The position numbers were made by a program, and so were the translations under genes. Positions 1 to 64,000 of a DNA stretch of 64,000 nucleotides are shown in pieces. This DNA is from Candidatus Omnitrophota bacterium. GTDB lineage: Bacteria > Omnitrophota > Gorgyraeia > Gygaellales > Profunditerraquicolaceae. Below the pieces are notes generated by a model, which had not been told where the DNA came from, made no database searches, and saw nothing but the letters and a program-made list of their open reading frames with translations. Each line of letters opens with the position of its first letter. The stretch's first letter is position 1. The stretch lies in contig JAQTQJ010000005.1 of the NCBI GenBank assembly GCA_028712255.1, positions 20,950 through 84,949 of the forward strand, in the 5' to 3' direction.

Positions 1-1
1 T

Positions 2-3000
2 TCGTTTCTTGTAGAGATAACAAAAGGAGGAAGAATATCAGATGGGGCTCTAGAAGTTTTGGCAGAGGCTTTTGGTCGGATAAATATAACCGGCGCAGAT
101 AAAGAGTTGCATCTTGCAGCACTTGTTTCAATTGTTTACCTTGTCCTTCCGGGGATAGATGTATCAGAGGTTATGTCAATTTATTTGGAGAAAGAGAAAG
201 AGTATTTGACAGGGGTTGGATTAAAAGAAAGAGTAAATTTGGCAGCGTTTGTGGGGCTCATGGCCATGCTTTATTATCAGGATAAAAACGGTAGAGATGG
301 TGTTTTGTTTAAAAATTCATTGAGTATTCTTAGAACCTTTATTTCCGAAAGTTATTTAAATGTGAGAGACGTCTTGGAGGTTGCTTTAGAGCAGGATATG
401 GAATTAGCCATGGAGTTATTTCATTGGATATTAATAGAGAAGGCTGATTTCCTTTTTTCTGCTCTGACCGCAACGGATATAGATGAAGCTGGCGAAACAG
501 ATTTTATTATCGATGGTGTATTCCTGGCGGATTATTTATTGATGCATACCATGTATCTTACAGTTATAAAACCCGATTCTAAAAGATTAGTGAAGTTATT
601 AAAAATAGACCCGCTCAATACTTTAATCAAAACAGCCATGGCAGAAGCTGTAAATCCAGCCGCTAAAGGCTTAGATTTCTTTGTAGGTTATTCTAATGTG
701 GAAAAGTTTTTCAAACGATTCTTCTATCCGGGTATGGCCTCCGAAGTAGAACTTGTTAATGAGATTAACGAAAGATTAAATAGTTTTCCGCAAAGGGATG
801 CATTAGGAGAAGCACTGGAGATTGAATTGTTAGTCAGATTTTTGTCTGATGAAGACATCGGGATTTTTAGCGATACAAGAAAAAACATCAAATCAAGAGC
901 AAGTATTTTGATTGCATCTGTTAAAGAATGTGTGAGCCCTGCGGTTATGTCAAGATCAGGCTTACAGCGTGCGGATGCAATCATAGCCGAAAAAGTTAAA
1001 AAGTTTATTGGAGGTGACGGTTTATTAAATAAGGAGGCGATGGCAGGCCTTTTAGAAGCCATAATCTATTTTTCTGAAGATGTTTTAATGGATATTTTTA
1101 GTAATGTTGTTGTGCCTTTTGCCACTAAAGGCCAGTTTAACTTTGGGGGCCGTACTTATAATGTTGAGCCAGGACAAGTGAGCAAAGCTACTGAAATATC
1201 TGTAAGTTCGCTTATCCGGGTGTATCTTGGGCATGGGCATCCTCAGTTTGAAATGCTTAAGCCGATTTTTAGGCGCAATATCAGAAAAATTTATGAACTG
1301 AGCCCGGACCCTGGGAAAAGGATAATAAGGGCAAGCATTGAAGAAGCAGGAGCTGATACCCACGAAGTGCTAGAGGTAAATGAGAGAACAATTACTTTTC
1401 ATGCGCAGTTGCCTCGGCAGCTAGTTTTAATAAATTTAGCTAAAGATAAATACGTACAGAGAAGTGATATTTTAGAGACAAGCGTAACGGAAATCAAAAG
1501 AGGCAACGCAATAACCGTAACCGCAGAGCCGCTTACTTTTAAACAGGAAGAGATTGTCCGGCAAGCAATTGTTGATGGCCTTACGCAAAATAGTGGCCGG
1601 ATGCTTACCGCTGAAGAGCTCGCTGAGCATGATCCAAAAGGGACGGTATCCAAAAATAAAACGATAGTTTATGTATTGCCAGAATTAGCTATTACAGATC
1701 ATTTTTTAGTGGCGTATGCAAATAGGCAAATGTTTGGTATGCGGGTTTTTATTTCAGAAGCCAAATGGGTATTCATTAAAGGTTTACATGAAGATACCAA
1801 AGTGGAATTTTGGAAGCACGAAGTTTTAGGGCATCTTAAACATCCGTTATGGAGCGAAGCAGAAGTTAAAGCAAAGTATCCTTCAGAGATGGTGGTGATA
1901 CCGGCGACCGATCAGGCTACTCTTCCACAGATGCTTAAATTAGCCCTGGAATATGGCGATCCAATCGCCGCCGTAACATTAACCAGGGAGAAATTCCGCA
2001 ATTACGGACCTCCTAATGAGCCTGTTAATTGGGATGAATATTTAGTTTGGTTAGTAGAAAAAAGACACACCTATGCCCTTGAGCAAATCTTGAATAGTAC
2101 ACCTGATGATAGAGAAAAAATAAAAGCTTTGATGGAAAGAATCATCTTTATTAAAACCAATAATCCCAAGTTAAGAAAAATAGAATATAGTCCAGAGATA
2201 AAGCAAAAATTATTGGATGTCTGGATATTCGCTCTCTATAGCCCGGATATAGAAAAATTAACCTCTGCTTTGGCGTTACTAGAAGAATTGAATGCGCAAT
2301 ATCCATACCAAAATGATGGATTAGAAGATGGGGATTTAGTTGTTGGTAAGACTGCAAGGCCCTGTCTTACTTTTCAAATTAAGACTCAAGTTACAAAAGA
2401 ACGCAAACGTAAATTGGTGAATTCTCTTAGAGAAGCTATAGTTGCTTTAGGTTTTGGAGAATTAAAAATCCAAGATACACAGGAATGCCCCTTATCTGCA
2501 TTTGCGGAATCTTTATTAGCTCAGAATCGTTGCATAGTTCCTGCAGGAACGCAGGTTGTATTTCAAGATATAGCCGGCCGATATGCGATTATATTAAAGC
2601 CTAATATAGGCCGAGAATATTCGGTTGCTTTTTCTGACAGACAGACATTGCAATCTGAAGATTTTACTGTAGCAGGCTCTTTTGTTCCAGGTAGTACAAG
2701 AATTCAAGATATAGAAATAGTCGTTGGTGGCATAAGAAAGAATTTACTGGATTTTATAGTTGAAAAAGGCTTTGCACCCGAAGCTATCAAAGAGAATAGT
2801 TTATTTCTTGAGGCAAGTTGTTGTTTTATTTATAACCCTTCTGATGGCAAATTACGTATGATCGAGGGGCGGCAGGTTAAACAATTTAAATACAAAGCGG
2901 ATACAGGCGAGATTACCTGGTGGAATAGTTACTTGCCTCGTTTAAAGATATTTTCTGATAATCAGACAGGATCAGCCCGGGGAGTGTTGCCCGGGGAAAA

Positions 3001-6000
3001 GGTTATTTTTGTCCATAGCCACGGCATAAAAAGAAGAAAAGAAGAGTTGAGAGCTTCTAGCATGGATGTTGATTTTGGCATAGCCTGGACAAGGTGGAGC
3101 TCTATTTTTAGAGTAGGATTATCAAATTCTCAAAGCGACCTAGTTATGGGGACAGGAGATAGCCATGATCTGATAATTAGCGAAACAAGGAATGGTTTTA
3201 AATTTCTTTTACTACATTGCAGCGTTCAAGAAAACTATGCCGTTTGTATGAGCAAAAAGTATAATTTTTCTACACACCGATGGGAGAATGAAGGAATAGA
3301 AAAAATAGAATTTGCTTCAGGTATTCCTGGCGCATCTTATGCTAAAAACGGGGGTGTAACTTTAGTTTGCAGAGATAACGCAGAGGCTTTGCCTACGGAT
3401 GCAGATTCGTGGGGACGGCGTTTAGCGTTGTCCCATGAAGCAATAAGCGCAGATTTTTTAAGTAACGGTGATTACGCCTGCGCCATAGCTGCTTTGAGGT
3501 TGGCATTAGTACATTTACCTAAAGGAGTGAAAAATAAAAATATAAGAGACAGGATTCAGGAAAAGCTAGCGCAGCTTATAGTAGGGCGGGAAGCATCTCA
3601 TCCTAATAATGGAAGCAATCATTCAGAATTAGATTTAGGCGCCTCTGGTTTCGAAGGCGAGGCAATGTTTGCAGAAAGAGCAGCAGAGGTTAAATATGCG
3701 CAGAGCCACTGCGTGAGTAAGCTTAATAATGATAATGAATTGATAGAAGGCGTACGCTGTTTCTTAAGGCAGCTTGATTTATTCCGATTGGCTGATAAAT
3801 ATAAAGAAATTGAGGTTCGGGTAATAGGAGGTATGGGATTTAAGCACCGCGGATGGTGGAATATTGAAAATGGTAGATTGATAATCTATATTAAAGAAAC
3901 ATACGCATCCGATGTTCTTGATTTACAGAAAGTAATTCTTCATGAGATACTGGCGGCAAGCAGAAATCCTGTTTTTGCCGGTAAAGAAGGGCACAATAAC
4001 AGCCTAGCCCTAGAATGTTTATATACCTCCTTCTGTTTGGATTCAAAGCAAATGACAATAGGCGAGTTATTAAGATCTTATGATCCACATGGATTGTTGC
4101 GTCGTATAATTTTCAGAGCTATTCTTTCTCATCAGGAAGTAATCGATGCGAAGCTAGATTTAGGCGCATCAGCCAAAAAACGCCAGCCTGAGCCTACCGT
4201 GTCTTCATTGTCAAGGGTAGCGAAAGTTATTTTATGTTTAATTTTAGCATCTGTAGTTATTGTAGCCCATGCGGTATGGTTATTATTGTTGATTATGTTC
4301 GGTGGTGCTTCACAATTTAATTTAATGGATATATTTGGGATAAATATTACATGGGGTTGGTTGATTATGATGGAGACTATGATTGCAGTGGGGTTAATGT
4401 TTGCTTCGTTTATCATGGATGATGGTTCTATAGTTATAAGCGATGTGAATCTGCATAAAGGCCATACATCTCCTAGGGCTACGGAGGAAGATATTGTGCT
4501 AAGCAATGAACAGGCTATAATGTGGATTCAAGTGAAGCAGGAGCAGGGAGCAAAAACAATCTCCGTTCTAGGCGGTAAACCGGTTAGTATCAAAGAAGCG
4601 ATAGAAGGTGTTAATGACGGAAGATTCGCTGGTTCTCTTACTGGAGGAGATAACAAGCTTATACTGCAGGTAAAGTATCCTTCTGAAAAATTACCTACCA
4701 ACGCTTACAATTCAGATGTTCCTTGCGCGACGCCTCCTGTCCTTACTATTATTGATACCTATGAGGCGGCAGAAGAATTCTTTATTCGCCGAGGCTGGAA
4801 ATCGTTACCGAGATGGGTGGTGGGAATATTTGTTAGCCCTTGGTATGAATTTCAATTCAAGTGGATTTTGCATCCTGTAAAATTTATAAGAGCGCACATT
4901 AATAAAAACATATGGCAGCTTATTTCGCGGATTACTGGCGTAATATTTATGTATGCGGCTATGCTATGTTTTCTATTTCCTGCCATATACCTGTTTTTAA
5001 CCGCGCCATCTTTTAACGTTCTGCCGAATATAATTCAATCCGTACTTTATGGCATCATGGCTTTTATCGGTGTGCACTTTGTATACAATATAGTATTCTT
5101 CTGGGCAATGCTAGTCTTAGGAGATGATTTGCGTTTTCATAGTGAATATAAGCGAGTTTTTACTGCTCAACAAATTCGAGGGTTTATTAGTTGGCTTATA
5201 GAAGGAGAATTGCAACATGAACGGCAGAGGATTGTTATTGGTTTTGTTGAGGGGTACTCAGAAGGTATTTTCCGGAGGGAGGGCGTACGTATTCATGTTG
5301 CCAAGGAATTTTTGGATAGTTTTAGTGAATTATTAATAAGGCAGAAATTACGAAATGCTCTTGTGGATAGGGATTACAAGGAACAGGATCAATATTCTCG
5401 CGCTTTAGAATTAATAATTCAGCAGGCCAATATTATTTTAGGGCCGCAATTGTTTGAAGATTCTTCCGTTGAAATAGTTGACTTAGCTAGGCGTTATCTT
5501 ATTGATGCAGTTGTCAAACATAGTGCTTGGCTTATTACTTTCAGCGGTATTTTGAGTGTGTGGGAAGGTGTTGTGCATAGTATGGAGAGCCAGGTAGATG
5601 CTCGCCAGTTCGGCGAATTTATGAATCGATTATACAGGATAGCTATAAAAGAGCTAGATGTTGAATGGGTTATACGTAAAGGAGCAGTATTGGACCGGGA
5701 GATAATGGTTGTTATTGGAAGAAAGATGCTTTCATTGATTCCTGATCATAATTTCGAACCCACTATTTATAGCGTTTTAATGATTACTCCGGATTTCTCC
5801 TTAGAGGAAGTTAGAAAACGCATTATGTATCTATTAAGTGATTGTATTACCGATGAAACAATTAATTCTTTAAAAGAAATTCTAGTTAAATTAGATAAGG
5901 AGAAAATTAATCCGGAAGCCCAAGCTAAAGTTATAATGGCTTTAAAATATCTTTGTTTTGATGTGAATCCTGGGATATCTAAATTTGCGCGTATTCTCTT

Positions 6001-9000
6001 AGAGGCCTTTGAGCCTAGTTTTCAAAGGGGCCAAACCAGGGTTGATTACGCAATAGTAATAGGTATGGCTTCTGTTTTAACTGCAGTTATTGGTTTAGTT
6101 TTTAATGTAGAGATTTTAGATATAATTAATCAGATCGGCTCCTGGCTTACTGTGCTTTTTCATAGCCCTCCAATACAAGTTAATTTTAATTCTTTACCCG
6201 CCATATCAATTGTAACTGCAATTCCCCTTATTTGTTTAATCGGAAATTTCACACATTTTAACTATGTTTTTGAGCCTCAAGGATATATGTTTTTACATGA
6301 AGATGAGGCTGTTCGGGGTTTAGCAAGGAGAGCATTTAATCTGGCTACAGGAGATTTCTATAGGCAGATATTTAAAGAGATTGGCTTAGGTGATAGGGTG
6401 AGAATATTAGATATCGGTTTCGGCGAAGGTTCACATGTAGCCAGCCTTCTTTCGCAAACAAGACATAAGATTGTTGGCCTTGAAGTTATGCCTGAGTATG
6501 TGAAAAAGGCAAGAGAGAAAGATCCTTTGCAGGAGGTGATTGAAAGCGGATGGTATCATATGCAATTTTCTGATAATTTTTTTAATGCAGTTAGCGGGGT
6601 TAATGCGCTTTATTTTGCCGGAAATGAAAAAGAGTTAAGATGGTTAATTACGGAAATTGACCGGGTAATTAAAGCAGGCCCTGACGGGGTAAAAAGGATT
6701 TATCAGCTTTTTGATCGGCCGCTTACCCAATATTGGTTTACTATTGAAGAATGGTCGGTAATGGAGTCTTTAGGTTTATCCACTCCTGCTTTAAGAGTGA
6801 TGAATAATGGATGGAGAAGATTCTTTACAGTCTTGAGTAGCATTTTTAATGAATTAGGTTATGAAGTTAAGCTTTCTTATGTAACCAAAGAGGCGCAAGG
6901 AGAACGCACTGTCTCTCAAAAACAATTAACTTCAAGCTCACGCGGAAATAAATTCTTCTATGATGTAAATGGCAATCGGTCAGTTGAATATAGTAGTTTG
7001 ATTAGTGAGCCCTATGTGGCAGAAGAGGTGGGCGTTTATATTGTGAGGGCATGGAGACGAGAATCCGTCACTAAAGAAGATATGGTGATTCCTTCTGTTG
7101 CCAACGGTTTCTTTGGAAAACATATAAAAATAGATCAAGCGATGGCAGAGAGGTTGATTAAAAGACTGTTTACTCCCGAAGAATTACCAATTGTTAGTTA
7201 TTCTATTGAGCGCCATGAAAATGCGGAAGCCAAAGGTAAGTCACACTGGAAAGCGATAGGTGAACAAAGGAAGGTAAGTGGATATGAATTGGTAAGGGCA
7301 AGGTTGGAATTGTTGCAGATTCTTATTTACTTAGGCTATAAGAATGAAGTGGATTTAATTTCTATGTTTACCGAAATCCAAAATTTATCTTCGCGTAAAG
7401 AATTCACTGATTTCCGGGATAAAATAAAATCAGCCAGAGATACTGAGCAATTAAGGTTAGTTCTGGATGGGTTAATTTCGGTATTCTGGGGCCAGGGTTA
7501 TAGTAATGTAAATAAATACATGCCTATCTTTGAGTTTTTGGTTAATGGTTTACTAGACAAAGATATTTTCAGATTTATAGAAAATTTAGATATACCGTTA
7601 GAAGAACAAGGGGTCCTTAAGAAATTTATAATTTCCTGCGCTACTTTCCATCAGCTAGCCTATATTATTTTTAGTCTATGGGGTATTAATGTGCAGGCTG
7701 CATTTGCTCCAAGCCATGCGTTTCTCCTTATGCCAATTAACCGGCAAAAGGCCATAATTGTTGATTACAGCCTTGAAGTGGTGCGTGTAATTGACCTTTG
7801 GAAATATACTCGGAAAGGAAGAAAATTTGTTCTAATAGAAGAATATCGGGCTCCGTTAGGAAGAGTAATTGCGATTCGTAAGCAAGTCCGCGATGGTAAT
7901 TTAAAAGACATAAGCAGCCTTTTAGACGAAGAATTACTTAGTTCATATTATCCATATATTGAAATTGTCCCAGCCTACGGTTTTACCACAGGTATTTATA
8001 ATGATGTGGGTACTGTTTATAAGGAATTGGGCATGTACCATGAAGCAGGTGGCTATTTTCAGCAAGCTATTAAATTAATGCCCAGTCTTCCTGATGTCCA
8101 CTTTAACTTAGGCGTTACCTATTGGTGTCAGAATAGACCAAGAGAAGCAGTTGAAGAATTAGAGTTAACTACTAAGTATGATCCCGATGACACCGATGCT
8201 TACTATAATCTTGGCACGATTAATTTAGAATTAGGCAGGCAACAAAAAGCAATGACGGCATTAATAAAAGCAATTGAGCTTAATCCCCTTTTAATCGAAG
8301 CCCGTTATAACTTAGCCAATATTTATATGACGCAGGGTAGGTATCTAGAAGCAATCGAACAATACGAAATAGTAATTGTAATAAAACCCGATTTTGCACA
8401 AGCCCATTATAATCTTGGTATAGCTTACTGGCAGATAGGTAATCGGGATAAGGCGTATGAGGTGTATATTCGAGCCATTATATTTTTTAGAAGATGTCTT
8501 AATACTTTACCTCCCGAGGAAGATATGGTCGGGACAAGAATAGATGATCATTCTGTTTCTGGTGCAACTGAAGATGATGTAAGGCGGGAGTTATTAAGAT
8601 TGAGGGAGTTAAGGCTGATTTCTGAATATACGTTAATAGAAGAGGATCATATAATAGAAAGAGCCAGTCAGCTCTATCAGCAATTAACTGGCAAGATAGT
8701 TGATCTTAGAATTTCCAATATTCATTTTAGAAGAGCTCCCTTCGCAAGTAGATACCGCGCTTTCTGGTTGCGCGAAGATAACAAAATAAAAATATATATA
8801 AAAGGAGAGGCTACGGCGTACGATATCCTGCATGAATTCCTGGCTATTTTAGACAAGACAGGCCATTTGTCTAATGTAATTCTTAGTTGTGCTTACCTGC
8901 CTTTATTTGCAAGGAGATTTATTTACAGAATTGTCAATGGTAGGAATAATTCTGCTGTAGATTTTGCTTCTTATGGGGGATTTGCGCGTTTAGGCAGGTT

Positions 9001-12000
9001 TTTAGTAGGGACGGTTCTTGCTCTAATTGGTAAGCTGTCCCTTAAAAGGGGCACTTCTAGCTTTGACACAAGAAACGACCCTAAAAATGTACCGCCTTTC
9101 GTTTTTATATCAGATAAATTCACTTCGCGCGAGAAGCAATTGATTCAAAAAATAACAGCCGAAGTTATTGGTTTGCTTGTCCCTCAAGAGAAGCAGCAAA
9201 AACTAGCCCTACACCCACTTTTTTTCAAGAGAGTGAATGCGTTTGATGTGCTTGTGGATCATAAATTCATATGTACTTTGTACATTCTCAGTGTGTTAAT
9301 TATGTCAGTCGTGAACATCATACTAGGCAGAGATTTATTTTTTAATATTACGACATATCTAGTTGTAGTAGCAATATTATGGGTTGTCATAAACTATAAG
9401 TTCTATAGTTCGGATTTTTCGTATTATATTCAAGGAATAAGGAGGAGGCATAAAATTCTTATTGGCTCTTATATATTTGATGAGCAACTGGTCTCTATGG
9501 TAGCGCATGAAATGTATCATTATCTGAATTCCATTGGTTTAATTAAAAATCCTGATTTAACAACAGCTTTTGACATGCTTTTTACTTTGGAACACTTTGG
9601 GGAAGAAGCTCTTGATGATCATGATTGGTTGGAAGCTGGAGAGATACTTATGGGGATTCCAAATCCGGAAGTTAGGGAAAAAATTTTGTTAAAAACTGCA
9701 AGAATCAGCAGGTTTGCTTTATTGATGAGAAAAGTTTTCGGGTATTTACCTGAGAGATCATGGGGATATATGTATGGGCGCCTCCAAGCAGCCAATGCTT
9801 ATGCATTATCGAGTGTTTTGAATGGCCCACAAGAGGTCAGTTTTATTGCTCGGGATGCCTTGGAATACATAATATTACGCGTCCATGGCTATGAGCCTGG
9901 CGCGGCAGAAGAAACCATTAGAACATATATAAATAATAGGAACAGTTCTGCTTCCATTGGAAAACCCCATCACCTGCGCCCCGTTACGCAGTGGTTGGCT
10001 GGCCAGATTCTCAGGATTGTTGCTCGTCAAAAAGATAATATTTTCTTTAAAGTCTATCGGGAAACCTACAATGCCAACTTAGCCTACATTCAAGAAATCA
10101 ATGGCAACCGAGGCCCGCCTATATTAAAGAAATTTCTTGCTTTTACTCGCCCCATTGCCCGCGGCCTTACTCCTGATGGCGCTATCTGTTGGCTTATTCC
10201 GGTTAAATTTACTACTCAAGAATACCTTTCCGATGAAACCATTGCCTCTATTAGTAAACACGAATCCCAATCTACAGAATTAGAAGGCTTAATCGCGCAG
10301 TATAAATTAGGGACAGTTCTGAAACCAATAGAGAACCGTTTCTCATTTAAGGGGCATTTTAGTTTCGGCTCAATAATCGTCTTCAATAGTTTTTTGAGGC
10401 GCCTGTTTATTTTAGCGGCATTTATAAGTTTAGGAATAGGGCTTTTTTATGCCGCGAGCATAAGCGGGTTGATGAATTGGTATTTGGAAATAAAGGGAGT
10501 TATTCCTGAAGGCTCTTTGATAGGCTCGCCGAAAGCCATATTATTAGATATGCTCACGGGGGTATTGATTTGGGGCTTGCCTGATTTAGCCGGGCAGTAT
10601 TTAAAAGGCAGCCGCATAATATTAAAACAGGCCTTTATTTTGGCTTTTGCCGGTTTCTTTATCGGCGCCCTTTTGCATTTACTTTATAATTTTCCCGAGG
10701 CCGTTCTTCCCTATTTTATGTCACTTTTGGCAAGCAATATCCTGTTGGCAAAAGTGGCAGCCATAGGCGTTGTCCTGGTGATCGGCGTAGGCATCGCCGT
10801 AAGTTATGGCCGCCTCATCTCTTATTTAAAAGCTAATTTCAGAAAAGAAGAGGAAACCGGCAGAGGAATAGAGGCTTTGAAACTTTATGAAGTGCTCTTG
10901 TATAAACTTTTTGTAACTCCAGTTGTTTTAATTTTCATCGTTTTAACGTTTGAGCCGGTATTGCGTGTATTAGTTTCATTGCCTGTTGAAATAATAAAGA
11001 TGATACCGGTAGGGTACCTTATGAACCGTAGAGAGCCGCTTTTTATCACAGGTATTATTCAAAATATTGCTAGGTTTAAGCATTCTGTTGGATATGCCCG
11101 CGGGCGCAAGGATGTTTCTTCTATGCTTGATTCTCAAACTACAAGCGGCCCGGTAAATGGGGACGCTCCCCAAGGGGACACCCTTTATTGCAGCATTATT
11201 CCGGTTGACCCCGCATTATTGGCGCGTTGGGGTAAGCTATTAGCAGGGATACTTCTTAAGCTAATCGAAAAAGTGTCCTGTATCCGTGAAGGGGACAGGT
11301 TCAGCTTTGGTGTAAGAAGCGTCCTTAAATCTATAGGTATCGTAGCGGTTTTTGTGGGCAGCGCTTTTATGATGGCGCATGGGTTAAAGTCAACTGCCGG
11401 CACTGAAGGCTCTTTTGATGTGTATAGTTATATAGTAATTTTTGCCGTTAGTTTTTTAGCAGTATTGTATTGCGTGCTGTTCTTAGGGGCAGCGCTAATA
11501 AACGCTATGACAGATGAATCCGCCAAGAGGGCTTTTGAGAATCAATCTCTCGGGGTATATTATTTGAACCGTGGGGAATACAAAATGGCAAGCTGGTATT
11601 TCAGAAGGGCTGTAGAGTTTGCTCGTAATAGCAGAAAAGACAAATTCCGTTCCGCGTTGGTTGTGGAGAATGTTATGATGGAGGTTTCACGGACAGATTT
11701 CGTAAAAGCATGTGAGCGCGCGCTGGATGCGATACGCAGGTATTTAGATTTAGGCCAGGCCAGAAAAGCAGCTGATATAAAGGTAGGCATTGATAATTCA
11801 ACAACTACAATTATAGCGAGAGAAAACGTGAGGCAGCATGGCCCATTTATGGTTACAAATGAAGAGCCTTTTTCTCATGGCTGTCTGCAATCAGAAATAG
11901 TAAACGCCGATGATCCCTGCGTGCAAAGAATATTAACTGGCGCTTTCGGCGGATTTAACGCCAACAGCCGCTATTACCTTCTCTTTGGCCATTTAGATAT

Positions 12001-15000
12001 GCCTGTTGCCTTAGCAGAAAAAAGAGGAGGCATTTTATCGGGAATAAGGCCTTATATAGAGAAAACGTCTGCAGTATCGCTTATCAGTTGCAGTATTAGG
12101 TATTATCAGATAACGCTTGCTTATTTATGCCGGTTAAGGGGGTTAGAAAATGAGCAGCCAAATAGAGAATTACTTAAAGATATAGAGAGAATCTATACCC
12201 CTAAAACGGCAGATGCATTGTATTTGATGTATTTTAAAACAGTATCCCGCCTCAGGCCTTTTGAAATAAAATTTTTCCATGCCTGGTTCCATTTCCATCC
12301 GTTTTTTAGATGGATAAAAGGGTTTGACCTTCTATATAGGGCGATGGATGATTTAATAGCGCGGGAATCGCAGGAAGTTATTTCCCAGGAAGAAGGATTA
12401 TTAAGAGAAGGGGGCAGGCTCATATATATCCTGCCTGAGCAGATTGAAGAGGTAGCAGCCCTTTGGGATAAATACCCTCGGGGCAAGCGCCAGCCTTTAA
12501 TTCAGTTTTTGGTTGAGTCCGCGCAGTTAAACAGTTATCTATGGGATAAGGAGAGTAGTTATCAGATATACGAACAATTAGCAGAAAGAATCATACCCAG
12601 GGTGTGGCTTACGGCGACATTGGATGAAGCAGGAATGCTTTGCGATTTAATATGGCTTTTATGCCTCAGCGGCTCATACCCGGTGCGCGCCAGATTAGCC
12701 CAAAGCGTATCGTCTTGTCTTTCCGGGCTAAAAACAAAACGAGAAGAAGCTCAGCAGGAAAAAGGAAAATCGCCGCTAATTAAGCTTCAGGCATATGTTC
12801 TGGAGGAGTTTCTTAAGGCCATATATGTAATGTTACTTGGAGACAGTTCGCCTGTAGTCGTAGCAGCAGCTGAAGGCGAGATACGCTTTTTGGTTGGCGC
12901 AAGAGCAATAACCCGCGAAGAATACCTAGCTATGGAAACTTTTTGCGCAGGAATAAAAACCGTACCTGAAATGTTACCAGGTATAGGATATACACCCATA
13001 ATTCCTGAAGGGGCAGAATTAAGATTGCCATATGCTGAAATGACTCAAGGCATAAGGGACATGCTTGGACTGGGTGATTTACCAATCGCCTATAGATTGT
13101 TAGATGAGGGGGTGCGGCGGATAGACCTTTTTAGCCAACAGAAACCGCGCCATCCTTTGGCTCGTCTTTTTGCTTGGCCTCGGGTGTTATTAAGAAGGCT
13201 TACTTTATTAGGCCACGGTGCTCCGAAGCAGTTGCCTGTTATCCGCGCCATCATCCTTAGCTCCCAGCGCCAGGCAGTAGAGAATGATATCATCCGTGCT
13301 CCCCCCGCTGTAATAGAAGAGGTTGACTTCCACCTTCAAGGCTTTGCCCCTGCCCACCACCAAGCCGGTAAGATTTGTTATGAGGAATTTTCTAATTTAA
13401 ATAATTTAATCGAAGCAGTGAGGCGAGCGCAGCATCCGTTCTTAATAAGCTATGCCAGCGGCAAATTTCATTTAGGAATTCTCTTAGATAAGGGGGCATC
13501 TTGGTTGTGCGGGAAGGATTATATTAAGCAAAAAAGGCAAGAGCATTATGTGGGCAGGTATTTTCGTTTAGAAGAAGAAAGAGACTTGGGCATACGAGAG
13601 CGTATATTTCAATTTGAAGCCGCGACAAGTAATCAGTTAGCAAAGGTTTTAGACGGCCAACAAGTTTTGATTATCGGCCCAGGGGATAATTTAGATGAAG
13701 CTGCATACTTTATTAGAAATTACCCGGGCTTAGCGAGAGTGGTAGTTGTAGATTGGCATCTGCCAAATATTATTGATATATTGGAAAAGATGGCAGGATT
13801 AGAGCAGCCTATTAGGGAAAAGATAGTATTGTGTTATAGCGATGCAGCAAGCATGGTTTTTGATGGGGTTTTTACTATTTGTTATTCACGGTATACAATG
13901 GTAGGCGATATCCTTTCTGATGCCGTCATTGATTCTATATGGAGCAGAATCGCCTTAGCGCTTCAGCCCGGCGGATTTTTCATCGGTTATGCGCATGAGG
14001 CTGCGGCATTTTTTGAGAGTTTTAGCAAGATTGCCGGAGGACAGAAATCAGTAAGTATTGCGGTGAGAAGAGAAGGTATCTCTAGGCCACTAGTTAAATT
14101 CGAGAGCAGGGACGGCAATGGGGACGTTTCCCAAGGGTACACCCTTCCAGCTACTGGTTTAGATGGTGAGCAAGTAGTAACTGACGGTATCGTACGTCTC
14201 AGTGCTTTTACAGGCGCGGGATTAATTATGGCCTCTGCGCAGACAGTTTTAAACAATAACTCCTATTATTTGGATCCGCTTTCAGATTCTATTTTCCAGC
14301 CTGCTTTTTTGCTCGAGCTTATGAATAGAGGCCCGCCTGTAGAGTTGTTCGGTATTTCCTCTGATTTATCAGCCCTCTTTTTAATTCCTCTTGTAGCATT
14401 CTTTGCTTTTCCCTCTTTAAGAAGATTTATAAGTACCTTCTGGGCTAGCTTAAAAAATAATCTCAGGGTGTCCCTTTTGAGGACGTCCTTAACAGTGCAA
14501 AAAATATTTGAAAGAGTATTAAATTTAATTAAATCTTTACTGCAAAGTAAAAAAACATCTAATGGCGCGTTTGCATTAGCTCTGTTGGAATTAAGAAAAG
14601 CAAAAGAAGGGCAAAATATTCCCGAAAGGTTAAGTGAAAAGTTAGCATACCTATTTGCATTAGCTGCAAAATATTCTCATTATTCATTCGAGTTTTATGA
14701 ATGGGAAGAATTGGCGCAAGCGGCGGGTTTAGAAAATCCTAAGAAAACAAGAGACTCAATGCCAGATACTAAAAAGGCAATCAGGGTAAGCGCATTTGAT
14801 GTTTATAGAATAGCTAGAAGTAATTGCGTAGAGAGAAGACATATCGAACTGTCATTCTTTAAGCGGTTAATTAGCGGTTCAAAAAGAGTTTTTCATGGCC
14901 GATATATTAAAACATATGGCATATGTGATTGCATAGCTGTAACTTTATATAACAGACAAAATAGAGTAGGGGCGTTATTGCATTTATATAGAGGTTCCAA

Positions 15001-18000
15001 AGTAGACAAGGTGGTAGATAAAGTTTCTTTAGAATTAGAAAGGGAGTTTAATTTAAGGCCTCAGGATTTCAAAGCGCAACTGGTCGGTGGTTGGTGGACG
15101 CAGTCTCAGGAGCTTGCACTAAAAATTACAAAATGCCTTGAAGAAAAACAGATAGCAATCGAAGGAATTGATGTTTTAAATAATCCCGAGAGGTTTATTT
15201 TTGATGGCAGGGACGCTTTCTACGGAGATTGTAGGATCATTTTAGATTTAGAAACAGGAGAAATATTTGATCTTATAGATTTAATAGAGCCTCACGACGG
15301 AATCTCAAGGCATATTATGCACTTTAGATATTACGCTGAATATATATTTAGGAGGATTTATAATGGAGGACAGCGAATGTTTGTTTTGGCTAAAAAAATT
15401 ACCGTTGTCCCCAATTTAAAGAAACTATTTTTAAGTTTATTAATTGCCATGTATTTTTTCTTAAGCCCCTTGCCTAGTAATATAAGTTTTATTGCTCCAG
15501 GGGTGGTTACAGCGAGTGCCCAGACGCCAACTCCTACCCAATTGTCTACTGAAGATGATTATCTAAATCGAGGTAACGAACATTTTTTTAAAAAAGAATA
15601 TGATGCGGCGATTGAAGATTATACTCAGACAATAAAATTAAACCCAACAAATGCCTTTGCTTATCATAATCGAGGAGTCTCATATAATAACAAAGTTGAT
15701 TATGATAGAGCGATTCGAGATTACGATCAGGCAATATTACTAAATCCAAAATATGCTGAGGCTTACAATAGCAGAGGTCTCGCTTATTATTTTAAAGGAG
15801 AAAATGAGAAAGCAATAAAAGATTATGATAGGGCAATAGAATTAGAACCCGATAATGTAAAGTTTAGAGATTTTCGAGCAGATGCTATAGGAAAATTATC
15901 GGTAAAACCAACTTCTACCCTTACAGCGACAGTTACGCGTACTCCTATACCTAAAACATCTACTCCTGTACTTAAATCATCTACGCCTACAGCAACAGCC
16001 ATACATACTCCCATCGTAACCAATTCGCCAACGCCAACATTTATGCCTATCGTATCTAGGGTGGCGACATGGACAGTAATACCTGTTTCCGCAGTTGAAG
16101 GCCCTGGAACGTTGGATAGGATCAAAGATCACTTGAAAGATAAGTGGTTGTGGTTAATTTTTACAATAGGACTAATAGCTATTTTTATTAAATGGAGACA
16201 GCGAATATTTATTTTTGCTCAAAAAATGGTCATTATTCCTAATTTAAAAGGATTTCTTAAATTTAAACCAGTCAGATTTTACTTAGGGTCGGGTAAAGAA
16301 ATTAATAAATTAACTATTCAAGAACGGCTATCTCTAGCCAAGCTGGCAGATCAATATTACGTTAAACAGATTAAGGATGTCCAGCCGAGCCTTATTTGTA
16401 CTGTTAAGAAAATCTTTAGCTTGAGGGGCCTGATCCTTATGTTGGCCGGAGGATTGATTACTTTTAAACTTTCTGTTTCCAATGATTGGCTTACTTTGGC
16501 CCTCGGAGCATTCTTTATGACTTTGTTGCCATACCTGCTTTCTGTCATCTATAATTTCTTCTTTTCATATATAGAACGCTATAGATTCCGTAGTGAATTT
16601 GTCAGGCAATATCTAAGAGATAAAAAAGTACAAGATAAAATAAAAGAAGAGCTTTCACAGATTAAGTCGGTGACTCAACCTTTACTTTCCATTAGAAGTT
16701 TATGGAATGATTTTACTTTAAGATCTCCTGTGTTTGCCGGTATTGTTATCTTTATTTTAGTAAAGGCCCAGATAGTTTTCTGGGGTTACTTAGCTGGTTT
16801 GGCAATTATCCCCTTGATTAGAATTGATATTGTTAACTTTACCTTAACTGGCATATTATCGACAATTTTAAAACTTATAAAATGGGAATGGTTTATCACT
16901 CCGGGTTTACAATTGGTAAATACATTAAATAATTTGGGTTTTGCTTTTACATTAGGGGATATTATTAAGTTGAGTGTAATTGCTTTAGGGTTAGCAATAC
17001 TATACACATCGCGCCACCGTAAAACATTACGTAAAATTGTTATTCATAATTTTAGGCAATTCTGGGTTAATCTAGTACACATCCTGGTTATTATTGCTAT
17101 AATGGGGAATCTCGGACTTAGTAGTTTTATGTTAAATAATTTCAAGCAAGCAACTGGAATTAGATTTCCTCAAGCGATTCATGCTCCTCTTAGCGGTAAA
17201 GTGGATGCAGGAATTTGGAATAGGGCTAATTTTATTTATCAACAGTTAAAAATAAATTCCGACTTAGCTTTGAAGATGGAGAACGGCCAGCAAGAATTGG
17301 AATTTCTATTAGAAGAATTTAAGGCGGGTAATGATATTAAAATCGAGGGGCCGACTGCTCCGGAGGTCAGGCAATTTTGTCTTTTCCTTCTGGGTCAGAA
17401 AGACAATACTCGGTCTAGAGAACTTCTTAATTTAGCTTTAAATGATCCGGATAAAGATGTACGCACGATGGCAATAATTTCTTTAAGTATAGCTGGCGAT
17501 ACGAAAGTAGCGTCTTTGCTTAATAATGCTTCGTTTAGGCAGGGAGGCCAGGTTCAGCAAGCGGCAGTTATTAGTTTGAAAAGTGTAAAGTCTTCTGAGG
17601 TAACGAATTTTCTACTAAAGAGTTTAAAGGATAATTCGCGTTCGGATATCCGTTCTGCTGCGGCAGGGGGGTTGATGGACAGAGTAAGCTTGCAGACAGT
17701 TAAAGATGCTTTGATATTCGCTTTAAATGATCCCGATCCGCTGGTAAGGAAAGCAGCGATTAAATCTTTGGCGCCGATAATCACAGCTGTAATTCCTCAA
17801 GTGGATTTAAAGACAATTGAGTCCATAAAACCACTTTTGTCTGATCCGGATTTGAATGTTCGTCAAGTTGCAATATTAGTTCTAGCTTTACGACTAGATG
17901 ATTTTCCTGGTAATTTAGGCCTTCTTATGCCTAAATTGACTGATTCTGATCAGCAGATTCGTTTGACTACCGTAGCAGCCGTAGGTTCACACCTAGATAA

Positions 18001-21000
18001 GTTTCCGCAATTAAAACAGTCATTTTCCAATATTGCTAAAGATAGTTCGCAGCCCATTGAGATTCGTAAAGCTGCAGTTTTAAGTTTAGGTAATCTAAAA
18101 GATTGGTATTATTTTGTATCTCTAGCTTCAGATCCTGATTGGCAAATACGGGAAATTGTAGCGACTTCTTTTGGCTATTTTGACCAGTTTCAAGCTTTAT
18201 CGTATCTTAGACCGTTATTAAAAGATGATTCTGCAAAAGTTAGATTAGCGGCAGTGAATTCTCTTAGTCATTTCGACGATCCTCAGGTCTCTGAGATTTT
18301 AATCTCGATATTAGAGGATCATGACTTGCAAGTCCGAGAATCTGCGCTTAATATATTAGTTGATAAGAAGCCTCTGGAATTAAAACAGGTGTTCTTGGAT
18401 GTTGGTAGGGATATCTCTCAACCTGCTGAGGTTAGGCAAGATACGCTTCTATATTTATGCAATATAGATTTCTTAAAACGCAATATTTCATCGCCCAATA
18501 GAGCTCAGTATGTTGGTGGTTATAATTTTTTAATTAGTTCAGAAAAACTTCAAAGGGTAGCCTTATTGTTAGGTAATCTGAAAGGTATAATGATTCTTGA
18601 TTTACTTAAGCCTTTAACTAAGGATCTTAATGGGCCGGTGCGGGGAGCCGCTGCTACTTCACTTGGTAATTTTGACCAACCGGAAACCATAGATTATCTT
18701 AAGCCGCTTTTAAATGATTATGAGTGGCCAGTGAGAGTGGCAGCAATGCGTTCTTTAATTAAATTTAATGATCCTCGAGTTGCTGAATTATTAATTCCCC
18801 TGTTAACTCGCCCTGTTTTAGTAGAACCAATAGGTTATAATCCGTGGGTCCGAGAATATACGATTAGCGCCTTGGCTGACAATATAAATCGACCTGAAGT
18901 AAGGGAGATTTTTTTAGGTTTATTAAAATCTTCGTTTAGGGAGGAAGACGCGATTCTGTCAATAATTTCCCAGGCAAATTTAAAGACAATTGAGTCCGTA
19001 GAACCATTTTTGTCTGATCCTAATCCAAGTGTTCGGCGAATTGCAGTATTAGTTTTAGCTTCAAGGTTAGATGATTTTCCTGAAACATTAACTTTCCTTA
19101 TTCCACTTTTTAATGATAATGATTCACAGGTTCGCTCTACCGCTGTTTCAGCCTTAGCTCCGTATATAGGTAAATTTTCGCAATTAAAGCAGCCATTTTT
19201 CAATATTGTTAAAGATGTTTCTCAGCCTATCGAGGCACGCCAGAACGCATTATTTTATTTATCGAAGCTCGATGTCCCGGAAGTAAAAGCTTTGTTAGTT
19301 AGTAATTTAAATAATACTGACTGGAAAATGCGCCAGGCTGCAGTATTAGGTTTAGGTAATCTCAAGGATTCTGAAATTCCCGATTTACTTAAGCCTTTAA
19401 TTCGGGACCCTTACGAGAATGTCAGGCAAGCCGTTGTAACCTCTCTTGGTAATTTTAATCAACCCCAGGTAATTAGTTATCTTAAACTGTTTCTAAATGA
19501 TGATTCTTCGAATGTGCGTAAAAGTGCGATATTATCTATAGGTTCAAGGTTGGATGATTTTCCTGAAAATGTAACTCTTCTTACTCCACTTTTTAATAAT
19601 AAAGATTCACAGGTTCGCTCTGCTGCTGTCTTAGCTTTAGGCCCATACCTAGATAAGTTTCCGCAATTAAAGCAGCCATTTCTGGATATTACTAAAGATG
19701 TTTCGCAACCTATCGAGGCACGCCAGAATGCATTATTTTATTTGTCGAAGCTCGATGTTCCGGAAGTAAAGGCTTTATTAACTAGTAATTTAACTAGCAC
19801 TGATTGGAAAATGCGCCAGGTTGCAGTATCAGGTTTAGGTAATTTTCGAGGCCCCGAAATCTCTGGCCTACTTCAACCTTTAACCTTAGATCCTATTTCG
19901 GCTGTACGTGTGAGTGTTGCATTATCTTTGGGCCAATTAGATGAACCCCAGGCAGCGCAATCATTAGCATTTTTATTAAAAGATAATGATGTTTCTGTTC
20001 GTCAAGCCGCGTTGACATCTTTAGGTCTAAAGTTAGATCTTTTTCCTAAGAATTTAGATCTTTTGATACCGTTTTTAACTGACCCAAATTTACAGATTCG
20101 CTCTACTGCCGTTTCAGTCTTAGGACCAAGTATAGATAAATTCCCACAATTAAAACAACCATTCCTAGATATTGCTAAGGGTCTTTCTATGCCTATTGAT
20201 ATGCGTCAAAATGCGATGTTTTCTTTATCTAAGCTTGATACTCCTGAAGTAAAAGCTCTGCTAACTAGTAATTTAGCTAATACTGATTGGAGAATGCGTC
20301 AGGTTGCAGTATTGGGCTTGGGTAATTTTAAAGGTCCTGAAATCCTAGATCTGCTTAAACCTTTAACCCTTGATCCTGCCTGGCAGGTCAGACAAGCTAC
20401 TGCAACTTCTTTTGGTAACTTCAACCAACCTCAAACTATAGATTACCTTAAGCCGCTTTTAAGTGATAGTTATTGGCAAGTACGGTCGGCTACTACGGCC
20501 TCTCTTGGTAATTTTAATAATCCTCAAGTTCTAGATTCTCTTATCCCTAGACTAAATGATCCTGCTTGGCAGGTACGCGAGAGTACGGCAGTGTCTTTGG
20601 GTCAATTCGATGAATCCAAGATGGTGGAATCATTAATGCCTTTATTAAAAGATAATAATGTTTTTGTGCGGCAAGCCGCTGTATTATCCTTAGGAGATAA
20701 AGTTAGATTGTACCCGCAGTTGTCAGGAGAATTTGTCAATATTTTAAAAACAGACAACGATCTTTGGATTAAACAAATCTCTGCTTTTTCTCTGCAAAGT
20801 ATAAATACGCCGAAGGTAGAGGAAGTAAAACCATTAATTAAACAAGCCACTTCAGAAATAAGAGTTGTCGTTATTATATCTGGAATTGATGATTGGTTAG
20901 GATTTTTTCCCTTGACGGGTCGTAAAACAGGTGAGACTGGATTGAAAAATTGGTCTTTAGTTAATATACTAAAAGCGGGTGGTTTACAGGTGGTTGAACA

Positions 21001-21796
21001 TCCTTGGTCTGGAAATCTTCCTCTTCCTGGATTTCCAGGAAGTATTACTGGAAAAGAGTTTCGGAAGTCACAATTAGATTTAGATAAAACTATTAATCAT
21101 GCATTAGATTTAGCTAATGGAGGCAAGATAGGGGTTATTCTTTATAGCGGCGGTAATTATGTCGCAGAAAGATTATTTGAATCAGATTTATCTCCAAGAA
21201 TAAGGGAGGCATTTGAAGCAGGCAGGATACATATCGATAGTTTAGGCAATCCTTCTACCAAAAACTTCGGCTTATTAGATCCTAATTGGAAAAATATTTG
21301 GTCAATGAGTGACCCTATTTCTATATTGTCTATAATACCCCTTGGTATACATGATGTTTACTTTCCCAATCTTTCCCATTTTTCATATCAATATCCTAAT
21401 GTTATTTCTTATTTAGGGAATGATATAGCTCATTGGAATTACACTCCTACAAGTGGCTCTTGGCCGGGTACCTATAATTTTAATAGCATTGCGCCTTCTG
21501 ATTATTGGAAACAGCAACAATTTCAACAACCCAATTTTGGGTTACCTCAATATCAACCCTTTCCAAGTCAATCACCGTTGAATAATTATCAGCCGCTTCA
21601 GCAGTATCAGCCGTCTATATTGCAACCACAGCAGCCTTTATATCAACCTCCGCCAAGTGAACTTTTTAAAATACAATCACCGATAAATGATTATCAGTCA
21701 TCTCAACAGTATCAATCGCCGATGAGGGATTATCAGCCTTCGATGGCTCAACCTAATCTTCCATCTCTACCTAATTTCGGTGGGATTGGGAAATAA
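2..21796 (+). CDS. Giant multidomain membrane-associated protein of at least 7,245 aa. The reading frame is open to the 5' window edge, so the first candidate start (TTG at 59) may not be the true start. It carries multiple TM clusters, a SAM-MTase motif, HEXXH, a CheD-like motif, TPR blocks, a HEAT/PBS-like repeat array, and a Q/P/Y-rich C-terminal tail.
   Basis: A single uninterrupted 21.7 kb frame in 40% GC DNA is very unlikely by chance. Six-frame track gives 59..21796. I hand-translated the frame back to position 2 and found no stop. Recognisable motifs: ILDIGFGEG (nt about 6404-6430), HEMYH (9506-9520), GICDCIAVTLYN...ALLHLYRG (about 14917-14990), TPR consensus blocks (about 7990-8470 and 15540-15870), and 30-aa LxDxDxxVRxxAxxALG repeats (about 17400-20720). 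Confidence 0.85.
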   Translation, partial: SFLVEITKGGRISDGALEVLAEAFGRINITGADKELHLAALVSIVYLVLPGIDVSEVMSIYLEKEKEYLTGVGLKERVNLAAFVGLMAMLYYQDKNGRDGVLFKNSLSILRTFISESYLNVRDVLEVALEQDMELAMELFHWILIEKADFLFSALTATDIDEAGETDFIIDGVFLADYLLMHTMYLTVIKPDSKRLVKLLKIDPLNTLIKTAMAEAVNPAAKGLDFFVGYSNVEKFFKRFFYPGMASEVELVNEINERLNSFPQRDALGEALEIELLVRFLSDEDIGIFSDTRKNIKSRASILIASVKECVSPAVMSRSGLQRADAIIAEKVKKFIGGDGLLNKEAMAGLLEAIIYFSEDVLMDIFSNVVVPFATKGQFNFGGRTYNVEPGQVSKATEISVSSLIRVYLGHGHPQFEMLKPIFRRNIRKIYELSPDPGKRIIRASIEEAGADTHEVLEVNERTITFHAQLPRQLVLINLAKDKYVQRSDILETSVTEIKRGNAITVTAEPLTFKQEEIVRQAIVDGLTQNSGRMLTAEELAEHDPKGTVSKNKTIVYVLPELAITDHFLVAYANRQMFGMRVFISEAKWVFIKGLHEDTKVEFWKHEVLGHLKHPLWSEAEVKAKYPSEMVVIPATDQATLPQMLKLALEYGDPIAAVTLTREKFRNYGPPNEPVNWDEYLVWLVEKRHTYALEQILNSTPDDREKIKALMERIIFIKTNNPKLRKIEYSPEIKQKLLDVWIFALYSPDIEKLTSALALLEELNAQYPYQNDGLEDGDLVVGKTARPCLTFQIKTQVTKERKRKLVNSLREAIVALGFGELKIQDTQECPLSAFAESLLAQNRCIVPAGTQVVFQDIAGRYAIILKPNIGREYSVAFSDRQTLQSEDFTVAGSFVPGSTRIQDIEIVVGGIRKNLLDFIVEKGFAPEAIKENSLFLEASCCFIYNPSDGKLRMIEGRQVKQFKYKADTGEITWWNSYLPRLKIFSDNQTGSARGVLPGEKVIFVHSHGIKRRKEELRASSMDVDFGIAWTRWSSIFRVGLSNSQSDLVMGTGDSHDLIISETRNGFKFLLLHCSVQENYAVCMSKKYNFSTHRWENEGIEKIEFASGIPGASYAKNGGVTLVCRDNAEALPTDADSWGRRLALSHEAISADFLSNGDYACAIAALRLALVHLPKGVKNKNIRDRIQEKLAQLIVGREASHPNNGSNHSELDLGASGFEGEAMFAERAAEVKYAQSHCVSKLNNDNELIEGVRCFLRQLDLFRLADKYKEIEVRVIGGMGFKHRGWWNIENGRLIIYIKETYASDVLDLQKVILHEILAASRNPVFAGKEGHNNSLALECLYTSFCLDSKQMTIGELLRSYDPHGLLRRIIFRAILSHQEVIDAKLDLGASAKKRQPEPTVSSLSRVAKVILCLILASVVIVAHAVWLLLLIMFGGASQFNLMDIFGINITWGWLIMMETMIAVGLMFASFIMDDGSIVISDVNLHKGHTSPRATEEDIVLSNEQAIMWIQVKQEQGAKTISVLGGKPVSIKEAIEGVNDGRFAGSLTGGDNKLILQVKYPSEKLPTNAYNSDVPCATPPVLTIIDTYEAAEEFFIRRGWKSLPRWVVGIFVSPWYEFQFKWILHPVKFIRAHINKNIWQLISRITGVIFMYAAMLCFLFPAIYLFLTAPSFNVLPNIIQSVLYGIMAFIGVHFVYNIVFFWAMLVLGDDLRFHSEYKRVFTAQQIRGFISWLIEGELQHERQRIVIGFVEGYSEGIFRREGVRIHVAKEFLDSFSELLIRQKLRNALVDRDYKEQDQYSRALELIIQQANIILGPQLFEDSSVEIVDLARRYLIDAVVKHSAWLITFSGILSVWEGVVHSMESQVDARQFGEFMNRLYRIAIKELDVEWVIRKGAVLDREIMVVIGRKMLSLIPDHNFEPTIYSVLMITPDFSLEEVRKRIMYLLSDCITDETINSLKEILVKLDKEKINPEAQAKVIMALKYLCFDVNPGISKFARILLEAFEPSFQRGQTRVDYAIVIGMASVLTAVIGLVFNVEILDIINQIGSWLTVLFHSPPIQVNFNSLPAISIVTAIPLICLIGNFTHFNYVFEPQGYMFLHEDEAVRGLARRAFNLATGDFYRQIFKEIGLGDRVRILDIGFGEGSHVASLLSQTRHKIVGLEVMPEYVKKAREKDPLQEVIESGWYHMQFSDNFFNAVSGVNALYFAGNEKELRWLITEIDRVIKAGPDGVKRIYQLFDRPLTQYWFTIEEWSVMESLGLSTPALRVMNNGWRRFFTVLSSIFNELGYEVKLSYVTKEAQGERTVSQKQLTSSSRGNKFFYDVNGNRSVEYSSLISEPYVAEEVGVYIVRAWRRESVTKEDMVIPSVANGFFGKHIKIDQAMAERLIKRLFTPEELPIVSYSIERHENAEAKGKSHWKAIGEQRKVSGYELVRARLELLQILIYLGYKNEVDLISMFTEIQNLSSRKEFTDFRDKIKSARDTEQLRLVLDGLISVFWGQGYSNVNKYMPIFEFLVNGLLDKDIFRFIENLDIPLEEQGVLKKFIISCATFHQLAYIIFSLWGINVQAAFAPSHAFLLMPINRQKAIIVDYSLEVVRVIDLWKYTRKGRKFVLIEEYRAPLGRVIAIRKQVRDGNLKDISSLLDEELLSSYYPYIEIVPAYGFTTGIYNDVGTVYKELGMYHEAGGYFQQAIKLMPSLPDVHFNLGVTYWCQNRPREAVEELELTTKYDPDDTDAYYNLGTINLELGRQQKAMTALIKAIELNPLLIEARYNLANIYMTQGRYLEAIEQYEIVIVIKPDFAQAHYNLGIAYWQIGNRDKAYEVYIRAIIFFRRCLNTLPPEEDMVGTRIDDHSVSGATEDDVRRELLRLRELRLISEYTLIEEDHIIERASQLYQQLTGKIVDLRISNIHFRRAPFASRYRAFWLREDNKIKIYIKGEATAYDILHEFLAILDKTGHLSNVILSCAYLPLFARRFIYRIVNGRNNSAVDFASYGGFARLGRFLVGTVLALIGKLSLKRGTSSFDTRNDPKNVPPFVFISDKFTSREKQLIQKITAEVIGLLVPQEKQQKLALHPLFFKRVNAFDVLVDHKFICTLYILSVLIMSVVNIILGRDLFFNITTYLVVVAILWVVINYKFYSSDFSYYIQGIRRRHKILIGSYIFDEQLVSMVAHEMYHYLNSIGLIKNPDLTTAFDMLFTLEHFGEEALDDHDWLEAGEILMGIPNPEVREKILLKTARISRFALLMRKVFGYLPERSWGYMYGRLQAANAYALSSVLNGPQEVSFIARDALEYIILRVHGYEPGAAEETIRTYINNRNSSASIGKPHHLRPVTQWLAGQILRIVARQKDNIFFKVYRETYNANLAYIQEINGNRGPPILKKFLAFTRPIARGLTPDGAICWLIPVKFTTQEYLSDETIASISKHESQSTELEGLIAQYKLGTVLKPIENRFSFKGHFSFGSIIVFNSFLRRLFILAAFISLGIGLFYAASISGLMNWYLEIKGVIPEGSLIGSPKAILLDMLTGVLIWGLPDLAGQYLKGSRIILKQAFILAFAGFFIGALLHLLYNFPEAVLPYFMSLLASNILLAKVAAIGVVLVIGVGIAVSYGRLISYLKANFRKEEETGRGIEALKLYEVLLYKLFVTPVVLIFIVLTFEPVLRVLVSLPVEIIKMIPVGYLMNRREPLFITGIIQNIARFKHSVGYARGRKDVSSMLDSQTTSGPVNGDAPQGDTLYCSIIPVDPALLARWGKLLAGILLKLIEKVSCIREGDRFSFGVRSVLKSIGIVAVFVGSAFMMAHGLKSTAGTEGSFDVYSYIVIFAVSFLAVLYCVLFLGAALINAMTDESAKRAFENQSLGVYYLNRGEYKMASWYFRRAVEFARNSRKDKFRSALVVENVMMEVSRTDFVKACERALDAIRRYLDLGQARKAADIKVGIDNSTTTIIARENVRQHGPFMVTNEEPFSHGCLQSEIVNADDPCVQRILTGAFGGFNANSRYYLLFGHLDMPVALAEKRGGILSGIRPYIEKTSAVSLISCSIRYYQITLAYLCRLRGLENEQPNRELLKDIERIYTPKTADALYLMYFKTVSRLRPFEIKFFHAWFHFHPFFRWIKGFDLLYRAMDDLIARESQEVISQEEGLLREGGRLIYILPEQIEEVAALWDKYPRGKRQPLIQFLVESAQLNSYLWDKESSYQIYEQLAERIIPRVWLTATLDEAGMLCDLIWLLCLSGSYPVRARLAQSVSSCLSGLKTKREEAQQEKGKSPLIKLQAYVLEEFLKAIYVMLLGDSSPVVVAAAEGEIRFLVGARAITREEYLAMETFCAGIKTVPEMLPGIGYTPIIPEGAELRLPYAEMTQGIRDMLGLGDLPIAYRLLDEGVRRIDLFSQQKPRHPLARLFAWPRVLLRRLTLLGHGAPKQLPVIRAIILSSQRQAVENDIIRAPPAVIEEVDFHLQGFAPAHHQAGKICYEEFSNLNNLIEAVRRAQHPFLISYASGKFHLGILLDKGASWLCGKDYIKQKRQEHYVGRYFRLEEERDLGIRERIFQFEAATSNQLAKVLDGQQVLIIGPGDNLDEAAYFIRNYPGLARVVVVDWHLPNIIDILEKMAGLEQPIREKIVLCYSDAASMVFDGVFTICYSRYTMVGDILSDAVIDSIWSRIALALQPGGFFIGYAHEAAAFFESFSKIAGGQKSVSIAVRREGISRPLVKFESRDGNGDVSQGYTLPATGLDGEQVVTDGIVRLSAFTGAGLIMASAQTVLNNNSYYLDPLSDSIFQPAFLLELMNRGPPVELFGISSDLSALFLIPLVAFFAFPSLRRFISTFWASLKNNLRVSLLRTSLTVQKIFERVLNLIKSLLQSKKTSNGAFALALLELRKAKEGQNIPERLSEKLAYLFALAAKYSHYSFEFYEWEELAQAAGLENPKKTRDSMPDTKKAIRVSAFDVYRIARSNCVERRHIELSFFKRLISGSKRVFHGRYIKTYGICDCIAVTLYNRQNRVGALLHLYRGSKVDKVVDKVSLELEREFNLRPQDFKAQLVGGWWTQSQELALKITKCLEEKQIAIEGIDVLNNPERFIFDGRDAFYGDCRIILDLETGEIFDLIDLIEPHDGISRHIMHFRYYAEYIFRRIYNGGQRMFVLAKKITVVPNLKKLFLSLLIAMYFFLSPLPSNISFIAPGVVTASAQTPTPTQLSTEDDYLNRGNEHFFKKEYDAAIEDYTQTIKLNPTNAFAYHNRGVSYNNKVDYDRAIRDYDQAILLNPKYAEAYNSRGLAYYFKGENEKAIKDYDRAIELEPDNVKFRDFRADAIGKLSVKPTSTLTATVTRTPIPKTSTPVLKSSTPTATAIHTPIVTNSPTPTFMPIVSRVATWTVIPVSAVEGPGTLDRIKDHLKDKWLWLIFTIGLIAIFIKWRQRIFIFAQKMVIIPNLKGFLKFKPVRFYLGSGKEINKLTIQERLSLAKLADQYYVKQIKDVQPSLICTVKKIFSLRGLILMLAGGLITFKLSVSNDWLTLALGAFFMTLLPYLLSVIYNFFFSYIERYRFRSEFVRQYLRDKKVQDKIKEELSQIKSVTQPLLSIRSLWNDFTLRSPVFAGIVIFILVKAQIVFWGYLAGLAIIPLIRIDIVNFTLTGILSTILKLIKWEWFITPGLQLVNTLNNLGFAFTLGDIIKLSVIALGLAILYTSRHRKTLRKIVIHNFRQFWVNLVHILVIIAIMGNLGLSSFMLNNFKQATGIRFPQAIHAPLSGKVDAGIWNRANFIYQQLKINSDLALKMENGQQELEFLLEEFKAGNDIKIEGPTAPEVRQFCLFLLGQKDNTRSRELLNLALNDPDKDVRTMAIISLSIAGDTKVASLLNNASFRQGGQVQQAAVISLKSVKSSEVTNFLLKSLKDNSRSDIRSAAAGGLMDRVSLQTVKDALIFALNDPDPLVRKAAIKSLAPIITAVIPQVDLKTIESIKPLLSDPDLNVRQVAILVLALRLDDFPGNLGLLMPKLTDSDQQIRLTTVAAVGSHLDKFPQLKQSFSNIAKDSSQPIEIRKAAVLSLGNLKDWYYFVSLASDPDWQIREIVATSFGYFDQFQALSYLRPLLKDDSAKVRLAAVNSLSHFDDPQVSEILISILEDHDLQVRESALNILVDKKPLELKQVFLDVGRDISQPAEVRQDTLLYLCNIDFLKRNISSPNRAQYVGGYNFLISSEKLQRVALLLGNLKGIMILDLLKPLTKDLNGPVRGAAATSLGNFDQPETIDYLKPLLNDYEWPVRVAAMRSLIKFNDPRVAELLIPLLTRPVLVEPIGYNPWVREYTISALADNINRPEVREIFLGLLKSSFREEDAILSIISQANLKTIESVEPFLSDPNPSVRRIAVLVLASRLDDFPETLTFLIPLFNDNDSQVRSTAVSALAPYIGKFSQLKQPFFNIVKDVSQPIEARQNALFYLSKLDVPEVKALLVSNLNNTDWKMRQAAVLGLGNLKDSEIPDLLKPLIRDPYENVRQAVVTSLGNFNQPQVISYLKLFLNDDSSNVRKSAILSIGSRLDDFPENVTLLTPLFNNKDSQVRSAAVLALGPYLDKFPQLKQPFLDITKDVSQPIEARQNALFYLSKLDVPEVKALLTSNLTSTDWKMRQVAVSGLGNFRGPEISGLLQPLTLDPISAVRVSVALSLGQLDEPQAAQSLAFLLKDNDVSVRQAALTSLGLKLDLFPKNLDLLIPFLTDPNLQIRSTAVSVLGPSIDKFPQLKQPFLDIAKGLSMPIDMRQNAMFSLSKLDTPEVKALLTSNLANTDWRMRQVAVLGLGNFKGPEILDLLKPLTLDPAWQVRQATATSFGNFNQPQTIDYLKPLLSDSYWQVRSATTASLGNFNNPQVLDSLIPRLNDPAWQVRESTAVSLGQFDESKMVESLMPLLKDNNVFVRQAAVLSLGDKVRLYPQLSGEFVNILKTDNDLWIKQISAFSLQSINTPKVEEVKPLIKQATSEIRVVVIISGIDDWLGFFPLTGRKTGETGLKNWSLVNILKAGGLQVVEHPWSGNLPLPGFPGSITGKEFRKSQLDLDKTINHALDLANGGKIGVILYSGGNYVAERLFESDLSPRIREAFEAGRIHIDSLGNPSTKNFGLLDPNWKNIWSMSDPISILSIIPLGIHDVYFPNLSHFSYQYPNVISYLGNDIAHWNYTPTSGSWPGTYNFNSIAPSDYWKQQQFQQPNFGLPQYQPFPSQSPLNNYQPLQQYQPSILQPQQPLYQPPPSELFKIQSPINDYQSSQQYQSPMRDYQPSMAQPNLPSLPNFGGIGK
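17400..20720 (+). repeat. Intragenic HEAT/PBS-lyase-like repeat array inside the giant ORF. Three tandem super-repeats of about 483 bp (161 aa) start near 19179, 19662 and 20145; an older diverged copy starts near 18005.
   Basis: Protein shows recurring DPxxxVRxxAxxxLGN units. Nucleotide stretches such as 19179-19320 and 19662-19800 are about 90% identical at a 483-bp offset. Confidence 0.75.
21490..21796 (+). repeat. Low-complexity Gln/Pro/Tyr-rich C-terminal tail of the giant protein, with YQP/QQYQ repeats.
   Basis: Translation reads KQQQFQQPNFGLPQYQPFPSQSPLNNYQPLQQYQPSILQPQQPLYQPP... Confidence 0.7.
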
Positions 21797-21935
21797 GAAA
21801 GAAGATGAAAAAAACTATTAATTTATAGGTGTTTTTTTGGAAATAAGCCTAGCGGTAACTATACCATCATACACGCTGCCATAATAGACTTATACACTAT
21901 CACCGCGCAGCGTTAAATAGAGAGGAGAGAGTATA

Positions 21936-22337
21936 ATGAATAAGATAAATTTATTTTTACTAATAGTAATAAGCTTAATAGCAATCTGCGTTGATTGTTA
22001 TGCTGGGTACTTTCTTTTTTTTATGACCGCTATGCCTATAGGGTATTATTTATCTCCAATTTTATTATTGATTATTGTTATATCGGCGCCAACCATCTTT
22101 ATTGTTTCGATTATAAATTTATTTAAATTTAAAAAATGGGCGTATTACGCATTTTTTATTATAACAGTCTTGATGCATTTGTTTTTGATAGGGTTAGATA
22201 TGTATTTTTTAAATACTAAAATAATCAAGTACCTAAAGATCGAACAGTTCATTCCCATAATTTCATTGTCATTTTTCGTTATATATTTTATGCTTCCATC
22301 TACCAAAAGCATGTTTAAATATATATCTAAAACATAA
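21936..22337 (+). CDS. Small hydrophobic membrane protein with about 4 TM helices; hypothetical.
   Basis: ORF of 133 aa, strongly hydrophobic and Ile/Leu/Phe-rich. Preceded by gagaggagagagtataATG. Confidence 0.4.
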   Translation: MNKINLFLLIVISLIAICVDCYAGYFLFFMTAMPIGYYLSPILLLIIVISAPTIFIVSIINLFKFKKWAYYAFFIITVLMHLFLIGLDMYFLNTKIIKYLKIEQFIPIISLSFFVIYFMLPSTKSMFKYISKT

Positions 22338-22394
22338 GCAGAACAAACATAAGCATAAGTAAGGACCGTCTGTTTTTATCTATTTGTAGATTAA

Positions 22395-23005
22395 TTAGTT
22401 CCAACGGAACGGTTCCGTTCTTTGAAAAGCTTGTTAGAAATATCTTCTTTCTCCGTCTATTGTCTTAGGAGGGAGGGTATATGGCAAGACAAGAGAGAAT
22501 TTACTTTGAGAATGCTGTTTACCACATAACAATAAGAGGTAATAATAAACAAAATATCTTGAAGCAAGACGAGGATAAAAAAAGTTTTCTTGAGTCTTTA
22601 GTAAGATTCAAATCTCGTTTTGGATTTAAGCTCCACGCTTTCGTTTTAATGGATAACCACGTTCATCTTATTATTGGGACTAACAGTAAGATAAATATAT
22701 CAAAGATTATGCATGCCATAACGCTGTCTTACAGCGTTAAGTTTAGGAGAAAGTATCTTTATTCTGGATACGTTTGGCAGGGAAGGTTCAAAAGTAATGT
22801 CATTGATGGTGATAGATATATTATTGAATGTTTAAACTATATCCATAACAATCCCGTAAGGGCAGGCATGGTTACAAGGGTCGAAGATTACTTTTGGAGT
22901 AGTTATCAATTTTGCAATGGATTAGAAAATAAAATTAAAGATTATATTCAGATAGATTGGTTTAAGGATAATTAAAAAGGGGACAGTTCCTTTGGAACGT
23001 TATAT
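22395..23005 (+). mobile_element. RAYT unit: tnpA(REP)-like gene bracketed by short palindromes, 22403-22419 aacggaacggttccgtt and 22979-22999 ggggacagttcctttggaacg.
   Basis: The hairpins share the GGGGAC(A/G)GTTC core with the dispersed hairpin family found elsewhere in the window. Confidence 0.6.
22481..22975 (+). CDS. REP-associated tyrosine transposase (RAYT, IS200/IS605 TnpA-like, HUH family).
   Basis: Motifs NAVYHITIRGNN, FVLMDNHVHLII (HUH), YVWQGRF (catalytic Tyr region) and NYIHNNPV. RBS ggagggagggtatATG. Flanked on both sides by GGAAC/GTTCC hairpins. Confidence 0.85.
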   Translation: MARQERIYFENAVYHITIRGNNKQNILKQDEDKKSFLESLVRFKSRFGFKLHAFVLMDNHVHLIIGTNSKINISKIMHAITLSYSVKFRRKYLYSGYVWQGRFKSNVIDGDRYIIECLNYIHNNPVRAGMVTRVEDYFWSSYQFCNGLENKIKDYIQIDWFKDN

Positions 23006-23786
23006 ATACCAAAAAGTTAGAAGGAAACGGTGCTGTGTAATAGATTATGCAAAAAATCTTCTTCAACAAGCTGAGATTTCTAGAGCAGGCAATTTAACAT
23101 TTATATTACATAGCGAAGCTAACAATGTGGCTTTTGATGGGATTTCTAGTATAGTTGATGACGCTAGAAAGAAAGGGATAAAAATCAATATTGTTAGCAT
23201 CGGATCACCGTCTCCATTTAGGACTATTGATTACCTTAAATTTTTAAAGCAGAATAAAGACATTGTAAGGTATGAAAATTTCGTTAATACAGCTGATCCT
23301 ATTGCTTGGTTGAGTCTGTCATTTTTGAATCCAGATACGCATTATATTCTTGGTTTAGATTTTATAGGAGCGCATGGGAGTTATTTTTCAGACTCAGGTG
23401 TAAGGCAAACCGCACTTTCAATGGCTACAGGAGTAAATATTCCTATTGGTTACTCTAATTTTTCTACTGGTTCTTTTTCTGATCCTTATTTTTCTGGTAC
23501 TTTTAGCGTGCGAGAGACAGTTATTTATCCTTCTCCAGATGTAAGAATTACCCAAACAAATATTACATCTAATTATGGTTCAAATTACCAGATTTTTTCG
23601 AATTCAAGTATTCCGTCTACTCAATTTGTTGCACCGCAACCATTTAATTCTTCATCAAATTATCAGGTGCCAGATTTTAGTTCTTGGAATGGTAGTAGTT
23701 TTAAACCTCTCCCAAGTATTGATTTTTCTCCGCCTAGTATTAGCATGCCCTCGAGTCCTATTCAAAGACCGGGTAATGGACCTTAA
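22992..23786 (+). CDS. Hypothetical protein with a Ser/Pro/Asn-rich C-terminal half. Start uncertain; TTG at 22992 per the ORF track.
   Basis: 264-aa ORF directly after the RAYT gene. No recognisable domain. Low-complexity S/P tail. Confidence 0.35.
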   Translation: MERYIYQKVRRKRCCVIDYAKNLLQQAEISRAGNLTFILHSEANNVAFDGISSIVDDARKKGIKINIVSIGSPSPFRTIDYLKFLKQNKDIVRYENFVNTADPIAWLSLSFLNPDTHYILGLDFIGAHGSYFSDSGVRQTALSMATGVNIPIGYSNFSTGSFSDPYFSGTFSVRETVIYPSPDVRITQTNITSNYGSNYQIFSNSSIPSTQFVAPQPFNSSSNYQVPDFSSWNGSSFKPLPSIDFSPPSISMPSSPIQRPGNGP

Positions 23787-23799
23787 AAAGGAGTGTAGA

Positions 23800-25134
23800 A
23801 TGAGTCATTTAGGGACAAAGAGATCAAAAATATTAGTAGGATTGATAATTTTATTTATGTTGTTTCAAGTTTATAATTTTTTTAAAGCTCATATCGTTAC
23901 CGTTGGCTTACCTAAAGGTAAAATTGTATTTTGTTCAGGTTTGCGTGGGGATAATGAGGTTTATCTAATGAACCTTAATGGTACTGGTTTACAAAGACTA
24001 ACAGAATACTCATTTTTTGGTCCCACATTTAACACGTGGATATCAGATTTTAGATCTTCTTTCTCTCATAATGGCAATAGAATAATATTTGAATCAGATC
24101 GCGATGATAAGAATTCCCGTAAAAAAACTATTTTTGATTATAAGGGGGAACCCATTGGGTGGGAACATGTATCTCGATTAAGTGATGTATATAGTATGGA
24201 TATAAATGGAGAACATCAGACTCGTTTAACTTATAGCTCTATAGGAAGTGGTTTGCTATTTTTTTCTTTTAATGATCAGAAGATACTGTTTCACTCAGAC
24301 CCTTTACCCGAATATCCACTTTACGAAGAACTGAAAATAATTAATTCTGATGGTTCCAATGAAATAACTTTAGCAAAGGGGTGGGGAATTTCTCAGTTGG
24401 CAAGATTTTCTCCTGATAGCCAAAAAGTTTTTTTTGTTCTTCGAGGGGATCTTCATGTGGTGGATATTTATAAAGGTACTTTAACTAGATTAACTCACTT
24501 TAATACTAGTGATATTGATCGGCCTGATAAGGTAGAAGGTTTACGATTTATTGATAATTTCGCTTTGTCTCCAAACGGAGACAAAATTACTTTGGTAACG
24601 ACAGAAAGAAATGCTTTTCGATTTGTATTTTATTCTATGGATGTAGGTGGGGCAGGTATGACACAAATTAACATATTGGATAATCCTGATCAGCATGGTT
24701 ATTTAGGCTACATTGCTGAGATGAAATATTCTCCTGATGGTAAAAAAATAACATTTATTGGTCATTTTAAAAATAGGCCATTCTATATATTAGATGAAAA
24801 TAATGATTTAAATTTTGTCAGGGATTTTTATGGTATCGATAGCGGAATTGAAGATATCGAACACGATCTTTTTGTCTTTACTCCAGATAGCAAACAAATT
24901 CTTTTCGTAGCCACGTTTCCTTATGGACCATTTAATGATTGGTTCACTTGGATTAAATCAGTAGGTTATGAGGTTTTTAGTAAATTTAAATATTTTATAA
25001 CTAAAACGATAAGTGGAACTTACGATAATAAGTATTTATGTATTATGGATATCAAAACAGGTAAGCTCAAAAAAATAGCCAGAATACTTATTTCATCTGA
25101 CCTTGGCCGTGATTTTATCCATTGGGAAAAGTGA
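23800..25134 (+). CDS. Secreted or membrane-anchored TolB-like beta-propeller protein with PD40/WD40-like repeats.
   Basis: ATG at 23800 preceded by aaaggag. N-terminal TM/signal ILVGLIILFMLFQVY. Recurring FSPDxxKxxF and YSPDGKKITF PD40-type motifs. The upstream part of the 23575 ORF translates to nonsense. Confidence 0.6.
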   Translation: MSHLGTKRSKILVGLIILFMLFQVYNFFKAHIVTVGLPKGKIVFCSGLRGDNEVYLMNLNGTGLQRLTEYSFFGPTFNTWISDFRSSFSHNGNRIIFESDRDDKNSRKKTIFDYKGEPIGWEHVSRLSDVYSMDINGEHQTRLTYSSIGSGLLFFSFNDQKILFHSDPLPEYPLYEELKIINSDGSNEITLAKGWGISQLARFSPDSQKVFFVLRGDLHVVDIYKGTLTRLTHFNTSDIDRPDKVEGLRFIDNFALSPNGDKITLVTTERNAFRFVFYSMDVGGAGMTQINILDNPDQHGYLGYIAEMKYSPDGKKITFIGHFKNRPFYILDENNDLNFVRDFYGIDSGIEDIEHDLFVFTPDSKQILFVATFPYGPFNDWFTWIKSVGYEVFSKFKYFITKTISGTYDNKYLCIMDIKTGKLKKIARILISSDLGRDFIHWEK

Positions 25135-25307
25135 CTCTATTTCCCGATTAGCTTGGAAACTGTTTCGGTGTAACATGTTGTACTGCAAATGGTTTGGAAT
25201 AAATGCGTTTGTGTAGAAAAATATTTTTTTCCTTGATTTATTCGGTGAAATAAGGGATAATATTTGTAAGTTAACTTGTCTCAGTGGCTTAGGGATGGGA
25301 GAAAATA

Positions 25308-25664
25308 ATGGATGAGCGTAGGATTGAGCCTAGATGGCAGATTAATCAGGAGGCAGAGTTAACCGTTGAAAACGGGGTTCGCGCTATCCCCTGTGTCGTA
25401 GAAGATATTAGCCCTACAGGTGTCTGTGTTTCTCTGAAGAGGAACTTATTCGATGATGTGTTTTTAAATTTTAAGTTAGCCCTGGCGCAAGATTTTGAGT
25501 TAGACATTGGCGCTCATGTGGCCTGGCGCGATCAGTCATATGAAAAAAATATCTACGGCCTTTCATTCAACAGGATTGACGATTCGGTAAAAAGTAGGAT
25601 AGGGGAATATGTTAAGAAAAATTTTCCTGGATTGTTAGTTAAGCAATGGTGGAAAGGCGTATAA
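25308..25664 (+). CDS. PilZ domain protein, a putative c-di-GMP receptor.
   Basis: RIEPR...DISPTG matches the RxxxR / D-x-S-x-x-G PilZ signature. Confidence 0.7.
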   Translation: MDERRIEPRWQINQEAELTVENGVRAIPCVVEDISPTGVCVSLKRNLFDDVFLNFKLALAQDFELDIGAHVAWRDQSYEKNIYGLSFNRIDDSVKSRIGEYVKKNFPGLLVKQWWKGV

Positions 25665-26369
25665 ATGAAAGAGCATAGAAAATTAGTCAGATCTCAGATA
25701 AATCAGCATGCCAAGCTTAAATTAGAGCAGGACGTAGGTTCAAAAGAATTATTATGTCAAGTTAAAGATATTAATGCCAGAGGCGCCAGGATTACTTTAA
25801 ACACAAAGTTACCGGAGGATAAATCGTTTAGGATAAGCTTGGAGCTTGATAATGCTTGTTCTATTGATACTGAGGTTTGGGTTGCTCGGAGTAAGGTTAT
25901 TAATGGTATTAATCATTATGGGCTTTTCTTTAGTAAGATAAAAGATGTTGATAAAGATAAAATTTATAAATTTATTAATAAGTATTCTTGTCGTAATTCC
26001 GAACAGAAACCATCTTTGGGAGCTATGGAATTAGAAAAGGAGGAAGGAGGTGAAGATATGAATGATCACCGGATATTCGAAAGGTTCAATAAGGAATTTT
26101 CCGCCCGATTTATCGGTTTAGATGGAAACGAAAGGCAGGCTCAGACTTTTGACGTGAGCGCAAAAGGCTTAGGGTTATCCACTACCGATGAATTGGAATC
26201 CAATGTTCCTTTGGAGATTTGGTTAGACGTTCCCAACAGTACTGAACCGTTATATACACGGGGCCAGGTCGTCTGGTCAAGGCTTTCGGGATCAGGGGTG
26301 GGGTATCACTCAGGTATTGAACTGGAAAGAGCTGATCTTATGGGTATTTCGCGCCTGTTACGTGCTTGA
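25665..26369 (+). CDS. Tandem PilZ domain protein (two PilZ modules), translationally coupled to the upstream PilZ gene.
   Basis: HRKLVR...DINARGARI and HRIFERF...DVSAKGLGL. ATG abuts the TAA of the previous gene. Confidence 0.7.
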   Translation: MKEHRKLVRSQINQHAKLKLEQDVGSKELLCQVKDINARGARITLNTKLPEDKSFRISLELDNACSIDTEVWVARSKVINGINHYGLFFSKIKDVDKDKIYKFINKYSCRNSEQKPSLGAMELEKEEGGEDMNDHRIFERFNKEFSARFIGLDGNERQAQTFDVSAKGLGLSTTDELESNVPLEIWLDVPNSTEPLYTRGQVVWSRLSGSGVGYHSGIELERADLMGISRLLRA

Positions 26370-26484
26370 TTTAGCCAATAAAAAACTTGACCTGCTGGCT
26401 AAAATATGTTAAATTTTAATATTACGTCTTTTTATAATCTATTCCTATTGGGTTAAGCCTCCACGACAAACGGAAGGAGATAAA

Positions 26485-27783
26485 ATGTTGTTTAAGAACG
26501 TATTTTTGGGTATTTTTGTATTGTTTTCAGTCTTAGGTTGTTCAGGCCAAAAAACAGATTCAAAACCTGCCATTAGTATCTGGCATTGGATGACTGACCG
26601 CGATGCGGCTTTCCAGGAATTAGCAAAAAAATATGAAACTTTAACAGGCATAAGGGTAAATTTTGAACTTTATGCTCCTTCAGATGCTTATTCGCAGAAG
26701 ATCCGTGCCGCTGCCCAAGGTATAAACCTTCCGGATGTCTTTGGTATTTTAGGAGAAAAGAGGGATTTTGCCTCTTTCATTAAAGCCGGACATATCTTAG
26801 ATCTTACTTTTTATATGGATGCAAACAATAATATTTGGAAGAATAATTTCTTTCCCAAGGCTTTGGCGGTAAATGAATTTACCGCAGGTAACAGTTACGG
26901 AATAAATCCCGGCATATACGGCGCGCCCATAGATATTATGACCATTCAGATGGTCTATAATAAAAAACTTTTTTCACAATTAGGCCTGAATCCTAATCGG
27001 CCGCCGAAGACTCTGCAAGAGTTTTTGGATATTGGCCCTAAGATTCAGGCTGCCGGAATGCAGGGGTTGGTTTCCGGATGGGGAGAGGTTTGGATGATTG
27101 ATTGTTTGGCCAATGATTTCGCCTTTAATATTATGGGTAAAGATAAGGTATTGGCTACGATAAGAGGGGAAGTTTCTTACACTGACCCGGATTGGATCAA
27201 GGTATTTTCTATTTTTAAGCAGATGCAGGGCTCAGGTGTTTTGGCTAAGGGCTTGGTGACGATGATTAATAAATCTGCTGAGCAGCTTTTTGCCAATGAA
27301 AAAGCAGTGTTTGCTTTTAACGGTTCATGGTGTGTAAACGTTTACAAAGGAATGAATCCTAGCCTTGAGTACGGAGCAATGCTTCCGCCACAGGTATCCG
27401 ATAAGTATCCGGTTTCTATATGGGGAGGAGCAGGCTCTTCTTTTATGGTAAACGCCCGTTCTAAAAACAAAGAAGAAGCAGTTAAGTTTTTAATCTGGTT
27501 GACCGATCAGGAGCAACAGGCATATTTATCTAAAGTTACCAATAATCTGCCTGCTAACAAAAATTGTTTAGCTAAGATTCCCGAGGTTTTGGCCCAGTTT
27601 GCCCGCGGCATGGATTATGCCACTCATCCGAATATCTGGGGGGTTTCAGAGTTTTCTCTTGTGATTGAAGCTTTTGATCGAGGAATCCAATCGATTATTA
27701 TCGGTGAAAAAACTCCCGAACAGGTTGCCAGCGAAGTGCAGCAGATTAAGGAAAGGGAATTAGATAAGAGGAAGGCCCGTTAG
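26485..27783 (+). CDS. ABC transporter substrate-binding lipoprotein (carbohydrate-type SBP, family 1).
   Basis: Lipobox VLGCSG after a signal peptide. SBP_bac_1-like sequence. RBS aaggagat. Confidence 0.85.
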   Translation: MLFKNVFLGIFVLFSVLGCSGQKTDSKPAISIWHWMTDRDAAFQELAKKYETLTGIRVNFELYAPSDAYSQKIRAAAQGINLPDVFGILGEKRDFASFIKAGHILDLTFYMDANNNIWKNNFFPKALAVNEFTAGNSYGINPGIYGAPIDIMTIQMVYNKKLFSQLGLNPNRPPKTLQEFLDIGPKIQAAGMQGLVSGWGEVWMIDCLANDFAFNIMGKDKVLATIRGEVSYTDPDWIKVFSIFKQMQGSGVLAKGLVTMINKSAEQLFANEKAVFAFNGSWCVNVYKGMNPSLEYGAMLPPQVSDKYPVSIWGGAGSSFMVNARSKNKEEAVKFLIWLTDQEQQAYLSKVTNNLPANKNCLAKIPEVLAQFARGMDYATHPNIWGVSEFSLVIEAFDRGIQSIIIGEKTPEQVASEVQQIKERELDKRKAR

Positions 27784-27858
27784 TCATTGCGAGGAGCGAT
27801 AGCGACGAAGCAATCTAAACCGGGATTGCTTCGGGCACTTCGTGCCCTCGCAATGACA
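27783..27858 (+). repeat. Composite palindromic element, family II copy 1. Structure: GTCATTGCGAGG...CGAAGCAATC..GATTGCTTCG..CCTCGCAATGAC.
   Basis: Nested inverted repeats. Sits between the SBP stop and the permease gene. Confidence 0.8.
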
Positions 27859-27877
27859 CATAATAACGATTAACCAG

Positions 27878-28756
27878 ATGAAAATAAAAAATACACTAGA
27901 GAATTATATTTTTATCCTGCCGGCAGTAACTATATTCGCCATATTTTATGTTATTCCCTTTATTTGGGTTTTTCAGTTGGGCCTGTTTGAGTGGGATGGT
28001 ATCTCCTTTACCAAAACATTTGTAGGTTTACAGAATTTTAAAGAGATTTTTCTGCAGGATAAGAATTGGTGGCAGTCGATATGGAATGCCGGTTACATTA
28101 CTTTGATTGCTCTTACCTTTCAAAATATCCTGGCTTTTATGCTTGCCTGGGCATGCGACCGTGAAATCAGAATGAAAAATTTCTACCGGGTGATTTTTTT
28201 TATTCCTCCGGTTCTTTCGGAAGTAGTCGTGGGTATGGCTTGGCGTTTTATCATTAACGATATTGATGGAGCAAATGTAGTTAACCGTATACTTACACAG
28301 ATGGGTTTTCCGCATCTGGTACATAATTGGCTTTCAGATCCTAACACTGCGCTTACCACTGTTGCTTTAGTCCATTGCTGGAAGGGTTTTGGCTGGGGGT
28401 TCCTTATTTTCTTGGCGGGGCTACAAACCATACCGCGTGAACTTTACGAAGCCGCACGTGTTGATGGAGCCAGCGCCTGGCAATCATTTAAAAAAGTAAC
28501 TATTCCCCTAATGATTCCGGTGATGGTATTGGTTGCAATCCTGACGGTTTTGGGTACGATGCAGGTGTTTGTATTGATTGTGAGCCTTGTCGGAGGAGAA
28601 TTTGCCGGCCATACTTCGGTGCCGGTCTTAAGGATTTTGGCTTCTATGCGCGGCTCTTCACGTTTCGGCTATGCCTGCGCCCAGGGGATTACCTTTGGCA
28701 TGGTGTTAATTATGATATCTTTTATTCAGTATCGTTTTTCCAAGAAAGGGCAATAG
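27878..28756 (+). CDS. Sugar ABC transporter permease (MalF/UgpA-like).
   Basis: EAA loop EAARVDGASAWQSFKKVTIP. Six TM segments. Confidence 0.85.
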   Translation: MKIKNTLENYIFILPAVTIFAIFYVIPFIWVFQLGLFEWDGISFTKTFVGLQNFKEIFLQDKNWWQSIWNAGYITLIALTFQNILAFMLAWACDREIRMKNFYRVIFFIPPVLSEVVVGMAWRFIINDIDGANVVNRILTQMGFPHLVHNWLSDPNTALTTVALVHCWKGFGWGFLIFLAGLQTIPRELYEAARVDGASAWQSFKKVTIPLMIPVMVLVAILTVLGTMQVFVLIVSLVGGEFAGHTSVPVLRILASMRGSSRFGYACAQGITFGMVLIMISFIQYRFSKKGQ

Positions 28757-28891
28757 TAAATACTGTGAAAATCTAAAGTTTGTCATCCTGAACGTCAGCG
28801 AAGGATCTCGTTTTAAAATTCTTCGTCGCCCTGCCGTTGGAGGGGTTCCTCAGAATGACGGGATTATTAAGAAAGGCCAGTAAGATAAAAA

Positions 28892-29740
28892 TTGAAGAAT
28901 TCATTTTATTATAAGAGTAAAAAATTTGTTGTAAATACTCTGATTCATATTCTTCTAATCAGCGTAGCGGTAACTTGTTTGTACCCGCTGCTTTGGATGA
29001 TCGTTTCTAGCCTGAAGACTCAAGATATGATTTTTAAAGATATTTCTTTGATTCCTCATCAGTTTCATTTTGAAAACTATACTCAGGCTTGGAAAGAGGG
29101 GGGCTTTGGCGGGAACTTCTTTAATAGTATTGTTTATACAGTATCAGTAGTTTTTGGAATAGTGATTATTTCTTCCATGGCTGCGTATGCTTTCAGCCGC
29201 CTGCGTTTTGTGGGAAGCAAATTTCTGTTTATTATGTTTATGGCGGCAATGATGATTCCTATACCGGGAAGTTTTGTTGCTCTCTATGTTTTATTGAACA
29301 AATTGCATCTAAGAAATACCCCCATTGGTTATATTTTATGTATGATTAATGTGGGTTTATCTACGAGTATATTTCTACTTAAAACTTTTTTTGACAAGAT
29401 GCCCAAAGAGTTAGAAGATGCCGCTCGCATCGACGGCTGCTCAAAGATTGGAATCTGGTGGCATGTGGCTTTGCCGCTAGCAAAACCGGTTTTGGCGGTA
29501 GTTATTGTGTTTAATGCTCTGGCCGTATGGAATGAATATATTTTAGCCTTGATTATTTTTGATAACCGTAAATTTATGCCTCTTCAGGTGGCCTTACAAT
29601 CTTTCCAGGGAGAGTTTGTTACCAACTATCCGCTATTAATGGCAGGCCTAACCATTACTGCCCTACCTATAATTTTGGTATACCTATTTATGCAAAAATA
29701 TATTATTAAAGGTGTTACTCAAGGGGCGGTGGTAGGATGA
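28892..29740 (+). CDS. Sugar ABC transporter permease (MalG/UgpE-like).
   Basis: EDAARIDGCSKIGIWWHVALPLAKP EAA motif. TTG start per ORF track. Confidence 0.8.
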   Translation: MKNSFYYKSKKFVVNTLIHILLISVAVTCLYPLLWMIVSSLKTQDMIFKDISLIPHQFHFENYTQAWKEGGFGGNFFNSIVYTVSVVFGIVIISSMAAYAFSRLRFVGSKFLFIMFMAAMMIPIPGSFVALYVLLNKLHLRNTPIGYILCMINVGLSTSIFLLKTFFDKMPKELEDAARIDGCSKIGIWWHVALPLAKPVLAVVIVFNALAVWNEYILALIIFDNRKFMPLQVALQSFQGEFVTNYPLLMAGLTITALPIILVYLFMQKYIIKGVTQGAVVG

Positions 29741-29764
29741 GTTGTTTAAAATTTGAATTTAATG

Positions 29765-29899
29765 TGTCATTGCGAGCCCGTTATATTAGTCATTACGAGG
29801 AGCGAAGCGACGAAGCAATCTCTAAAAATGGGATTGCTTCGGGCACTTCGTGCCCTCGCAATGACGGAGTTGGTTTTATTCGGCTCCTCGCAATGACAA
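29765..29899 (+). repeat. Family II palindromic element, copy 2. Extended or double unit with four CATTGCGAG/CTCGCAATG half-sites.
   Basis: Same core as copy 1. Overlaps the 5' end of ORF 29737 and supplies the ATG at 29893. Confidence 0.8.
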
Positions 29900-32172
29900 T
29901 AGTTGTGTTTTCAATGTGCCAATGTGTAAATGTCTGGGCGCAAGAATCAATTCCTCAGGCGGCCAAACCTTCCTCAGGCGAACTTACTACTCAGGCCTGG
30001 ATTGCGCATGGTAAAAAAGATATCGAAGCTACAAAAAAATATACTCAAACCTGTATAGATTTATATAAGGAAGAGGCAGATAAGGAGCAGGCTTCATTAA
30101 CTGCGTTGCCCAAAAATAAAAAAGAGATTGAGGCAGTGCAAGTTTTAAATGACGTAACTACCTGTTATTTTATCCAGGCAGAGAGCCTGATGCGCCAGGA
30201 AAAACTTGATGAGGCTAAGAAAATATTCAAGTTAATTATCGATAAATATTCTTACGGCCAGGGCTGGGATCCACGCGGATGGTTCTGGTCAATTAGGCTC
30301 GCTGCCGAACAAAGCATCAAAAAAATCGAAACCGGCTCTATCGAAATAGAGCAGAAAAAAAAGGTCAGCCAGCTTCCGACGAAATTGGTTTTGTTTAGTC
30401 CGGGCAAAGAAGAATTTGTCGATTATGTAAAATACGGTGAGTTTCAAAATATCGGCGAAAAAGATTATAAGTATGTTGTTACCGATCAGCAGGGCTTAAT
30501 CGATGCGGTAGGGGAAGGTGTTTATCCTAATAATAGCGCAGTCAGGAAGGATCCGATCTTTAAGCAGGTTATTAAAGATAAGCGTTTAGAAGGTGATGTT
30601 TGGGATTTTATCTATTCTCCTGATTTAGAGGCAGCATTTGTCAAATGGACGACCTCCAATGAGCCTGTGGGGGTTAGGTTATTTGGCACCGGCTTGATTT
30701 TAGAAAAAGCAGGATTAATTACTCAGGCGATCAAATGTTATTATTCGATAGTCGTGCATTTTCCTGCTAGCTATGGTTGGACTTATTGGCATACTCCTTG
30801 GTATGTTGGGCCTGCATCTTTAGCTAAAATAAATTTTCTTCTCAAACGTAATCCGCAGCTAGGTTATAAATTAGAAGGCGCCCAGATTGATATTGTTAAT
30901 GGTTTTGATAATGATATCTCCAATGATGTTGCCATAACTAATCCTGGGAAATTCGTGAAAGTTGACATGATCCAGGAGGCAGCCAAAGTAAAACCTACAG
31001 CTGAATCTGTGGGGATCAAACAGGAAGTTGGCACAGGTAAGGTGCGTTTAGTGCAATATAAAAATGATGACTGGCAGCTTTTGGTTGATGATAAGCCCTA
31101 TATTATCAAAGGAATTACTTATGCCCCTACCAAGGTTGGGCAGTCTCCGGATGACGGGACTCTCCAGAATTGGATGGAGGAAGACTTAAATAAAAACGGT
31201 AAAACCGATGGCCCTTATGATGCCTTTGTAGATAAAAATAGAAATAACAGCGATGATACTGATGAGCCAGCTGTCGGTGATTTTAAATTGATGCAGGATA
31301 TGGGGGTTAATACTATCAGGCTTTACCACCATCCTTTAAAGATTAATAAAGAGTTAATGCGCGATATGTATAATACTTATGGTATGCGCGTAATTATGGG
31401 TGATTTTTTAGGTAAATACGCCATTGGTAGCGGCGCTGCCTGGAATCCTGGAACCGACTATAATAACGAAGAACATAAAAAGAAAATGGTTGAGTCAGTT
31501 AAGGCGATGGTCAATGAATTTAAAGATGAACCCTATATTCTATTCTGGCTCTTGGGTAATGAAAATGTTTATGGTTATGCTTGTAATGCCAATGAATATC
31601 CGGAAGTTTATTTTAAATTTGCCAATGAAGTGGCTAAGATAATTAAGTCAATTGATCCGAATCATCCGGTAGCTATATGCAGTGGAGACATCCTATTTTT
31701 AGATAAATTTGGTAAGAATACCCCAGACATAGATATTTTTGGGACCAATGCTTACCGCGGGGATTATGGTTTTGGCGCTTTCTGGAGACAGGTTAAGGAG
31801 CAGTCGGGTAAACCAGCTTTTATTACGGAGTTTGGCTGTCCTGCATATGCTGAGGGAAAGAGTGTTGATGAGGCTGAGGAGTTTCAGGCGCAATACCACT
31901 TGGGTTCCTGGGAAGACATCCAGAATAATATGGCATTTGCAGGAGGGCAGGGTAATGCATTAGGTGGAGTGGTTTTTGAATGGCTGGATGAATGGTGGAA
32001 GGCGTATGAACCGGCGATTCATGATACAAAAGGTCTATGGGCTGGGCCATTTCCCGATGGATATATGCATGAAGAATGGCTGGGCGTGGCTGGCCAGGGG
32101 GATGGTTCACAGAGCCCATTTTTAAGGCAGTTGCGAAAAGTATATTATATGTATCAGAAGAAATGGAAATAA
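29893..32172 (+). CDS. Secreted clan GH-A (TIM-barrel) glycoside hydrolase. The start is reassigned to ATG 29893 because the longer ORF N-terminus runs through a palindromic repeat.
   Basis: Signal peptide MTIVVFSMCQCVNVWAQE. NTIRLY, LLGNENVY (acid/base NE) and FITEFG (nucleophile TE) motifs. FEWLDEWWK shared with the paralog at 33555. Confidence 0.7.
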   Translation: MTIVVFSMCQCVNVWAQESIPQAAKPSSGELTTQAWIAHGKKDIEATKKYTQTCIDLYKEEADKEQASLTALPKNKKEIEAVQVLNDVTTCYFIQAESLMRQEKLDEAKKIFKLIIDKYSYGQGWDPRGWFWSIRLAAEQSIKKIETGSIEIEQKKKVSQLPTKLVLFSPGKEEFVDYVKYGEFQNIGEKDYKYVVTDQQGLIDAVGEGVYPNNSAVRKDPIFKQVIKDKRLEGDVWDFIYSPDLEAAFVKWTTSNEPVGVRLFGTGLILEKAGLITQAIKCYYSIVVHFPASYGWTYWHTPWYVGPASLAKINFLLKRNPQLGYKLEGAQIDIVNGFDNDISNDVAITNPGKFVKVDMIQEAAKVKPTAESVGIKQEVGTGKVRLVQYKNDDWQLLVDDKPYIIKGITYAPTKVGQSPDDGTLQNWMEEDLNKNGKTDGPYDAFVDKNRNNSDDTDEPAVGDFKLMQDMGVNTIRLYHHPLKINKELMRDMYNTYGMRVIMGDFLGKYAIGSGAAWNPGTDYNNEEHKKKMVESVKAMVNEFKDEPYILFWLLGNENVYGYACNANEYPEVYFKFANEVAKIIKSIDPNHPVAICSGDILFLDKFGKNTPDIDIFGTNAYRGDYGFGAFWRQVKEQSGKPAFITEFGCPAYAEGKSVDEAEEFQAQYHLGSWEDIQNNMAFAGGQGNALGGVVFEWLDEWWKAYEPAIHDTKGLWAGPFPDGYMHEEWLGVAGQGDGSQSPFLRQLRKVYYMYQKKWK

Positions 32173-32188
32173 ATAATAGAAGACAAGG

Positions 32189-32263
32189 GTGTCATTGCGA
32201 GGAGCCGAAGGCGACGAAGCAATCCAAATCGAGATTGCTTCGCCCTGCGGGCTCGCAATGACG
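32189..32263 (+). repeat. Family II palindromic element, copy 3.
   Basis: gtgtcattgcgaggagccgaaggcgacgaagcaatcc...gattgcttcgccctgcgggctcgcaatgac. Confidence 0.8.
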
Positions 32264-32280
32264 AAATGATGGAGGTGGGT

Positions 32281-33432
32281 ATGAGGAAGTTGTTAGTGGT
32301 GTTATTGGCTTTATTTCTTTTAGCTCCGGTAATGGCCGCAGCTGAAGAAAAAGCCGCAATGTCCCCTAAGGAATTTGTGGTTTTCTTGGATAAGAATGGC
32401 AAGGATAATCATTATATTCCTAGCGGTTGGATGGGTGATTATGGCGATATTAAAATGAATGACCAGGCAGCGGATAATCCGCATAGCGGCACAAGCAGCA
32501 TTCAGTTTATTTATAGCGCTAAGAAATCACAGAATCAAGGTTGGGCTGGAGTTTACTGGCAGAATCCCTCGAACAATTGGGGAAATAAAAAAGGCGGTTT
32601 TGATCTAACCGGCATGACTAAACTTACTTTCTGGGCGCGCGGCGCAAAGGGAGGAGAGATAATTCAAAAGGTAATGGTCGGCGGGATCAAAGGTACATAT
32701 CCTGATACCGTGATGGTTGAGGATGGCCCTATTGAATTGACCAATGAATGGAAACAGTTTACGGTTAACTTAGTAGGCAAAGACCTTTCTTATGTTAACG
32801 GAGCTTTTGGTTGGACGACGACTGCGGATTTAAATCCGGAGGGCGCCACATTCTATATCGATGACATAAAGTTTGAGTCTGATGCAACTTTAAAACCTGA
32901 AGGTAAAAAGCAGCAGGCGATGCCATTTTATATTTATGCCGATCGATCAAGCGCAGCCAATCATTTTATTCCTAGTGGCTGGATGGGTGATTACGGCGAC
33001 ATAAAATATGATGGAGCCTCAAAAGAGGATGCGTATTTAGGGGATACTTGCGTTAAAATAATCTATAGTGGTAAGGCTACCCAAGGGGCGCGCTGGGCAG
33101 GAATTTTCTGGCAGAATCCGGCGAACAACTGGGGCAGTGTGGATGCGGGTATTGATCTTTCCAAAGCAACCAAGCTTACTTTCTGGGCGCGCGGCGCAAA
33201 AGGCGGTGAGCGCATCGAAGAGTTTAAGGTTGGCGGCATTATGGGAGAGTTTTCAGATTCAGATAGCGCAACCATCGGGCCAGTTCTCTTGAACAAAGAG
33301 TGGACTCAATACACTATTGATTTGAAAGGCAAAGATATGTCATATATTATCGGAGGTTTTGCCTGGTCAGCCAATGTGGATAATAACCCGGAAGGCGCAA
33401 CATTCTATCTGGATGAGATTAAGTTTGAATAA
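32281..33432 (+). CDS. Secreted protein made of two tandem carbohydrate-binding-module-like repeats of about 190 aa.
   Basis: Signal peptide MRKLLVVLLALFLLAPVMAAA. The block HFIPSGWMGDYGDIK...FWARGAKGGE...PEGATFY(I/L)D(D/E)IKFE occurs twice. Confidence 0.5.
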   Translation: MRKLLVVLLALFLLAPVMAAAEEKAAMSPKEFVVFLDKNGKDNHYIPSGWMGDYGDIKMNDQAADNPHSGTSSIQFIYSAKKSQNQGWAGVYWQNPSNNWGNKKGGFDLTGMTKLTFWARGAKGGEIIQKVMVGGIKGTYPDTVMVEDGPIELTNEWKQFTVNLVGKDLSYVNGAFGWTTTADLNPEGATFYIDDIKFESDATLKPEGKKQQAMPFYIYADRSSAANHFIPSGWMGDYGDIKYDGASKEDAYLGDTCVKIIYSGKATQGARWAGIFWQNPANNWGSVDAGIDLSKATKLTFWARGAKGGERIEEFKVGGIMGEFSDSDSATIGPVLLNKEWTQYTIDLKGKDMSYIIGGFAWSANVDNNPEGATFYLDEIKFE

Positions 33433-33455
33433 AATAACATTTTGAGTTTAGTTCT

Positions 33456-33535
33456 GTGTCATTGCGAAGAGCCAAGCGACGAAGCAATCTTTTATTAGAT
33501 TGCTTCGTCCGCCTTCGGCGGACTCGCAATGACAC
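33456..33535 (+). repeat. Family II palindromic element, copy 4.
   Basis: gtgtcattgcgaagagccaagcgacgaagcaatc...gattgcttcgtccgccttcggcggactcgcaatgacac. Confidence 0.8.
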
Positions 33536-33554
33536 AAGCATATTTAAAAAATCA

Positions 33555-34787
33555 GTGAAAAAATATTATTTTCTCGTCTTTGCGCTAATTTTTACGGTTA
33601 TCACCAGTATTTCCTGCGCCCCTTCTCCCAAGGTTTTTATTAAACAACTCAAAAACCAGCATTATCAACTTATCGTTAACGGTCGCCCGTATGTTGTCAA
33701 AGGGGTTTGTTATAACCCAATCCCGATAGGCCAGAATCATGAATATGATTGGTGGAGTGATCCGAATAAGCCCTGGATTGTTGACGGGAAACTTATGAAG
33801 GATATGGGGGTTAATACTATTCGTCTTTATCAAGCGCATGATAATCCTGAGGAGGTAAAACAAGTAATTCGAGACCTGTATAATTTGTATGGAATCCGTA
33901 CTCTTTTAGGTGATTGGTTGGGCTTCTGGGAGTATCCCTGCCCTTTTTATGGTGACAAAAAATTTCAGGATAAGGTAAAGGCCCAGGTATTGGAGATGGT
34001 TAATCTCTATAAAGATGAACCCGGAATTTTAGGCTGGATTTTGGGAAATGAGAATAATTATTCCTGCCTTGGACATGTAAATCCCTGGTCAAGCCCAGAG
34101 GTTGATCAAGAACCTGATCCACAGAAACAAAAATTGATGCGTGCAAAAATTTATTATTCTTTTGTAAATGATTTATCTAAGGAAATACATAAGGTTGACC
34201 TAAAGCATCCTGTAGGATTGGGTAATGGCGAATTAGTAGGTTTAGATTCTGCCAATAAATTTTGTCAGGATGTTGATTTTGTAGCCTGTATAATTTACCG
34301 TGGTAAAACCTTCGGCAACCTTTTTAATTCCCTCAAAGCAACATTTGATAAGCCGATGCTGTTAGCAGAATTTGGCGCGGATTGTTATGATGCTTATCTT
34401 AAGAAGGAAGATCAAAATATGCAGGCGTTTTTCTTGCAATCACAGTGGGAGCAGATTTACAAAAACTTAGCCAATAAAAAAGAAGGCGTAGGTAATTGTA
34501 TAGGCGGAACAATTTTTGAATGGGTGGATGAATGGTGGAAATATGCTTCTGATAATCCGCAAGGATGGAAAGTTCATAATACCGAGAGCGGTTGGTCTAA
34601 TGGAAGCTATTATTTTGATATCCGCGCACAAAATAATATGAATATGAATGAAGAATGGTTTGGTATTGTTGCATTAGGAGAGCAGTTGGAAAACGGTTTA
34701 AATAAGCGCATACCGCGTAAGGCTTATTATGTAATTAGGGAGTTTTGGAAGAATCCGGTAGTTAAAAAAACGCGTAAGAAGAAATAA
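33555..34787 (+). CDS. Clan GH-A glycoside hydrolase paralog. Start tentatively GTG 33555, because the ORF 5' part lies in a repeat element.
   Basis: NTIRLYQ, ILGNENNY, LLAEFGADCY, FEWVDEWWKY. Lipoprotein-like N-terminus ...ITSISCAP. Confidence 0.6.
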   Translation: MKKYYFLVFALIFTVITSISCAPSPKVFIKQLKNQHYQLIVNGRPYVVKGVCYNPIPIGQNHEYDWWSDPNKPWIVDGKLMKDMGVNTIRLYQAHDNPEEVKQVIRDLYNLYGIRTLLGDWLGFWEYPCPFYGDKKFQDKVKAQVLEMVNLYKDEPGILGWILGNENNYSCLGHVNPWSSPEVDQEPDPQKQKLMRAKIYYSFVNDLSKEIHKVDLKHPVGLGNGELVGLDSANKFCQDVDFVACIIYRGKTFGNLFNSLKATFDKPMLLAEFGADCYDAYLKKEDQNMQAFFLQSQWEQIYKNLANKKEGVGNCIGGTIFEWVDEWWKYASDNPQGWKVHNTESGWSNGSYYFDIRAQNNMNMNEEWFGIVALGEQLENGLNKRIPRKAYYVIREFWKNPVVKKTRKKK

Positions 34788-34791
34788 AACA

Positions 34792-34838
34792 AAGGGGACG
34801 GTTCTCTTAAAAAAGAGAACCGTCCCCTTTATTTTTAA
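34792..34838 (+). terminator. Terminator / REP-like hairpin aggggacggttctc-ttaaaaaa-gagaaccgtcccct + TTATTTTT.
   Basis: 14-bp perfect stem followed by a T-tract. Confidence 0.7.
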
Positions 34839-34850
34839 GACGGAGGCCGT

Positions 34851-36416
34851 ATGACAGTTTTCTTAAAATACTTATTGACAATTTTTTTAAGTTTATTTTT
34901 ATGCCTGCCTTCACTTTACTCTGTTGAGCAGACAAGCTGTTCTTCTATTGAAGAATCCAAGATAAAATATTTGGCAGTCAATCAGTATAATGAATTTATT
35001 GACTTCCTCAGCAATTTTAAAGAGAAAGATTTAGTTAACCAGCTTTGTCTTAATTATTATAAAGCGCAAGCGCGTTACCTGCAACTTAAGTATTTAGAAG
35101 AAAAGCAATCCTGGGATGATTATTTTACTAATGGCAACAGCTATCGCCAGCAGTTAGAGCAGAGCGCCCAGAAAGTTATCAGCCAGGCTCAAACCGATAA
35201 TCCCTTAAGGCTAAAAGCCAGGCTTTTACTTTGGCAATACCATCACGGCCAGCAGGATGTTCTTGCTCAGGCTGCCTTAGATGACCTGCTTACAGACGTT
35301 GGCGCTTATGCTAAAGATGAAAGAAATCCGGGGTTAATTAAAAATATTGCCGATACTCTTTTGGCTGGCGAAGAAAAGTCAAAGGCCCGCCAAATCTATA
35401 AACTTTATGTCGACCAGCTTATCGCAGGCGAGATTACTGATGCGCAGCTCAAAAGCATAGCAGGCGCTTCCTATAAGGAAGGCAATGTAGAATTAGCCGA
35501 GGTTCTTTATAATATTTATATAAATATTTGTATAGAAAAGATTTCAAAAACTCTTGAACCGGAAAAATTTATCCAGGAGTTATTTGAAGTTGCCAGCCTT
35601 TTCGTCTATAAGCCGCAAGGTTTATATGATATGGCTTATGCTGAAGAAATCTATTCCAAGATAGAAGGGTTAGGCAAAGCAGATGTTTTTAACCAGACGA
35701 CAATCTACTTGCGCGCATTTAACTTAGAGAAACTAAGAGATTATAAGGGGGCAATAAAACTTTATCTGCAGTTGATCCAGCTTTATCCCGACAGTAAAAT
35801 TTTTGACGAGGCCAATTATAAAATTGCTATGATTAATGCGTATGTATTCTCTAATATAAAAGAAGCAAAAAAATACTTTAATATACTTGCGGCAAAACAA
35901 GAGTTTAGTCCCCATGTTATTTCCAGTTTATACCAGTTAGGGTTGTTGGCGCAATGGGAAGGGGATTTAGTCAAAGCCAAAGAGTATTATGAGCTATTGT
36001 TGAAGAATGCTGTAGATCAATACCCTTCAGTTGTTGACCGGGCTAAGGAAAGGCTCAAGGAAATCCAGGAAAATAAACAGCTCGACTACAATTTAAAAAC
36101 ATTTTTAGACCTTTGTTTTAAAAATGAAAATTCTCTCAGTGAAATGGGCAAAGCAGAATTGAAATCTTCAAGTTATGTATTAAAAAAAGGAGAGCCGGTT
36201 ACAGTTTTCTCTTCTGTTAATATGCCTCAGAGTGGCTGCAACCAGGTCCAATTGCAGTATCTCTGGAGCGGTGATATAGGTGATGTTATTTCCCCGGTAA
36301 ACAATGATAGTCTTCAATGTAACTATTCCGATCCCGGGACAAAAGCAATAAATATGGTTACGATTTCACCTTCAGGGACTATAGACCGTTCTTTTACCAT
36401 GGTGGATGTCTATTAA
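34851..36416 (+). CDS. Secreted alpha-helical (TPR-like) protein; hypothetical.
   Basis: Signal peptide and helical repeat composition. Followed by a strong terminator hairpin. Confidence 0.4.
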   Translation: MTVFLKYLLTIFLSLFLCLPSLYSVEQTSCSSIEESKIKYLAVNQYNEFIDFLSNFKEKDLVNQLCLNYYKAQARYLQLKYLEEKQSWDDYFTNGNSYRQQLEQSAQKVISQAQTDNPLRLKARLLLWQYHHGQQDVLAQAALDDLLTDVGAYAKDERNPGLIKNIADTLLAGEEKSKARQIYKLYVDQLIAGEITDAQLKSIAGASYKEGNVELAEVLYNIYINICIEKISKTLEPEKFIQELFEVASLFVYKPQGLYDMAYAEEIYSKIEGLGKADVFNQTTIYLRAFNLEKLRDYKGAIKLYLQLIQLYPDSKIFDEANYKIAMINAYVFSNIKEAKKYFNILAAKQEFSPHVISSLYQLGLLAQWEGDLVKAKEYYELLLKNAVDQYPSVVDRAKERLKEIQENKQLDYNLKTFLDLCFKNENSLSEMGKAELKSSSYVLKKGEPVTVFSSVNMPQSGCNQVQLQYLWSGDIGDVISPVNNDSLQCNYSDPGTKAINMVTISPSGTIDRSFTMVDVY

Positions 36417-36436
36417 CCTGGATTCCGCTGAAAACT

Positions 36437-36495
36437 AGGGACCGTTTCTATTTTTTTTAAAAAAAATAGAAACGGTCCCTTTCCTTTTTTTGTTT
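36437..36495 (+). terminator. Terminator / REP-like hairpin gggaccgtttcta...tagaaacggtccc + TTTCCTTTTTTT. An inverted half-site tagaaccgccccc lies at 36510-36523.
   Basis: 13-bp stem with an AT loop, followed by a T-tract. Confidence 0.65.
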
Positions 36496-36636
36496 TAAAA
36501 ACAAACAAAAAATAGAACCGCCCCCTTAGATTTAAACATTCACTTTTCTTGAAATCGCTTGACTTAAGAGTTTTTTAGTAGTACAGTAAAATTAATATTT
36601 TATTTAACTTTTTAGAAAGCTAAGTAATTTTATATT

Positions 36637-37869
36637 ATGCAATTATTAGATTTACAAAAAGAAGATTTTAGCGAAAAAGAAAAACGTAATATTGAAATGC
36701 TGGGCATACTTAGAAAGCACGGGCCCATAAGCCGTCCTGATATTTCGCAAGAAATGGGCATAAATATCGTAAGTATCTCTAATTACATCGATAATTTTAT
36801 CAAAGATAATCTTGTTTATGAAAAGGAGCTCGATGTATCTGAAGGCGGCAGGCGGCCGGTATTGTTAGATTTAAATCCCCGCGCAGGTTACGCAATAGGG
36901 GTGGGGTTAAATTTAATGAATATGGTCGGACTTCTTGTGGATTTAAAAGGCAACATTATTACTAAGACCCAAATTGCCCGTCCGCAACCTTCAGTCAGAG
37001 AAGTATCTGAGTGCCTTTTAGAAATTGTGCGTGAGATTTTAAGGCGCTCTAAAGGGTATGTTGAAAATATAAAAGGTATTGGCATCGGTGTGGCCGGATT
37101 AATCAATAAGAGAGATGGCTCTATCCACTGGCCTCAAAAAATGGATCATTATTATACCTATGCTTCAGTAGATCTTCCTTTGAAGGGATTAATTGAAAGA
37201 GAATTTAACCTACCAACCTTAATTGAAAATGACGCAACCAGCGCCTGTTTTGGCGAAAATTGGCTGAATCTCGGGAAAACTTACAAAAATATTATTTATA
37301 TGTTTTCTGGAGTTGGCTGCGGTATTATGATTAATGGAGAACTTTATCGCGGCGCCCAAGGATATGCTGGAGAGGTTTCTGTATATAATTATAAAGAACA
37401 GGATCTCTTTAGCTGTGTAAGTGGGGCTCCCTGTTTTGTTAAGCGTTGGGATATGGACTTAGGGATAGTTGATGAGGTGAAGGATATCTTACTGAAAGAT
37501 AAATCAAAAGCTTTAGAGTTTTCTAAAACTACATCAACCAATATAGAGAATCTGGATTTTAAAAGTATTTTTACCGCTAGTCGGCTAAAGAACCAGGTAG
37601 CATCGACGGCACTAGAAGGTGCAGCTAAAAGATTGGGAATTAAAATTGCTTATTTAGTAAATCTACTTAATCCTCAGGTAGTGATTATTGGCGGAGGTTT
37701 TGAGGAGGCAGGTGAAGAGTTTTTAAGCAAGGTAAGAAGTACGGTTATGGATTGGGCTTTTCGAGAAGTAGCAAATGATTTAAAAATAATTTACTCCAAA
37801 TTAAGAGAGAATGCCGTGGCAATGGGGGCGGCAAGTTTGGTTTTAGAAAGAGTATTCGCCCAATTATAA
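36637..37869 (+). CDS. ROK family transcriptional regulator (NagC/XylR-like).
   Basis: N-terminal wHTH plus ROK fold motifs GIGIGVAGLIN, LIENDATSACFGE, Cys-rich CVSGAPC. Confidence 0.75.
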   Translation: MQLLDLQKEDFSEKEKRNIEMLGILRKHGPISRPDISQEMGINIVSISNYIDNFIKDNLVYEKELDVSEGGRRPVLLDLNPRAGYAIGVGLNLMNMVGLLVDLKGNIITKTQIARPQPSVREVSECLLEIVREILRRSKGYVENIKGIGIGVAGLINKRDGSIHWPQKMDHYYTYASVDLPLKGLIEREFNLPTLIENDATSACFGENWLNLGKTYKNIIYMFSGVGCGIMINGELYRGAQGYAGEVSVYNYKEQDLFSCVSGAPCFVKRWDMDLGIVDEVKDILLKDKSKALEFSKTTSTNIENLDFKSIFTASRLKNQVASTALEGAAKRLGIKIAYLVNLLNPQVVIIGGGFEEAGEEFLSKVRSTVMDWAFREVANDLKIIYSKLRENAVAMGAASLVLERVFAQL

Positions 37870-37923
37870 GCCGCAAGGCGGATGGTTTGGCTTCTACTAG
37901 CCAAAGCTATAACAGGGGGGATT

Positions 37924-39078
37924 ATGGAACAAAAAACAAAATTTATCATTATCGGCCTGATAGGTTTTTCAGTAATATGCCTTTTTCTTTTTGTACAGGT
38001 AAATAGTAAGCAGCAGGTATTGGTCAGGGAAAATGCTGATTTAAAGACTGAAAACACTAGCATGCTTAGCAAAGTCAGCCAGCTTGAGAATGATTTAAGG
38101 GCTAACCAAGGTAAGATTGAGTCTCTTAAGGCTGAAAGAGATAAAGGTGTTGATGCGCTTAGCGACCTACAAAAAAAGTATGATACGGCCACTAAGGACA
38201 GAGATGAATTGATTGAGAAACTAAAAAGACAAAGCCAACGTCAGCAAGAAATGGTTGTTACTCAAGCGCCAGCGGTTTCAGCTCCGGAAAATAATGATGC
38301 ATATTGGGGCCAGATACTTAAAGCAAAAACAGATTTGGAGATGCAGCTAGCTAGTATAAGAGTGGATTTAAGGAATCTGCAGATTAGTAACGAGGCGTTG
38401 CAGAGGCAAAAGGCCGTTTTAGAGATGGATGTCAATAGCCTGCATAATGAAAAGAAGGATCTTTTAAGGCAGCTTGATTATAATCAGAAGCTCCTTGATA
38501 GTATATCTCAAGAGGTAGTACGGGAAAAGAATGATAAGACAGGAATCCAGGATACCCTTAAAATACTTAGGGCCGAAAATGAGGCTTTTAGCCGGCAGTT
38601 AAAGAGTTTAACCAGCCGTAAAATAGCTTTGGATCAGAAGGTTCAGGGCCTTCAGGATAGTAAAGCTACGGTGGAGAAACGTTTGAGTGAAATGGATACA
38701 ATGCTTACCGATAAGATATCTCAGATTGATTCTCTTAAAAGTGAATTGGACGCGGTAAAAAGCGGCAAGCCTGCGGTTTTAGAGAGAGAAAAGGAATCCG
38801 TTGAATTGCCGGCAATAGTGGTAAAGTCTTCATCTTCTCCCGGAAAGGCACAAGCTCCGGCATCCAGCGGTAAAATCCTGGCAATAAATGCGGATAATAA
38901 TTTTGTGGTTGTAGATTTGGGTTCTTCAAGCGGGGTTAAGGTTGGAGATATGTTTAATGTTTACCGCGCAGGTAAACAAATAGGAGCGCTTGTAGTGATT
39001 CAGACAAGGGATAGTATTTCTGCTTGTGATATAAAAAGGATTAATGTACCTTTAAGAATTGGTGATAATATTAAATAG
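37924..39078 (+). CDS. Membrane-anchored coiled-coil protein; hypothetical.
   Basis: ATG 37924 after gggggg. One TM (FIIIGLIGFSVICLFLFV), then a long heptad-rich region. Confidence 0.4.
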   Translation: MEQKTKFIIIGLIGFSVICLFLFVQVNSKQQVLVRENADLKTENTSMLSKVSQLENDLRANQGKIESLKAERDKGVDALSDLQKKYDTATKDRDELIEKLKRQSQRQQEMVVTQAPAVSAPENNDAYWGQILKAKTDLEMQLASIRVDLRNLQISNEALQRQKAVLEMDVNSLHNEKKDLLRQLDYNQKLLDSISQEVVREKNDKTGIQDTLKILRAENEAFSRQLKSLTSRKIALDQKVQGLQDSKATVEKRLSEMDTMLTDKISQIDSLKSELDAVKSGKPAVLEREKESVELPAIVVKSSSSPGKAQAPASSGKILAINADNNFVVVDLGSSSGVKVGDMFNVYRAGKQIGALVVIQTRDSISACDIKRINVPLRIGDNIK

Positions 39079-39093
39079 TTTGTCTTTATACAA

Positions 39094-40119
39094 ATGACTC
39101 GTACCAAAAAAGTTCCTTCCAAAAATGTTTCTATCGTAGATGTTGCTCGTTCCAGCGGAGTATCCATAACTACCGTTTCCCGGGTTATCAATAAAATCGG
39201 AACCGTTAAAGAAGCTAATCGCATAAAAGTGATGAATGCGGTCCGTGAATTAAAATTCCAGCCGTCTATTTTCGCGCAACGCCTGGCAACTGGCAGGAGC
39301 AATGTTGTGGCCTTGGTTATTCCCCGTTATGAAGGAGTATTCTATTCTTTTTATGCCTTGGAGCTTATCCGTGGGGTAGGCACAATGTGTGAAGCTTTAA
39401 AATTAGATTTACTTTTACATTTAACTGATTCACGCACTCCGCTAGCTTTACGCGGGGTAGGCGGAATAATTTTTTCTGATATTATCGGTAATCGCGCTCA
39501 GTTAGAAGAGGCTCTAGCCAAGGGTATTCCTAGCGTTGTGATTAATTATTATGTGGATGATCTGAATGTTTCTTGTATTGCCATTGATAATGCTGGAGGG
39601 GCAGAGAGCGCGGTTAATTATTTGATTGAACTGGGACATAAAAAGATAGCGCATATTACCGGAGATATAATGACTCAGGCAGCGGCAAAACGCTTGGAGG
39701 GTTATAAGCGTGCGCTAGAAAAAAATAATATTAAGGTGCGGGAAGATTATATATTTCAAACTGATTATTCCCGCGGAGCAGCAAGAGGCGCGGCTGAGAA
39801 GTTGATTAAAGCGGCCGACCCGGCAACTGCTGTATTTGTCGCCTCTGATGCTATGGCGCTGGAGGTAATGGCAGTAGCTCGCGAATTAGGAAAAAAGATT
39901 CCGGATGATTTATCGATTGTCGGTTTTGATGATAATCCTTCCGGGCTCTATGGCCCGGTTGGGCTTACTACTGTTCGCCAGCCCTTAATCCGCATGGCTG
40001 AAGAAAGCGTTAAAGAATTAAACCGTCTGATTGCTGTAAATAAAAATTCTCCAAAAAAAATTCTGCTTCCTGCAGAATTAGTTATTCGAGAGTCCTGCAA
40101 ATCTCTTGTCGGCAGATAA
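39094..40119 (+). CDS. LacI family transcriptional regulator.
   Basis: HTH VSIVDVARSSGVSITTVSRVIN plus a periplasmic-binding-like core. Confidence 0.8.
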   Translation: MTRTKKVPSKNVSIVDVARSSGVSITTVSRVINKIGTVKEANRIKVMNAVRELKFQPSIFAQRLATGRSNVVALVIPRYEGVFYSFYALELIRGVGTMCEALKLDLLLHLTDSRTPLALRGVGGIIFSDIIGNRAQLEEALAKGIPSVVINYYVDDLNVSCIAIDNAGGAESAVNYLIELGHKKIAHITGDIMTQAAAKRLEGYKRALEKNNIKVREDYIFQTDYSRGAARGAAEKLIKAADPATAVFVASDAMALEVMAVARELGKKIPDDLSIVGFDDNPSGLYGPVGLTTVRQPLIRMAEESVKELNRLIAVNKNSPKKILLPAELVIRESCKSLVGR

Positions 40120-40183
40120 ACTTTTTCTACAATCAGTAGTATATTATGATAAATGGTTATACCATATATTGTAAAATTTTTTG

Positions 40184-40212
40184 TTGACAATAGATATCAC
40201 TTTTGTTATATT
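40184..40212 (+). promoter_or_regulatory. Sigma70-like promoter for nrdJ: TTGACA-17 nt-TATATT.
   Basis: TTGACA at 40184-40189, TATATT at 40207-40212, 47 nt before the ATG. Confidence 0.5.
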
Positions 40213-40258
40213 GCTTAAGTAATTTATCACTAATCTTCCTAATTATTCGAGGTGAAAA

Positions 40259-42583
40259 ATGGATTTAAAATTATCCCCCAATGCCGTCAAGGTTCTTGAG
40301 CGCAGGTATTTACGCAAGGACCAGGGGGGCTCGCTCATCGAGACCCCGGAGCAGTTGTTCGTTCGTGTAGCAGGCGCTATTGCTATTGCGGACAAACTTT
40401 ACGGGGCAGGAGAGCAGGAGCTAAAGCTTCTTACGGATTCATTTTTTAAGATGATGGTTAATTTAGAATTTTTGCCGAATTCTCCCTGTTTAATGAACGC
40501 GGGAAAAGAATTAGGGCAACTCTCAGCTTGTTTTACCCTTCCCATTGAAGATTCAATGGAGTCGATTTTTGAGACCTTGAAGGTCACTAGCCTTATTCAT
40601 AAATCCGGCGGCGGCACAGGTTTTAATTTTTCTCGCCTGCGCCCTAAAAATGCCGTAGTTAAAACTACAGGTGGCGTAGCAAGCGGGCCGATTTCATTTA
40701 TGCGTGTATATGATGCGGCAACTGAGGCGGTCAAACAAGGGGGAACCCGACGCGGGGCAAATATGGGGATCTTGCGCGTCGACCATCCGGATATTATGGA
40801 GTTTATTACTTGCAAGGAGAATAATAATCATATTACTAACTTTAATATTTCCGTTGCCATTACTGATGAGTTTATGCGTAGGCTTGCTCGCGGCGAAGAT
40901 TATGATTTGATTGATCCGCACACGCATAAGCCGGTGCAGAAAATCAATAGTAAGGATGTATTTAATCTAATCGTAAAACAGGCGCACAAAAATGGCGAGC
41001 CCGGAATTATTTTCATTGACCGTATTAATCAATATAATCCTACTCCAAAATTAGGGGAAATTGAAAGTACTAATCCTTGTGGCGAACAACCGCTTTTGCC
41101 TTATGAAAGTTGCGATTTGGGTTCGATAAATTTAGACCAGATGTTTAAGAAGGTTGGTACGCGTTGTGAAATTAATTGGGACAGGTTAAAAGAGGTTACA
41201 TCTTTAGCCGTACATTTTCTGGATAATTTAATTGATGTAAATAAATTTCCTCTTCCGGAAATTGAGCAGGCTACCAAGGCTACCCGTAAAATCGGCTTAG
41301 GGGTTATGGGTTGGGCGAGTTTATTGATTCGCCTGAATATTCCTTATAATAGCGAAGAGGCTGTGAATTTGGCTGAAAAAGTAATGTCATTTATTTTAGA
41401 TGAAGCAAATAAAAAATCCTTGGAGTTAGGGAAAAAGAAGGGTGTATTTCCTGCTTTTAAAGAAAGTATTTATGATAGAAAAGACGGTTCGACCAGAATG
41501 CGCAATGCTACGCTGACTACCATTGCTCCTACCGGAACCATTAGTATCATTGGCGGGCCATGTTCATCGGGAATCGAGCCTTTGTTTGCGTTATCATATT
41601 ATCGCAAAGTTATGGATAATGATAAATTAGTGGAAGTAGAGCCACTATTTGAACAGGTTGCCCATCAGAGGGGATTCTATAGTTTGAAGCTTATGGAGAA
41701 GGTTGCTGAGAGCGCGTCCATAAAAGATATTAAAGAGATTCCTGAAGATGTGCGCAGAGTTTTTGTAACTAGCCATGATATTGCTCCGGAGTGGCATGTG
41801 CGTATGCAGGCAGCTTTTCAGAAATATGTGCATAATGCCACAAGCAAAACAATTAATTTTCCGCATGAAGCAACTATTGAGGAAGTACGAAAATCTTATA
41901 TTATGGCATTTGATTTAGGCTGTAAAGGCATAACTATTTATCGTGACAGGAGCCGTGAAGAGCAGGTATTAAATGTTGGTAAGCCTAAAGAGAAGCAAGA
42001 AGAACAGGCAAAACACCTTGGCCTATCGGAAGGCCAAGTGTTCGCTCGTGCGAAAGAGATTGCCCCCCGTCCGCGTCCGGAAGTAATTATCGGTACGACT
42101 ACTAAGGTTTCGACCGGTTGTGGCAATCTTTACGTAACTATAAATATCGATGAAGACGGTAAACCGTTTGAGTTATTTACCCAGATGGGTAAAGCCGGAG
42201 GCTGCGCAGCCAGCCAGCTGGAAGCAACCGGACGCCTAGTTTCTTTGGCATTTCGCGCCAACATTGAAGTAAAATCTATTATTGAGCAATTGCGTAATAT
42301 TCGCTGTCCATCTCCTTCCTGGGAAAAAGGGCAGAGAATATTTTCTTGCGCTGATGCTATTGCCCGGGTTATCGAGCGGCGCCTTATAAATACGCAGCCA
42401 GCTGTTATTGTATCATCAGAATCGGTGACTATTCCTATGAAGCATTCACATGATGACCAGCTACAGTCATCGGATTTAGATGAGCAGGTAAATATCGTCG
42501 GCATGTGTCCTGATTGTGGAGGTGCTTTGCGTCACGAGGAAGGCTGTGTTAAGTGCCACGGCTGCGGTTATTCTAAGTGCTAA
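40259..42583 (+). CDS. nrdJ: Class II adenosylcobalamin-dependent ribonucleotide reductase.
   Basis: NPCGEQPL active-site region. C-terminal Cys cluster CPDCGG...CVKCHGCGYSKC. Overall RNR class II architecture. Confidence 0.9.
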   Translation: MDLKLSPNAVKVLERRYLRKDQGGSLIETPEQLFVRVAGAIAIADKLYGAGEQELKLLTDSFFKMMVNLEFLPNSPCLMNAGKELGQLSACFTLPIEDSMESIFETLKVTSLIHKSGGGTGFNFSRLRPKNAVVKTTGGVASGPISFMRVYDAATEAVKQGGTRRGANMGILRVDHPDIMEFITCKENNNHITNFNISVAITDEFMRRLARGEDYDLIDPHTHKPVQKINSKDVFNLIVKQAHKNGEPGIIFIDRINQYNPTPKLGEIESTNPCGEQPLLPYESCDLGSINLDQMFKKVGTRCEINWDRLKEVTSLAVHFLDNLIDVNKFPLPEIEQATKATRKIGLGVMGWASLLIRLNIPYNSEEAVNLAEKVMSFILDEANKKSLELGKKKGVFPAFKESIYDRKDGSTRMRNATLTTIAPTGTISIIGGPCSSGIEPLFALSYYRKVMDNDKLVEVEPLFEQVAHQRGFYSLKLMEKVAESASIKDIKEIPEDVRRVFVTSHDIAPEWHVRMQAAFQKYVHNATSKTINFPHEATIEEVRKSYIMAFDLGCKGITIYRDRSREEQVLNVGKPKEKQEEQAKHLGLSEGQVFARAKEIAPRPRPEVIIGTTTKVSTGCGNLYVTINIDEDGKPFELFTQMGKAGGCAASQLEATGRLVSLAFRANIEVKSIIEQLRNIRCPSPSWEKGQRIFSCADAIARVIERRLINTQPAVIVSSESVTIPMKHSHDDQLQSSDLDEQVNIVGMCPDCGGALRHEEGCVKCHGCGYSKC

Positions 42584-42663
42584 AATCTAGGGGACGGTTC
42601 TATTTTTCTGCCGTCTAGTTGAGTAGGAAAATAGAATTGCCCCCCTTGTTTTTCAATATCCCC

Positions 42664-44577
42664 ATGAAAAATTTTGATGTAATCGTTATCGGTGCCGGCC
42701 ATGCCGGTATTGAAGCAAGCCTGGCGTGCGCCCGTATGGGCGCTAGAACCCTTATGCTTACTCTGGATATTAATTCTATCGGAAGGATGAGTTGCAATCC
42801 GGCTATCGGTGGAGTAGGTAAGGGCCAGTTGGTAAAAGAGATTGATGCTTTAGGCGGACAAATAGGTATTGCTACCGATGCCTGCGCAATTCAATTTCGT
42901 ATTCTTAATTCTTCCAAAGGCCAAGCTGTTCAGTCATCGCGGGCCCAGATTGATATGCACAGATATAGCCGTTATATGCGTGGAATAGTTTTACATCAGA
43001 AGAATTTAACGGTAAAAGAAGCGCAGGTAAGAAAATTAATTGTAGAAGATGGCAGAGTTTTGGGGGTAATTACGGATAATGAAAAGATTCGTTCTAAAAG
43101 TGTAGTTATATGCCCGGGAACATTCCTAGATGGTGTAATTCATATAGGATTAAAACATTTTAGTGCCGGGCGTATCAATGAGCGTGCTTCTATAGGCCTG
43201 GCGGATAATTTAAAAAGCCTAGGTTTTAACCTATTACGTTTTAAAACCGGAACCTGCCCGCGCCTGGATAAGCGTACAATTGAATTCTCTAATCTGATAA
43301 TCCAAGAAGGTGATTTAATCCCTAAGCCTTTTTCATTCTCAACCAAACAAATAAAACAAAAACAAGTTCCTTGCCACATCACTTATACCAATAAGAGTAC
43401 TCATGAGATAATTCGCGCTAACCTTGATCGCTCGCCGCTTTATGCAGGGATAATTAAAGCTACAGGCGTTAGGTATTGCCCTTCAATTGAAGACAAGATT
43501 GTTAAATTTGCAGGCAAAGAACGCCACCAGGTATTTCTGGAACCTGAAGGTTTAGGGGTTAATGAAATTTATCCTAATGGCATATCTACCAGTTTGCCTG
43601 AAGATGCGCAGCTTAAACTTTTGCATTCTATTTCGGGCTTAGAGAAAACAAAGGTTATCCGTTTTGGTTATGGTATTGAACATACCGTAGTTGACCCCAC
43701 GCAGCTTTTCCCAACTCTGGAGACAAAGCTAATTAAAAATCTTTATTTGGCTGGCCAAATTAACGGCACAACCGGTTATGAAGAAGCAGCCGCGCAGGGA
43801 TTGGTTGCCGGAATTAATGCGGCTTTACGTTTAAAAAATAAGGAACCTCTAATTTTGGACCGCGCAAGCAGTTATATCGGCGTATTAATTGATGATTTAA
43901 CTACTAGGGGGACTCTTGAGCCATACCGGATGTTTACCTCAAGAGTAGAATATCGTCTGGTTATCCGTGAAGATAATGCGGATTTGCGCCTGGGAAAAGT
44001 AGGTTTTGAGTTGGGGTTGGTGAAAAAAAATGTTTATCGTAAAATAAAAAAGAAAGCGGATGGCATTAAAGAAGGGATGGAATTTTTAAGAAAAACGCGG
44101 ATTAATTGTCCTGTTGGCCATTCTGAGCCCGCCGCTTTAGGCGGCGAGGCGAAGAATCTAAGATTGGTAACCCTAGAAAAATTATTGAAGCGGCCGCAAA
44201 TAACGATCAAAGATTTAAAGAAGATGCATAAATTAAAAACAGGTATACCCGAATCTGCTTGGCAACAGATTCAAATCGAGGTAAAATATGCTGGATTTAT
44301 CCAGAGGCAACTTAAAGATGTAGAACGGTTTGAGCATCTAGAAAAAATTAAATTGCCGCAAGATTTTGATTATAGCAGTTTGTCTGGAATATCCCTGGAG
44401 ATAAGAGAAAAACTGGCTAAATTTAAACCGCTTAACTTGGGGCAGGCGTCGCGTATTTCAGGAGTAACCCCGGCAGCCGTATCTCTTTTGATGGTTTATT
44501 TGCGAAAATGTAACAGCTTTCGGAATTCAGCGACGAGTGTCATTGCGAGCGACCGAAGGGAGCGAAGCAATCTTTAA
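42664..44577 (+). CDS. mnmG: tRNA uridine 5-carboxymethylaminomethyl modification enzyme MnmG (GidA). The last roughly 20 codons read into a repeat element.
   Basis: MKNFDVIVIGAGHAGIEA FAD motif. GidA-family sequence throughout. Confidence 0.9.
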   Translation: MKNFDVIVIGAGHAGIEASLACARMGARTLMLTLDINSIGRMSCNPAIGGVGKGQLVKEIDALGGQIGIATDACAIQFRILNSSKGQAVQSSRAQIDMHRYSRYMRGIVLHQKNLTVKEAQVRKLIVEDGRVLGVITDNEKIRSKSVVICPGTFLDGVIHIGLKHFSAGRINERASIGLADNLKSLGFNLLRFKTGTCPRLDKRTIEFSNLIIQEGDLIPKPFSFSTKQIKQKQVPCHITYTNKSTHEIIRANLDRSPLYAGIIKATGVRYCPSIEDKIVKFAGKERHQVFLEPEGLGVNEIYPNGISTSLPEDAQLKLLHSISGLEKTKVIRFGYGIEHTVVDPTQLFPTLETKLIKNLYLAGQINGTTGYEEAAAQGLVAGINAALRLKNKEPLILDRASSYIGVLIDDLTTRGTLEPYRMFTSRVEYRLVIREDNADLRLGKVGFELGLVKKNVYRKIKKKADGIKEGMEFLRKTRINCPVGHSEPAALGGEAKNLRLVTLEKLLKRPQITIKDLKKMHKLKTGIPESAWQQIQIEVKYAGFIQRQLKDVERFEHLEKIKLPQDFDYSSLSGISLEIREKLAKFKPLNLGQASRISGVTPAAVSLLMVYLRKCNSFRNSATSVIASDRRERSNL

Positions 44578-44613
44578 AGATTGCTTCGTCGCTGTCGCTC
44601 CTCGCAATGACAC
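44537..44613 (+). repeat. Family II palindromic element, copy 5, at the mnmG 3' end.
   Basis: gtgtcattgcgagcgaccgaagggagcgaagcaatc...gattgcttcgtcgctgtcgctcctcgcaatgacac. Confidence 0.8.
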
Positions 44614-44651
44614 GATTAATTTCGAAATTTTGATTGTTATAAGAAAAGGCA

Positions 44652-45326
44652 ATGGATAAAGAAAAAAATTATATAGAGCTAGAGAAATTTTGTCTCGATG
44701 AAGGCATAGACCTTTTTGGAGTTGCTGATATAAGTAAGGTAAGGGAGGAATTTAAGCTTTCTCCTAAAATATCCCAGAATTTACAGAGCGCTATTTGTTT
44801 GGGAGTTATGCTTTCTGGAGCAGTATTATCTGAAATAGATATCGTGCCTACTAAATTATATTTTCATCATTACAAAATAGTCAATTCTTTTTTGGATCAT
44901 ATAGCATTAAGATTATGTAATATAATTCAGAAAAAGGGTTTTTTGGCTTTGGCTGTTCCTGCGACACAAATTATCGATTGGGAAAAAAATGTTGGGCATC
45001 TCTCGCATAGAAAATTAGGTGTTTTAGCAGGTTTAGGTTGGATCGGCAGGAATAATCTTCTGGTGAATGAAAAATTAGGCAGCCAATTCCGTATAGTTTC
45101 GGTATTGACCAATATTCCGCTAAAAATAGATGAATCAAACAAAAAAGACTGCGGTGAGTGTAGGCGTTGTGTTGAGGTATGCCCGTCAGGAGCGATTCAG
45201 GATAATCCTGCTGATTTTGATCATGTTAAATGCTTTGAAAAACTCAAAAGTTTTCAAAAACAGCGTCAAGCTGAACAGTTTGTCTGCGGAATATGTGTGA
45301 ATGTTTGTAAAGGCAAGAGAAATTAA
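44652..45326 (+). CDS. Short QueG-like (epoxyqueuosine reductase-related) 4Fe-4S protein.
   Basis: LGVLAGLGWIGRNNLL and CGECRRCVEVCPSGAI motifs. Only 224 aa, compared with about 380 for canonical QueG. Confidence 0.5.
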   Translation: MDKEKNYIELEKFCLDEGIDLFGVADISKVREEFKLSPKISQNLQSAICLGVMLSGAVLSEIDIVPTKLYFHHYKIVNSFLDHIALRLCNIIQKKGFLALAVPATQIIDWEKNVGHLSHRKLGVLAGLGWIGRNNLLVNEKLGSQFRIVSVLTNIPLKIDESNKKDCGECRRCVEVCPSGAIQDNPADFDHVKCFEKLKSFQKQRQAEQFVCGICVNVCKGKRN

Positions 45327-45359
45327 CAGTAACAGCTTAGTTCTCGGAAGTATCCGTCG

Positions 45360-45439
45360 GTGTCATTGCGAGTCCGCCGAAGGCGGACGAAGCAATCTAA
45401 TAAAAGATTGCTTCGTCGCTATCGCTCCTCGCAATGACA
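45360..45439 (+). repeat. Family II palindromic element, copy 6. A degenerate short relative gtcattcccgctttcgcgggaataac lies at 52398-52426.
   Basis: gtgtcattgcgagtccgccgaaggcggacgaagcaatc...gattgcttcgtcgctatcgctcctcgcaatgacac. Confidence 0.8.
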
Positions 45440-45475
45440 CAGATAATTCCAAGGGCTGAGCTGAACAATTAAAAA

Positions 45476-46168
45476 ATGAAAGAAAAAATATTAATTGTTG
45501 AAGACGAAAAAGATATTGTTAAGATGCTCAGGTATAATCTTGAAAAAGAAGGGTTTAAGGTTATTGATGCCAGAGATGGAGAGGATGCTCTAGATTTGGC
45601 TGTGCGCCAGCATCCGGATCTTATTTTGCTGGATTTAATGCTTCCGGGTATGGATGGTTTGGAGGTATGTAAGGCTTTAAAGAAGGAAAGTAAGACCGGT
45701 TCCATACCGATAATTATGCTTACTGCAAAAAGCCAGGAATCGGATAAAGTGGTAGGGCTAGAGCTGGGTGCCGATGATTATATTACTAAACCATTTAGCC
45801 CGCGCGAGCTGATTGCGCGCATTAAAGCGGTTTTACGCCGCGCAACTGAAAAAGAAAAGCTCCCTGAAATATTTCAAGTAGAAGATTTAAAAATAGATTT
45901 TGCCAAGATCTCCGTGAACGTTAAGGATAAACCGGTTGAGTTAACCTCAAAAGAGTTTGAGCTTTTAAAAACCCTGCTTAAAGCCAAAGGTAGAGTTTTA
46001 TCACGTGATTATCTCTTGGACACTATCTGGGGTTTTGATCATGCCATGGAGATTCAAACACGCACAGTGGATGTGCATATCCGCACTTTACGTAAAAAAT
46101 TAAAAAGTGCATCCAAGTATATTATAACAGTTAAGAATTACGGTTACCGTTTTGAAACCGAGGATTAA
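45476..46168 (+). CDS. phoB: OmpR/PhoB family response regulator.
   Basis: REC domain (DLILLDLMLPGMDG) plus winged-helix C-terminus. Adjacent to PhoR and pst genes. Confidence 0.85.
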   Translation: MKEKILIVEDEKDIVKMLRYNLEKEGFKVIDARDGEDALDLAVRQHPDLILLDLMLPGMDGLEVCKALKKESKTGSIPIIMLTAKSQESDKVVGLELGADDYITKPFSPRELIARIKAVLRRATEKEKLPEIFQVEDLKIDFAKISVNVKDKPVELTSKEFELLKTLLKAKGRVLSRDYLLDTIWGFDHAMEIQTRTVDVHIRTLRKKLKSASKYIITVKNYGYRFETED

Positions 46169-46170
46169 AC

Positions 46171-47277
46171 TTGTTCAATTCCCACCTAAAAAAGAAGATC
46201 TTTGAGTTAGATTCTCAGCTAGAAACATTCAAAAAACGCATTAACATTCTAGAAAACGAGAACAACCGCATACATGCCATATTAAATAGCATGGTTGAAG
46301 GGGTAATCGCGGTAGATAGGGATACGCGTGTCCTTTGGCTTAATCCGACAGCTGAAGATATTTTTAATATCTCTCAGGGCAGTGCGCAAGGCAGGATTTT
46401 TCTGGAGGTGTTTCCTAATAATGATATTGCTGCGATTATAGCTTTGGTTTTAAAAAAAGGGGAACATATCTCTAAAGAGTTAACTCTTATTTGGCCGATG
46501 CAGAAAGTATTTCAGGTGAACGCTTCGCCCATCTTTGAATCTAAAGCAACAAGTGGCTGCCTTATGGTTATACATGATATTACCGAGATAAGGCGCCTGG
46601 AAAACATGCGCCGGGATTTTGTGGCCAATGTTTCACATGAATTAAAAACTCCTCTTACTTCTATAAAGGGCTTTGTGGAGACTCTTTTAGAGGGTGCCAT
46701 CAACGATAAAGAGAATAGCGTTAACTTCCTAAAGATAATTAATGATCACGCTGATAGGCTTAGTACTTTGATTAATGATTTGCTTGATCTTTCGCATATC
46801 GAATCAAAGCAGATGCAATTAAGAAGGGATAAATTTGATTTGTTAGGGCTTATTAATGAAATTATATTGGGGTTTAATTCTCAGGCCAAAAAGAAAGAAA
46901 TAGAAATTAATTATAAATTACCTCAAAGCTTAGAGATCATCGCTGATAAGAGCAAGATCGAACAGGTATTTACCAACTTAATTGATAATGCTATTAAATA
47001 TAATAAAGAAAAAGGCTTTGTGAAGATTTATTCTGAAGAACCTGTAAACAAGATAAAGATTGTTATCGAGGACTCCGGCCCAGGAATACCTGCAAAAGAT
47101 ATCCTTCGTATTTTTGAGCGTTTCTATCGTGTAGATAAAGCCCGCTCGCGCCAGCTTGGAGGCACCGGGCTTGGGTTATCTATTGTTAAGCATATTATCG
47201 AGCTGCATGGCGGTAATGTTGGCGTTGAAAGTACTGAAGGAATAGGCTCGAAGTTTTGGTTTATACTTCCAAGGTAG
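46171..47277 (+). CDS. phoR: Sensor histidine kinase PhoR-like (PAS + HisKA + HATPase).
   Basis: H-box FVANVSHELKTPLTSI. N, G1 and G2 boxes DNAIKY and GGTGLGLSIV. Confidence 0.85.
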   Translation: MFNSHLKKKIFELDSQLETFKKRINILENENNRIHAILNSMVEGVIAVDRDTRVLWLNPTAEDIFNISQGSAQGRIFLEVFPNNDIAAIIALVLKKGEHISKELTLIWPMQKVFQVNASPIFESKATSGCLMVIHDITEIRRLENMRRDFVANVSHELKTPLTSIKGFVETLLEGAINDKENSVNFLKIINDHADRLSTLINDLLDLSHIESKQMQLRRDKFDLLGLINEIILGFNSQAKKKEIEINYKLPQSLEIIADKSKIEQVFTNLIDNAIKYNKEKGFVKIYSEEPVNKIKIVIEDSGPGIPAKDILRIFERFYRVDKARSRQLGGTGLGLSIVKHIIELHGGNVGVESTEGIGSKFWFILPR

Positions 47278-47289
47278 TTTTCTTAGTGA

Positions 47290-47378
47290 GATCCTTCGTC
47301 GCTTCGGTCATATCTAGGGCTCTTCAGGATAAATGCGCCTCTAATTAAAATAATTGGCGCATTTAGTTTTACTTACAT
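47290..47378 (+). promoter_or_regulatory. Conserved 3'/intergenic dual-hairpin element: GATCCTTCGTC...TCAGGATAAAT followed by hairpin aaatgcgcc/ggcgcattt and a TTTTACTTACA box. Copy A, after phoR.
   Basis: Relatives at 48194-48266, 58521-58618 and 61325-61423. The ATCCT/AGGAT arms and the AAAT...ATTT stems are conserved, while the loop sequences vary. Confidence 0.45.
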
Positions 47379-47533
47379 TTTACCTGCCTTTGAAGCGGAT
47401 TTAACTACCTCCTTTTATACTATCTTTAGAGTTAAAAAGGAAGGAGGTGAAATGTTTAACGAGTTAGTGTTATTGGGGATATTCTGTATATTGACAGAAT
47501 TTAAAATTAACAAGTTATTTAATAGGAGAGAAT

Positions 47534-48190
47534 ATGAAAAGGATAGTTTTGGTTGCGATAGGGGCGGTTTTGTTTTTATCAGTTAACGCCCATGCTTATG
47601 ATGATGGTGATTTTCAAATTTGGAACACTGATGTGGAAGAGATGCAACTTAAGAAAGATCTAAAGCTTGTATTTGAACAGGAGTTTCGCTGGGGGGAAAA
47701 TGCAAGTGATTTTTACTATCAGCATTATGATCTGGGGCTATTCTATAATCTAAATAAATATTGGAGTATAGGTGGTGGATACAGGCATGTTCTTAATAAA
47801 AGCAAAGGTAAATTTTTGGTTGAAAATGAGCCTTATGTTGCTGCTACTTTTACTAACCAATTTGCAGGGTTTAAATATGATGACCGCAGCCGGCTCGAAT
47901 ATAACCATTTTGATTATAAAGATGATACCTGGAGGTATCGCAATAAGCTTACCGTGAAGGCGCCGTGGAAATTCACCAAGTTAGAATTTCAACCGTTTGT
48001 TGCTGAGGAATTATTTATCCTTTTTGATGATGGACAAAGGCTAAATGAAAGCAGGTCTACTGCCGGTTTGACAATGAGTATAACTAAAAACCTCAAAGGT
48101 GAAATCTATTACATGTTCAGAACCACAAAAAGCGGCCTGAAGTGGACAGATACAAATGTGCTGGGAACTAAGTTAAAGCTTGTGTTCTAA
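47534..48190 (+). CDS. Putative outer-membrane beta-barrel protein (DUF2490-like), next to the Pho genes.
   Basis: Signal peptide ending NAHA. Alternating amphipathic pattern with aromatic residues. C-terminal F. Confidence 0.45.
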   Translation: MKRIVLVAIGAVLFLSVNAHAYDDGDFQIWNTDVEEMQLKKDLKLVFEQEFRWGENASDFYYQHYDLGLFYNLNKYWSIGGGYRHVLNKSKGKFLVENEPYVAATFTNQFAGFKYDDRSRLEYNHFDYKDDTWRYRNKLTVKAPWKFTKLEFQPFVAEELFILFDDGQRLNESRSTAGLTMSITKNLKGEIYYMFRTTKSGLKWTDTNVLGTKLKLVF

Positions 48191-48328
48191 AAAGATCTTT
48201 CGCTAACGCTTTAGGATAAATGCGCCCGTATGTTAAAAAATTATAGCGCATTTAATTTTACGTAGATTTAACATTGGTTTGGTATAAATAAGGTATAATA
48301 TACAGTAAAGATAAATGGAGGATTTAAA

Positions 48329-49180
48329 ATGTTTAAAAAGGATTTATTTATTTTAGCCGTACTTATGTTTACGGCTTCGGCGTTTGCTGGAAATGATAAA
48401 AATTCTATTCAGATTAAAGGTTCTGATACTATGGTTAATCTGGCTCAAGCCTGGGCAGAGAAATATATGGAAAAAAATTCCGAAGATTTTGTGGCAGTAA
48501 CCGGTGGTGGTTCAGGTACAGGAATAGCCGCGTTTATTAACTCAACATGTGATATTGCTGAGTGCTCTCGCTCGATGAAAAAAGAAGAGATTCAGCTTGC
48601 CGAAAATAAAGGAGTAAAACCAGTTGAGCACATTGTGGCTTTAGACGGGATTGTTGTAGTCGTGAGCCCGAAAAATCCCGTAAGTAAACTTACTATAGAA
48701 CAGCTTCGTGCAATATTTATGGGTACTATAAAAAACTGGAAGGAAGTTGGAGGGGAAGATAAAACTATAGTCATATTATCCAGGGAAATCAACTCCGGTA
48801 CGCACGTATTTTTTAAAGAGCATGTTTTGCGAGGCGGCCATGAAAAAGGCCCTGAAGAATTTGCGCCTGGTGCATTGCTTATGTCATCAAGCCAGGCAAT
48901 CGCAGACGAAGTAGCACAGAATCAAAATGCAATAGGATATTATGGTATGGGATATATCAGCCCTAAGCAGAAAGTTATTTTGGTTGCCAAAGATGAAAAA
49001 TCCGAATATATCATGCCGACAATAGAAAACGTGGTGAAAGGCAGATATCCTATATCGCGGCCTTTGTATCTTTATACTAATGGAGAAGCTTTAGGGTTAG
49101 TGAAAAAGTTTTTGGATTTTACGCTTTCTAAAGAAGGACAGGAGATTGTAGCAAAAACTGATTTTGTGCCGGTTAAATAA
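48329..49180 (+). CDS. pstS: Phosphate ABC transporter substrate-binding protein.
   Basis: GSDTMVNLAQAWAEKY and TGGGSGTGIAA motifs. Confidence 0.85.
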   Translation: MFKKDLFILAVLMFTASAFAGNDKNSIQIKGSDTMVNLAQAWAEKYMEKNSEDFVAVTGGGSGTGIAAFINSTCDIAECSRSMKKEEIQLAENKGVKPVEHIVALDGIVVVVSPKNPVSKLTIEQLRAIFMGTIKNWKEVGGEDKTIVILSREINSGTHVFFKEHVLRGGHEKGPEEFAPGALLMSSSQAIADEVAQNQNAIGYYGMGYISPKQKVILVAKDEKSEYIMPTIENVVKGRYPISRPLYLYTNGEALGLVKKFLDFTLSKEGQEIVAKTDFVPVK

Positions 49181-50043
49181 TGCGTAAGCTAAAAGAATTT
49201 ATTATTGAGAAGCTAATCCTGATTTCAGGGTTAGCTTCCATATTTTTTGTAATTTTAATATTTTTATTTTTGGCTAAGGAAGGGCTATCGGTATTTAAAT
49301 CCGTTACTCCATTTAATTTCCTCTTAGGTAAAAATTGGTATCCCATTTCTGAGCCTGCGCAATTAGGGATTTTACCGTTAATATTGGGTTCATTAATCGT
49401 AACTTTAGGAGCAGCAATTATCTCTATTCCTATAGGAGTGGCTTGTGCGGTCTATATTGCCGAAATTGCCCCATTAAAAATCAAAGAAATTTTAAAAGCT
49501 GGGATCGAATTATTAGCTGCAATTCCCAGTGTAGTTTTAGGCTTTATCGGTATGGTAACTTTAGTCCCATGGGTAAAGTCTACTTTTCATTTGCCTACAG
49601 GCCTTACTGCTTTGTCAGGAGCAATAATCTTAGCTTTTATGGCTATGCCGACGATAGTTTCAATTGCTGAAGACGCTTTATACTCGGTGCCCAAGAGTTA
49701 TAAAGAAGGTGCTTTTGCTTTAGGGGCAACACATTGGCAGACAATTTATCGGGTTTTGCTTCCGGCTGCCTCTTCAGGGATTGTTGCTGCGGTAATGCTT
49801 GGTATAGGCCGCGTAATCGGTGAGACTATGGCGGTGATGATGATTACCGGAAATGCAGCGGTTATTCCGCAAAGCATTTTTGTCCCGGTACGTACTTTAA
49901 CTGCTACTATCGCCGCTGAAATGGGGGAGGCAGTTGTAGGCAGCGAACATTATTTTGCCTTGTTTGCTATCGGTATAGTTTTATTTATTATGAGTTTTAT
50001 TATCAATGTTACTGCAGACCTATTTTTACATAAAAGGAACTGA
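49180..50043 (+). CDS. pstC: Phosphate ABC transporter permease PstC.
   Basis: Permease with an EAA-like loop. Gene order pstSCAB. Confidence 0.85.
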   Translation: MRKLKEFIIEKLILISGLASIFFVILIFLFLAKEGLSVFKSVTPFNFLLGKNWYPISEPAQLGILPLILGSLIVTLGAAIISIPIGVACAVYIAEIAPLKIKEILKAGIELLAAIPSVVLGFIGMVTLVPWVKSTFHLPTGLTALSGAIILAFMAMPTIVSIAEDALYSVPKSYKEGAFALGATHWQTIYRVLLPAASSGIVAAVMLGIGRVIGETMAVMMITGNAAVIPQSIFVPVRTLTATIAAEMGEAVVGSEHYFALFAIGIVLFIMSFIINVTADLFLHKRN

Positions 50044-50891
50044 TGCGTAATACGCAAAGATCACAAAGAATCGCATTCTTTTTTCTTTTTCTGGCAACAC
50101 TTTTAATCGTCGTACCTGTTGGCCTGATTGTGGTAATTATTATTCAGAAAGGCCTGCCTGCAATTAACTGGCAGTTTTTATTGGATGTTCCACGCCTGGG
50201 AATGCGTGCCGGAGGTATTTTTCCGGCAATTATCGGAACTTTTTACCTAGTTTTGGGTGCCATAATCTTTGCACTTCCTATAGGCTTACTTGCAGCAATT
50301 TATTTGAGCGAATATGCCAAAGATAACATACTTAACCGCATAATTAAGCTGGCAATAGTGAATCTTTCCGGTGTGCCTTCAGTTGTCTACGGTTTATTTG
50401 GTTTGGCGCTTTTTGTTGTCTTTTTAAAATTTGGGGCATCTATTTTATCCGGCTCCCTTACTTTAGGGATAATGATTCTGCCGATAATTATTACTACATC
50501 GCGGGAAGCACTGGAAAGTGTACCGCAATCATTTCGTGAGGTAAGTTTATCATTAGGCGCAAGTAAATGGCAGACTATAAGGCATATAGTTTTGCCCAAT
50601 GCAATACCCGGAATTCTGACTGGTACTATTCTTGGCTTAGGCCGTGCAGCAGGGGAAACTGCGCCGATTCTTTTTACTGTGGCTGCTTTTTATTTACCAC
50701 GGCTTCCCAAATCTATTTTTGATCAGGCAATGGCTTTACCGTATCACTTATATGTAATTTCAACTCAAGTGCCCAACGTAGATGAAAAAATACGTTATGG
50801 CACGGCTTTAGTTTTGTTATCTTTAGTTTTGTTTATGAATCTGGTTGCTATAATTATTCGTTACAATTTCAGGAAGAAAAAGAAATGGTGA
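50043..50891 (+). CDS. pstA: Phosphate ABC transporter permease PstA.
   Basis: Permease. Overlaps neighbouring genes by 1-7 nt, consistent with operon coupling. Confidence 0.85.
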   Translation: MRNTQRSQRIAFFFLFLATLLIVVPVGLIVVIIIQKGLPAINWQFLLDVPRLGMRAGGIFPAIIGTFYLVLGAIIFALPIGLLAAIYLSEYAKDNILNRIIKLAIVNLSGVPSVVYGLFGLALFVVFLKFGASILSGSLTLGIMILPIIITTSREALESVPQSFREVSLSLGASKWQTIRHIVLPNAIPGILTGTILGLGRAAGETAPILFTVAAFYLPRLPKSIFDQAMALPYHLYVISTQVPNVDEKIRYGTALVLLSLVLFMNLVAIIIRYNFRKKKKW

Positions 50892-51631
50892 AATTTAAAG
50901 CTAAAGATTTGAATATTTGGTTTGGGCAGATTCATGCTTTAAAAGGCGTGAACATCGAGGTGGAGGATAATGAGATTTTGAGTGTAATCGGTCCGTCCAA
51001 TAGCGGAAAGACAAGTTTTCTGCGTATGCTCAACCGTTTGAATGACTTACATCCGGGTTTTAAAATGGGTGGAAGTTTAGAGTTTGATCAAGAAGATATA
51101 AGAAAAATAGATATTGAAGGTTTACGTAAAAGAGTGGGAATGGTTTTTGCTTTGCCTCTACCTTTACCCTTGTCCATTTTTGAGAATGTGGCTTATGGTG
51201 TGAAAATGCATGGAGAGAAAAACCGCAATAAGATATCTGAGGTTGTTGAGGGTTCATTAAAACAAGCATATCTTTGGGAAGAAGTTAAGGACAGGCTTGA
51301 TGTGTCAGCTTTTAAATTATCTGGCGGCCAGCAACAGAGGCTTTGCATTGCCCGGACGCTGGCTGTTAGCCCCGAGGTAATTTTATTTGATGAGCCGTGT
51401 TCCGGACTGGATCCGATTTCAACCGCTAAAGTTGAAGAGGCGATTGTTAAGCTGAAGAAAGACTACACAATAGTTTTGGTGACTAATAATGTTAAGCAGG
51501 CAGCCAGAGTCGGTGATCGCACAGCTTTCTTCTTATTAGGTGAGCTAGTGGAACTGGATAAAACAGAGAAAATATTTACTGTGCCAAGTGACCAGCGTAC
51601 GGATGGATATATCAGAGGGAAATTCGGATAA
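50885..51631 (+). CDS. pstB: Phosphate ABC transporter ATPase, copy 1.
   Basis: Walker [10 protein letters not shown], signature LSGGQQQRL, Walker B ILFDEP. Confidence 0.9.
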
Positions 51632-52386
51632 TGGCGGATATTTTGGTAGATAAATTGAATTTATGGTATGGTGATTTTCAAGCGCTTATAAATGTAAACG
51701 CGCATTTCACCCAAAATCAGATTACCGCGATGATCGGGCCTTCGGGTTGTGGTAAGTCGACTTTATTACGGGTATTTAACCGGATGAACGACCTTATTGA
51801 AGGTGTACGCGTAAAAGGAGAGGTAATTATTGATGCGGAGAATATAATTTCGGATAAAACTGATCTGGTGAGATTACGTAAGAAAGTGGGAATGGTGTTT
51901 CAGCGGCCTAATCCGTTTCCCCTATCTATTTATGAAAATATTGTTTTTGGCCAGAAAGTACATGCTGAAGGGTTGACTAGATTAAAGCTGGATGAGGTAG
52001 TCGAAAGTAGTTTGAAATCCGTTCTTTTATGGGATGAATTAAAAGATAAGCTTAATAAATCAGCGCTTAGTTTATCGCTGGAACAGAAACAGCGGCTTTG
52101 TATTGCCAGATTGATTGCGGTAAAGCCTGAGATTTTACTGATGGATGAACCATGTTCTACGCTTGACCCGCAGGCAACCAGCCGTATTGAAGAATTAATG
52201 CGTGAACTCAAGAATAACTATACTATAATAATTGTTACACACAATATGCAGCAAGCAGCGCGTGTTTCCGATGATACGGGTTTTATGCTTTTAGGCGAGT
52301 TAGTTGAGTTTGCTAAAACAGAAGATATTTTTACTAGGCCAAAAGACAAGAAAACAGAAGACTATATTACCGGCCGTTACGGTTAA
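51631..52386 (+). CDS. pstB: Phosphate ABC transporter ATPase, copy 2 (tandem paralog).
   Basis: Walker [10 protein letters not shown], signature LSLEQKQRL, Walker B LLMDEP. Confidence 0.9.
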
Positions 52387-52447
52387 AGATTTAACTATGT
52401 CATTCCCGCTTTCGCGGGAATAACAATGGGAAAACAGGAGGTACTTA

Positions 52448-53116
52448 ATGTTAAGACATCTAGACGAAGAATTAAAAGAATTGCATAAAGAGATTTTGAA
52501 GATGGCGGTGTTTGCCCAGGAGGCAATCTTTAAATCTATTGAGTCATTGAAAAACCGTGATAAATACCTGGCTCAGGAAGTAATTGATACCGATAATAAA
52601 ATTGACGAACTTGAGTTGGCCATAGATGAGAAATGTATCGATCTTATTGCCCGCTACCAGCCGATGGCAGGCGATTTAAGGTATATTACAACCGGGATGA
52701 AGATAAATAACGAGCTTGAACGTATTGCCGATATAGCATTGGATATTGCGCAAAAGTCTTTAGGGTTGATTGATAAACCTTTACTTAAGCCATTAGTCGA
52801 TATTCCTAAGCTTTCCCAGGTGGCACAAAACATGGTGCATGATGCGATTGATGCTTTTGTCAAAAGGGATGCGTATTTAGCCCGTCAAGTAGTTTTGGCG
52901 GATTCAGAAGCCGATCGTTTACGTAATTTGGTGCAGGATGAATTGGTTAGTGAATATCTGGCGCGCGATGCTAAAACTGCAGACCGAGCTGTGGCGTTGA
53001 TACTTATTGCCCGTTATCTTGAGCGTATTTGCGACCATACTACTAACATTGCCGAAGATGTAATTTATATGGTTGAGGCAAAGGTAGTTAAGCATCATCC
53101 TGAAGAACTAAAATAG
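52448..53116 (+). CDS. phoU: Phosphate signalling regulator PhoU.
   Basis: Two PhoU repeats. E(N)xxERIAD and ERICDHTTNIAE motifs. Confidence 0.85.
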   Translation: MLRHLDEELKELHKEILKMAVFAQEAIFKSIESLKNRDKYLAQEVIDTDNKIDELELAIDEKCIDLIARYQPMAGDLRYITTGMKINNELERIADIALDIAQKSLGLIDKPLLKPLVDIPKLSQVAQNMVHDAIDAFVKRDAYLARQVVLADSEADRLRNLVQDELVSEYLARDAKTADRAVALILIARYLERICDHTTNIAEDVIYMVEAKVVKHHPEELK

Positions 53117-53201
53117 TCGGCTAATTTATCCTCTTGACCCTCTCTATTTAGTGGTATATAATCCTTTCATTATCTCTTGAATATAACCAAAATAATATTT
53201 C

Positions 53202-53933
53202 TTGGAGTTTAGGTGCATGAAAAATAAAATTGTTTTCTGGATCAAGAAACAGATTAAGGATTCTGGGGCCAAGGGTATTGTGATGGGGCTTTCCGGAGGG
53301 ATAGATTCTGCCGTAGTGGCTGCTTTGTGTAAAGAGGCAGTAGGTAAGAATAATATGCTGGTCCTATTTATGCCTTGTAATAGTAATATACAGGATCTAA
53401 AGGATGCTCGATTAGTTGCCAGGAAGTTTAATCTTAAATCAAAGCTGGTAGACCTTTGCGGCGTATATAATGATTTCTTAAGAGTTCTGCCTCAGGCAGG
53501 AGGCTTAGCCAGAGGGAATCTTAAGCCCCGCCTGCGTATGAGCACGCTTTATTATTTTGCTAATAAGCTAAATTACTTAGTATGCGGAACAGGAAATAAA
53601 TCTGAACTTATGGTTGGGTATTTCACCAAATATGGCGACGGCGGAGTGGATATTTTACCGATTGCGGATTTATTCAAGCGCCAGGTGCGTCAACTTGCGC
53701 AGGAGTTGAAGATACCGCAAAATATTATTACCAAGCCGCCTACTGCCGGGCTTTGGCAGGGGCAGACTGATGAAGGAGAGATGGGGATAACTTATAATGA
53801 ACTGGATGATATCTTAGATAGGTTTTGTAATAATCGAAAACAGATTGTTGGTAGCAGTAAAATTAACAAGGTAAAAAGAATGTACAAAAATTCAGAGCAT
53901 AAACGAAAAGGTGCGGATATTTGCCGCATTTAG
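53202..53933 (+). CDS. nadE: NH3-dependent NAD+ synthetase.
   Basis: PP-loop GLSGGIDSAVVAAL. YGDGG motif. Confidence 0.85.
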   Translation: MEFRCMKNKIVFWIKKQIKDSGAKGIVMGLSGGIDSAVVAALCKEAVGKNNMLVLFMPCNSNIQDLKDARLVARKFNLKSKLVDLCGVYNDFLRVLPQAGGLARGNLKPRLRMSTLYYFANKLNYLVCGTGNKSELMVGYFTKYGDGGVDILPIADLFKRQVRQLAQELKIPQNIITKPPTAGLWQGQTDEGEMGITYNELDDILDRFCNNRKQIVGSSKINKVKRMYKNSEHKRKGADICRI

Positions 53934-53947
53934 CTGGAGGAGCCAGA

Positions 53948-54433
53948 ATGGATGAGATCTTAGAGATTTTAGAAAAAGATGGCCGGGCAAGTATAGAAGA
54001 TATTGCCAAGATGACCTGCAGGAAGCCTGAGGACGTTAAAAAAGCGATTAAGAAATACGAAAAAGAGGGAGCAATTTTAAAATATAAGGCAGTAATTAAC
54101 AAGGATTTGGTTAGAGATAATGAATCTGAGGTTAGGGCTTTAATTGAAGTGAATATCGTTCCGCAGAAGGATCTGGGTTTTGAGAAGATTGCCGAGCGCA
54201 TCTATTCGTTTCCTGAGGTCACTAGCTGTTATTTAATCAGCGGCACATATGATTTACTGGTGGTTGTAGAAGGTAAGAATTTGCATACGGTTTCCAATTT
54301 TGTGGCAGAGAAGCTTTCCTGTTTAGAAAATGTGCGCGGCACAGCGACACATTTTTTATTAAAGAAATACAAGGAAGACGGAGTAATCCTGAAGCAGAAG
54401 TCGGAGAATAAGAGGATAGCGATATCCTATTAA
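53948..54433 (+). CDS. Lrp/AsnC family transcriptional regulator.
   Basis: N-terminal HTH (ILEILEKDGRASIEDIAKMT) plus a RAM domain. Confidence 0.75.
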   Translation: MDEILEILEKDGRASIEDIAKMTCRKPEDVKKAIKKYEKEGAILKYKAVINKDLVRDNESEVRALIEVNIVPQKDLGFEKIAERIYSFPEVTSCYLISGTYDLLVVVEGKNLHTVSNFVAEKLSCLENVRGTATHFLLKKYKEDGVILKQKSENKRIAISY

Positions 54434-54435
54434 AC

Positions 54436-54500
54436 AAGCTGTCAGCTGTAAGCGGTAAGTTTTAAGCTTACAGCTTATAACTTAAAGCTTATGGCTTAGT
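54436..54500 (+). repeat. Family III palindromic element (GTAAGCGG.AAGTTTTAAGCTTACAGCTTATAACTTAAA core).
   Basis: Related copies at 60886-60952 and 62910-62976. Nested inverted repeats ctgtaagc/gcttacag. Confidence 0.65.
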
Positions 54501-54518
54501 TTTTAGGGCCTATAAAAA

Positions 54519-55688
54519 ATGAAAGATCTTATTTCAAAAAAAGTTCAAGTTATGCAGCCATCCGGAATTCGGGCGTTCTTTGATTTAGTGCTTGGGATGA
54601 AGGATGTTATATCTTTGGGCGTAGGTGAGCCGGATTTTGTTACTCCTTGGCAGATTCGTGAAGCGGGAGTTTATTCTCTGGAGCAGGGGTTTACCAGTTA
54701 TACCTCAAATAAGGGGTTGTATAAACTGCGTTTGGGGATCAGCCGTTTTTTAAAAAATAAATATGGTTTAGATTATTGCCCGGATGAAGAAATATTAATT
54801 ACGGTAGGAGTTAGTGAAGGTTTGGATTTGCTCATGCGGGCGATAATTAACCCCGGTGATAAAATACTGGTTCCACAGCCAAGTTATGTTTCATATGGGC
54901 CGATTACAGAGCTTGCAGGGGGTACTCCGATTTATATCGATACTTCCAAAGATGGTTTTAAAATTACCCCTAAACTTTTGGAAAAACATATTGATAAGAA
55001 AACCAAAGGAATTGTTTTGAATTATCCCACTAATCCTACTGGAGTTTCTTATCGGCGTAAGGAATTAGAAGAGATAAATAAAGTTTTATTGAAGCATAAA
55101 ATACTTTGTATCAGCGACGAGGTTTATGGCGATTTAACCTACGATTTTGAACATGTTGCTTTTTCGACTTTGTCTGGAGCAAAGAAAAATACGGTTTATT
55201 TTAACGGATTTTCCAAATCCTATGCGATGACCGGCTGGCGGGTGGGTTTTGCTTGCGGCCCGAAAGAGATTATCGCGGCGATGACCAAGATTCATCAGTA
55301 TACGATTATGTGCGTGCCAATTACCAGCCAAATGGCAGCGGCAGAAGCTTTGATTAGCGGCGCAAGATCAGTTGAGCAGATGAAACGCGAATATAATCGC
55401 CGGAGAGAGCTTATGGTATTTGAGTTAAATTCTTTAGGATTAAAATGTTCTCGGCCGCAAGGGGCTTTCTATGTTTTTCCTTGTATTAAAAGTACAGGAT
55501 TAAGTTCAATTGAATTTTCGCGCAAGCTGCTGGAAGAAGAAAAGGTGGCGGTTGTTCCAGGCACGGCTTTTGGTACAAGCGCAGAAGGTTATATTAGAAT
55601 CTCTTATGCTTCTAGTATGGATAATTTAAAAGAAGCTTTAGTTCGCGTGAGGAGATTCTTGGATAAAATAAAACTTAAACCTAGGTAG
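54519..55688 (+). CDS. Class I/II PLP-dependent aminotransferase (aspartate aminotransferase-like).
   Basis: PLP-lysine motif FNGFSKSYAMTGWRVGF. Confidence 0.85.
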   Translation: MKDLISKKVQVMQPSGIRAFFDLVLGMKDVISLGVGEPDFVTPWQIREAGVYSLEQGFTSYTSNKGLYKLRLGISRFLKNKYGLDYCPDEEILITVGVSEGLDLLMRAIINPGDKILVPQPSYVSYGPITELAGGTPIYIDTSKDGFKITPKLLEKHIDKKTKGIVLNYPTNPTGVSYRRKELEEINKVLLKHKILCISDEVYGDLTYDFEHVAFSTLSGAKKNTVYFNGFSKSYAMTGWRVGFACGPKEIIAAMTKIHQYTIMCVPITSQMAAAEALISGARSVEQMKREYNRRRELMVFELNSLGLKCSRPQGAFYVFPCIKSTGLSSIEFSRKLLEEEKVAVVPGTAFGTSAEGYIRISYASSMDNLKEALVRVRRFLDKIKLKPR

Positions 55689-55692
55689 TAAA

Positions 55693-56190
55693 ATGTTCAT
55701 CTATGAAGATATCTTACGTGAATTTCAAAAACATAAAATTCAATATATCGTTATCGGCGGTATTGCTGTTAATTTGCATGGGGCCTTAAGAAGTACTGCT
55801 GATTTGGATATAATGCTTGAAATGAGCGAGGATAATCTTAAGAATTGTTTAATTATTCTGAAAAGAAACAATTACCGCAGCAAACAACCTATTGATTGGA
55901 TTCAGATAGCTGATAAAAAAACTAGAGAATATTTAATACGAAAGAAGAATTTAAAAGCGGTGAATTTCTATAAAAATAGTAGTTTTGAGGAAGTCGATAT
56001 AATAATAGAGGCGCCGTTTACTTTTGGAGAAGCAAGAAATGATATTATTTGGGTTAGGAGCGGGAGCATAAGAATACCATTGTTATCAATTGATGGTTTG
56101 ATTAAAATGAAAAAAAAAGCGGGACGTATTGTTGATAAGCTTGATATAGACGCATTAAAGCGGATAAAAAGATTAAGGGTGAACGCATGA
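55693..56190 (+). CDS. Nucleotidyltransferase-fold protein, possibly the toxin/antitoxin-type minimal NTase.
   Basis: YIVIGGIAVNLHGALRSTADLDIM resembles the GS...D.D NTase motif. Confidence 0.45.
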   Translation: MFIYEDILREFQKHKIQYIVIGGIAVNLHGALRSTADLDIMLEMSEDNLKNCLIILKRNNYRSKQPIDWIQIADKKTREYLIRKKNLKAVNFYKNSSFEEVDIIIEAPFTFGEARNDIIWVRSGSIRIPLLSIDGLIKMKKKAGRIVDKLDIDALKRIKRLRVNA

Positions 56191-56345
56191 TTTTTAAATG
56201 GGAGAGTGAAGATGAACGTATTCTCAGGTTCATAAGTATTCCTGTAAAAAAGAAGCTAGAGTGGCTTTATGAAATGAATAAGTTTTTAAATAATTTTTCT
56301 TCGGTAAAAATTAGAAAAATTAGGCAGAAGCTAAGGGAATCTTAA
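56187..56345 (+). CDS. Small ORF of 52 aa that overlaps the stop of the NTase gene (ATGA). Possible partner protein.
   Basis: Hand-translated as MIFKWESEDERILRFISIPVKKKLEWLYEMNKFLNNFSSVKIRKIRQKLRES. Below the ORF-track size cut-off. Confidence 0.3.
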   Translation: MIFKWESEDERILRFISIPVKKKLEWLYEMNKFLNNFSSVKIRKIRQKLRES

Positions 56346-56360
56346 ATATTAGGAGAATAG

Positions 56361-57083
56361 ATGGTGGTGAAAAAGAAGGAAAATTATGAAATATACGTAA
56401 AACAGATCGAGGCTATTTCAAAAGTGGCGAATTTGCTTACCTCGGGAATGTATTTGGAGGAAATTTTACGTTTAGTGGTGCAGGTTACCGCTGAAATTAT
56501 GAATTCTAAAATTTCTTCTTTAATGCTGCTTGACCCGGAGAAAAAAGAGCTGGTGGTTAAAGCTACCCAATCAATATCCGAGGCATATAATAAGAAGCCG
56601 AATATCCGTTTAGGCCAGGGGATAGCCGGCGCGGTGGCACAGGAGAACAAGCCGATGTGTATCTTGGATATTAAGACCGATGCGCGCTACCTGAACCAGG
56701 ATATTGCTAGAAAAGAGGGTCTTTGTTCTTTAGCCTGCGTTCCGCTGGCAGTCAAGGGAAGAGTTATTGGAGTGCTTAATTGTTATACTTCTAAAAAGCA
56801 TAAATTTTCCAAGCATGAATTGGATCTTCTGACGGCTTTGGCTAATCAGGCAGCCATTGCTATTGAAAACGCAGAGCTTGATTTACGCGCGCGCTCCGCA
56901 GAGGAGGCTCTTACCATCCGTAAATTAGTCGAACGGGCAAAGGATATTCTGTCTCAGGAAGCTAATATTTTGCCTTCAGAGGCTTATCGGCTGATTCAAA
57001 AGCAAAGCATGGATATGCGTAAATCCATGCGTGAAGTGGCAGAAGCCATAATTCTAGCTAAAGATATTAGAGGTAAGAGGTAG
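56361..57083 (+). CDS. GAF-ANTAR regulator (RNA-binding antitermination regulator with a GAF sensor domain).
   Basis: C-terminal ANTAR signature IRKLVERAKDILSQEANILPSEAYRLIQKQSMDMRKSMREVAEAII. N-terminal GAF-like domain. Confidence 0.75.
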   Translation: MVVKKKENYEIYVKQIEAISKVANLLTSGMYLEEILRLVVQVTAEIMNSKISSLMLLDPEKKELVVKATQSISEAYNKKPNIRLGQGIAGAVAQENKPMCILDIKTDARYLNQDIARKEGLCSLACVPLAVKGRVIGVLNCYTSKKHKFSKHELDLLTALANQAAIAIENAELDLRARSAEEALTIRKLVERAKDILSQEANILPSEAYRLIQKQSMDMRKSMREVAEAIILAKDIRGKR

Positions 57084-57114
57084 TTATAGGAGAGGTTGAG
57101 CTGGCTTACAATTC

Positions 57115-57762
57115 ATGGAATTTTTCCCAAAGTTAATCGATGTATTACTTCATTTTAATACCTACCTTAGTGTTTTAATCCAGCAGTGCGGTTTGTGGAC
57201 ATATCTTATACTTTTTGGGGTTATTTTTGCGGAGACCGGATTTGTGGTAACGCCGTTTCTGCCCGGGGATTCGCTTCTTTTTGTGTTAGGCGCTTTTTCC
57301 GCCCAAGGAACATTTAATCCTTTTGTTTTGTCCGGAATTCTCATGTTTGCGGCGATTTTAGGCGATAGTGTCAATTATGCTATCGGGAAATATTTAGGAA
57401 ATCGGCTGATTTCCGCTAGACACATCCCTTTTTTTAAGAAAGAACATTTGGACCGGACCCACCATTTCTATAAAAAGTATGGCGGCAAAACAATTATTTT
57501 AGCCAGGTTTATACCTATAGTAAGGATGTTTGCTCCGTTTATCGCAGGTATCGTGCGTATGGATTATGCCAAATTCTTTATCTATAATGTAATAGGGGGC
57601 ATATTATGGGTAGCAATCTTTGTGTTTGGAGGTTTTTATTTCGGAAATATTCCTATTGTGAAAGAAAATTTTTCTGTAGTTACGCTACTAATTATTAGTA
57701 TCTCGATAATACCGGTTATAGTTGAATTTATTAAAGCGAGAAGAAAAAAGAATTTACCTTGA
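57115..57762 (+). CDS. DedA/SNARE-associated family membrane protein.
   Basis: PGDSLLF and ARFIPIVRMFAPFIAGIV motifs. Confidence 0.8.
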   Translation: MEFFPKLIDVLLHFNTYLSVLIQQCGLWTYLILFGVIFAETGFVVTPFLPGDSLLFVLGAFSAQGTFNPFVLSGILMFAAILGDSVNYAIGKYLGNRLISARHIPFFKKEHLDRTHHFYKKYGGKTIILARFIPIVRMFAPFIAGIVRMDYAKFFIYNVIGGILWVAIFVFGGFYFGNIPIVKENFSVVTLLIISISIIPVIVEFIKARRKKNLP

Positions 57763-57997
57763 CAGTAGTAAAAGGTATGGTATGCTTTAATTAGATTACA
57801 GCGTTGTAGTAAAAGACACAGAAGTCTTCTAGGCGGTTAGGTTTGCTTAGGAGGCTTTTTGTTGGTCAGGACTAAGGCGTCCTTACCCGATAAAAGGGTG
57901 AGGACGTTTTTTATTGTACGGGAGATTAGTATATCTAGTAGGGACTGTCCCACGACAAGTTAAGTATAATTTGCTGCTAACGAAAAAAGGAATAGCA

Positions 57998-58519
57998 ATG
58001 AGTTTTGAGGAGCTGTATCATAAATTATCGCCAACAATTAAGCGGATTGCCTATAAGTTAAACGGACGCTACCGTTCCTTTAACCATGATGATCTGTACC
58101 AAGAGGCTTCAATCCACCTTTGGAGTAATTTCTTAAAAGGGAAACTTAACGATAAAACTGATAGCTATATTTTACAGGGGTGTTATTTTCACTTGAGGAA
58201 CCATATTCGAAAAGTAAATGAGTATTCCAATATTATTAGTATTGATACTCACCTGAGCACGAATGAGAAATCAACCATAGAGGATATTTTGGGTAAATTT
58301 TGGTCTTGTCCTGATTGCCGGGAAGATTTACACAATAAGTTTCTGGCGCAAAATATCCAAAATAACGGTTTTAGCCCAAGAGAGAAAAAGCTGCTTGCTT
58401 ATTTTAGCCAGGGCTTAACTACCAGGGATATAGGTAATCGTATGGGGATATCTCATGTTAGCGTAGTTAAGATGATGCAAAAAGTTAGAGCTAAGGCAAA
58501 AAAACATTTAGATAGATAA
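57998..58519 (+). CDS. Sigma-70 family (ECF-like) sigma factor. Start moved to ATG 57998, which has an aagga RBS.
   Basis: Region-2-like DLYQEASIHLW. Region-4 HTH LTTRDIGNRMGISHVSVVKMMQKVRAKAKK. Confidence 0.6.
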   Translation: MSFEELYHKLSPTIKRIAYKLNGRYRSFNHDDLYQEASIHLWSNFLKGKLNDKTDSYILQGCYFHLRNHIRKVNEYSNIISIDTHLSTNEKSTIEDILGKFWSCPDCREDLHNKFLAQNIQNNGFSPREKKLLAYFSQGLTTRDIGNRMGISHVSVVKMMQKVRAKAKKHLDR

Positions 58520-58588
58520 TATCCTTCGTCTCTAGATAAAAACTTATTGTAGACTCAGGATAAATTTTGCTTGGCAAAATTTAATTTG

Positions 58589-58618
58589 GTTACCAGATTT
58601 AGTTATTCTTTACTTGTA
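58589..58618 (+). promoter_or_regulatory. Promoter-like motif GTTACC-N16-TACTTGTA, upstream of the OM-protein/amt/glnB unit.
   Basis: The same bipartite motif with identical spacing recurs at 61394-61423 and 63403-63432. Confidence 0.5.
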
Positions 58619-58656
58619 GTAATGTAAAACACATTGAAGTGTAAGATTTAAACAAC

Positions 58657-58686
58657 GGCGTTCTATGAAAATAGAGCGCCTTTTTT
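58657..58686 (+). terminator. Leader intrinsic-terminator-like hairpin (ggcgttctat gaaa atagagcgcc + TTTTTT) between the promoter motif and the OM-protein gene.
   Basis: 10-bp stem followed by a T6 tract. Further hairpin/T-tract structures at about 58697-58716 and 58770-58800. Confidence 0.45.
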
Positions 58687-58841
58687 GTTTTAACCAGACG
58701 CAGGCGTCTTTTGCCCAACAAGGGCACACCCGCGCAATTCCTTATAAGCGCGGGGTGTTACTGAGAGGGGTTTAGAAAGGCGCTTTTTGTTTTTAAAAGC
58801 AATTTAAGCGCAACACGGGCATAATAATAAAAAGGAGAAAA

Positions 58842-59642
58842 ATGCGAAAATTATCAATGATTTTGTTTTTTCTGTTTTCTGTCCTCTGTTTTCTGTTCTC
58901 TGTATGTTATGCAACACCTTCAACGCTTATTTGGGCTCCTTCAACCGATATTCAACCTTATGGTTTGATCCATTTAACCGTAGATAACTACACGCCGGTT
59001 AAGAGCAGGGATCATAATGATAATCAGCTTTATGTTCAACAAGTTTATGGACCAACTTTTAGTTTGTTATCCAATAAGCCGGAAGATAACTTTTTAGGTA
59101 AATTTTGGTCGCCTTTAGGTAAAATAATGGCAGAGACTGGTTTTGATTACAAAAAGGGTTTTGGCTCCATACTGGACAAGTGGCCGGTATATTTTCATTT
59201 TAAATTCGGCGTACCTGAAAGCGCCTATTTTAACTATATGCCTGCATTTGCAATCGGTGTATATGATATGGGTTATAAGCATAATTTTACCAATAACAAT
59301 GTTTGGTACTTGAGGGCAGCAAAAACTGCTTCTATAGGTAAGTTTAATTTAGGTAGGTTCTCTGTCGGTTATTTTAACGGTAATGGCAGGACTTTGCGGG
59401 ATAAAAATGGAGAGCGTGATAATTCCGGGCCGATGATTGCTTGGGAACGCACGATTTCAGAGATAAGTGACAGGCTTTGGTTATGTGTGGATTATCAGGG
59501 AACGCAGTCATCTTACGGCGCGCTTAATTACGGATTTGCCTGGAAGTTTACGAATAATATCGTAGCGATACTTGCATATGATGTTTATAATAATCCGAAT
59601 TCAAAAAATACCGTAACGTTTCAGTTAGATGTTGATTTTTAA
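58842..59642 (+). CDS. Putative outer-membrane/secreted protein encoded upstream of amt.
   Basis: Signal peptide MRKLSMILFFLFSVLCFLFSVCYA. Aromatic-rich beta-strand-like pattern. C-terminal DVDF. Confidence 0.4.
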   Translation: MRKLSMILFFLFSVLCFLFSVCYATPSTLIWAPSTDIQPYGLIHLTVDNYTPVKSRDHNDNQLYVQQVYGPTFSLLSNKPEDNFLGKFWSPLGKIMAETGFDYKKGFGSILDKWPVYFHFKFGVPESAYFNYMPAFAIGVYDMGYKHNFTNNNVWYLRAAKTASIGKFNLGRFSVGYFNGNGRTLRDKNGERDNSGPMIAWERTISEISDRLWLCVDYQGTQSSYGALNYGFAWKFTNNIVAILAYDVYNNPNSKNTVTFQLDVDF

Positions 59643-59657
59643 CATAGGAGGAGCCAA

Positions 59658-60884
59658 ATGAATTCAGGTGATACAGCATGGGTTTTAATTTCATCAGCCC
59701 TTGTTTTACTGATGACTCCCGGCCTTGCTTTTTTCTACGGAGGCATGGTGCGGCGCAAAAATGTTTTAAGTGTTTTGATGCAATGTTTTATTATCATGTG
59801 TGTTTTAAGCCTTCAGTGGGTTTTGGTTGGTTATAGCCTATCTTTTCATCCGGGAAATGGATTTTGGGGAGGTTTACAATGGATGGGTTTAAATGGAGTA
59901 GGTTTAGAGCCTTACGCGGACTACGCAGGGTCAATACCACATCAAGCGTTTATGGTCTTTCAAGGGATGTTTGCCATAATTACACCGGCTTTGATTATTG
60001 GCGCGTTTGCCGAAAGGATGAAATTTTCCGCGTTTTTGATTTTTACTTTGCTTTGGGCAACGTTTGTTTATGATCCTTTATGCCACTGGGTTTGGGGAAT
60101 GGGTGGTTGGTTAAGAAATTTAGGCGCTTTGGATTTTGCCGGAGGTACGGTTGTGCATATCAATGCCGGTATTGCAGCTTTGGTTACGGCAATCGTATTA
60201 GGTAAAAGAAGTAACCTGGATAAAAATGTTCCTACGCCGCATAACATGCCTTTTGTGGTTTTAGGCACAGTGCTTTTGTGGTTTGGTTGGTTTGGTTTTA
60301 ATGCCGGCAGTGCGTTAGCGGCAAACGGCTTAGCGGTAAATGCGTTTGTGGTAACTAATACCGCAGCAGCGGCTGCGGGTTTAGCTTGGGCTTTGATCGA
60401 ATGGATGCATAATGGAAAGCCTACCATTTTTGGTGTCTGTTCTGGTGCAGTCGCAGGCTTAGTCGCGATTACTCCTGCAGCAGGTTTTGTGGGTGTAATT
60501 GGAGCTATAGTTATTGGTTTATTGGTGAGTGTAGTTTGTTTTATTGCCGTGACTGTAATCAAGCCGCTTTTTGGTTATGATGATTCTTTGGATGCATTTG
60601 GCGTACACTGTGTAGGAGGAATCTGGGGGGCGTTAGCTACAGGATTATTTGCTTCTAAGCTGATTAATCCTGCTGGAGCCAATGGGTTATTTTTTGGTAA
60701 TCCTAAACAATTCCTGACACAGGCTTTAGCTGTAGGTGTAACCATTGTTTATACAGGAGTTGTAACCTTTATTATTTATAAATTAGTGGATATTTTTATT
60801 GGGGTTAGGGTTGATGAGAAGTCAGAAGCTATAGGTCTTGACCTTACCCAGCATCGTGAGAGGGCATATACGATACTTGAATGA
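59658..60884 (+). CDS. amt: Ammonium transporter, copy 1.
   Basis: DFAGGTVVHINAGIAALV Amt signature. 11 TM helices. Confidence 0.9.
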   Translation: MNSGDTAWVLISSALVLLMTPGLAFFYGGMVRRKNVLSVLMQCFIIMCVLSLQWVLVGYSLSFHPGNGFWGGLQWMGLNGVGLEPYADYAGSIPHQAFMVFQGMFAIITPALIIGAFAERMKFSAFLIFTLLWATFVYDPLCHWVWGMGGWLRNLGALDFAGGTVVHINAGIAALVTAIVLGKRSNLDKNVPTPHNMPFVVLGTVLLWFGWFGFNAGSALAANGLAVNAFVVTNTAAAAAGLAWALIEWMHNGKPTIFGVCSGAVAGLVAITPAAGFVGVIGAIVIGLLVSVVCFIAVTVIKPLFGYDDSLDAFGVHCVGGIWGALATGLFASKLINPAGANGLFFGNPKQFLTQALAVGVTIVYTGVVTFIIYKLVDIFIGVRVDEKSEAIGLDLTQHRERAYTILE

Positions 60885-60885
60885 A

Positions 60886-60952
60886 AGCTCTAAGCCATAA
60901 GCCGTAAGCGGCAAGTTTTAAGCTTACAGCTTATAACTTAAAACTTAGAGCT
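60886..60952 (+). repeat. Family III palindromic element between amt1 and glnB1. An exact second copy lies at 62910-62976.
   Basis: agctctaagccataagccgtaagcggcaagttttaagcttacagcttataacttaaaacttagagct. The outer agctctaag/cttagagct and inner gtaagc/gcttac arms are inverted repeats. Confidence 0.65.
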
Positions 60953-60974
60953 AGAGTTTACAAAGGAGGATAAT

Positions 60975-61316
60975 ATGAAACTAGTGATTGCTATAATTCA
61001 ACCGTATAAGCTAGAAGAAGTAAAGGAGGAGCTGTATAAGGTAGAAGTAAACCTGATTACCGTAAGCGAAGTTTTAGGCCATGGCCGCCAGAAAGGTATC
61101 ACTGAAGTCTACCGCGGTTCTAAAGAAACCGGGAATCTCCTGCGAAAAATCCGCCTTGAGATTGCCGTAAACGATAATTATCTTGAACCGACAATCAAGG
61201 CAATTGTTAAAGGCGCCAAAACCGGTGAAACCGGAGATGGAAAAATATTTGTCCTCGATCTTAAAGAATGCATCCGTATCCGCACTGAAGAACGCGGGGC
61301 AGTGGCGATAGGGTAG
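60975..61316 (+). CDS. glnB: P-II nitrogen regulatory protein, copy 1.
   Basis: GHGRQKG and TGETGDGKIFV P-II motifs. T-loop YRGS. Confidence 0.9.
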   Translation: MKLVIAIIQPYKLEEVKEELYKVEVNLITVSEVLGHGRQKGITEVYRGSKETGNLLRKIRLEIAVNDNYLEPTIKAIVKGAKTGETGDGKIFVLDLKECIRIRTEERGAVAIG

Positions 61317-61393
61317 GAATTAGAGATCCTTCGTCTGTAGATAAAAGCTTATTGTGGACTCAGGATAAATTTTGCTTCGCAAAATTTAATTTA

Positions 61394-61423
61394 AGTTACC
61401 AAAACAGGTAGTTGTTTACTTGT
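61394..61423 (+). promoter_or_regulatory. Promoter-like motif GTTACC-N16-TACTTGTA, upstream of amt copy 2.
   Basis: See 58589-58618. Confidence 0.5.
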
Positions 61424-61481
61424 ACTATTATAGATTAATATAAGCACACAGTAGTGTTTATATTGAAGAAGCGCAATGTAA

Positions 61482-61525
61482 GCGCCAATACGGTTTATAA
61501 AATAACCGTAAAGGCGCTTTTTTTT
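61482..61525 (+). terminator. Leader terminator-like nested hairpin (gcgcc...acggtt/aaccgt...ggcgc + T8) upstream of amt copy 2.
   Basis: GC stem followed by TTTTTTTT. Confidence 0.45.
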
Positions 61526-61681
61526 CGCCAGAAATCGTGGCGAATCCGCCATGTATTATGGCGGAATTTACTTACCCTATTTTTACGCAATTGGTTATCC
61601 AGTTGAGCAAATTAATCGAAACAGTTTCCAGCCCAATCGGGAAATGGGGTTTAAGAGAAGAAACTATTTATGGGAGGTGAG

Positions 61682-62908
61682 ATGATTAATCAAGCGGATA
61701 CGTTGTTTGTTCTGATGTCGGCGGCGTTTGTAATGCTGATGACTCCCGGCCTTGCTTTTTTCTACGGAGGCATGGTCAGGCGCAAGAATATTTTAAGCGT
61801 TTTAATGCAATGTTTTGTTGCTTTATGTCTGTTGTCTTTACAATGGATAATTTTTGGTTATAGCCTATCTTTTGCTCCAGGAAATGGGTTTTGGGGAGGC
61901 CTTAGTTGGTTTGGTTTAAACGGAGTGGGGGCAGCTCCTTATGCGGGTTATTCTGTGACTATTCCGCATCAGGCATTTATGGTTTTTCAGATGATGTTTG
62001 CTGTTATAACTCCAGCGCTTATTATTGGTGCTTTTGCCGAAAGGATGAAGTTTTCGGCTTTCTTAGTTTTCACCCTACTTTGGGCAACCTTTGTTTATGA
62101 TCCTTTGTGTCACTGGATTTGGGGAGTAGGAGGTTGGCTTAGAAACCTTGGCGTGCTTGATTTTGCCGGAGGTATTGTTGTGCATACTAGCGCCGGAATT
62201 GCAGCTTTAGTTTCTACTATTATCATTGGTAAAAGAAAGAACTTGGAGCATACACCGTCTCCACATAACCTCCCTTTTGTAGTTTTAGGAACTGCGCTTT
62301 TATGGTTTGGCTGGTATGGTTTTAATGCCGGCAGCGCTTTGGCGGTAAATGGAATTGCAGTAAGCGCTTTTATTGCTACTAATACTGCTGCAGCCGCAGC
62401 CGGTTTAAGCTGGGCGTTCTTGGAGTGGATACGTAATGGCAAACCTACGGTTTTTGGTATTGTAACCGGTTCGATTGCTGGGCTTGCCACTGTTACTCCT
62501 GCTTCGGGATTTGTAAGCCCGATTTCAGCAATTATTATCGGTATTGCTGCCAGTATAATTTGTTTTATCGCGGTTGCAGTAACTAAACCGCGGTTTGGTT
62601 ATGATGATTCTTTGGATGCCTTCGGCGTGCATGGCGTAGGAGGAATACTGGGTACGCTTTTAACCGGGGTATTGGCTTCTAAAGCAATAAATCCGGCAGG
62701 AGCGGACGGTTTATTATATGGTAATCCTAAGCAGTTACTTATACAATTATTGGCGGTTACGGTTGCAGTAAGCTATACTTTTATTGCTACTTTTATTATT
62801 TATAAGCTCGTAGATATTTTCTTTAGGATGCGTGTAAGTGAGAAAGATGAGCTGGTCGGTCTTGACCTTACCCAGCATCGTGAGAGGGCATATACGATAC
62901 TTGAATGA
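61682..62908 (+). CDS. amt: Ammonium transporter, copy 2. Start set at ATG 61682, which has a ggaggtgag RBS.
   Basis: About 80% identical to copy 1. DFAGGIVVHTSAGIAALV. Confidence 0.9.
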   Translation: MINQADTLFVLMSAAFVMLMTPGLAFFYGGMVRRKNILSVLMQCFVALCLLSLQWIIFGYSLSFAPGNGFWGGLSWFGLNGVGAAPYAGYSVTIPHQAFMVFQMMFAVITPALIIGAFAERMKFSAFLVFTLLWATFVYDPLCHWIWGVGGWLRNLGVLDFAGGIVVHTSAGIAALVSTIIIGKRKNLEHTPSPHNLPFVVLGTALLWFGWYGFNAGSALAVNGIAVSAFIATNTAAAAAGLSWAFLEWIRNGKPTVFGIVTGSIAGLATVTPASGFVSPISAIIIGIAASIICFIAVAVTKPRFGYDDSLDAFGVHGVGGILGTLLTGVLASKAINPAGADGLLYGNPKQLLIQLLAVTVAVSYTFIATFIIYKLVDIFFRMRVSEKDELVGLDLTQHRERAYTILE

Positions 62909-62998
62909 AAGCTCTAAGCCATAAGCCGTAAGCGGCAAGTTTTAAGCTTACAGCTTATAACTTAAAACTTAGAGCTAGAGTTTACAAAGGAGGATAAT

Positions 62999-63340
62999 AT
63001 GAAACTAGTGATTGCTATAATTCAACCGTATAAGCTAGAAGAAGTAAAGGAGGAGCTGTATAAGGTAGAAGTAAACCTGATTACCGTAAGCGAAGTTTTA
63101 GGCCATGGCCGCCAGAAAGGTATCACTGAAGTCTACCGCGGTTCTAAAGAAACCGGGAATCTCCTGCGAAAAATCCGCCTTGAGATTGCCGTAAACGATA
63201 ATTATCTTGAACCGACAATCAAGGCAATTGTTAAAGGCGCCAAAACCGGTGAAACCGGAGATGGAAAAATATTTGTCCTCGATCTTAAAGAATGCATCCG
63301 TATCCGCACTGAAGAACGCGGGGCAGTGGCGATAGGGTAG
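62999..63340 (+). CDS. glnB: P-II nitrogen regulatory protein, copy 2. Identical nucleotide sequence to copy 1.
   Basis: Exact duplicate of 60975-61316. Confidence 0.9.
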   Translation: MKLVIAIIQPYKLEEVKEELYKVEVNLITVSEVLGHGRQKGITEVYRGSKETGNLLRKIRLEIAVNDNYLEPTIKAIVKGAKTGETGDGKIFVLDLKECIRIRTEERGAVAIG

Positions 63341-63345
63341 GAAAA

Positions 63346-63391
63346 CCAGGTGACGGTTCTCTTTCTTAAGAGAACCGTCACCTGGTTTTTA
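63346..63391 (+). terminator. Rho-independent terminator / REP-like hairpin ccaggtgacggttctc-tttcttaa-gagaaccgtcacctgg + TTTTT.
   Basis: Perfect 16-bp stem followed by a T-tract. Member of the GGGGACGGTTC hairpin family. Confidence 0.7.
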
Positions 63392-63402
63392 AGAAGATTG
63401 AA

Positions 63403-63432
63403 GTTACCAGAAATGATTCTTTTTTACTTGTA
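63403..63432 (+). promoter_or_regulatory. Promoter-like motif GTTACC-N16-TACTTGTA, upstream of glnN.
   Basis: See 58589-58618. Followed by hairpin agaggc...gcctct + T-rich at 63443-63485. Confidence 0.5.
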
Positions 63433-63537
63433 ATTAGAGAACAGAGGCGTTCTGGTGTATTAGAGAATGCCTCTTTTAATTTTTGCTGATTGTGGTAAGA
63501 TAAATCCAATATTCTTTTAATGTGCAAGGGGGGGAAA

Positions 63538-64000
63538 ATGAGCATAAGACAGAAGGTTTTATTTAAAATTAAGAGCACTGACTTGGAAAAAATTGATTCT
63601 CCGAAAAAGGTTTCTTCTTATTTTGGAGAAAATACTTTTAACACCGAAACTATGCAGAAGCATATCTCTAAGCCTACCTTTGAAGCTTTTAAGCTTTGGA
63701 TGTCTGAGGGCAAGACCATTACCATGGAACAGGCGAATGAGATTGCCGGTGCCATGAAAGACTGGGCGATGGCCAAAGGCGCCACATATTATACGCATTG
63801 GTTTCAGCCGATGACCGGCCTGACTGCAGAGAAGCACGATAGTTTCATCTCTATTACTGCTCCGGGAAAAGTAATTGAAAAATTTTCAGGCAATAAATTA
63901 ATCCAGGGTGAGCCGGATGCCTCAAGTTTTCCCTCAGGAGGAATTCGCGCGACTTTTGAAGCCAGAGGTTATACTGCCTGGGATCCTTCAAGCCCGGCAT
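63538..64000 (+). CDS. glnN: Glutamine synthetase type III, N-terminal fragment. Runs off the 3' window edge.
   Basis: Hand-translated as MSIRQK...[18 protein letters not shown]...[31 protein letters not shown], matching GSIII N-terminal motifs. Confidence 0.8.

Follow-up and report, generated by a model that had tools for sequence, protein, structure and literature searches.

A giant gene of Omnitrophota with a modular product, a probable inner-membrane scaffold

We analyzed a 64,000-nucleotide stretch of contig JAQTQJ010000005.1 from Candidatus Omnitrophota bacterium (hereafter, the window). Omnitrophota, a widespread phylum with hardly any cultured members, are ultra-small and probably depend on hosts, and giant genes are one of their signatures. 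Such a gene lies at the start of the window: forward frame +2 meets no stop from nt 2 until the TAA that ends at nt 21796, giving 7,264 sense codons (at least 21.8 kb), and its 5' end lies beyond the window. Across all frames of the window, the second-longest stretch without a stop has 820 codons. Given the base composition of the window, chance makes a codon a stop with p = 0.070, and the probability of finding no stop in 7,264 codons is ~1e-228. An earlier note on this DNA, made from the sequence alone, had reported the stop-free run, which we confirm; its figure of at least 7,245 aa, which takes a TTG at nt 59 as the start, holds as a lower bound for an ORF that is open at the 5' edge. Homology with the protein P0001, whose gene starts at a GTG immediately after an upstream stop, indicates that ~222 aa are missing at the N terminus, and the full protein would thus be ~7,490 aa. 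All features given below with nt coordinates are on the forward strand.

The coding signal is uniform along the ORF. A codon-usage log-likelihood trained on the other 34 genes of the window, scored per 1.5-kb slice, was positive for the ORF frame in all 14 slices (+0.14 to +0.24) and negative for the other two frames, and the GC content at the three codon positions is that of the other window genes. Such one-frame uniformity argues against hidden frameshifts or the joining of genes in different frames. Contig L001 (12.7 kb), from an independent Logan assembly of run SRR22315508, is 100% identical to window positions 13742-26437, support that spans the last 8 kb of the giant ORF. Repeat collapse is unlikely, because the large DNA repeats in the ORF (the tandem copies of a HEAT array) are only 74-85% identical. 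This is a genuine, uninterrupted protein-coding gene.

Immediately downstream is a genome-specific insertion (21936-23786) consisting of a 133-aa ORF, an IS200-like Y1 transposase (22481-22975; Pfam Y1_Tnp, E = 8e-18), and a 264-aa ORF. It is followed by genes that Pfam identifies as a PD40/Tricorn-like beta-propeller (23800-25134), two PilZ proteins (25308-25664 and 25665-26369), a sugar-type ABC importer (solute-binding protein, SBP, 26485-27783; permeases, 27878-28756 and 28892-29740), and a TPR protein with a GH2-like TIM barrel (29737-32172). In another Omnitrophota metagenome-assembled genome (MAG; locus L078), a giant gene of at least 5,456 aa is likewise followed by PD40, PilZ, PilZ, and SBP genes, and the insertion is missing between the giant and PD40 genes. 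These flanking genes are orthologous, with identities of 33%, 58%, and 71% for PD40 and the two PilZ proteins and 81% for SBP. The neighbors had been described in the earlier note as ordinary housekeeping or transport genes. That description is not supported: the succession from PD40 to the GH2-like gene, which recurs in L078, is the downstream neighborhood published for Omnitrophota giant genes (West-Roberts et al. 2023, 10.1101/2023.11.21.568195). Judged by gene order and homology, the gene appears to occupy the conserved giant-gene locus of Omnitrophota.

The lineage guess of Omnitrophota is borne out by MnmG, which matched 75 loci (best 84% identical) that are nearly all labeled Omnitrophota or Omnitrophica, and by the named homologues of the giant protein, all of which are Omnitrophota. 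As the earlier note had supposed, the protein as a whole corresponds to no characterized family, and ~70% of it has no Pfam match. In a word-index search of 5.8 billion proteins, the sole match for aa 1-2100 was P0001; in the same collection, the giant sequence itself is represented only by 2,684 aa from its C terminus, encoded on a Logan contig. A word-index search with aa 2850-5180 returned zero matches. This type of search is insensitive for long queries, since it missed a 131-aa stretch that P0001 shares with the region at 54% identity; an exhaustive HMMER search with aa 2850-4049 gave 39 matches. For residues 492-2086, 2331-2660, and 4316-5125, Pfam gave no match and our searches found no homologue. 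The 12.7-kb L001 was the longest contig that a look-up of adjoining sequence yielded. Nor were matches obtained for the N-terminal 491 aa against GTDB genomes and JGI metagenomes (looking for the 5' end of the gene), for an alignment of the transmembrane (TM) part of the C-terminal cassette against metagenomes, or for a joined query of the Cys/His region and C-terminal domain at a database-wide E ≤ 0.01. PDB sequence searches, run with two long segments and with the profiles of two modules, yielded nothing beyond a weak methyltransferase match, and scans for tRNAs, Rfam families, promoters, and terminators found nothing relevant.

The protein begins, within the window, with a conserved head (aa 1-491; nt 2-1474) that has no Pfam domain or TM helix and is 79% identical to aa 223-716 of P0001 (Omnitrophota MAG GCA_030647935.1). 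A divergent zincin-like module, HExxA(x6-12)H copy 1 (aa 1207-1387; nt 3620-4162), has a TM hairpin behind it. Three TM hairpins (aa 1408-1473, 1640-1706, and 2017-2084; nt 4223-6253) have hydropathy peaks of 2.0-2.8 and within-pair loops of 22-28 aa, and the soluble stretches between them have no Pfam match. Next comes a class I SAM-dependent methyltransferase module (aa 2087-2330; nt 6260-6991), with motif I (GxGxG) as ILDIGFGEG at aa 2136. The motif noted earlier is thus upheld, and both Pfam models exceed their curated cut-offs over aa 2135-2226 (Methyltransf_11, 34.9 bits against 21.2; Methyltransf_25, 35.6 against 27). Two further candidates had no Pfam support: a second methyltransferase at aa ~4560 (LIIGPGDN, GxG-like), which stays a bare motif, and a transglutaminase-like core at aa 2540-2600, ahead of the first TPR block, which had none even at E ≤ 10 and was dropped.

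TPR block 1 (aa 2665-2830; nt 7994-8491) matches Pfam TPR_11, TPR_1, and TPR_2 at E = 1e-29 to 1e-30. Behind it lies zincin-like HExxA(x6)H copy 2 (aa 2850-3010; nt 8549-9031). The main zincin-like module combines HExxA with an invariant His at +11. The two copies match each other in chunked self-BLAST at E = 3e-4 (whole-protein self-BLAST returned the diagonal only); copy 1 aligns with all the invariant residues (W, Y, H, E, A, and H), and its profile domain E value of 0.02 is weak. Also seen in proteins of 530-890 aa and shared with other Omnitrophota giants, the HExxA(x6)H module appears from its alignments to be both new and zincin-like. Its modeled fold resembles zincins, and Foldseek with the model found no significant match. 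The closest known systems are the zincin metallopeptidases (metzincins such as astacin and snapalysin, and minigluzincins); the modules here are possibly inactive, given that the canonical second His is missing. The HExxH motif of the earlier note is present once in the protein, as HEMYH at aa 3169. It belongs to a juxtamembrane module (aa 3162-3307) that, with the preceding TM hairpin (aa 3088-3133), covers nt 9263-9922; the module has a homologue in P0039, a free-standing membrane protein of 251 aa with HELIH, and matches the Pfam Zn-peptidase family DUF5700 below threshold (E = 0.15).

Three modules outside Pfam follow. M3 (aa 3305-3445; nt 9914-10336) carries the motifs ETYNANL...GNRGPP...ARGL...HESQxxEL and is found in P0001, P0003 (twice), P0014, P0015, P0020, P0025, and P0036 at 37-51% identity. 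M4 (aa 3457-3690; nt 10370-11071), an uncharacterized domain with ~6 TM helices, has neither a Pfam nor a PDB sequence match. It has ~20 homologues, including stand-alone proteins of 248-343 aa and a fusion right behind the GT2 domain of P0007; against P0002 it is 60% identical over the best stretch and 55.5% by local BLAST. M5 (aa 3765-4315; nt 11294-12946) comprises a TM hairpin and a soluble region with no Pfam match, and is 35% identical over 566 aa to P0005, a 6,941-aa Omnitrophota protein, and 34% identical to P0004.

A Cys/His-motif region (nt 14849-15331; GICDCIAV...H, aa 4973-4995) had been called CheD-like. The short pattern at aa 4973 is there; no CheD match was found in Pfam or NCBIfam at E ≤ 5, and the only Pfam match is to Cu-oxidase_4 (YfiH-type), below threshold at 16-17 bits against a cut-off of 22.9. 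The CheD-like reading is not supported statistically. The following segment (aa 5126-5399; nt 15377-16198) appears to be inserted and holds a signal peptide-like TM helix, TPR block 2 (aa 5187-5295; Pfam TPR_1, E = 9e-27), a Thr/Pro linker (aa 5296-5370, with 18 T and 11 P in 75 residues), and a return TM helix. Direct repeats of ~52 nt, 80% identical, at 15369-15420 and 16197-16248 bracket the TPR2 and Thr/Pro segment, and this repeat pair may be the scar of a module insertion.

The C-terminal cassette opens with a bundle of five to six TM helices (aa 5464-5709) and a juxtamembrane leader (nt 16199-17128). Its second part is an array of HEAT/PBS-lyase-like repeats (aa ~5790-6950, ~1,150 aa; nt 17369-20851), which Pfam confirms, as far as aa ~6990, with 380 bits for HEAT_2 and 125 bits for HEAT_PBS; a super-repeat of 483 nt in 2.7 copies (nt 19062-20377) has DNA copies that are 74-85% identical. 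The PBS-lyase HEAT-like proteins NblB and CpcE/F have this repeat type in common with the giant, but none of the NCBIfam models for lyases and NblB comes near its cut-off (NblB, 192 against 300), so what is shared is the repeat and not the family. An alpha/beta domain (aa 6950-7165; nt 20849-21496) shares the motifs WSGN, xSxGN, DPI, and LGxH with P0020 (pairwise E = 6e-10), including a [YF]S[GA]GN element that the predicted structure places at a strand-turn-helix junction. The AF2 model reached a pLDDT of only 45.9, and Foldseek gave a non-significant best E of 0.02, with weak lipase and cutinase matches mixed with KaiC. An alpha/beta-hydrolase, the hydrolase-like region of the earlier note, is a possible reading of this domain. 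The chain ends in a low-complexity tail (aa 7165-7264; nt 21494-21793), the last 100 aa of which hold 23 Q, 19 P, and 8 Y. The two TPR blocks, Thr/Pro linker, HEAT-like repeats, and Q/P/Y-rich tail listed in the earlier note were all recovered, and its central claim, one giant gene for a membrane-embedded mosaic protein, is supported.

We predicted topology from a hydropathy scan and the positive-inside rule. The scan found ~25 hydrophobic, predicted TM helices, mostly in hairpins; it recovered the seven TM clusters that had been listed and added two (nt 6053-6250 and 14339-14431). Up to aa 4810 the helices are paired, so the chain returns to the same side. The N terminus of the homologue P0001 has no hydrophobic leader or signal peptide, and a SAM-dependent methyltransferase requires cytoplasmic SAM. 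Helix pairing and the methyltransferase together point to the cytoplasm as the side on which much of the protein lies. By positive-inside analysis, a loop of ~220 aa (TPR2 and the Thr/Pro linker) is predicted to face the periplasm. The C-terminal bundle can be read as five helices, with the HEAT array periplasmic, or as six, with the array cytoplasmic, and the positive-inside rule slightly favors five. HEAT repeats of Omnitrophota giants have been placed in predicted extracellular regions (10.1101/2023.11.21.568195), and the same placement here would conflict with a largely cytoplasmic view of the final 1,550 aa.

By homology, the regions of the protein that are dark to Pfam are assembled from separate modules, which other Omnitrophota giants carry in another order and some of which also occur as small stand-alone membrane proteins. 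P0001 and P0002 (NCBI 'sigma factor, partial' and 'methyltransferase domain-containing protein, partial') both come from Omnitrophota MAGs and are truncated by their contigs. P0001 shares the head (79%) and M3 (51%), and P0002 shares M4 (55-60%) and, at its C terminus, the methyltransferase module (85%); in both, the modules are reordered with unrelated segments between them, including the region that NCBI names as a sigma factor. P0020 (MBN2831415.1, 'HEAT repeat domain-containing protein'; Omnitrophota MAG GCA_016938245.1) is a positional counterpart, encoded directly upstream of PD40, PilZ, PilZ, and SBP genes. In common with the giant it has the C-terminal cassette (TM bundle, 46% identical; HEAT array, ~35%; alpha/beta domain, ~23%), module M3, and a similar Q/P/Y-rich tail. 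P0020 lacks the TPR2 and Thr/Pro insertion, and its other ~4,000 residues, with HD, Methyltransf_4, and CheR-like domains, are unrelated to the giant. The only conserved cassette of the giant is 35-46% identical and no similarity is detectable elsewhere, whereas SBP and the second PilZ are 81% and 71% identical to those of L078. From this difference we infer that modules are gained, lost, and shuffled much faster than the neighboring genes change.

We consider it probable that this is one genuine Omnitrophota gene at the giant-gene locus, encoding a modular inner-membrane scaffold of ~7,500 aa with enzyme modules, of the Archaeovorin kind. Starting from an N terminus without a signal peptide, successive TM hairpins would bring the chain back to the cytoplasm, and the TPR and HEAT repeats of this membrane-tethered scaffold would supply binding surfaces. 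A few predicted enzyme modules (a methyltransferase, a zincin-like peptidase, and possibly a serine hydrolase) would be held at the envelope. The protein probably cooperates with the adjacent PilZ proteins, which bind c-di-GMP, and with the neighboring genes for sugar uptake and a hydrolase, in the setting of the host- or prey-associated lifestyle proposed for Omnitrophota. By analogy with the literature, it may have a role in host contact; the part in cell-cell contact or predation named in the earlier note is likewise a speculation from published work.

A different placement of the protein has to be weighed against this scaffold. It could be an extracellular coat or adhesin, with most of its mass (especially the HEAT, TPR, and C-terminal domains) outside the cytoplasmic membrane, binding or degrading the surface of a host or prey, as has been proposed for proteins of this class, including the giant of V. 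archaeovorus (10.1101/2023.11.21.568195; PMC10066038). The Thr/Pro-rich linker, the signal peptide-like helix at aa 5126-5160, and the adjoining GH2-like and sugar-uptake genes fit such a role, and the slightly favored five-helix bundle would carry the HEAT array across the membrane, together with the alpha/beta domain and the tail. We nevertheless regard it as rather unlikely: the leaderless N terminus of P0001, the need of the methyltransferase for cytoplasmic SAM, and the paired helices up to aa 4810 all speak for the inner side, and the Pfam search found none of the adhesin-type domains sought (Ig-like, cadherin, discoidin, laminin_G, dockerin, TSP3, RTX, and Bap). The features of a repeat-type surface adhesin are accordingly absent from both the Pfam results and the P0001 N terminus. 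As for an artefact, metagenome assemblies can be chimeric and the second assembly corroborates the last 8 kb only, but a chimeric contig, or several genes joined by sequencing errors, is extremely improbable in view of the stop statistics, the codon usage in one frame, and the lack of near-identical repeats that promote mis-joins. Related Omnitrophota contigs moreover carry comparably long uninterrupted ORFs that share modules (at least 5,456, 6,941, and at least 3,365 aa), and the head, internal modules, and C-terminal cassette each have Omnitrophota homologues.

The gene might instead yield several membrane proteins, either from a polyprotein cut by its own zincin-like and HExxH modules or from internal starts. 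Stand-alone versions of M4, the HExxH module, and the HExxA..H module exist elsewhere, the three peptidase-like modules each adjoin TM hairpins, and self-cleavage has been raised as a possibility for the class (10.1101/2023.11.21.568195). An in-frame ATG at nt 15377 lies at the usual spacing behind a GGAGGA Shine-Dalgarno sequence and opens a signal peptide-like sequence ending ASA|Q. In-frame ATGs with Shine-Dalgarno-like 4-mers number seven, about what we estimate for chance; no conserved cleavage motif was found between modules, and the zincin-like modules, in which the canonical second His is missing, are possibly inactive. Selection has also preserved an open frame over 21.8 kb, and internal starts by themselves would not need this. 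We judge a multi-product gene to be distinctly unlikely. More speculative still, and quite improbable, is a combined picture in which the gene is a rapidly recombining cassette array and its product a polyprotein self-cut by the unusual HExxA(x6)H modules. Recombination at short junction repeats, such as the 52-nt pair around the TPR2 and Thr/Pro segment, would exchange modules bounded by membrane hairpins; if true, the locus would supply a changing set of envelope proteins for host or prey interaction.

If the scaffold reading is right, it contrasts with the usual view of such proteins as adhesins, since much of the chain is argued to face the cytoplasm. At ~7,500 aa, this giant at the canonical locus is small enough to be tractable. 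Its dark sequence consists of discrete, reusable modules; two of them, the uncharacterized 6-TM domain and the zincin-like HExxA..H domain, are also found in small stand-alone proteins. Positional counterparts in different genomes retain only the head or the tail cassette and exchange the rest, while the flanking PilZ and transporter genes remain 58-81% identical.

The type of the Archaeovorins is a 39,678-aa protein of Velamenicoccus archaeovorus LiM, and West-Roberts et al. selected genes of >90 kb (more than 30,000 aa; 10.1101/2023.11.21.568195). The giant described here is 4-11 times shorter and falls below that size. Both come from Omnitrophota, with many TM helices, HEAT as the commonest domain alongside TPR and SAM methyltransferase domains, an N-terminal region without identifiable domains, and downstream pilZ homologues followed by genes for a solute-binding protein, ABC permeases, and a glycosyl hydrolase. 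A SecA_DEAD or SecA preprotein-binding domain, present in most Archaeovorins, had no match within the 7,264 aa, and it is not hidden upstream, because the ~222 absent residues are too few for one. Glycosyltransferase and NUDIX domains, which are common in Archaeovorins, and glycosyl hydrolase and glycolytic-enzyme domains were also not found in the giant by Pfam or NCBIfam, even at E ≤ 5. Archaeovorins contain peptidase domains as well, for which the zincin-like and HExxH modules are only candidates here, and their genes have a T2SS/T4P-like secretion cluster upstream, a position that for this gene falls beyond the window. At 21,795 nt, the gene belongs with the Omnitrophota giant ORFs of >20 kb (Seymour et al. 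[quoted passage not shown] Nielsen and Lui (2026, 10.64898/2026.06.07.730766) cataloged hundreds of long proteins of at least 10,000 aa, a cut-off above the length of this one. Of the long proteins from Omnitrophota, 94% bear TM helices or signal peptides, and the 'TM-only' class is read there as cytoplasmic domains threaded through the membrane. The giant fits this membrane-anchored class, with mixed 'multi-enzyme' and 'tandem-repeat scaffold (HEAT, TPR)' content, and is flanked by GH2 and transposase genes as cataloged proteins are. HEAT, TPR, and methyltransferase domains are typical of long proteins in both surveys (10.1101/2023.11.21.568195; 10.64898/2026.06.07.730766). The gene is therefore not a new category of object but a new, fast-evolving example of the giant genes already described from Omnitrophota.

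A single reading frame, frame +2, stays open for 7,264 codons from nt 2 to a TAA at 21794-21796 and is truncated at the window's 5' end. The longest stop-free run other than this giant ORF, in all frames of the 64-kb window, is 820 codons. At the window's composition, the stop probability per random codon is 0.070, and the chance of such an open run is about 1e-228. In each of the 14 slices of 1.5 kb, codon-usage log-likelihood, trained on 34 other window genes, was above zero for the ORF frame and below zero for the two alternative frames. GC1/2/3 matched that of the other window genes, and together these results argue against hidden frameshifts. A Logan assembly of run SRR22315508 reproduced window 13742-26437 at 100% identity. 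Among DNA repeats, the only ones of any size are 2.7 copies of a 483-nt unit in the HEAT region which, at 74-85% identity, are not of a kind prone to collapse in assembly.

The host lineage is supported by MnmG (window 42619-44577), for which we found 75 loci among GTDB species representatives (best 84% identical, as in JAQURC01 STD1_64), nearly all labeled Omnitrophota or Omnitrophica. The head of the giant protein (aa 1-491 in window numbering) aligns at 79% identity with P0001 residues 223-716; P0001 is listed at NCBI and belongs to an Omnitrophota MAG. Translation of P0001 would begin at a GTG that lies 90 nt past the stop of the preceding ORF, with no alternative in-frame start between. 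The window protein is thus probably short of about 222 N-terminal residues, and its full length is probably about 7,490 aa. The N-terminus of P0001 appears hydrophilic, is predicted to be helical, and seems to lack a signal peptide.

Pfam recognized a class I SAM methyltransferase (aa 2135-2226; Methyltransf_11, 34.9 bits against a cut-off of 21.2), two TPR blocks (aa 2665-2830 and 5187-5295), and HEAT/PBS-lyase-like repeats (aa ~5790-6990; HEAT_2, 380 bits); NCBIfam agreed with this set. All NCBIfam lyase and NblB family models scored under cut-off on the HEAT region, so the repeat type alone is in common. In the remaining sequence, searched in ten segments against Pfam at E <= 5, there were two sub-threshold hints and nothing else: the sole HExxH (HEMYH, aa 3169) drew DUF5700, which is a putative Zn peptidase, and a Cys/His motif at aa 4973 drew Cu-oxidase_4 (YfiH-type). 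The CheD-like reading of the Cys/His motif in the earlier note is not supported, as no CheD match came up at E <= 5; the Thr/Pro linker and Q/P/Y tail that it reported are both present as described.

The Pfam-dark regions fall into modules. When aa 2850-4049 was queried exhaustively with HMMER against 1.84 billion representatives, 39 matches came back, and every named protein among them is from Omnitrophota; we set the module boundaries by comparing the complete giant with the matched proteins in local BLAST. A methyltransferase module (aa 2087-2330) is also present in P0002 (85% identity). An HExxA(x6)H module (aa 2850-3010, with a divergent copy at 1207-1387) recurs in ten proteins at 30-43%, and a juxtamembrane HExxH module (aa 3162-3307) matches P0039, a stand-alone protein of 251 aa, at 31%. 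Three further modules are M3 (aa 3305-3445; eight proteins, 37-51%), M4 (aa 3457-3690, with about six TM helices; ~20 proteins, 23-63%), and M5 (aa 3765-4315; P0005, 35%). The C-terminal cassette (aa 5412-7264) is common to P0020 at 23-46% by sub-domain. Module order and partners vary among the homologues: P0001 has the head and M3, and its remainder is unrelated. A PDB sequence search with the module profiles found no relatives.

Across twelve aligned sequences of the HExxA(x6)H module, the residues W, Y, H, E, A, and H are fully conserved. In its AlphaFold2 model, a core of about 120 residues has pLDDT > 90; two helices lead into a three-stranded sheet, after which comes the helix carrying the His-Glu. 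We read this as a zincin-like fold with an atypical, perhaps two-His, site; any activity is putative. The C-terminal alpha/beta domain (aa 6950-7165) has WSGN, [YF]S[GA]GN, DPI, and LGxH motifs in common with P0020. A hydrolase identity for this domain would be tentative. Its low-confidence model (pLDDT 45.9) places a Ser at a strand-helix turn resembling a nucleophile elbow, and a fold search with this model returned nothing significant.

M4 (window 10370-11071) represents an uncharacterized domain family of about six TM helices, with neither a Pfam nor a PDB match. P0018, P0023, P0029, P0009, and P0007 are among its members, and the residues that never vary include W, Y, D, G, D, GQ, and H. 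Some members, 248-343 aa long, consist of this domain on its own; in P0007 it stands immediately behind a GT2 glycosyltransferase, and many Omnitrophota giants contain it. Within the giant ORF, GC rises to 0.43-0.44 at window 10000-14000, compared with about 0.38 in the rest, and GC3 reaches 0.40-0.42, compared with 0.27-0.33; this rise spans M4 and M5 and may mark a segment of different history. P0001 (locus L077) is named "sigma factor, partial" at NCBI, and a putative look-alike of sigma-70 regions 2 and 4 lies within its giant ORF at aa ~2040-2200, just upstream of M3.

We show that the giant gene occupies a recognizable locus. Downstream lie, in order, a PD40 beta-propeller gene, two PilZ genes, a sugar-type solute-binding protein (SBP) gene, two ABC permease genes, and a gene for TPR plus a GH2-like TIM barrel, with ROK and LacI genes farther on. 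In L078, a contig of Omnitrophota MAG GCA_016938245.1, a giant ORF that runs in from the contig edge and spans at least 5,456 aa (P0020) is followed by PD40, PilZ, PilZ, and SBP genes, whose identities to their window counterparts are 33%, 58%, 71%, and 81%. West-Roberts et al. (bioRxiv 10.1101/2023.11.21.568195) report pilZ homologues after most Omnitrophota giant genes, then solute-binding proteins, transporters, and glycosyl hydrolases, and Nielsen & Lui (bioRxiv 10.64898/2026.06.07.730766) describe flanks with GH2 and transposase. Thus, the window carries the canonical giant-gene locus plus a transposase insertion. Directly 3' of the giant gene and before the PD40 gene, window 21936-23786 holds a 133-aa ORF, an IS200-like Y1 transposase (22481-22975), and a 264-aa ORF, and looks like a mobile-element insertion; L078 is empty at this place. 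The longest PD40 ORF (23575-25134) shares about 210 nt with the 264-aa ORF (22992-23786), but both an alignment to its L078 orthologue and a Logan gene call put the true PD40 start near nt 23800.

Across window 1-64000, the plausible genes (more than 40 ORFs) are all on the + strand, an unusually strict orientation. Of the 32 2-kb bins, 31 have a positive GC skew and one, at 20001-22000, has -0.003; cumulative skew over the 64 kb shows no drop larger than 0.003. A complete Pho-type cluster occupies 45476-53116 (response regulator, PAS histidine kinase, DUF2490 protein, phosphate-binding protein, two permeases, two ABC ATPases, and PhoU). Ammonium transporter and P-II genes are tandemly duplicated at 59658-63340 (Amt 59658-60884 and P-II 60975-61316; Amt 61670-62908 and P-II 62999-63340), and the 20 nt 5' of both P-II genes are identical.

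Neighboring genes of the window and L078 are 58-81% identical, and their giants have only the C-terminal cassette (TM bundle, HEAT array, alpha/beta domain, and tail) and M3 in common. On these comparisons, the giant gene is a mosaic and has diverged at an accelerated pace, which agrees with a reported share of 80% singletons among Omnitrophota long-protein clusters (bioRxiv 10.64898/2026.06.07.730766). A 276-aa segment (signal-like helix, TPR block 2, Thr/Pro linker, and return helix) is missing in the P0020 cassette and is flanked in the window by direct repeats of about 52 nt (nt 15369-15420 and 16197-16248; 80% identical). The repeats mark a candidate module-insertion junction, the probable scar of one exchange.

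A hydropathy scan recovered all seven TM clusters listed in the earlier note, added two, and gave about 25 strong helices. Those before aa 3830 make up a six-helix domain at aa 3469-3674 and five pairs, which begin at aa 1413, 1647, 2018, 3090, and 3774 and have loops of 3-28 aa; an additional pair, its first helix weaker, lies at aa 4733-4807. Since there is no N-terminal signal peptide and each pair brings the chain back to the side from which it came, the large soluble modules to aa ~5140 are predicted to be cytoplasmic, which fits a methyltransferase that requires SAM. K residues are abundant in the N-flank of the helix at aa 5139-5157, and K/R residues in the C-flank of that at aa 5378-5396, so TPR block 2 and the Thr/Pro linker (aa 5161-5379) are predicted to be periplasmic. 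Topology predictions for such proteins are reported to be unreliable (bioRxiv 10.1101/2023.11.21.568195).

From these features we infer the protein's topology and function. The evidence best supports a modular scaffold that is anchored in the membrane and carries enzyme modules, of the kind of the Archaeovorins (Omnitrophota giant proteins of West-Roberts et al. 2023); its early and middle modules would lie in the cytoplasm and one or more loops in the periplasm. The HEAT array, C-terminal domain, and tail may lie on either side: the last bundle (aa 5464-5709) has two strongly basic loops that six helices would not allow to be both cytoplasmic, and with five helices these parts would lie outside. 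A rival reading is a coat or adhesin, mainly extracellular. The protein could also be a polyprotein processed by itself, or the gene could have multiple products. The 276-aa segment begins at an in-frame ATG (15377) with GGAGGA at -13 to -8, a Shine-Dalgarno (SD) distance, and AGGAGGA farther 5'; the peptide that follows, with ASA|Q at its end, resembles a Sec signal peptide. This ATG could be a live internal start or the relic of a once-separate, fused gene; seven in-frame ATGs have SD-like 4-mers, about as many as we estimate would arise by chance. The last rival is an artefact of assembly. Stop statistics, codon usage, Logan identity, and no collapse-prone repeats led us to accept the giant ORF claimed in the earlier note as real.

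The window giant falls within the definition of Omnitrophota giant ORFs (Seymour et al. 2023, PMC10066038). Archaeovorins are much longer, and their glycosyltransferase, NUDIX, and SecA_DEAD domains were not found in the window giant; the two have domain content and synteny in common. The value of the window giant is that it is small, well delimited, and now resolved into modules.

Follow-up and report, generated by a model that had tools for sequence, protein, structure and literature searches.

Does a giant protein encoded in a 64,000-nucleotide stretch of DNA (the window) carry enzyme domains within its membrane-spanning and repeat-containing polypeptide and, if so, of what kind? A sequence-only reading of this locus had proposed an embedded class I SAM-dependent methyltransferase and a second, 'Rossmann-like' stretch, from which it suggested that the protein is more than a structural adhesin. 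The explanation that we prefer, and consider probable, is that this is a giant multi-pass membrane protein of Candidatus Omnitrophota in which two class I (Rossmann-fold) SAM-dependent methyltransferase domains, here MT1 and MT2, are embedded.

The giant open reading frame

The host is, judged by the identity of its MnmG, Candidatus Omnitrophota: this protein is 84% identical to its counterparts in Omnitrophota MAGs, and about 60 of the 75 loci returned are from that lineage. Because there is no in-frame stop between nt 2 and nt 59, the position of the first TTG, the N-terminus is truncated and the protein (>7,245 aa) runs past the left window edge. Both peptides singled out by the sequence-only reading lie in this single long frame: GDRVRILDIGFGEGSHVASLL...NAVSGVNALYFAG corresponds to aa 2111-2188 (nt ~6389-6622), and VLIIGPGDNLDEAAYFIRNYPGLARVVVVDWHLPNIIDI to aa 4536-4574 (nt ~13664-13780). 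The features discussed below are as follows.

2..21796 (nt 59-21796 from the first TTG), + strand: giant ORF, 7,245 aa from the TTG; frame stop-free from nt 2
6050..6250 (aa 1998-2020 and 2046-2064), + strand: transmembrane hairpin directly upstream of MT1 (hydropathy scan, K/R counts)
6254..7069 (aa 2066-2336), + strand: MT1, class I SAM-dependent methyltransferase domain (Pfam, PDB sequence matches, AF2 model/Foldseek, P0121 identity)
6404-6679 (aa 2116-2207), + strand: Pfam-matched core of MT1
6404..6430 (aa 2116-2124), + strand: MT1 motif I, ILDIGFGEG, the glycine-rich SAM loop after strand 1 (alignment, model)
6482..6484, + strand: MT1 Glu2142, the acidic residue ending strand 2 (IVGLE; model strand 72-77 ends here)
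7994..8488 (aa ~2646-2810), + strand: TPR repeat block 1 (Pfam TPR_1, TPR_2 and TPR_11, E down to 1e-29)
11333..11509 (aa 3759-3777 and 3791-3817), + strand: transmembrane hairpin opening the ~940-aa soluble region with MT2 (hydropathy, K/R counts)
13388..14158 (aa 4444-4700), + strand: MT2, divergent class I methyltransferase-fold domain
13661-13996 (aa 4535-4646), + strand: Rossmann core of MT2
15560..15883 (aa ~5168-5275), + strand: TPR repeat block 2 (Pfam), downstream of a signal-peptide-like hydrophobic segment
17357..20725 (aa ~5767-6889), + strand: HEAT / PBS-lyase-type repeat array (Pfam HEAT_2 E 1.9e-139, 16 stretches; NCBIfam NblB/CpcE-like repeats)

Domains recognized in the available 7,245 aa are of methyltransferase, TPR and HEAT type only, the N-terminal remainder lying outside the window; the repeat scaffold occupies ~1,300 residues of the window part, in which MT1 and MT2 are the only methyltransferase-like domains. 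Self-BLAST detected no internal repeats in aa 1-5760 at E<=1e-3, and searches with the HExxH regions, the CheD-like region and the C-terminal region yielded sub-threshold hints only. Apart from a C-terminal fragment, the giant protein was not found in the collections searched.

Two embedded methyltransferase-fold domains

MT1 is a generic Methyltransf_11/25-type domain in both fold and family. It matches Methyltransf_25 (PF13649; E 2.6e-9, 38.1 bits against a curated cut-off of 27) and Methyltransf_11 (PF08241; E 4.5e-9, 37.3 bits against 21.2), and PDB sequences 3l8d (E 2.5e-5) and 1wzn (E 6.8e-5). The AF2 model (pLDDT 70.5) has the seven-stranded alpha/beta fold and matches >1,000 PDB chains at E<=0.001 in Foldseek, where all 50 of the 50 matches listed are class I methyltransferases or methyltransferase-fold enzymes; the best is 3l8d (E 1.2e-11), a top match that is partly circular, since the AlphaFold alignment was seeded with relatives of 3l8d and 1wzn. 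These Pfam, PDB and fold matches bear out the proposal of a class I enzyme domain within the giant protein. The start that had been given for it, nt 6340, falls in the right region and is one base out of frame, in a register that runs into stops; the codon register begins at 6341.

The motif assignments of the sequence-only reading held for two motifs out of three. ILDIGFGEG aligns with VLDVGCGDG of 3l8d and VLDLACGTG of 1wzn, and strand 1 of the model ends there, as befits motif I. Glu2142, at the end of strand 2, provides the acidic residue of motif II: it aligns to Asp in 3l8d and 1wzn, and from this alignment and the model it is expected to be the ribose-hydroxyl ligand. The third assignment fails: the motif III acid that contacts adenine after strand 3 is absent from MT1, and ESGW / TGNW occupies the position where 3l8d and 1wzn carry GD, with a conserved Trp in place of the acid. 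This acid is not universal in the class I superfamily, so its absence is no bar to the membership of MT1.

Another key observation concerns P0121, a gene fragment from another MAG that contains MT1 then MT2 in the same order, at 64% and 32% identity respectively. MT1 aligns with aa 41-301 of P0121 (63.7% identity, E 1e-98), and motif I, the strand-2 acid and the Trp are all kept in this orthologue; the flanks around its MT1 are otherwise unalignable with the giant protein. That MT1 has remained so similar while its flanks diverged beyond detection indicates strong constraint: this enzyme module is far better conserved than the protein that surrounds it. Word-index homology searches with the MT1 region, and with the 940-aa soluble region around MT2, returned nothing; as an exhaustive search later recovered P0121, these empty results are no evidence for orphan status. 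Confirmed relatives were found neither in genome contigs scanned with MT1 nor in metagenome contigs scanned with MT1 plus P0121.

MT2 is a member of a rare, divergent class I methyltransferase subfamily, with a fold that Pfam models miss in this particular sequence. The Pfam check suggested by the sequence-only reading came out differently for the two domains: MT1 lies above curated cut-offs, whereas MT2 alone has no methyltransferase match at E<=10 (there is one spurious match only). Nor did MT2 alone match anything in a PDB sequence search, and BLASTP between MT1 and MT2 is not significant. An exhaustive search recovered 24 relatives of MT2, and a family profile built from 21 relatives reached 106 PDB sequences (E<=1), of which almost all are class I methyltransferases (best E 4.7e-11); PF08241 is matched by 12 of 22 family members. 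This assignment is strengthened by hhalign (probability 96.6%, E 5e-10) and by a model with a core pLDDT of 84-96, although the C-terminal strands are modelled with low confidence, as they are in MT1. Thus, the second 'Rossmann-like' stretch is also a class I methyltransferase fold: intermediate sequences, together with structure prediction, revealed the fold of a stretch that is blank in Pfam. A missing methyltransferase-fold match or a structure lacking a Rossmann fold, which had been named in advance as grounds for abandoning the proposal, was found for neither domain.

Along with the fold, MT2 keeps a glycine loop (G4540-P-G4542, with GPG where GxGxG is usual), an acid closing strand 2 (D4565) and another following strand 3 (D4595); E4547 is a further key residue. 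Across the family G60, G62, E67 and the PGG motif vary little or not at all, and the subfamily signature can be written LIIGPGxxxxEA...P...(D/E)W.(E)PNI...D(A)...L.PGG. MT2-like genes also occur stand-alone (~200 aa), sometimes beside GT2 glycosyltransferases; their contigs are short and inconsistent, with GT2 adjoining on 2 of 4 informative contigs, so this neighbourhood clue to substrate is a lead only. Other relatives lie in large fragments that also encode PPDK_N, sugar-kinase and additional methyltransferase domains.

Membrane orientation, function and competing explanations

The giant ORF has >20 predicted membrane helices, for which we derived a topology by hand-made hydropathy and positive-inside analysis rather than with a trained predictor. 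Upstream of MT1, the hairpin has a K/R-rich upstream flank and a K/R-free connecting loop; the hairpin that opens the MT2 region has 4 and 2 K/R in its flanks and 0 in its loop. The pattern recurs in eight successive hairpins or paired helices (2-5 K/R in flanks, 0-1 in loops), with one exception: between TM6 and MT1, the first 20 residues of the flank contain no K/R. Bearing in mind the positive-inside rule, these K/R-rich flanks and K/R-free loops imply that MT1 and MT2 should face the cytoplasm, where SAM is available. MT2 is followed by a weakly hydrophobic segment at aa 4713-4731 and then by a single helix (aa 4770-4787); a cytoplasmic MT2 fits the helix only if that segment also spans the membrane. 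Elsewhere in the protein we observed signal-peptide-like internal segments and, further downstream, a TPR/Thr-Pro-rich stretch that is probably periplasmic.

Our hypothesis, and the most likely role for MT1 and MT2, is that of methyltransferases tethered to the membrane as parts of one fused multi-enzyme polypeptide; the hairpin charges, which argue for cytoplasm-facing modules, favour this reading for the present stretch of the protein at least. A nucleic acid is a less likely substrate than a small molecule, lipid or glycan precursor. A restriction-modification role (DNA/RNA amino-methyltransferase) was considered and rejected: neither domain has a (D/N/S)PP(Y/F/W) motif or a target-recognition domain. 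Models of rRNA/tRNA methyltransferases match with E of just 0.004-0.14, far under their cut-offs; RlmA-like, PCMT and RrnaAD matches, all well short of their cut-offs, were discarded, as was membership of the DVU_1556 family, the best NCBIfam match, which scores 28.7 bits where 155 are required. It is also possible, although somewhat doubtful, that MT1 and MT2 constitute a conserved collinear enzymatic cassette, in which the MT2 subfamily would be devoted to methylating a glycan or lipid intermediate close to the membrane. If that were true, the giant protein would be a fused, membrane-tethered biosynthetic assembly line, not an adhesin or a predation weapon.

Three other explanations have to be weighed against two tethered enzymes. 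At aa 5107-5153 an in-frame Met precedes a signal-peptide-like segment, which suggests ancestral independent genes or internal processing. On this ground one might suspect a faulty assembly or annotation, or a pseudogene fusion, behind the giant ORF, with the two methyltransferases being ordinary genes of their own. We regard this as extremely unlikely: the frame is free of stops for 21.7 kb in a genome of 38% G+C, a contig of an independent Logan assembly (L001) reproduces its last 6.1 kb, and the genes that follow, with 100% identity, MT1 and MT2 occur in one uninterrupted, contig-spanning ORF of 1,688 aa in another MAG, and giant Omnitrophota ORFs are documented with proteomic support (bioRxiv 10.1101/2023.11.21.568195). 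A less remote alternative, which we nevertheless judge unlikely, is a loss of catalysis in one domain or in both: what remains would be pseudo-enzymes of methyltransferase fold, functioning within the TPR/HEAT scaffold as structural spacers, as sensors of SAM/SAH or for binding. The Trp at the motif III position of MT1, the departure of MT2 from GxGxG and its invisibility to Pfam, and the sheer extent of that scaffold are all compatible with such a loss. Yet the motif III acid is missing from many class I enzymes that are active, and the main cofactor-contact positions are kept: the glycine loop and strand-2 acid in both domains, and the strand-3 Asp in MT2. The near-invariance of the MT2 family residues, and the constraint on MT1 between proteins with undetectably diverged flanks, likewise count against decay.

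Very unlikely, in our estimation, is an extracytoplasmic location, from which the domains would act on the surface or contents of prey or host cells within a predatory, cell-wall-processing role. To our knowledge SAM is not available extracellularly, and the hairpins flanking MT1 and preceding MT2 display the cytoplasmic-flank charge pattern; moreover, the window part contains no glycoside hydrolase, dockerin or peptidase Pfam domains. What lends this placement some credit, besides the signal-peptide-like segments and the probably periplasmic stretch noted above, is that TMHMM predicts most annotated giant-protein domains to be extracellular, and that roles in attachment and cell-wall degradation have been proposed (West-Roberts et al., bioRxiv 10.1101/2023.11.21.568195). 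The same paper, however, describes topology predictions for these giant proteins, its own calls included, as unreliable (West-Roberts et al. 2023), and a 2026 survey takes methyltransferase-bearing, TM-only giants to be cytoplasm-facing (bioRxiv 10.64898/2026.06.07.730766). We retain membrane-tethered, cytoplasm-facing methyltransferases as the preferred reading.

Relation to known enzymes and giant proteins

MT1 shares with the Methyltransf_11/25 enzymes 3l8d and 1wzn motif I, the strand-2 acid, the motifs after strands 4 and 5 and the overall predicted fold. It differs from them in its low identity (just 18-31%), the Trp that replaces the motif III Asp, ~60 residues inserted between strands 6 and 7 that include additional hairpins (modelled with low confidence), and its fusion behind a membrane hairpin within a giant protein. 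MT2 resembles phosphoethanolamine N-methyltransferases and other small-molecule N-, O- and C-methyltransferases (5wp5, 4krh, 3g2m MtfA, 9sls FPP-MT) at an identity of just 12-19%; its own family is marked by an N-terminal extension and by a signature in which GPG is followed five residues on by the invariant Glu and, once strand 2 has ended, by (D/E)W.(E)PNI. Substrate-binding residues cannot be transferred from these enzymes to MT2, so the resemblance is no firm guide to its substrate.

Giant Omnitrophota proteins are mostly unannotated, with proposed roles in predation, attachment and metabolism, and methyltransferase domains are among the commonest that they contain (bioRxiv 10.1101/2023.11.21.568195; bioRxiv 10.64898/2026.06.07.730766). 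Archaeovorin-type giants 'consistently' have methyltransferases (West-Roberts et al. 2023, bioRxiv 10.1101/2023.11.21.568195); PF08241 occurs in 137 of 916 long Omnitrophota proteins, 46% of which are TM-only and are read as cytoplasmic domains on a membrane anchor (bioRxiv 10.64898/2026.06.07.730766). Since enzyme-rich giants with methyltransferase domains are thus already documented, the suggestion that this protein is more than a structural adhesin is right without being new.

Archaeovorins combine their methyltransferase domains with glycosyltransferase, glycoside hydrolase, peptidase (C39/S8) and NUDIX domains and with a divergent SecA_DEAD domain; none of these partners was detected in the 7,245 aa of our protein that the window covers, its N-terminal remainder lying beyond the edge. 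What it has in common with 'Archaeovorin'-type and 'Module 1' proteins is an Omnitrophota host, a very long ORF, >20 predicted membrane helices, embedded Methyltransf_11/25 domains, and TPR and HEAT_2 blocks; the PPDK_N, sugar-kinase and methyltransferase domains of the large MT2-relative fragments are also of types listed for those proteins. Methyltransferase domains in giant Omnitrophota proteins are already published, and the published picture is unchanged by ours: the gain is one well-checked example, together with a compact signature for a rare methyltransferase subfamily.

Two methyltransferase-fold domains in one giant protein

Two methyltransferase domains, MT1 and the more divergent MT2, are carried by a single giant ORF. 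No stop interrupts its frame from nt 2 on, which means that the left window edge truncates the protein and that its true length is greater than that listed:

nt 59-21796, + strand: giant ORF, 7,245 aa counted from the first TTG
nt 6254-7069, + strand: MT1, aa ~2066-2336
core nt 13661-13996, + strand: MT2, aa ~4444-4700

Both peptides quoted in an earlier, sequence-only reading of this DNA lie within the frame, at aa 2111-2188 (nt ~6389-6622) and aa 4536-4574 (nt ~13664-13780). The start that it gave for the first of them, 6340, is one base out of register, so that 6340-6720 translates with stops. The isolated MT1 domain scores above the curated cut-offs of both Pfam Methyltransf_25 (38.1 bits; cut-off 27) and Methyltransf_11 (37.3 bits; cut-off 21.2), with E about 3-5e-9, and its sequence alone matches the solved methyltransferases 3l8d (E 2.5e-5) and 1wzn (6.8e-5). 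In the alignment, motif I (ILDIGFGEG) and the acidic residue that ends strand 2 (IVGLE, Glu2142) are as had been proposed, but after strand 3 'SGW' stands where 'GD' is expected. An AlphaFold2 model, for which 52 generic class I methyltransferases that passed a profile search were aligned, reaches a mean pLDDT of 70.5; its strands and helices alternate as expected, and an insertion between strands 6 and 7 is badly modelled. With this model Foldseek matched >1,000 PDB chains at E<=0.001; every one of the best 50, headed by 3l8d (E 1.2e-11), is a class I methyltransferase or a methyltransferase-fold enzyme. Bearing in mind that the input alignment was seeded with relatives of 3l8d and 1wzn, this fold result corroborates the Pfam assignment and is not independent proof of it.

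MT2 taken alone had no match among the Pfam methyltransferase models at a threshold as loose as E<=10, had no PDB sequence match, and did not align significantly with MT1. When 1.84 billion cluster representatives were searched exhaustively with phmmer, only 24 proteins came back at E<=0.001, two of which we dropped as evident repeat-driven false positives. The remaining relatives share a compact signature: LIIGPGxxxxEA followed by a conserved Pro, an acidic residue at the end of strand 2 and then W.(E)PNI, an Asp after strand 3, and L.PGG. A profile of MT2 and 21 relatives matched 106 sequences in the PDB (E<=1), almost all of them class I SAM methyltransferases (top match phosphoethanolamine N-methyltransferase, E 4.7e-11); 12 of the 22 family members match PF08241 singly; and profile-profile comparison aligns the family with MT1 and generic methyltransferases from motif I to the post-strand-5 motif (96.6% probability, E 5e-10). 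The AlphaFold2 model of MT2 (mean pLDDT 76.8; 84-96 in the strand 1-5 core) matched 686 PDB chains at E<=0.001 in Foldseek, the top matches all being methyltransferases. In this model strands 1, 2 and 3 end at G4540-P-G4542, D4565 and D4595, respectively, the canonical positions for contact with the cofactor. From these profile, PF08241, profile-profile and structural results we conclude that MT2 is a real, divergent class I methyltransferase-fold domain. What had been seen in the sequence and how it was interpreted were thus both correct, the second Rossmann-like stretch included. Profiles of both families, run against that part of the protein which the window covers, found no third methyltransferase domain.

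Relatives and modular context

A relative of MT1 is in P0121, a 1,688-aa product that spans an entire 5-kb contig of another metagenome-assembled genome, GCA_030647935.1 (63.7% identity over 262 residues, E 1e-98). A word-index protein search with MT1 had given zero matches before an exhaustive search brought up P0121, despite the 64% identity; where fragments of giant genes cut off by contig ends are concerned, an empty word-index result should not be taken as a sign that they are orphans. P0121 also carries an MT2 module, 32% identical over about 290 residues that include the N-terminal extension and the following 'SAQT' segment; beyond the two modules, nothing in P0121 aligns to the window protein. 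The modules are about 1,100 residues apart in P0121, where two more methyltransferase domains (Methyltransf_28 and Methyltransf_11/23) lie between them, and about 2,100 residues apart in the window protein, where the interval holds TPR repeats and some ten membrane helices.

Other MT2-like copies occur three in tandem as the terminal part of a complete 1,896-aa protein, in large fragments that also contain sugar-kinase, PPDK_N and cation-efflux domains, and as stand-alone genes of about 200 aa. Given the module spacing and these varied settings, the giant proteins look like mosaics of shuffled modules. On two of four informative metagenome contigs the stand-alone gene adjoins a GT2 glycosyltransferase gene:

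L078 4045-6663: stand-alone ~200-aa MT2-family gene, divergent, beside a family-2 glycosyltransferase gene; GH116 and GH8 genes also near
L079 1163-6444: stand-alone ~200-aa MT2-family gene, divergent, beside a family-2 glycosyltransferase gene

The other such contigs are too short or have unrelated neighbours, and we treat this adjacency as a lead only. We also noted that G+C is 0.43-0.44 at window 10001-14000, which includes MT2, against 0.37-0.39 on both sides; this rise is compatible with a mosaic origin of modules. The giant protein closes with a Gln/Pro/Tyr-rich low-complexity tail (window 21476-21793, aa ~7140-7245), preceded by an unannotated region of ~160 aa with an alpha/beta-like pattern (VVVIISGIDDW...IGVILYSGGNY; window 20900-21400, aa ~6950-7110) that has no Pfam match even at E<=5.

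Membrane topology and probable function

A hydropathy scan of the window protein gives about 22 or more membrane helices, mostly in hairpins. MT1 sits just past helices 1998-2020 and 2046-2064; the 940-residue region containing MT2 comes after helices 3759-3777 and 3791-3817. In our hand-made estimate (hydropathy plus Lys/Arg counts), eight successive hairpins or pairs have 2-5 Lys/Arg on most flanks and 0-1 in the short connecting loops. By the positive-inside rule, this pattern would place the large soluble regions between hairpins, MT1 and the MT2 region among them, in the cytoplasm, where SAM is available. The flank that separates TM6 from MT1 has no Lys/Arg in its first 20 residues and three Arg within about 30. 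On the C-terminal side of the MT2 region there is a single strong helix (4770-4787), followed by RR; for it to fit a cytoplasmic MT2, the weakly hydrophobic 4713-4731 must span the membrane as well.

On the best-supported reading, MT1 and MT2 are probably cofactor-binding, active, membrane-tethered methyltransferases within a fused multi-enzyme polypeptide. We give lower weight to three others. Against pseudo-enzyme modules stands the constraint on MT1, which by sequence comparison appears much stronger than that on its surroundings; it argues that MT1 is functional. An action outside the cytoplasm, on prey, is at odds with the Lys/Arg pattern of the hairpins. As for the ORF being an artefact, an independent Logan assembly of run SRR22315508 contains a 12.7-kb contig that matches window 15665-26437 at 100% identity, spanning the giant gene's final 6.1 kb and the downstream genes, and P0121 holds both modules in one unbroken, contig-spanning ORF of a different genome; the giant ORF is therefore no assembly accident.

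For these probable enzymes, the closest neighbours in sequence and structure are small-molecule N-, O- and C-methyltransferases (phosphoethanolamine, glycopeptide, prenyl-diphosphate and natural-product enzymes), which at only 12-19% identity are too distant to define a substrate. Methylation of nucleic acids is unlikely, given the absence of a DPPY-type motif and the matches to rRNA/tRNA enzyme models, which are only far below threshold.

Several further segments of the giant protein were noted. One internal segment (window 15377-15526, aa 5107-5156) resembles a complete signal peptide, with Met and a KK-rich n-region ahead of the hydrophobic core LFLSLLIAMYFFL and TASA|QT behind it; it leads into TPR repeats and a linker rich in Thr and Pro. 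Just past MT2 comes a second 'MASAQT' (window 14234-14248, aa 4726-4730), its P0121 equivalent being 'ITSAQT'. Such SAQT-type sites may show where formerly separate genes were fused, or where the giant protein undergoes processing of the signal-peptidase type. Two HExxH zinc-peptidase-like motifs, HEVLGH (window 1811-1825, aa 585-589) and HEMYH (9503-9517, aa 3149-3153; weak match of its region to DUF5700 'putative zinc peptidase', E 0.018, below cut-off), may represent minimal zincin modules, perhaps with a role in self-processing; two degenerate 'IYIK...LHE(I/F)LA' copies occur at aa ~1275-1300 and ~2910-2930. Furthermore, sub-threshold matches of aa 4955-5007 (window 14921-15079) to Cu-oxidase_4/YfiH (E 5e-4, 20 bits; cut-off 22.9) and to N-terminal asparagine amidohydrolase (E 0.064), together with a 'GICDCIAV' motif in the same stretch, suggest a CheD/YfiH-like cysteine hydrolase or deamidase fold.

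Genomic setting and known giant proteins of Omnitrophota

Gene co-orientation across the window is extreme: among ORFs of at least 150 aa, 37 out of 38 lie on the + strand. Almost all 2-kb bins have a positive GC skew, with a value of about zero at 20-22 kb. The content 3' of the giant gene is that of an ordinary bacterial chromosome:

window 22481-22975: IS200-family Y1 transposase gene (Pfam E 7.8e-18), ~700 bp past the giant gene's stop and in the same place in the independent Logan contig
downstream: PilZ proteins
downstream: ABC sugar transporter, GH2 enzyme, ROK and LacI regulators
downstream: ribonucleotide reductase, MnmG
downstream: two-component system

With MnmG as the query, identity reaches 84% to genomes labelled Candidatus Omnitrophota, and that phylum accounts for the great majority of the 75 loci returned. 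The host is accordingly an uncultured bacterium of the Omnitrophota.

Methyltransferase domains in giant proteins are already documented for Omnitrophota. West-Roberts et al. (bioRxiv 10.1101/2023.11.21.568195) described giant proteins with numerous membrane helices, in which HEAT_2 and TPR are among the commonest domains and some methyltransferase folds were revealed by structure prediction alone. A 2026 preprint (10.64898/2026.06.07.730766) catalogued 916 long Omnitrophota proteins, 137 of them with PF08241, the hub of its 'Module 1'; 46% are TM-only and were read as membrane-anchored cytoplasmic domains. The window protein resembles these in phylum, size class, membrane helices, and methyltransferase, TPR and HEAT content. 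It is a candidate member of the Archaeovorin class, the giant multi-enzyme type of West-Roberts et al.; the SecA_DEAD, GT, GH, NUDIX and C39/S8 domains listed for that class were not detected in its window part (the N-terminus lies outside the window). Our analysis goes modestly beyond this literature in assigning MT2, which Pfam misses in this sequence, to a rare methyltransferase subfamily recognizable by a compact signature, and in finding MT1 and MT2 collinear again in another large Omnitrophota-type protein.

Follow-up and report, generated by a model that had tools for sequence, protein, structure and literature searches.

A CheD/NTAN1-like domain, predicted to be a cysteine amidohydrolase, within a giant membrane protein of a Candidatus Omnitrophota bacterium

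The closest described counterparts of the domain reported here are CheD (T. maritima, PDB 2F9Z; PF03975), a soluble chemotaxis protein of ~160 aa that serves as chemoreceptor glutamine deamidase and glutamate methylesterase and has a Thr21/Cys27/His44 catalytic triad, and NTAN1 (human, PDB 6A0E; PF14736), a cytosolic eukaryotic enzyme with Ser69/Cys75/His92 in the same spacing; both are protein or peptide side-chain deamidases. [quoted passage not shown] With either C75A or H92A, NTAN1 no longer deamidates, and its specificity for the N-terminal amine is conferred by an appended C-terminal region (Ser254, Thr255, Glu260) together with Thr73/Thr74 before the Cys (PMC7022378). For B. subtilis CheD, one study describes binding to receptors and CheC as outweighing enzymatic activity (PMC3513319).

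Giant 'Archaeovorin'-type proteins of Omnitrophota are described in two preprints (West-Roberts et al. 2023 and a complete-genome preprint of 2026), the first of which links Omnitrophota giant proteins to cell-wall degradation. No CheD, NTAN1 or deamidase module is mentioned in either main text.

The window analysed here is a stretch of 64,000 nucleotides from a Candidatus Omnitrophota bacterium (GCA_028712255.1 JAQTQJ010000005.1:20950-84949); MnmG, 84% identical to Candidatus Omnitrophota MAGs, likewise points to this group. The window opens within a giant rightwards-transcribed ORF that is listed as 59..21796 with a TTG start at nt 59; no stop codon interrupts the frame as far back as base 2 of the window, which means that the protein lacks its N-terminus and exceeds 7,245 aa. 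It crosses the membrane several times and contains TPR repeats, at least 15 HEAT_2 stretches and one Pfam-supported methyltransferase domain (aa 2116–2207), these repeats and the single methyltransferase domain being all that Pfam recognizes, and in its size, multiple transmembrane helices, HEAT and TPR repeats and methyltransferase domain it resembles the 'Archaeovorin'-type giants. No ORF of 40 aa or more competes over nt 14700–15500 on either strand. The giant protein contains a CheD-like domain of ~150 residues in all, with its folded part at about aa 4945–5075 (nt ~14891–15283) and a less confidently modelled C-terminal helix extending to about aa 5102; the features of this region are as follows.

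1..21796, + strand: giant ORF, >7,245 aa, N-terminus missing
14120..15424, + strand: cassette of transmembrane helix, helical region, CheD-like domain and start of the next transmembrane helix, aa 4688–5122
14354..14410, + strand: predicted transmembrane helix upstream of the domain, aa 4766–4784 (Kyte-Doolittle scan)
14891..15283, + strand: core of the putative CheD/NTAN1-like cysteine amidohydrolase domain, aa ~4945–5075, sole copy in the window
14912..14914, + strand: Thr4952 codon (ACA), predicted third triad member, ≥90% conserved, equivalent to CheD Thr21 and NTAN1 Ser69
14930..14932, + strand: Cys4958 codon (TGC), predicted nucleophile, invariant (46/46), equivalent to CheD Cys27 and NTAN1 Cys75
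14981..14983, + strand: His4975 codon (CAT), predicted general base, invariant (46/46), equivalent to CheD His44 and NTAN1 His92
15086..15091, + strand: Gly5010-Gly5011 ('AQLVGGW'), aligned with the same motif in CheD (AKIAGG) and NTAN1 (HLVGGF)
15284..15370, + strand: C-terminal extension of the domain, aa ~5076–5104, predicted helix (pLDDT ~57–64)
15416..15472, + strand: predicted transmembrane helix downstream of the domain, aa 5120–5138 (Kyte-Doolittle scan)

The initial annotation had drawn attention to the peptide RYIKTYGICDCIAVTLYNRQNRVGALLHLYRG, which is present exactly at nt 14900–14995 (aa 4948–4979 of ORF 59..21796, + strand). Its interval of 14880–15170 does locate the domain, but covers only the N-terminal ~70% and misses the conserved C-terminal strands CRIILDLETGEIF at nt ~15224–15262.

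An exhaustive phmmer (HMMER) search against 1.84 billion representatives identifies 45 relatives, and these together with the query, the domain of this locus, form a 46-sequence alignment (A1; mean column identity 24%) that defines an unnamed family. The family is characterized by the motifs T..G...C(V/I)A.TLYD...K.G.LAH, EA(R/Q)L(I/V)GG and LD..TGE, all matched by the query. All 46 sequences without exception carry Cys4958 (the second Cys of 'CDC', its codon checked), His4975 and Gly5011, and conservation of Thr4952 reaches at least 90%; the Gly-Gly motif closes a beta-strand, with G87 (Gly5011) invariant and G86 at least 90% conserved. A profile of 44 relatives, from which the query and its 80%-identical relative were excluded, matches the giant ORF once (112.9 bits for the domain and 122 for the whole sequence, E=1.6e-34) and finds no second copy of the domain in the six-frame translation of the window.

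In profile and structure searches the CheD fold is the top match of this family. In a pairwise BLASTP comparison T. maritima CheD matches over 71 residues (E=9e-6), the motif Thr, Cys and His aligning gap-free with T21/C27/H44; among PDB sequences the family profile matches CheD (2F9Z) at E=4.5e-16 along almost the entire chain, with NTAN1 at E=1.2e-6 and a YfiH-family protein at E=5.6e-3; and hhalign against an alignment of 28 CheD sequences gives a probability of 99.4% (E=3e-21, 122 columns). A template-free AF2 model built on the 46 sequences has a pLDDT of 80 (~95 in the core, with ~25 low-confidence residues at each end), and a Foldseek search returns the CheD fold as top match (E=1.9e-8). 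The domain has the alpha/beta/beta sandwich of 2F9Z, with T4952/C4958/H4975 at the positions of the CheD triad. His4975 stands 17 residues past Cys4958 and Thr4952 six residues before it, a spacing identical to that of CheD T21/C27/H44 and NTAN1 S69/C75/H92, and the domain thereby also carries the NTAN1-type triad on a CNF1/YfiH-like fold, as well as the beta-sandwich, Cys and His of the wider superfamily. The CheD-like core spacing and putatively catalytic Cys/His that the initial annotation had read from the segment are thus borne out by the fold match and triad spacing, and the conservation of both residues in homologs, on which that reading was said to depend, is complete. The view that the likeness is a coincidence in a short motif, unconnected to any homologous domain, has the brevity of the original motif and nothing else in its favour; it is ruled out by the profile and pairwise matches, and its probability is negligible.

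The resemblance to CheD does not extend to membership of the CheD family. The query is unmatched at E≤1 by Pfam PF03975, the check proposed in the initial annotation, and where relatives do match PF03975 the matches begin well past the Cys-His motif. Identity to CheD is ~19%, and the query falls below Pfam and NCBIfam CheD thresholds (13.9 bits with CheD_Thtga, cutoff 240; 13.2 bits with PRK13490, cutoff 251). A Thermotogota-built CheD profile scores the query at 14.5 bits, against 253–279 for true CheDs and 122 bits for the query with its own family profile, and positions invariant in the Thermotogota-only CheD set (KYAD, MF, DTGG..ARS) are not conserved in the unnamed family. The two do share the Thr/Cys/His triad, the Gly-Gly motif and a C-terminal 'ETG' strand, although CheD is a small soluble protein and this domain one part of a membrane protein exceeding 7,245 aa. 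Among the ORFs of ≥150 aa scanned in the 64-kb window none encodes CheA/W/R/B/C or an MCP, and no chemotaxis genes adjoin those of four relatives (P0036, P0043, P0033 and P0002).

If the domain were a true chemotaxis CheD that had become fused to the giant protein, it would remove amide or methyl groups from methyl-accepting chemotaxis proteins and have CheC as an interaction partner. Such a role could be argued from CheD being the best structural and profile match and from the IMG name, 'MCP glutamine deamidase CheD', of the 962-aa relative P0040. This is largely refuted by the HMM scores, the loss of the Thermotogota-set invariants and the gene context, and the apparent signal peptides of many relatives misfit a cytoplasmic chemotaxis enzyme, making such an identity extremely unlikely. 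As judged by sequence, orthology with chemotaxis CheD does not hold; the domain falls in a family of its own, placed roughly between CheD and NTAN1, and the module is probably no part of a chemotaxis pathway.

The NTAN1 Pfam model (PF14736) matches most family members, some above its gathering threshold of 24 bits (P0007 at 43.7 and P0004 at 35.5 bits), and scores the query at 11–13 bits (11.2–12.7). An NTAN1-like N-terminal asparagine amidase would convert N-terminal Asn to Asp on processed proteins in an N-degron-type function. It is, however, improbable here given the sub-threshold score and the lack of counterparts to the specificity determinants Ser254, Thr255, Glu260 and Thr73/Thr74: only ~45 residues, including one low-confidence helix, separate the core from the transmembrane helix at aa 5120, compared with the ~115-residue appended region of NTAN1, and the residues before the nucleophile are Cys-Asp rather than Thr-Thr. 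The two proteins also differ in having Thr or Ser at −6, and in that NTAN1 is cytosolic and eukaryotic whereas this domain is bacterial and membrane-embedded.

The best Pfam match of the query is Cu-oxidase_4 (PF02578), which is sub-threshold (18.6–19.8 bits versus 22.9) and spans only profile positions 94–146 of 238; YfiH/PgeF/YlmD are much more distantly related to the domain than are CheD and NTAN1. Domain catalogues built on Pfam would overlook the CheD-like domain, as the query does not reach any Pfam threshold.

Members of the family are found both as small proteins, many of them with an apparent N-terminal signal peptide, and, in cassette form, within a number of large multidomain proteins (3,629, 1,417, 1,112 and 962 aa). 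The suggestion in the initial annotation that such a module is unusual inside a giant protein is in keeping with its absence from the main texts of the two Omnitrophota giant-protein surveys, but is weakened by these relatives. The cassette of aa 4688–5122 is 72% identical in MDO8489173.1, a differently built 1,417-aa Omnitrophota protein annotated 'hypothetical protein'. By a crude heuristic, signal-peptide-like N-termini are present in ~16 of the 45 relatives; P0002 has an N-terminal signal or anchor only, and P0033 has a signal-like N-terminus with no convincing internal transmembrane helix, such that these closest non-orthologous relatives look exported. In P0033 the CheD-like domain is preceded by a Peptidase_M48 domain.

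In the giant protein the domain is part of a loop of ~330 residues flanked by two predicted transmembrane helices. The upstream helix has an Arg/Lys-rich C-terminal flank, and the downstream helix has a Lys/Arg-rich N-terminal flank; beyond it lie three TPR repeats and a Thr/Pro-rich linker. For the three surrounding transmembrane helices the 15-residue flanks contain ten Lys and Arg on the domain side and three on the other, a charge bias that favours a cytoplasmic location for the loop. Strict alternation from the methyltransferase domain would put it outside unless aa ~4722–4742, which are weakly hydrophobic (mean KD ~1.4), also form a transmembrane helix.

We consider it reasonably probable that residues ~4945–5075 form a catalytically competent cysteine amidohydrolase of protein or peptide side chains that acts outside chemotaxis. 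The probable role of the domain is to strip a protein or peptide of amide groups; its activity, the bond cleaved and the substrate we infer from CheD and NTAN1. By this analogy His4975, oriented by Thr4952, would deprotonate Cys4958, and the thiolate would attack the side-chain carboxamide of a Gln or Asn in a protein or peptide, with ammonia leaving via a thioester intermediate whose hydrolysis by water would yield Glu or Asp. As for T. maritima CheD, a glutamyl methyl ester might likewise be hydrolysed. If cytoplasmic, the module would have as its target either the giant protein or a partner close to the membrane.

A binding or regulatory role without catalysis, in which the CheD-like fold would bind a partner or some other region of the giant protein, would have a precedent in the receptor and CheC binding of B. 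subtilis CheD. However, Cys and His are kept in all 46 sequences despite their divergence, which indicates selection on catalysis, and a purely binding role is unlikely. That a Cys-His enzyme sits within a giant multidomain protein, and that P0033 pairs the domain with Peptidase_M48, could alternatively suggest a peptidase that would cleave the giant protein into pieces by autoprocessing, like the cysteine protease domains of large toxins; we regard this as very unlikely.

A protein substrate is not guaranteed, since the superfamily includes small-molecule and peptidoglycan-precursor enzymes. A non-protein amide substrate (a nucleoside, a peptidoglycan precursor, a cell-wall peptide amide, or amidated iso-Gln or mDAP in the wall of prey or host) would accord with the Cu-oxidase_4 match, with the many relatives that look exported and with the link of Omnitrophota giants to cell-wall degradation drawn by West-Roberts et al. 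It is nonetheless doubtful, as CheD and NTAN1 are much closer in sequence and structure and the charge bias places this copy in the cytoplasm.

Export bears also on a more speculative reading, to which we give a low but appreciable probability: the module may be an exported or prey-directed CheD/NTAN1-type deamidase 'warhead' that would hit host or prey proteins or cell-wall peptide amides in the manner of CNF1 and BLF1. Structural similarity to these toxin deamidases (1HZG and 6RVU) is remote only, and unlike for those toxins there is no evidence for delivery of the module into another cell. Were it so, the family would represent a new class of secreted bacterial deamidase effectors, perhaps related to XopAK/HopK1, and a sequence bridge from bacterial CheD to eukaryotic NTAN1.

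On the preferred reading of a side-chain amidohydrolase outside chemotaxis the chemistry is of a familiar kind and calls for no new mechanism or system, and the significance is moderate. The giant Omnitrophota proteins are mostly 'dark' sequence, and a confidently assigned catalytic domain provides a biochemical entry point with named residues to mutate (C4958, H4975 and T4952). The result also delineates an uncharacterised bacterial family that joins CheD at the sequence level with NTAN1, which to our knowledge has been described as lacking sequence relatives. That this family lies outside chemotaxis and is often export-like suggests that deamidation of proteins or peptides in bacteria is wider than chemoreceptor maturation and toxins.

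A relation of the family to the C-terminal domain of XopAK/HopK1 (Xanthomonas and Pseudomonas type III effectors; NF041406) is a lead only. The XopAK model has no match to the query and matches P0007 and P0010 weakly, at 22–23 bits (E~3e-5 to 8e-5), far under its cutoff of 150. The XopAK C-terminus contains a predicted 'deaminase' catalytic domain according to a review (PMC11116571).

The giant membrane protein that carries the CheD/NTAN1-like domain (core aa ~4945–5075) is cut at its N-terminus by the left edge of the window, and residues are numbered here in the listed reading frame:

59..21796, plus strand: giant ORF, 7,245 aa, with the window beginning inside the ORF

No stop codon interrupts this frame as far back as base 2 of the window, and the true protein is therefore longer than 7,245 aa. 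The MnmG encoded downstream shares up to 84% identity with its counterparts in Candidatus Omnitrophota MAGs, and the window thus derives from an Omnitrophota genome. Pfam matches in the giant protein are restricted to TPR repeats, one methyltransferase domain (aa 2116–2207) and at least 15 HEAT_2 stretches; together with many hydrophobic helices, this is the published architecture of the Archaeovorin-type giant proteins of Omnitrophota. The peptide in which the initial annotation recognized a CheD-like Cys/His motif, RYIKTYGICDCIAVTLYNRQNRVGALLHLYRG, is present at aa 4948–4979 (nt 14900–14995), and no competing ORF of 40 aa or more lies over the motif region on either strand.

Taken singly, the sequence scores poorly. 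PF03975 (CheD) gives no match to it at all, the best Pfam scores are to Cu-oxidase_4/YfiH (18.6 bits, threshold 22.9) and N_Asn_amidohyd (11.2 bits, threshold 24), the NCBIfam CheD equivalogs score 13–14 bits (cutoffs 240–251), and the motif segment alone falls under every curated threshold. All of these weak matches come from one structural superfamily, which gives a first hint of the identity of the domain. Pairwise BLASTP aligns it with Thermotoga maritima CheD (E = 9e-6 across 71 residues), an alignment that places the motif T-x5-C-x16-H, with no gap, on the CheD triad T21/C27/H44. The single sequence has no phmmer match in the PDB at E≤10, and matches there required a family profile.

A word-indexed protein search finds none with the domain and only three proteins with the family alignment; scans of genome contigs with the domain, and of metagenome contigs with the domain and with a three-sequence alignment, yield no relative. 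An exhaustive HMMER search across 1.84 billion representative sequences recovers 45 proteins at E≤1e-3, including a near-orthologue (80% identity across the domain) and a second protein with 37% identity (E = 3e-16); the remainder have 24–41% identity and are mostly 140–440 aa long, with others of 962, 1,112 and 3,629 aa. Mean column identity across the resulting alignment of 46 sequences (the A1 family) is only 24%, but Cys4958, His4975 and Gly5011 are invariant (46/46), bearing out the expectation that the Cys and His would be conserved in homologues. Conservation is 90% or higher at Thr4952, Gly5010 and three further positions. When the query and its close relative are left out of the family profile, the profile has one match in the window, to the giant ORF (112.9 bits, E = 1.6e-34), and no second match elsewhere in it. 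This leave-out match and the BLASTP alignment with CheD lead us to reject chance similarity, which is barely conceivable as an explanation.

The A1 family profile and a structural model of the domain were compared with known structures and with CheD sequences.

Comparisons of the A1 family with CheD, NTAN1 and YfiH proteins
Family profile against PDB sequences: CheD (2F9Z), E = 4.5e-16, profile positions 5–130 on chain residues 7–144
Family profile against PDB sequences: human NTAN1, E = 1.2e-6
Family profile against PDB sequences: a YfiH-family protein, E = 5.6e-3
hhalign against 28 Thermotogota CheDs: probability 99.4%, E = 3e-21, 122 columns
AF2 model from the 46-sequence alignment, no templates: mean pLDDT 80.1, core ~95, pTM 0.74
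Foldseek against the PDB: CheD E = 1.9e-8, NTAN1 ~1e-6, YfiH ~1e-3, in the same order as the profile search

The catalytic triads are Cys27/His44/Thr21 in CheD and Cys75/His92/Ser69 in NTAN1, in which C75A and H92A substitutions each abolish deamidation (PMC7022378). Both share the spacing of the predicted triad Thr4952/Cys4958/His4975, with Thr (Ser in NTAN1) at −6 and His at +17 relative to the Cys. The CheD-like reading of the motif thus holds for fold, superfamily and catalytic residues.

The fold, the triad and its conservation, and the separation of the family from CheD are established here, and the domain is probably an active amidohydrolase of protein or peptide side chains. By analogy with CheD and NTAN1 chemistry, Cys4958 would be activated by His4975, itself oriented by Thr4952, and the thiolate would attack a Gln or Asn side-chain amide, giving a thioester and NH3; water would then free Glu or Asp. 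T. maritima CheD also acts on glutamyl methyl ester, and such an ester is possibly an alternative substrate bond. A cell-wall or small-molecule amide as substrate, by analogy with YfiH/PgeF, is an unlikely reading but the foremost of the alternatives. A binding module without catalysis, to be set against a Cys and His invariant across the family, is improbable, and a peptidase acting in autoprocessing is very improbable.

The domain is outside both the CheD family sensu stricto and NTAN1. It scores 122 bits on its own family profile and 14.5 bits on a CheD profile, whereas true CheDs score 253–279 bits on the latter and only 52–82 on the former; KYAD, MF and DTGG..ARS, invariant in CheD (in a Thermotogota-only set), are not conserved in the A1 family. 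The scanned window ORFs of at least 150 aa include sugar and phosphate ABC transporters, ribonucleotide reductase, MnmG, a two-component system and ammonium transporters, and none encodes CheA/W/R/B/C or an MCP; the four relatives with readable contigs (P0036, P0043, P0033 and P0002) also have no che neighbours. On these scores, residues and gene contents a true CheD is rejected, and a bona fide chemotaxis role, for all the likeness in fold, is highly unlikely. NTAN1 orthology is rejected because the query lacks both the long appended C-terminal region and Thr73/Thr74 that give NTAN1 its specificity for N-terminal Asn; an NTAN1-like N-terminal amidase is improbable, at slightly lower odds than a non-catalytic binding module.

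Pfam N_Asn_amidohyd matches 34 of the 46 family members and Pfam CheD 18, with a few above both gathering scores, a pattern that places the A1 family between NTAN1 and CheD. Four relatives of about 400–440 aa (P0004, P0007, P0003 and P0012) exceed one or both of these gathering scores, with up to 43.7 bits for N_Asn_amidohyd (threshold 24) and 34.8 for CheD (threshold 25); the domain is C-terminal in P0003, P0004 and P0007 and central (aa ~144–282) in P0012. At the level of sequence these four are a bridge from bacterial CheD to eukaryotic NTAN1, a protein described in its structure paper as having no sequence similarity to known proteins (PMC7022378). P0007 and P0010 also match the NCBIfam model of the type III effector XopAK at 22–23 bits, far under the cutoff of 150. 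A 'deaminase' domain has been predicted at the C-terminus of XopAK/HopK1 (PMC11116571), which may, as a weak lead from these sub-cutoff matches, represent one more branch of the superfamily.

The near-orthologue (P0001, MDO8489173.1) is a 1,417 aa 'hypothetical protein' of Candidatus Omnitrophota that has only two blocks in common with the giant protein. The first is a cassette at aa 4688–5122 (window 14120–15424; 72% identity) made up of a TM helix, a helical region, the domain and the next TM helix, and the second matches aa 1391–1554 (window 4229–4720; 34% identity). The remainder of P0001 is different, a pattern that speaks for the shuffling of cassettes among large proteins and against simple orthology. 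Other relatives have further arrangements: P0033 (3,629 aa) combines HATPase_c and Peptidase_M48 domains with a C-terminal CheD-like module, and in P0002 (1,112 aa) the module is followed by a low-molecular-weight phosphatase domain.

By a crude heuristic, ~16 of the 45 relatives (including P0013, P0018, P0019, P0020, P0024, P0031, P0037, P0038 and P0045) have signal-peptide-like or lipoprotein-like N-termini (e.g. MRPLLLVVLLACASGASASP and MKTLFLLLSLFSITVSAQ), and P0002 and P0033 look to be exported as whole proteins. Such starts occur in about a third of the stand-alone members, and a large part of the family thus seems to function beyond the cytoplasm, a location that, on this heuristic basis, distinguishes it from both CheD and NTAN1.

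In the giant protein the domain lies within a loop of ~330 residues bounded by two predicted TM helices (aa 4766–4784 and 5120–5138), with topology assessed from hydropathy and from the positive-inside rule. Counted over the 15 residues that flank each of these helices and the one at aa 5359–5377, Lys+Arg come to 10 on the domain side and 3 on the other, which by the positive-inside rule places the domain in the cytoplasm and the next TPR and Thr/Pro-rich loop outside. Strict alternation from the methyltransferase domain puts the loop outside, unless the weakly hydrophobic segment at aa ~4722–4742 also spans the membrane, and the apparent export of the relatives likewise points outward, at odds with the charge bias. 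A cytoplasmic location is modestly favoured.

The main texts of the 2023 giant-gene and 2026 complete-genome Omnitrophota preprints do not mention CheD, NTAN1, deamidase or amidohydrolase, the closest protein is annotated as hypothetical, and Pfam-based catalogues would miss the module, which is thus previously unannotated. A full-text literature search ('CheD-like', PF14736 and related terms) returned nothing relevant, and PADLOC defence models have no match to the domain or to four relatives. The family represents a branch, so far uncharacterised, of a familiar enzyme superfamily, and the module does not amount to a new type of system.

A candidate CheR-like methyltransferase immediately upstream of the domain, at aa ~4530–4720 ('VLIIGPGDN...VVVVDW...LQPGGFFI'), has no match in a Pfam scan, no significant match to PDB sequences and no resemblance to the Methyltransf_25 domain of the giant protein itself. 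A single HExxH motif in the giant ORF (VAHEMYHYL; HEMYH at aa 3150, window ~9506–9520, plus strand) directly follows a TM hairpin, and two similar segments ('...IYIK(E/G)...(I/D)LHE(I/F)LA...') are at aa ~1295 and ~2925; all three may be metallopeptidase-like modules, and in P0033 the Peptidase_M48 domain lies upstream of its own CheD-like copy. The HEAT-repeat region contains 2.7 tandem copies of a 483-bp unit (window 19062–20377, plus strand; 74% identity), with near-identical 161-aa blocks ('...LKQPFLDI.KD.SQPIEARQNALFYLSKLDVPEVKALL...'), suggestive of a recent duplication within the gene. The C-terminal tail (aa ~7090–7245; window ~21320–21793, plus strand) has an extremely high content of Gln, Pro and Tyr ('QYQPFPSQSPLNNYQPLQQYQPSILQPQQPLYQPPP...'), a low-complexity, prion-like composition. 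An IS200-like Y1 transposase ORF (22481–22975, plus strand; Pfam Y1_Tnp, E = 7.8e-18) is ~700 bp downstream of the giant gene stop, and two ammonium-transporter genes (59658–60884 and 61670–62908, plus strand; Pfam Ammonium_transp, E~1e-130 each) are found near one another where the window ends.
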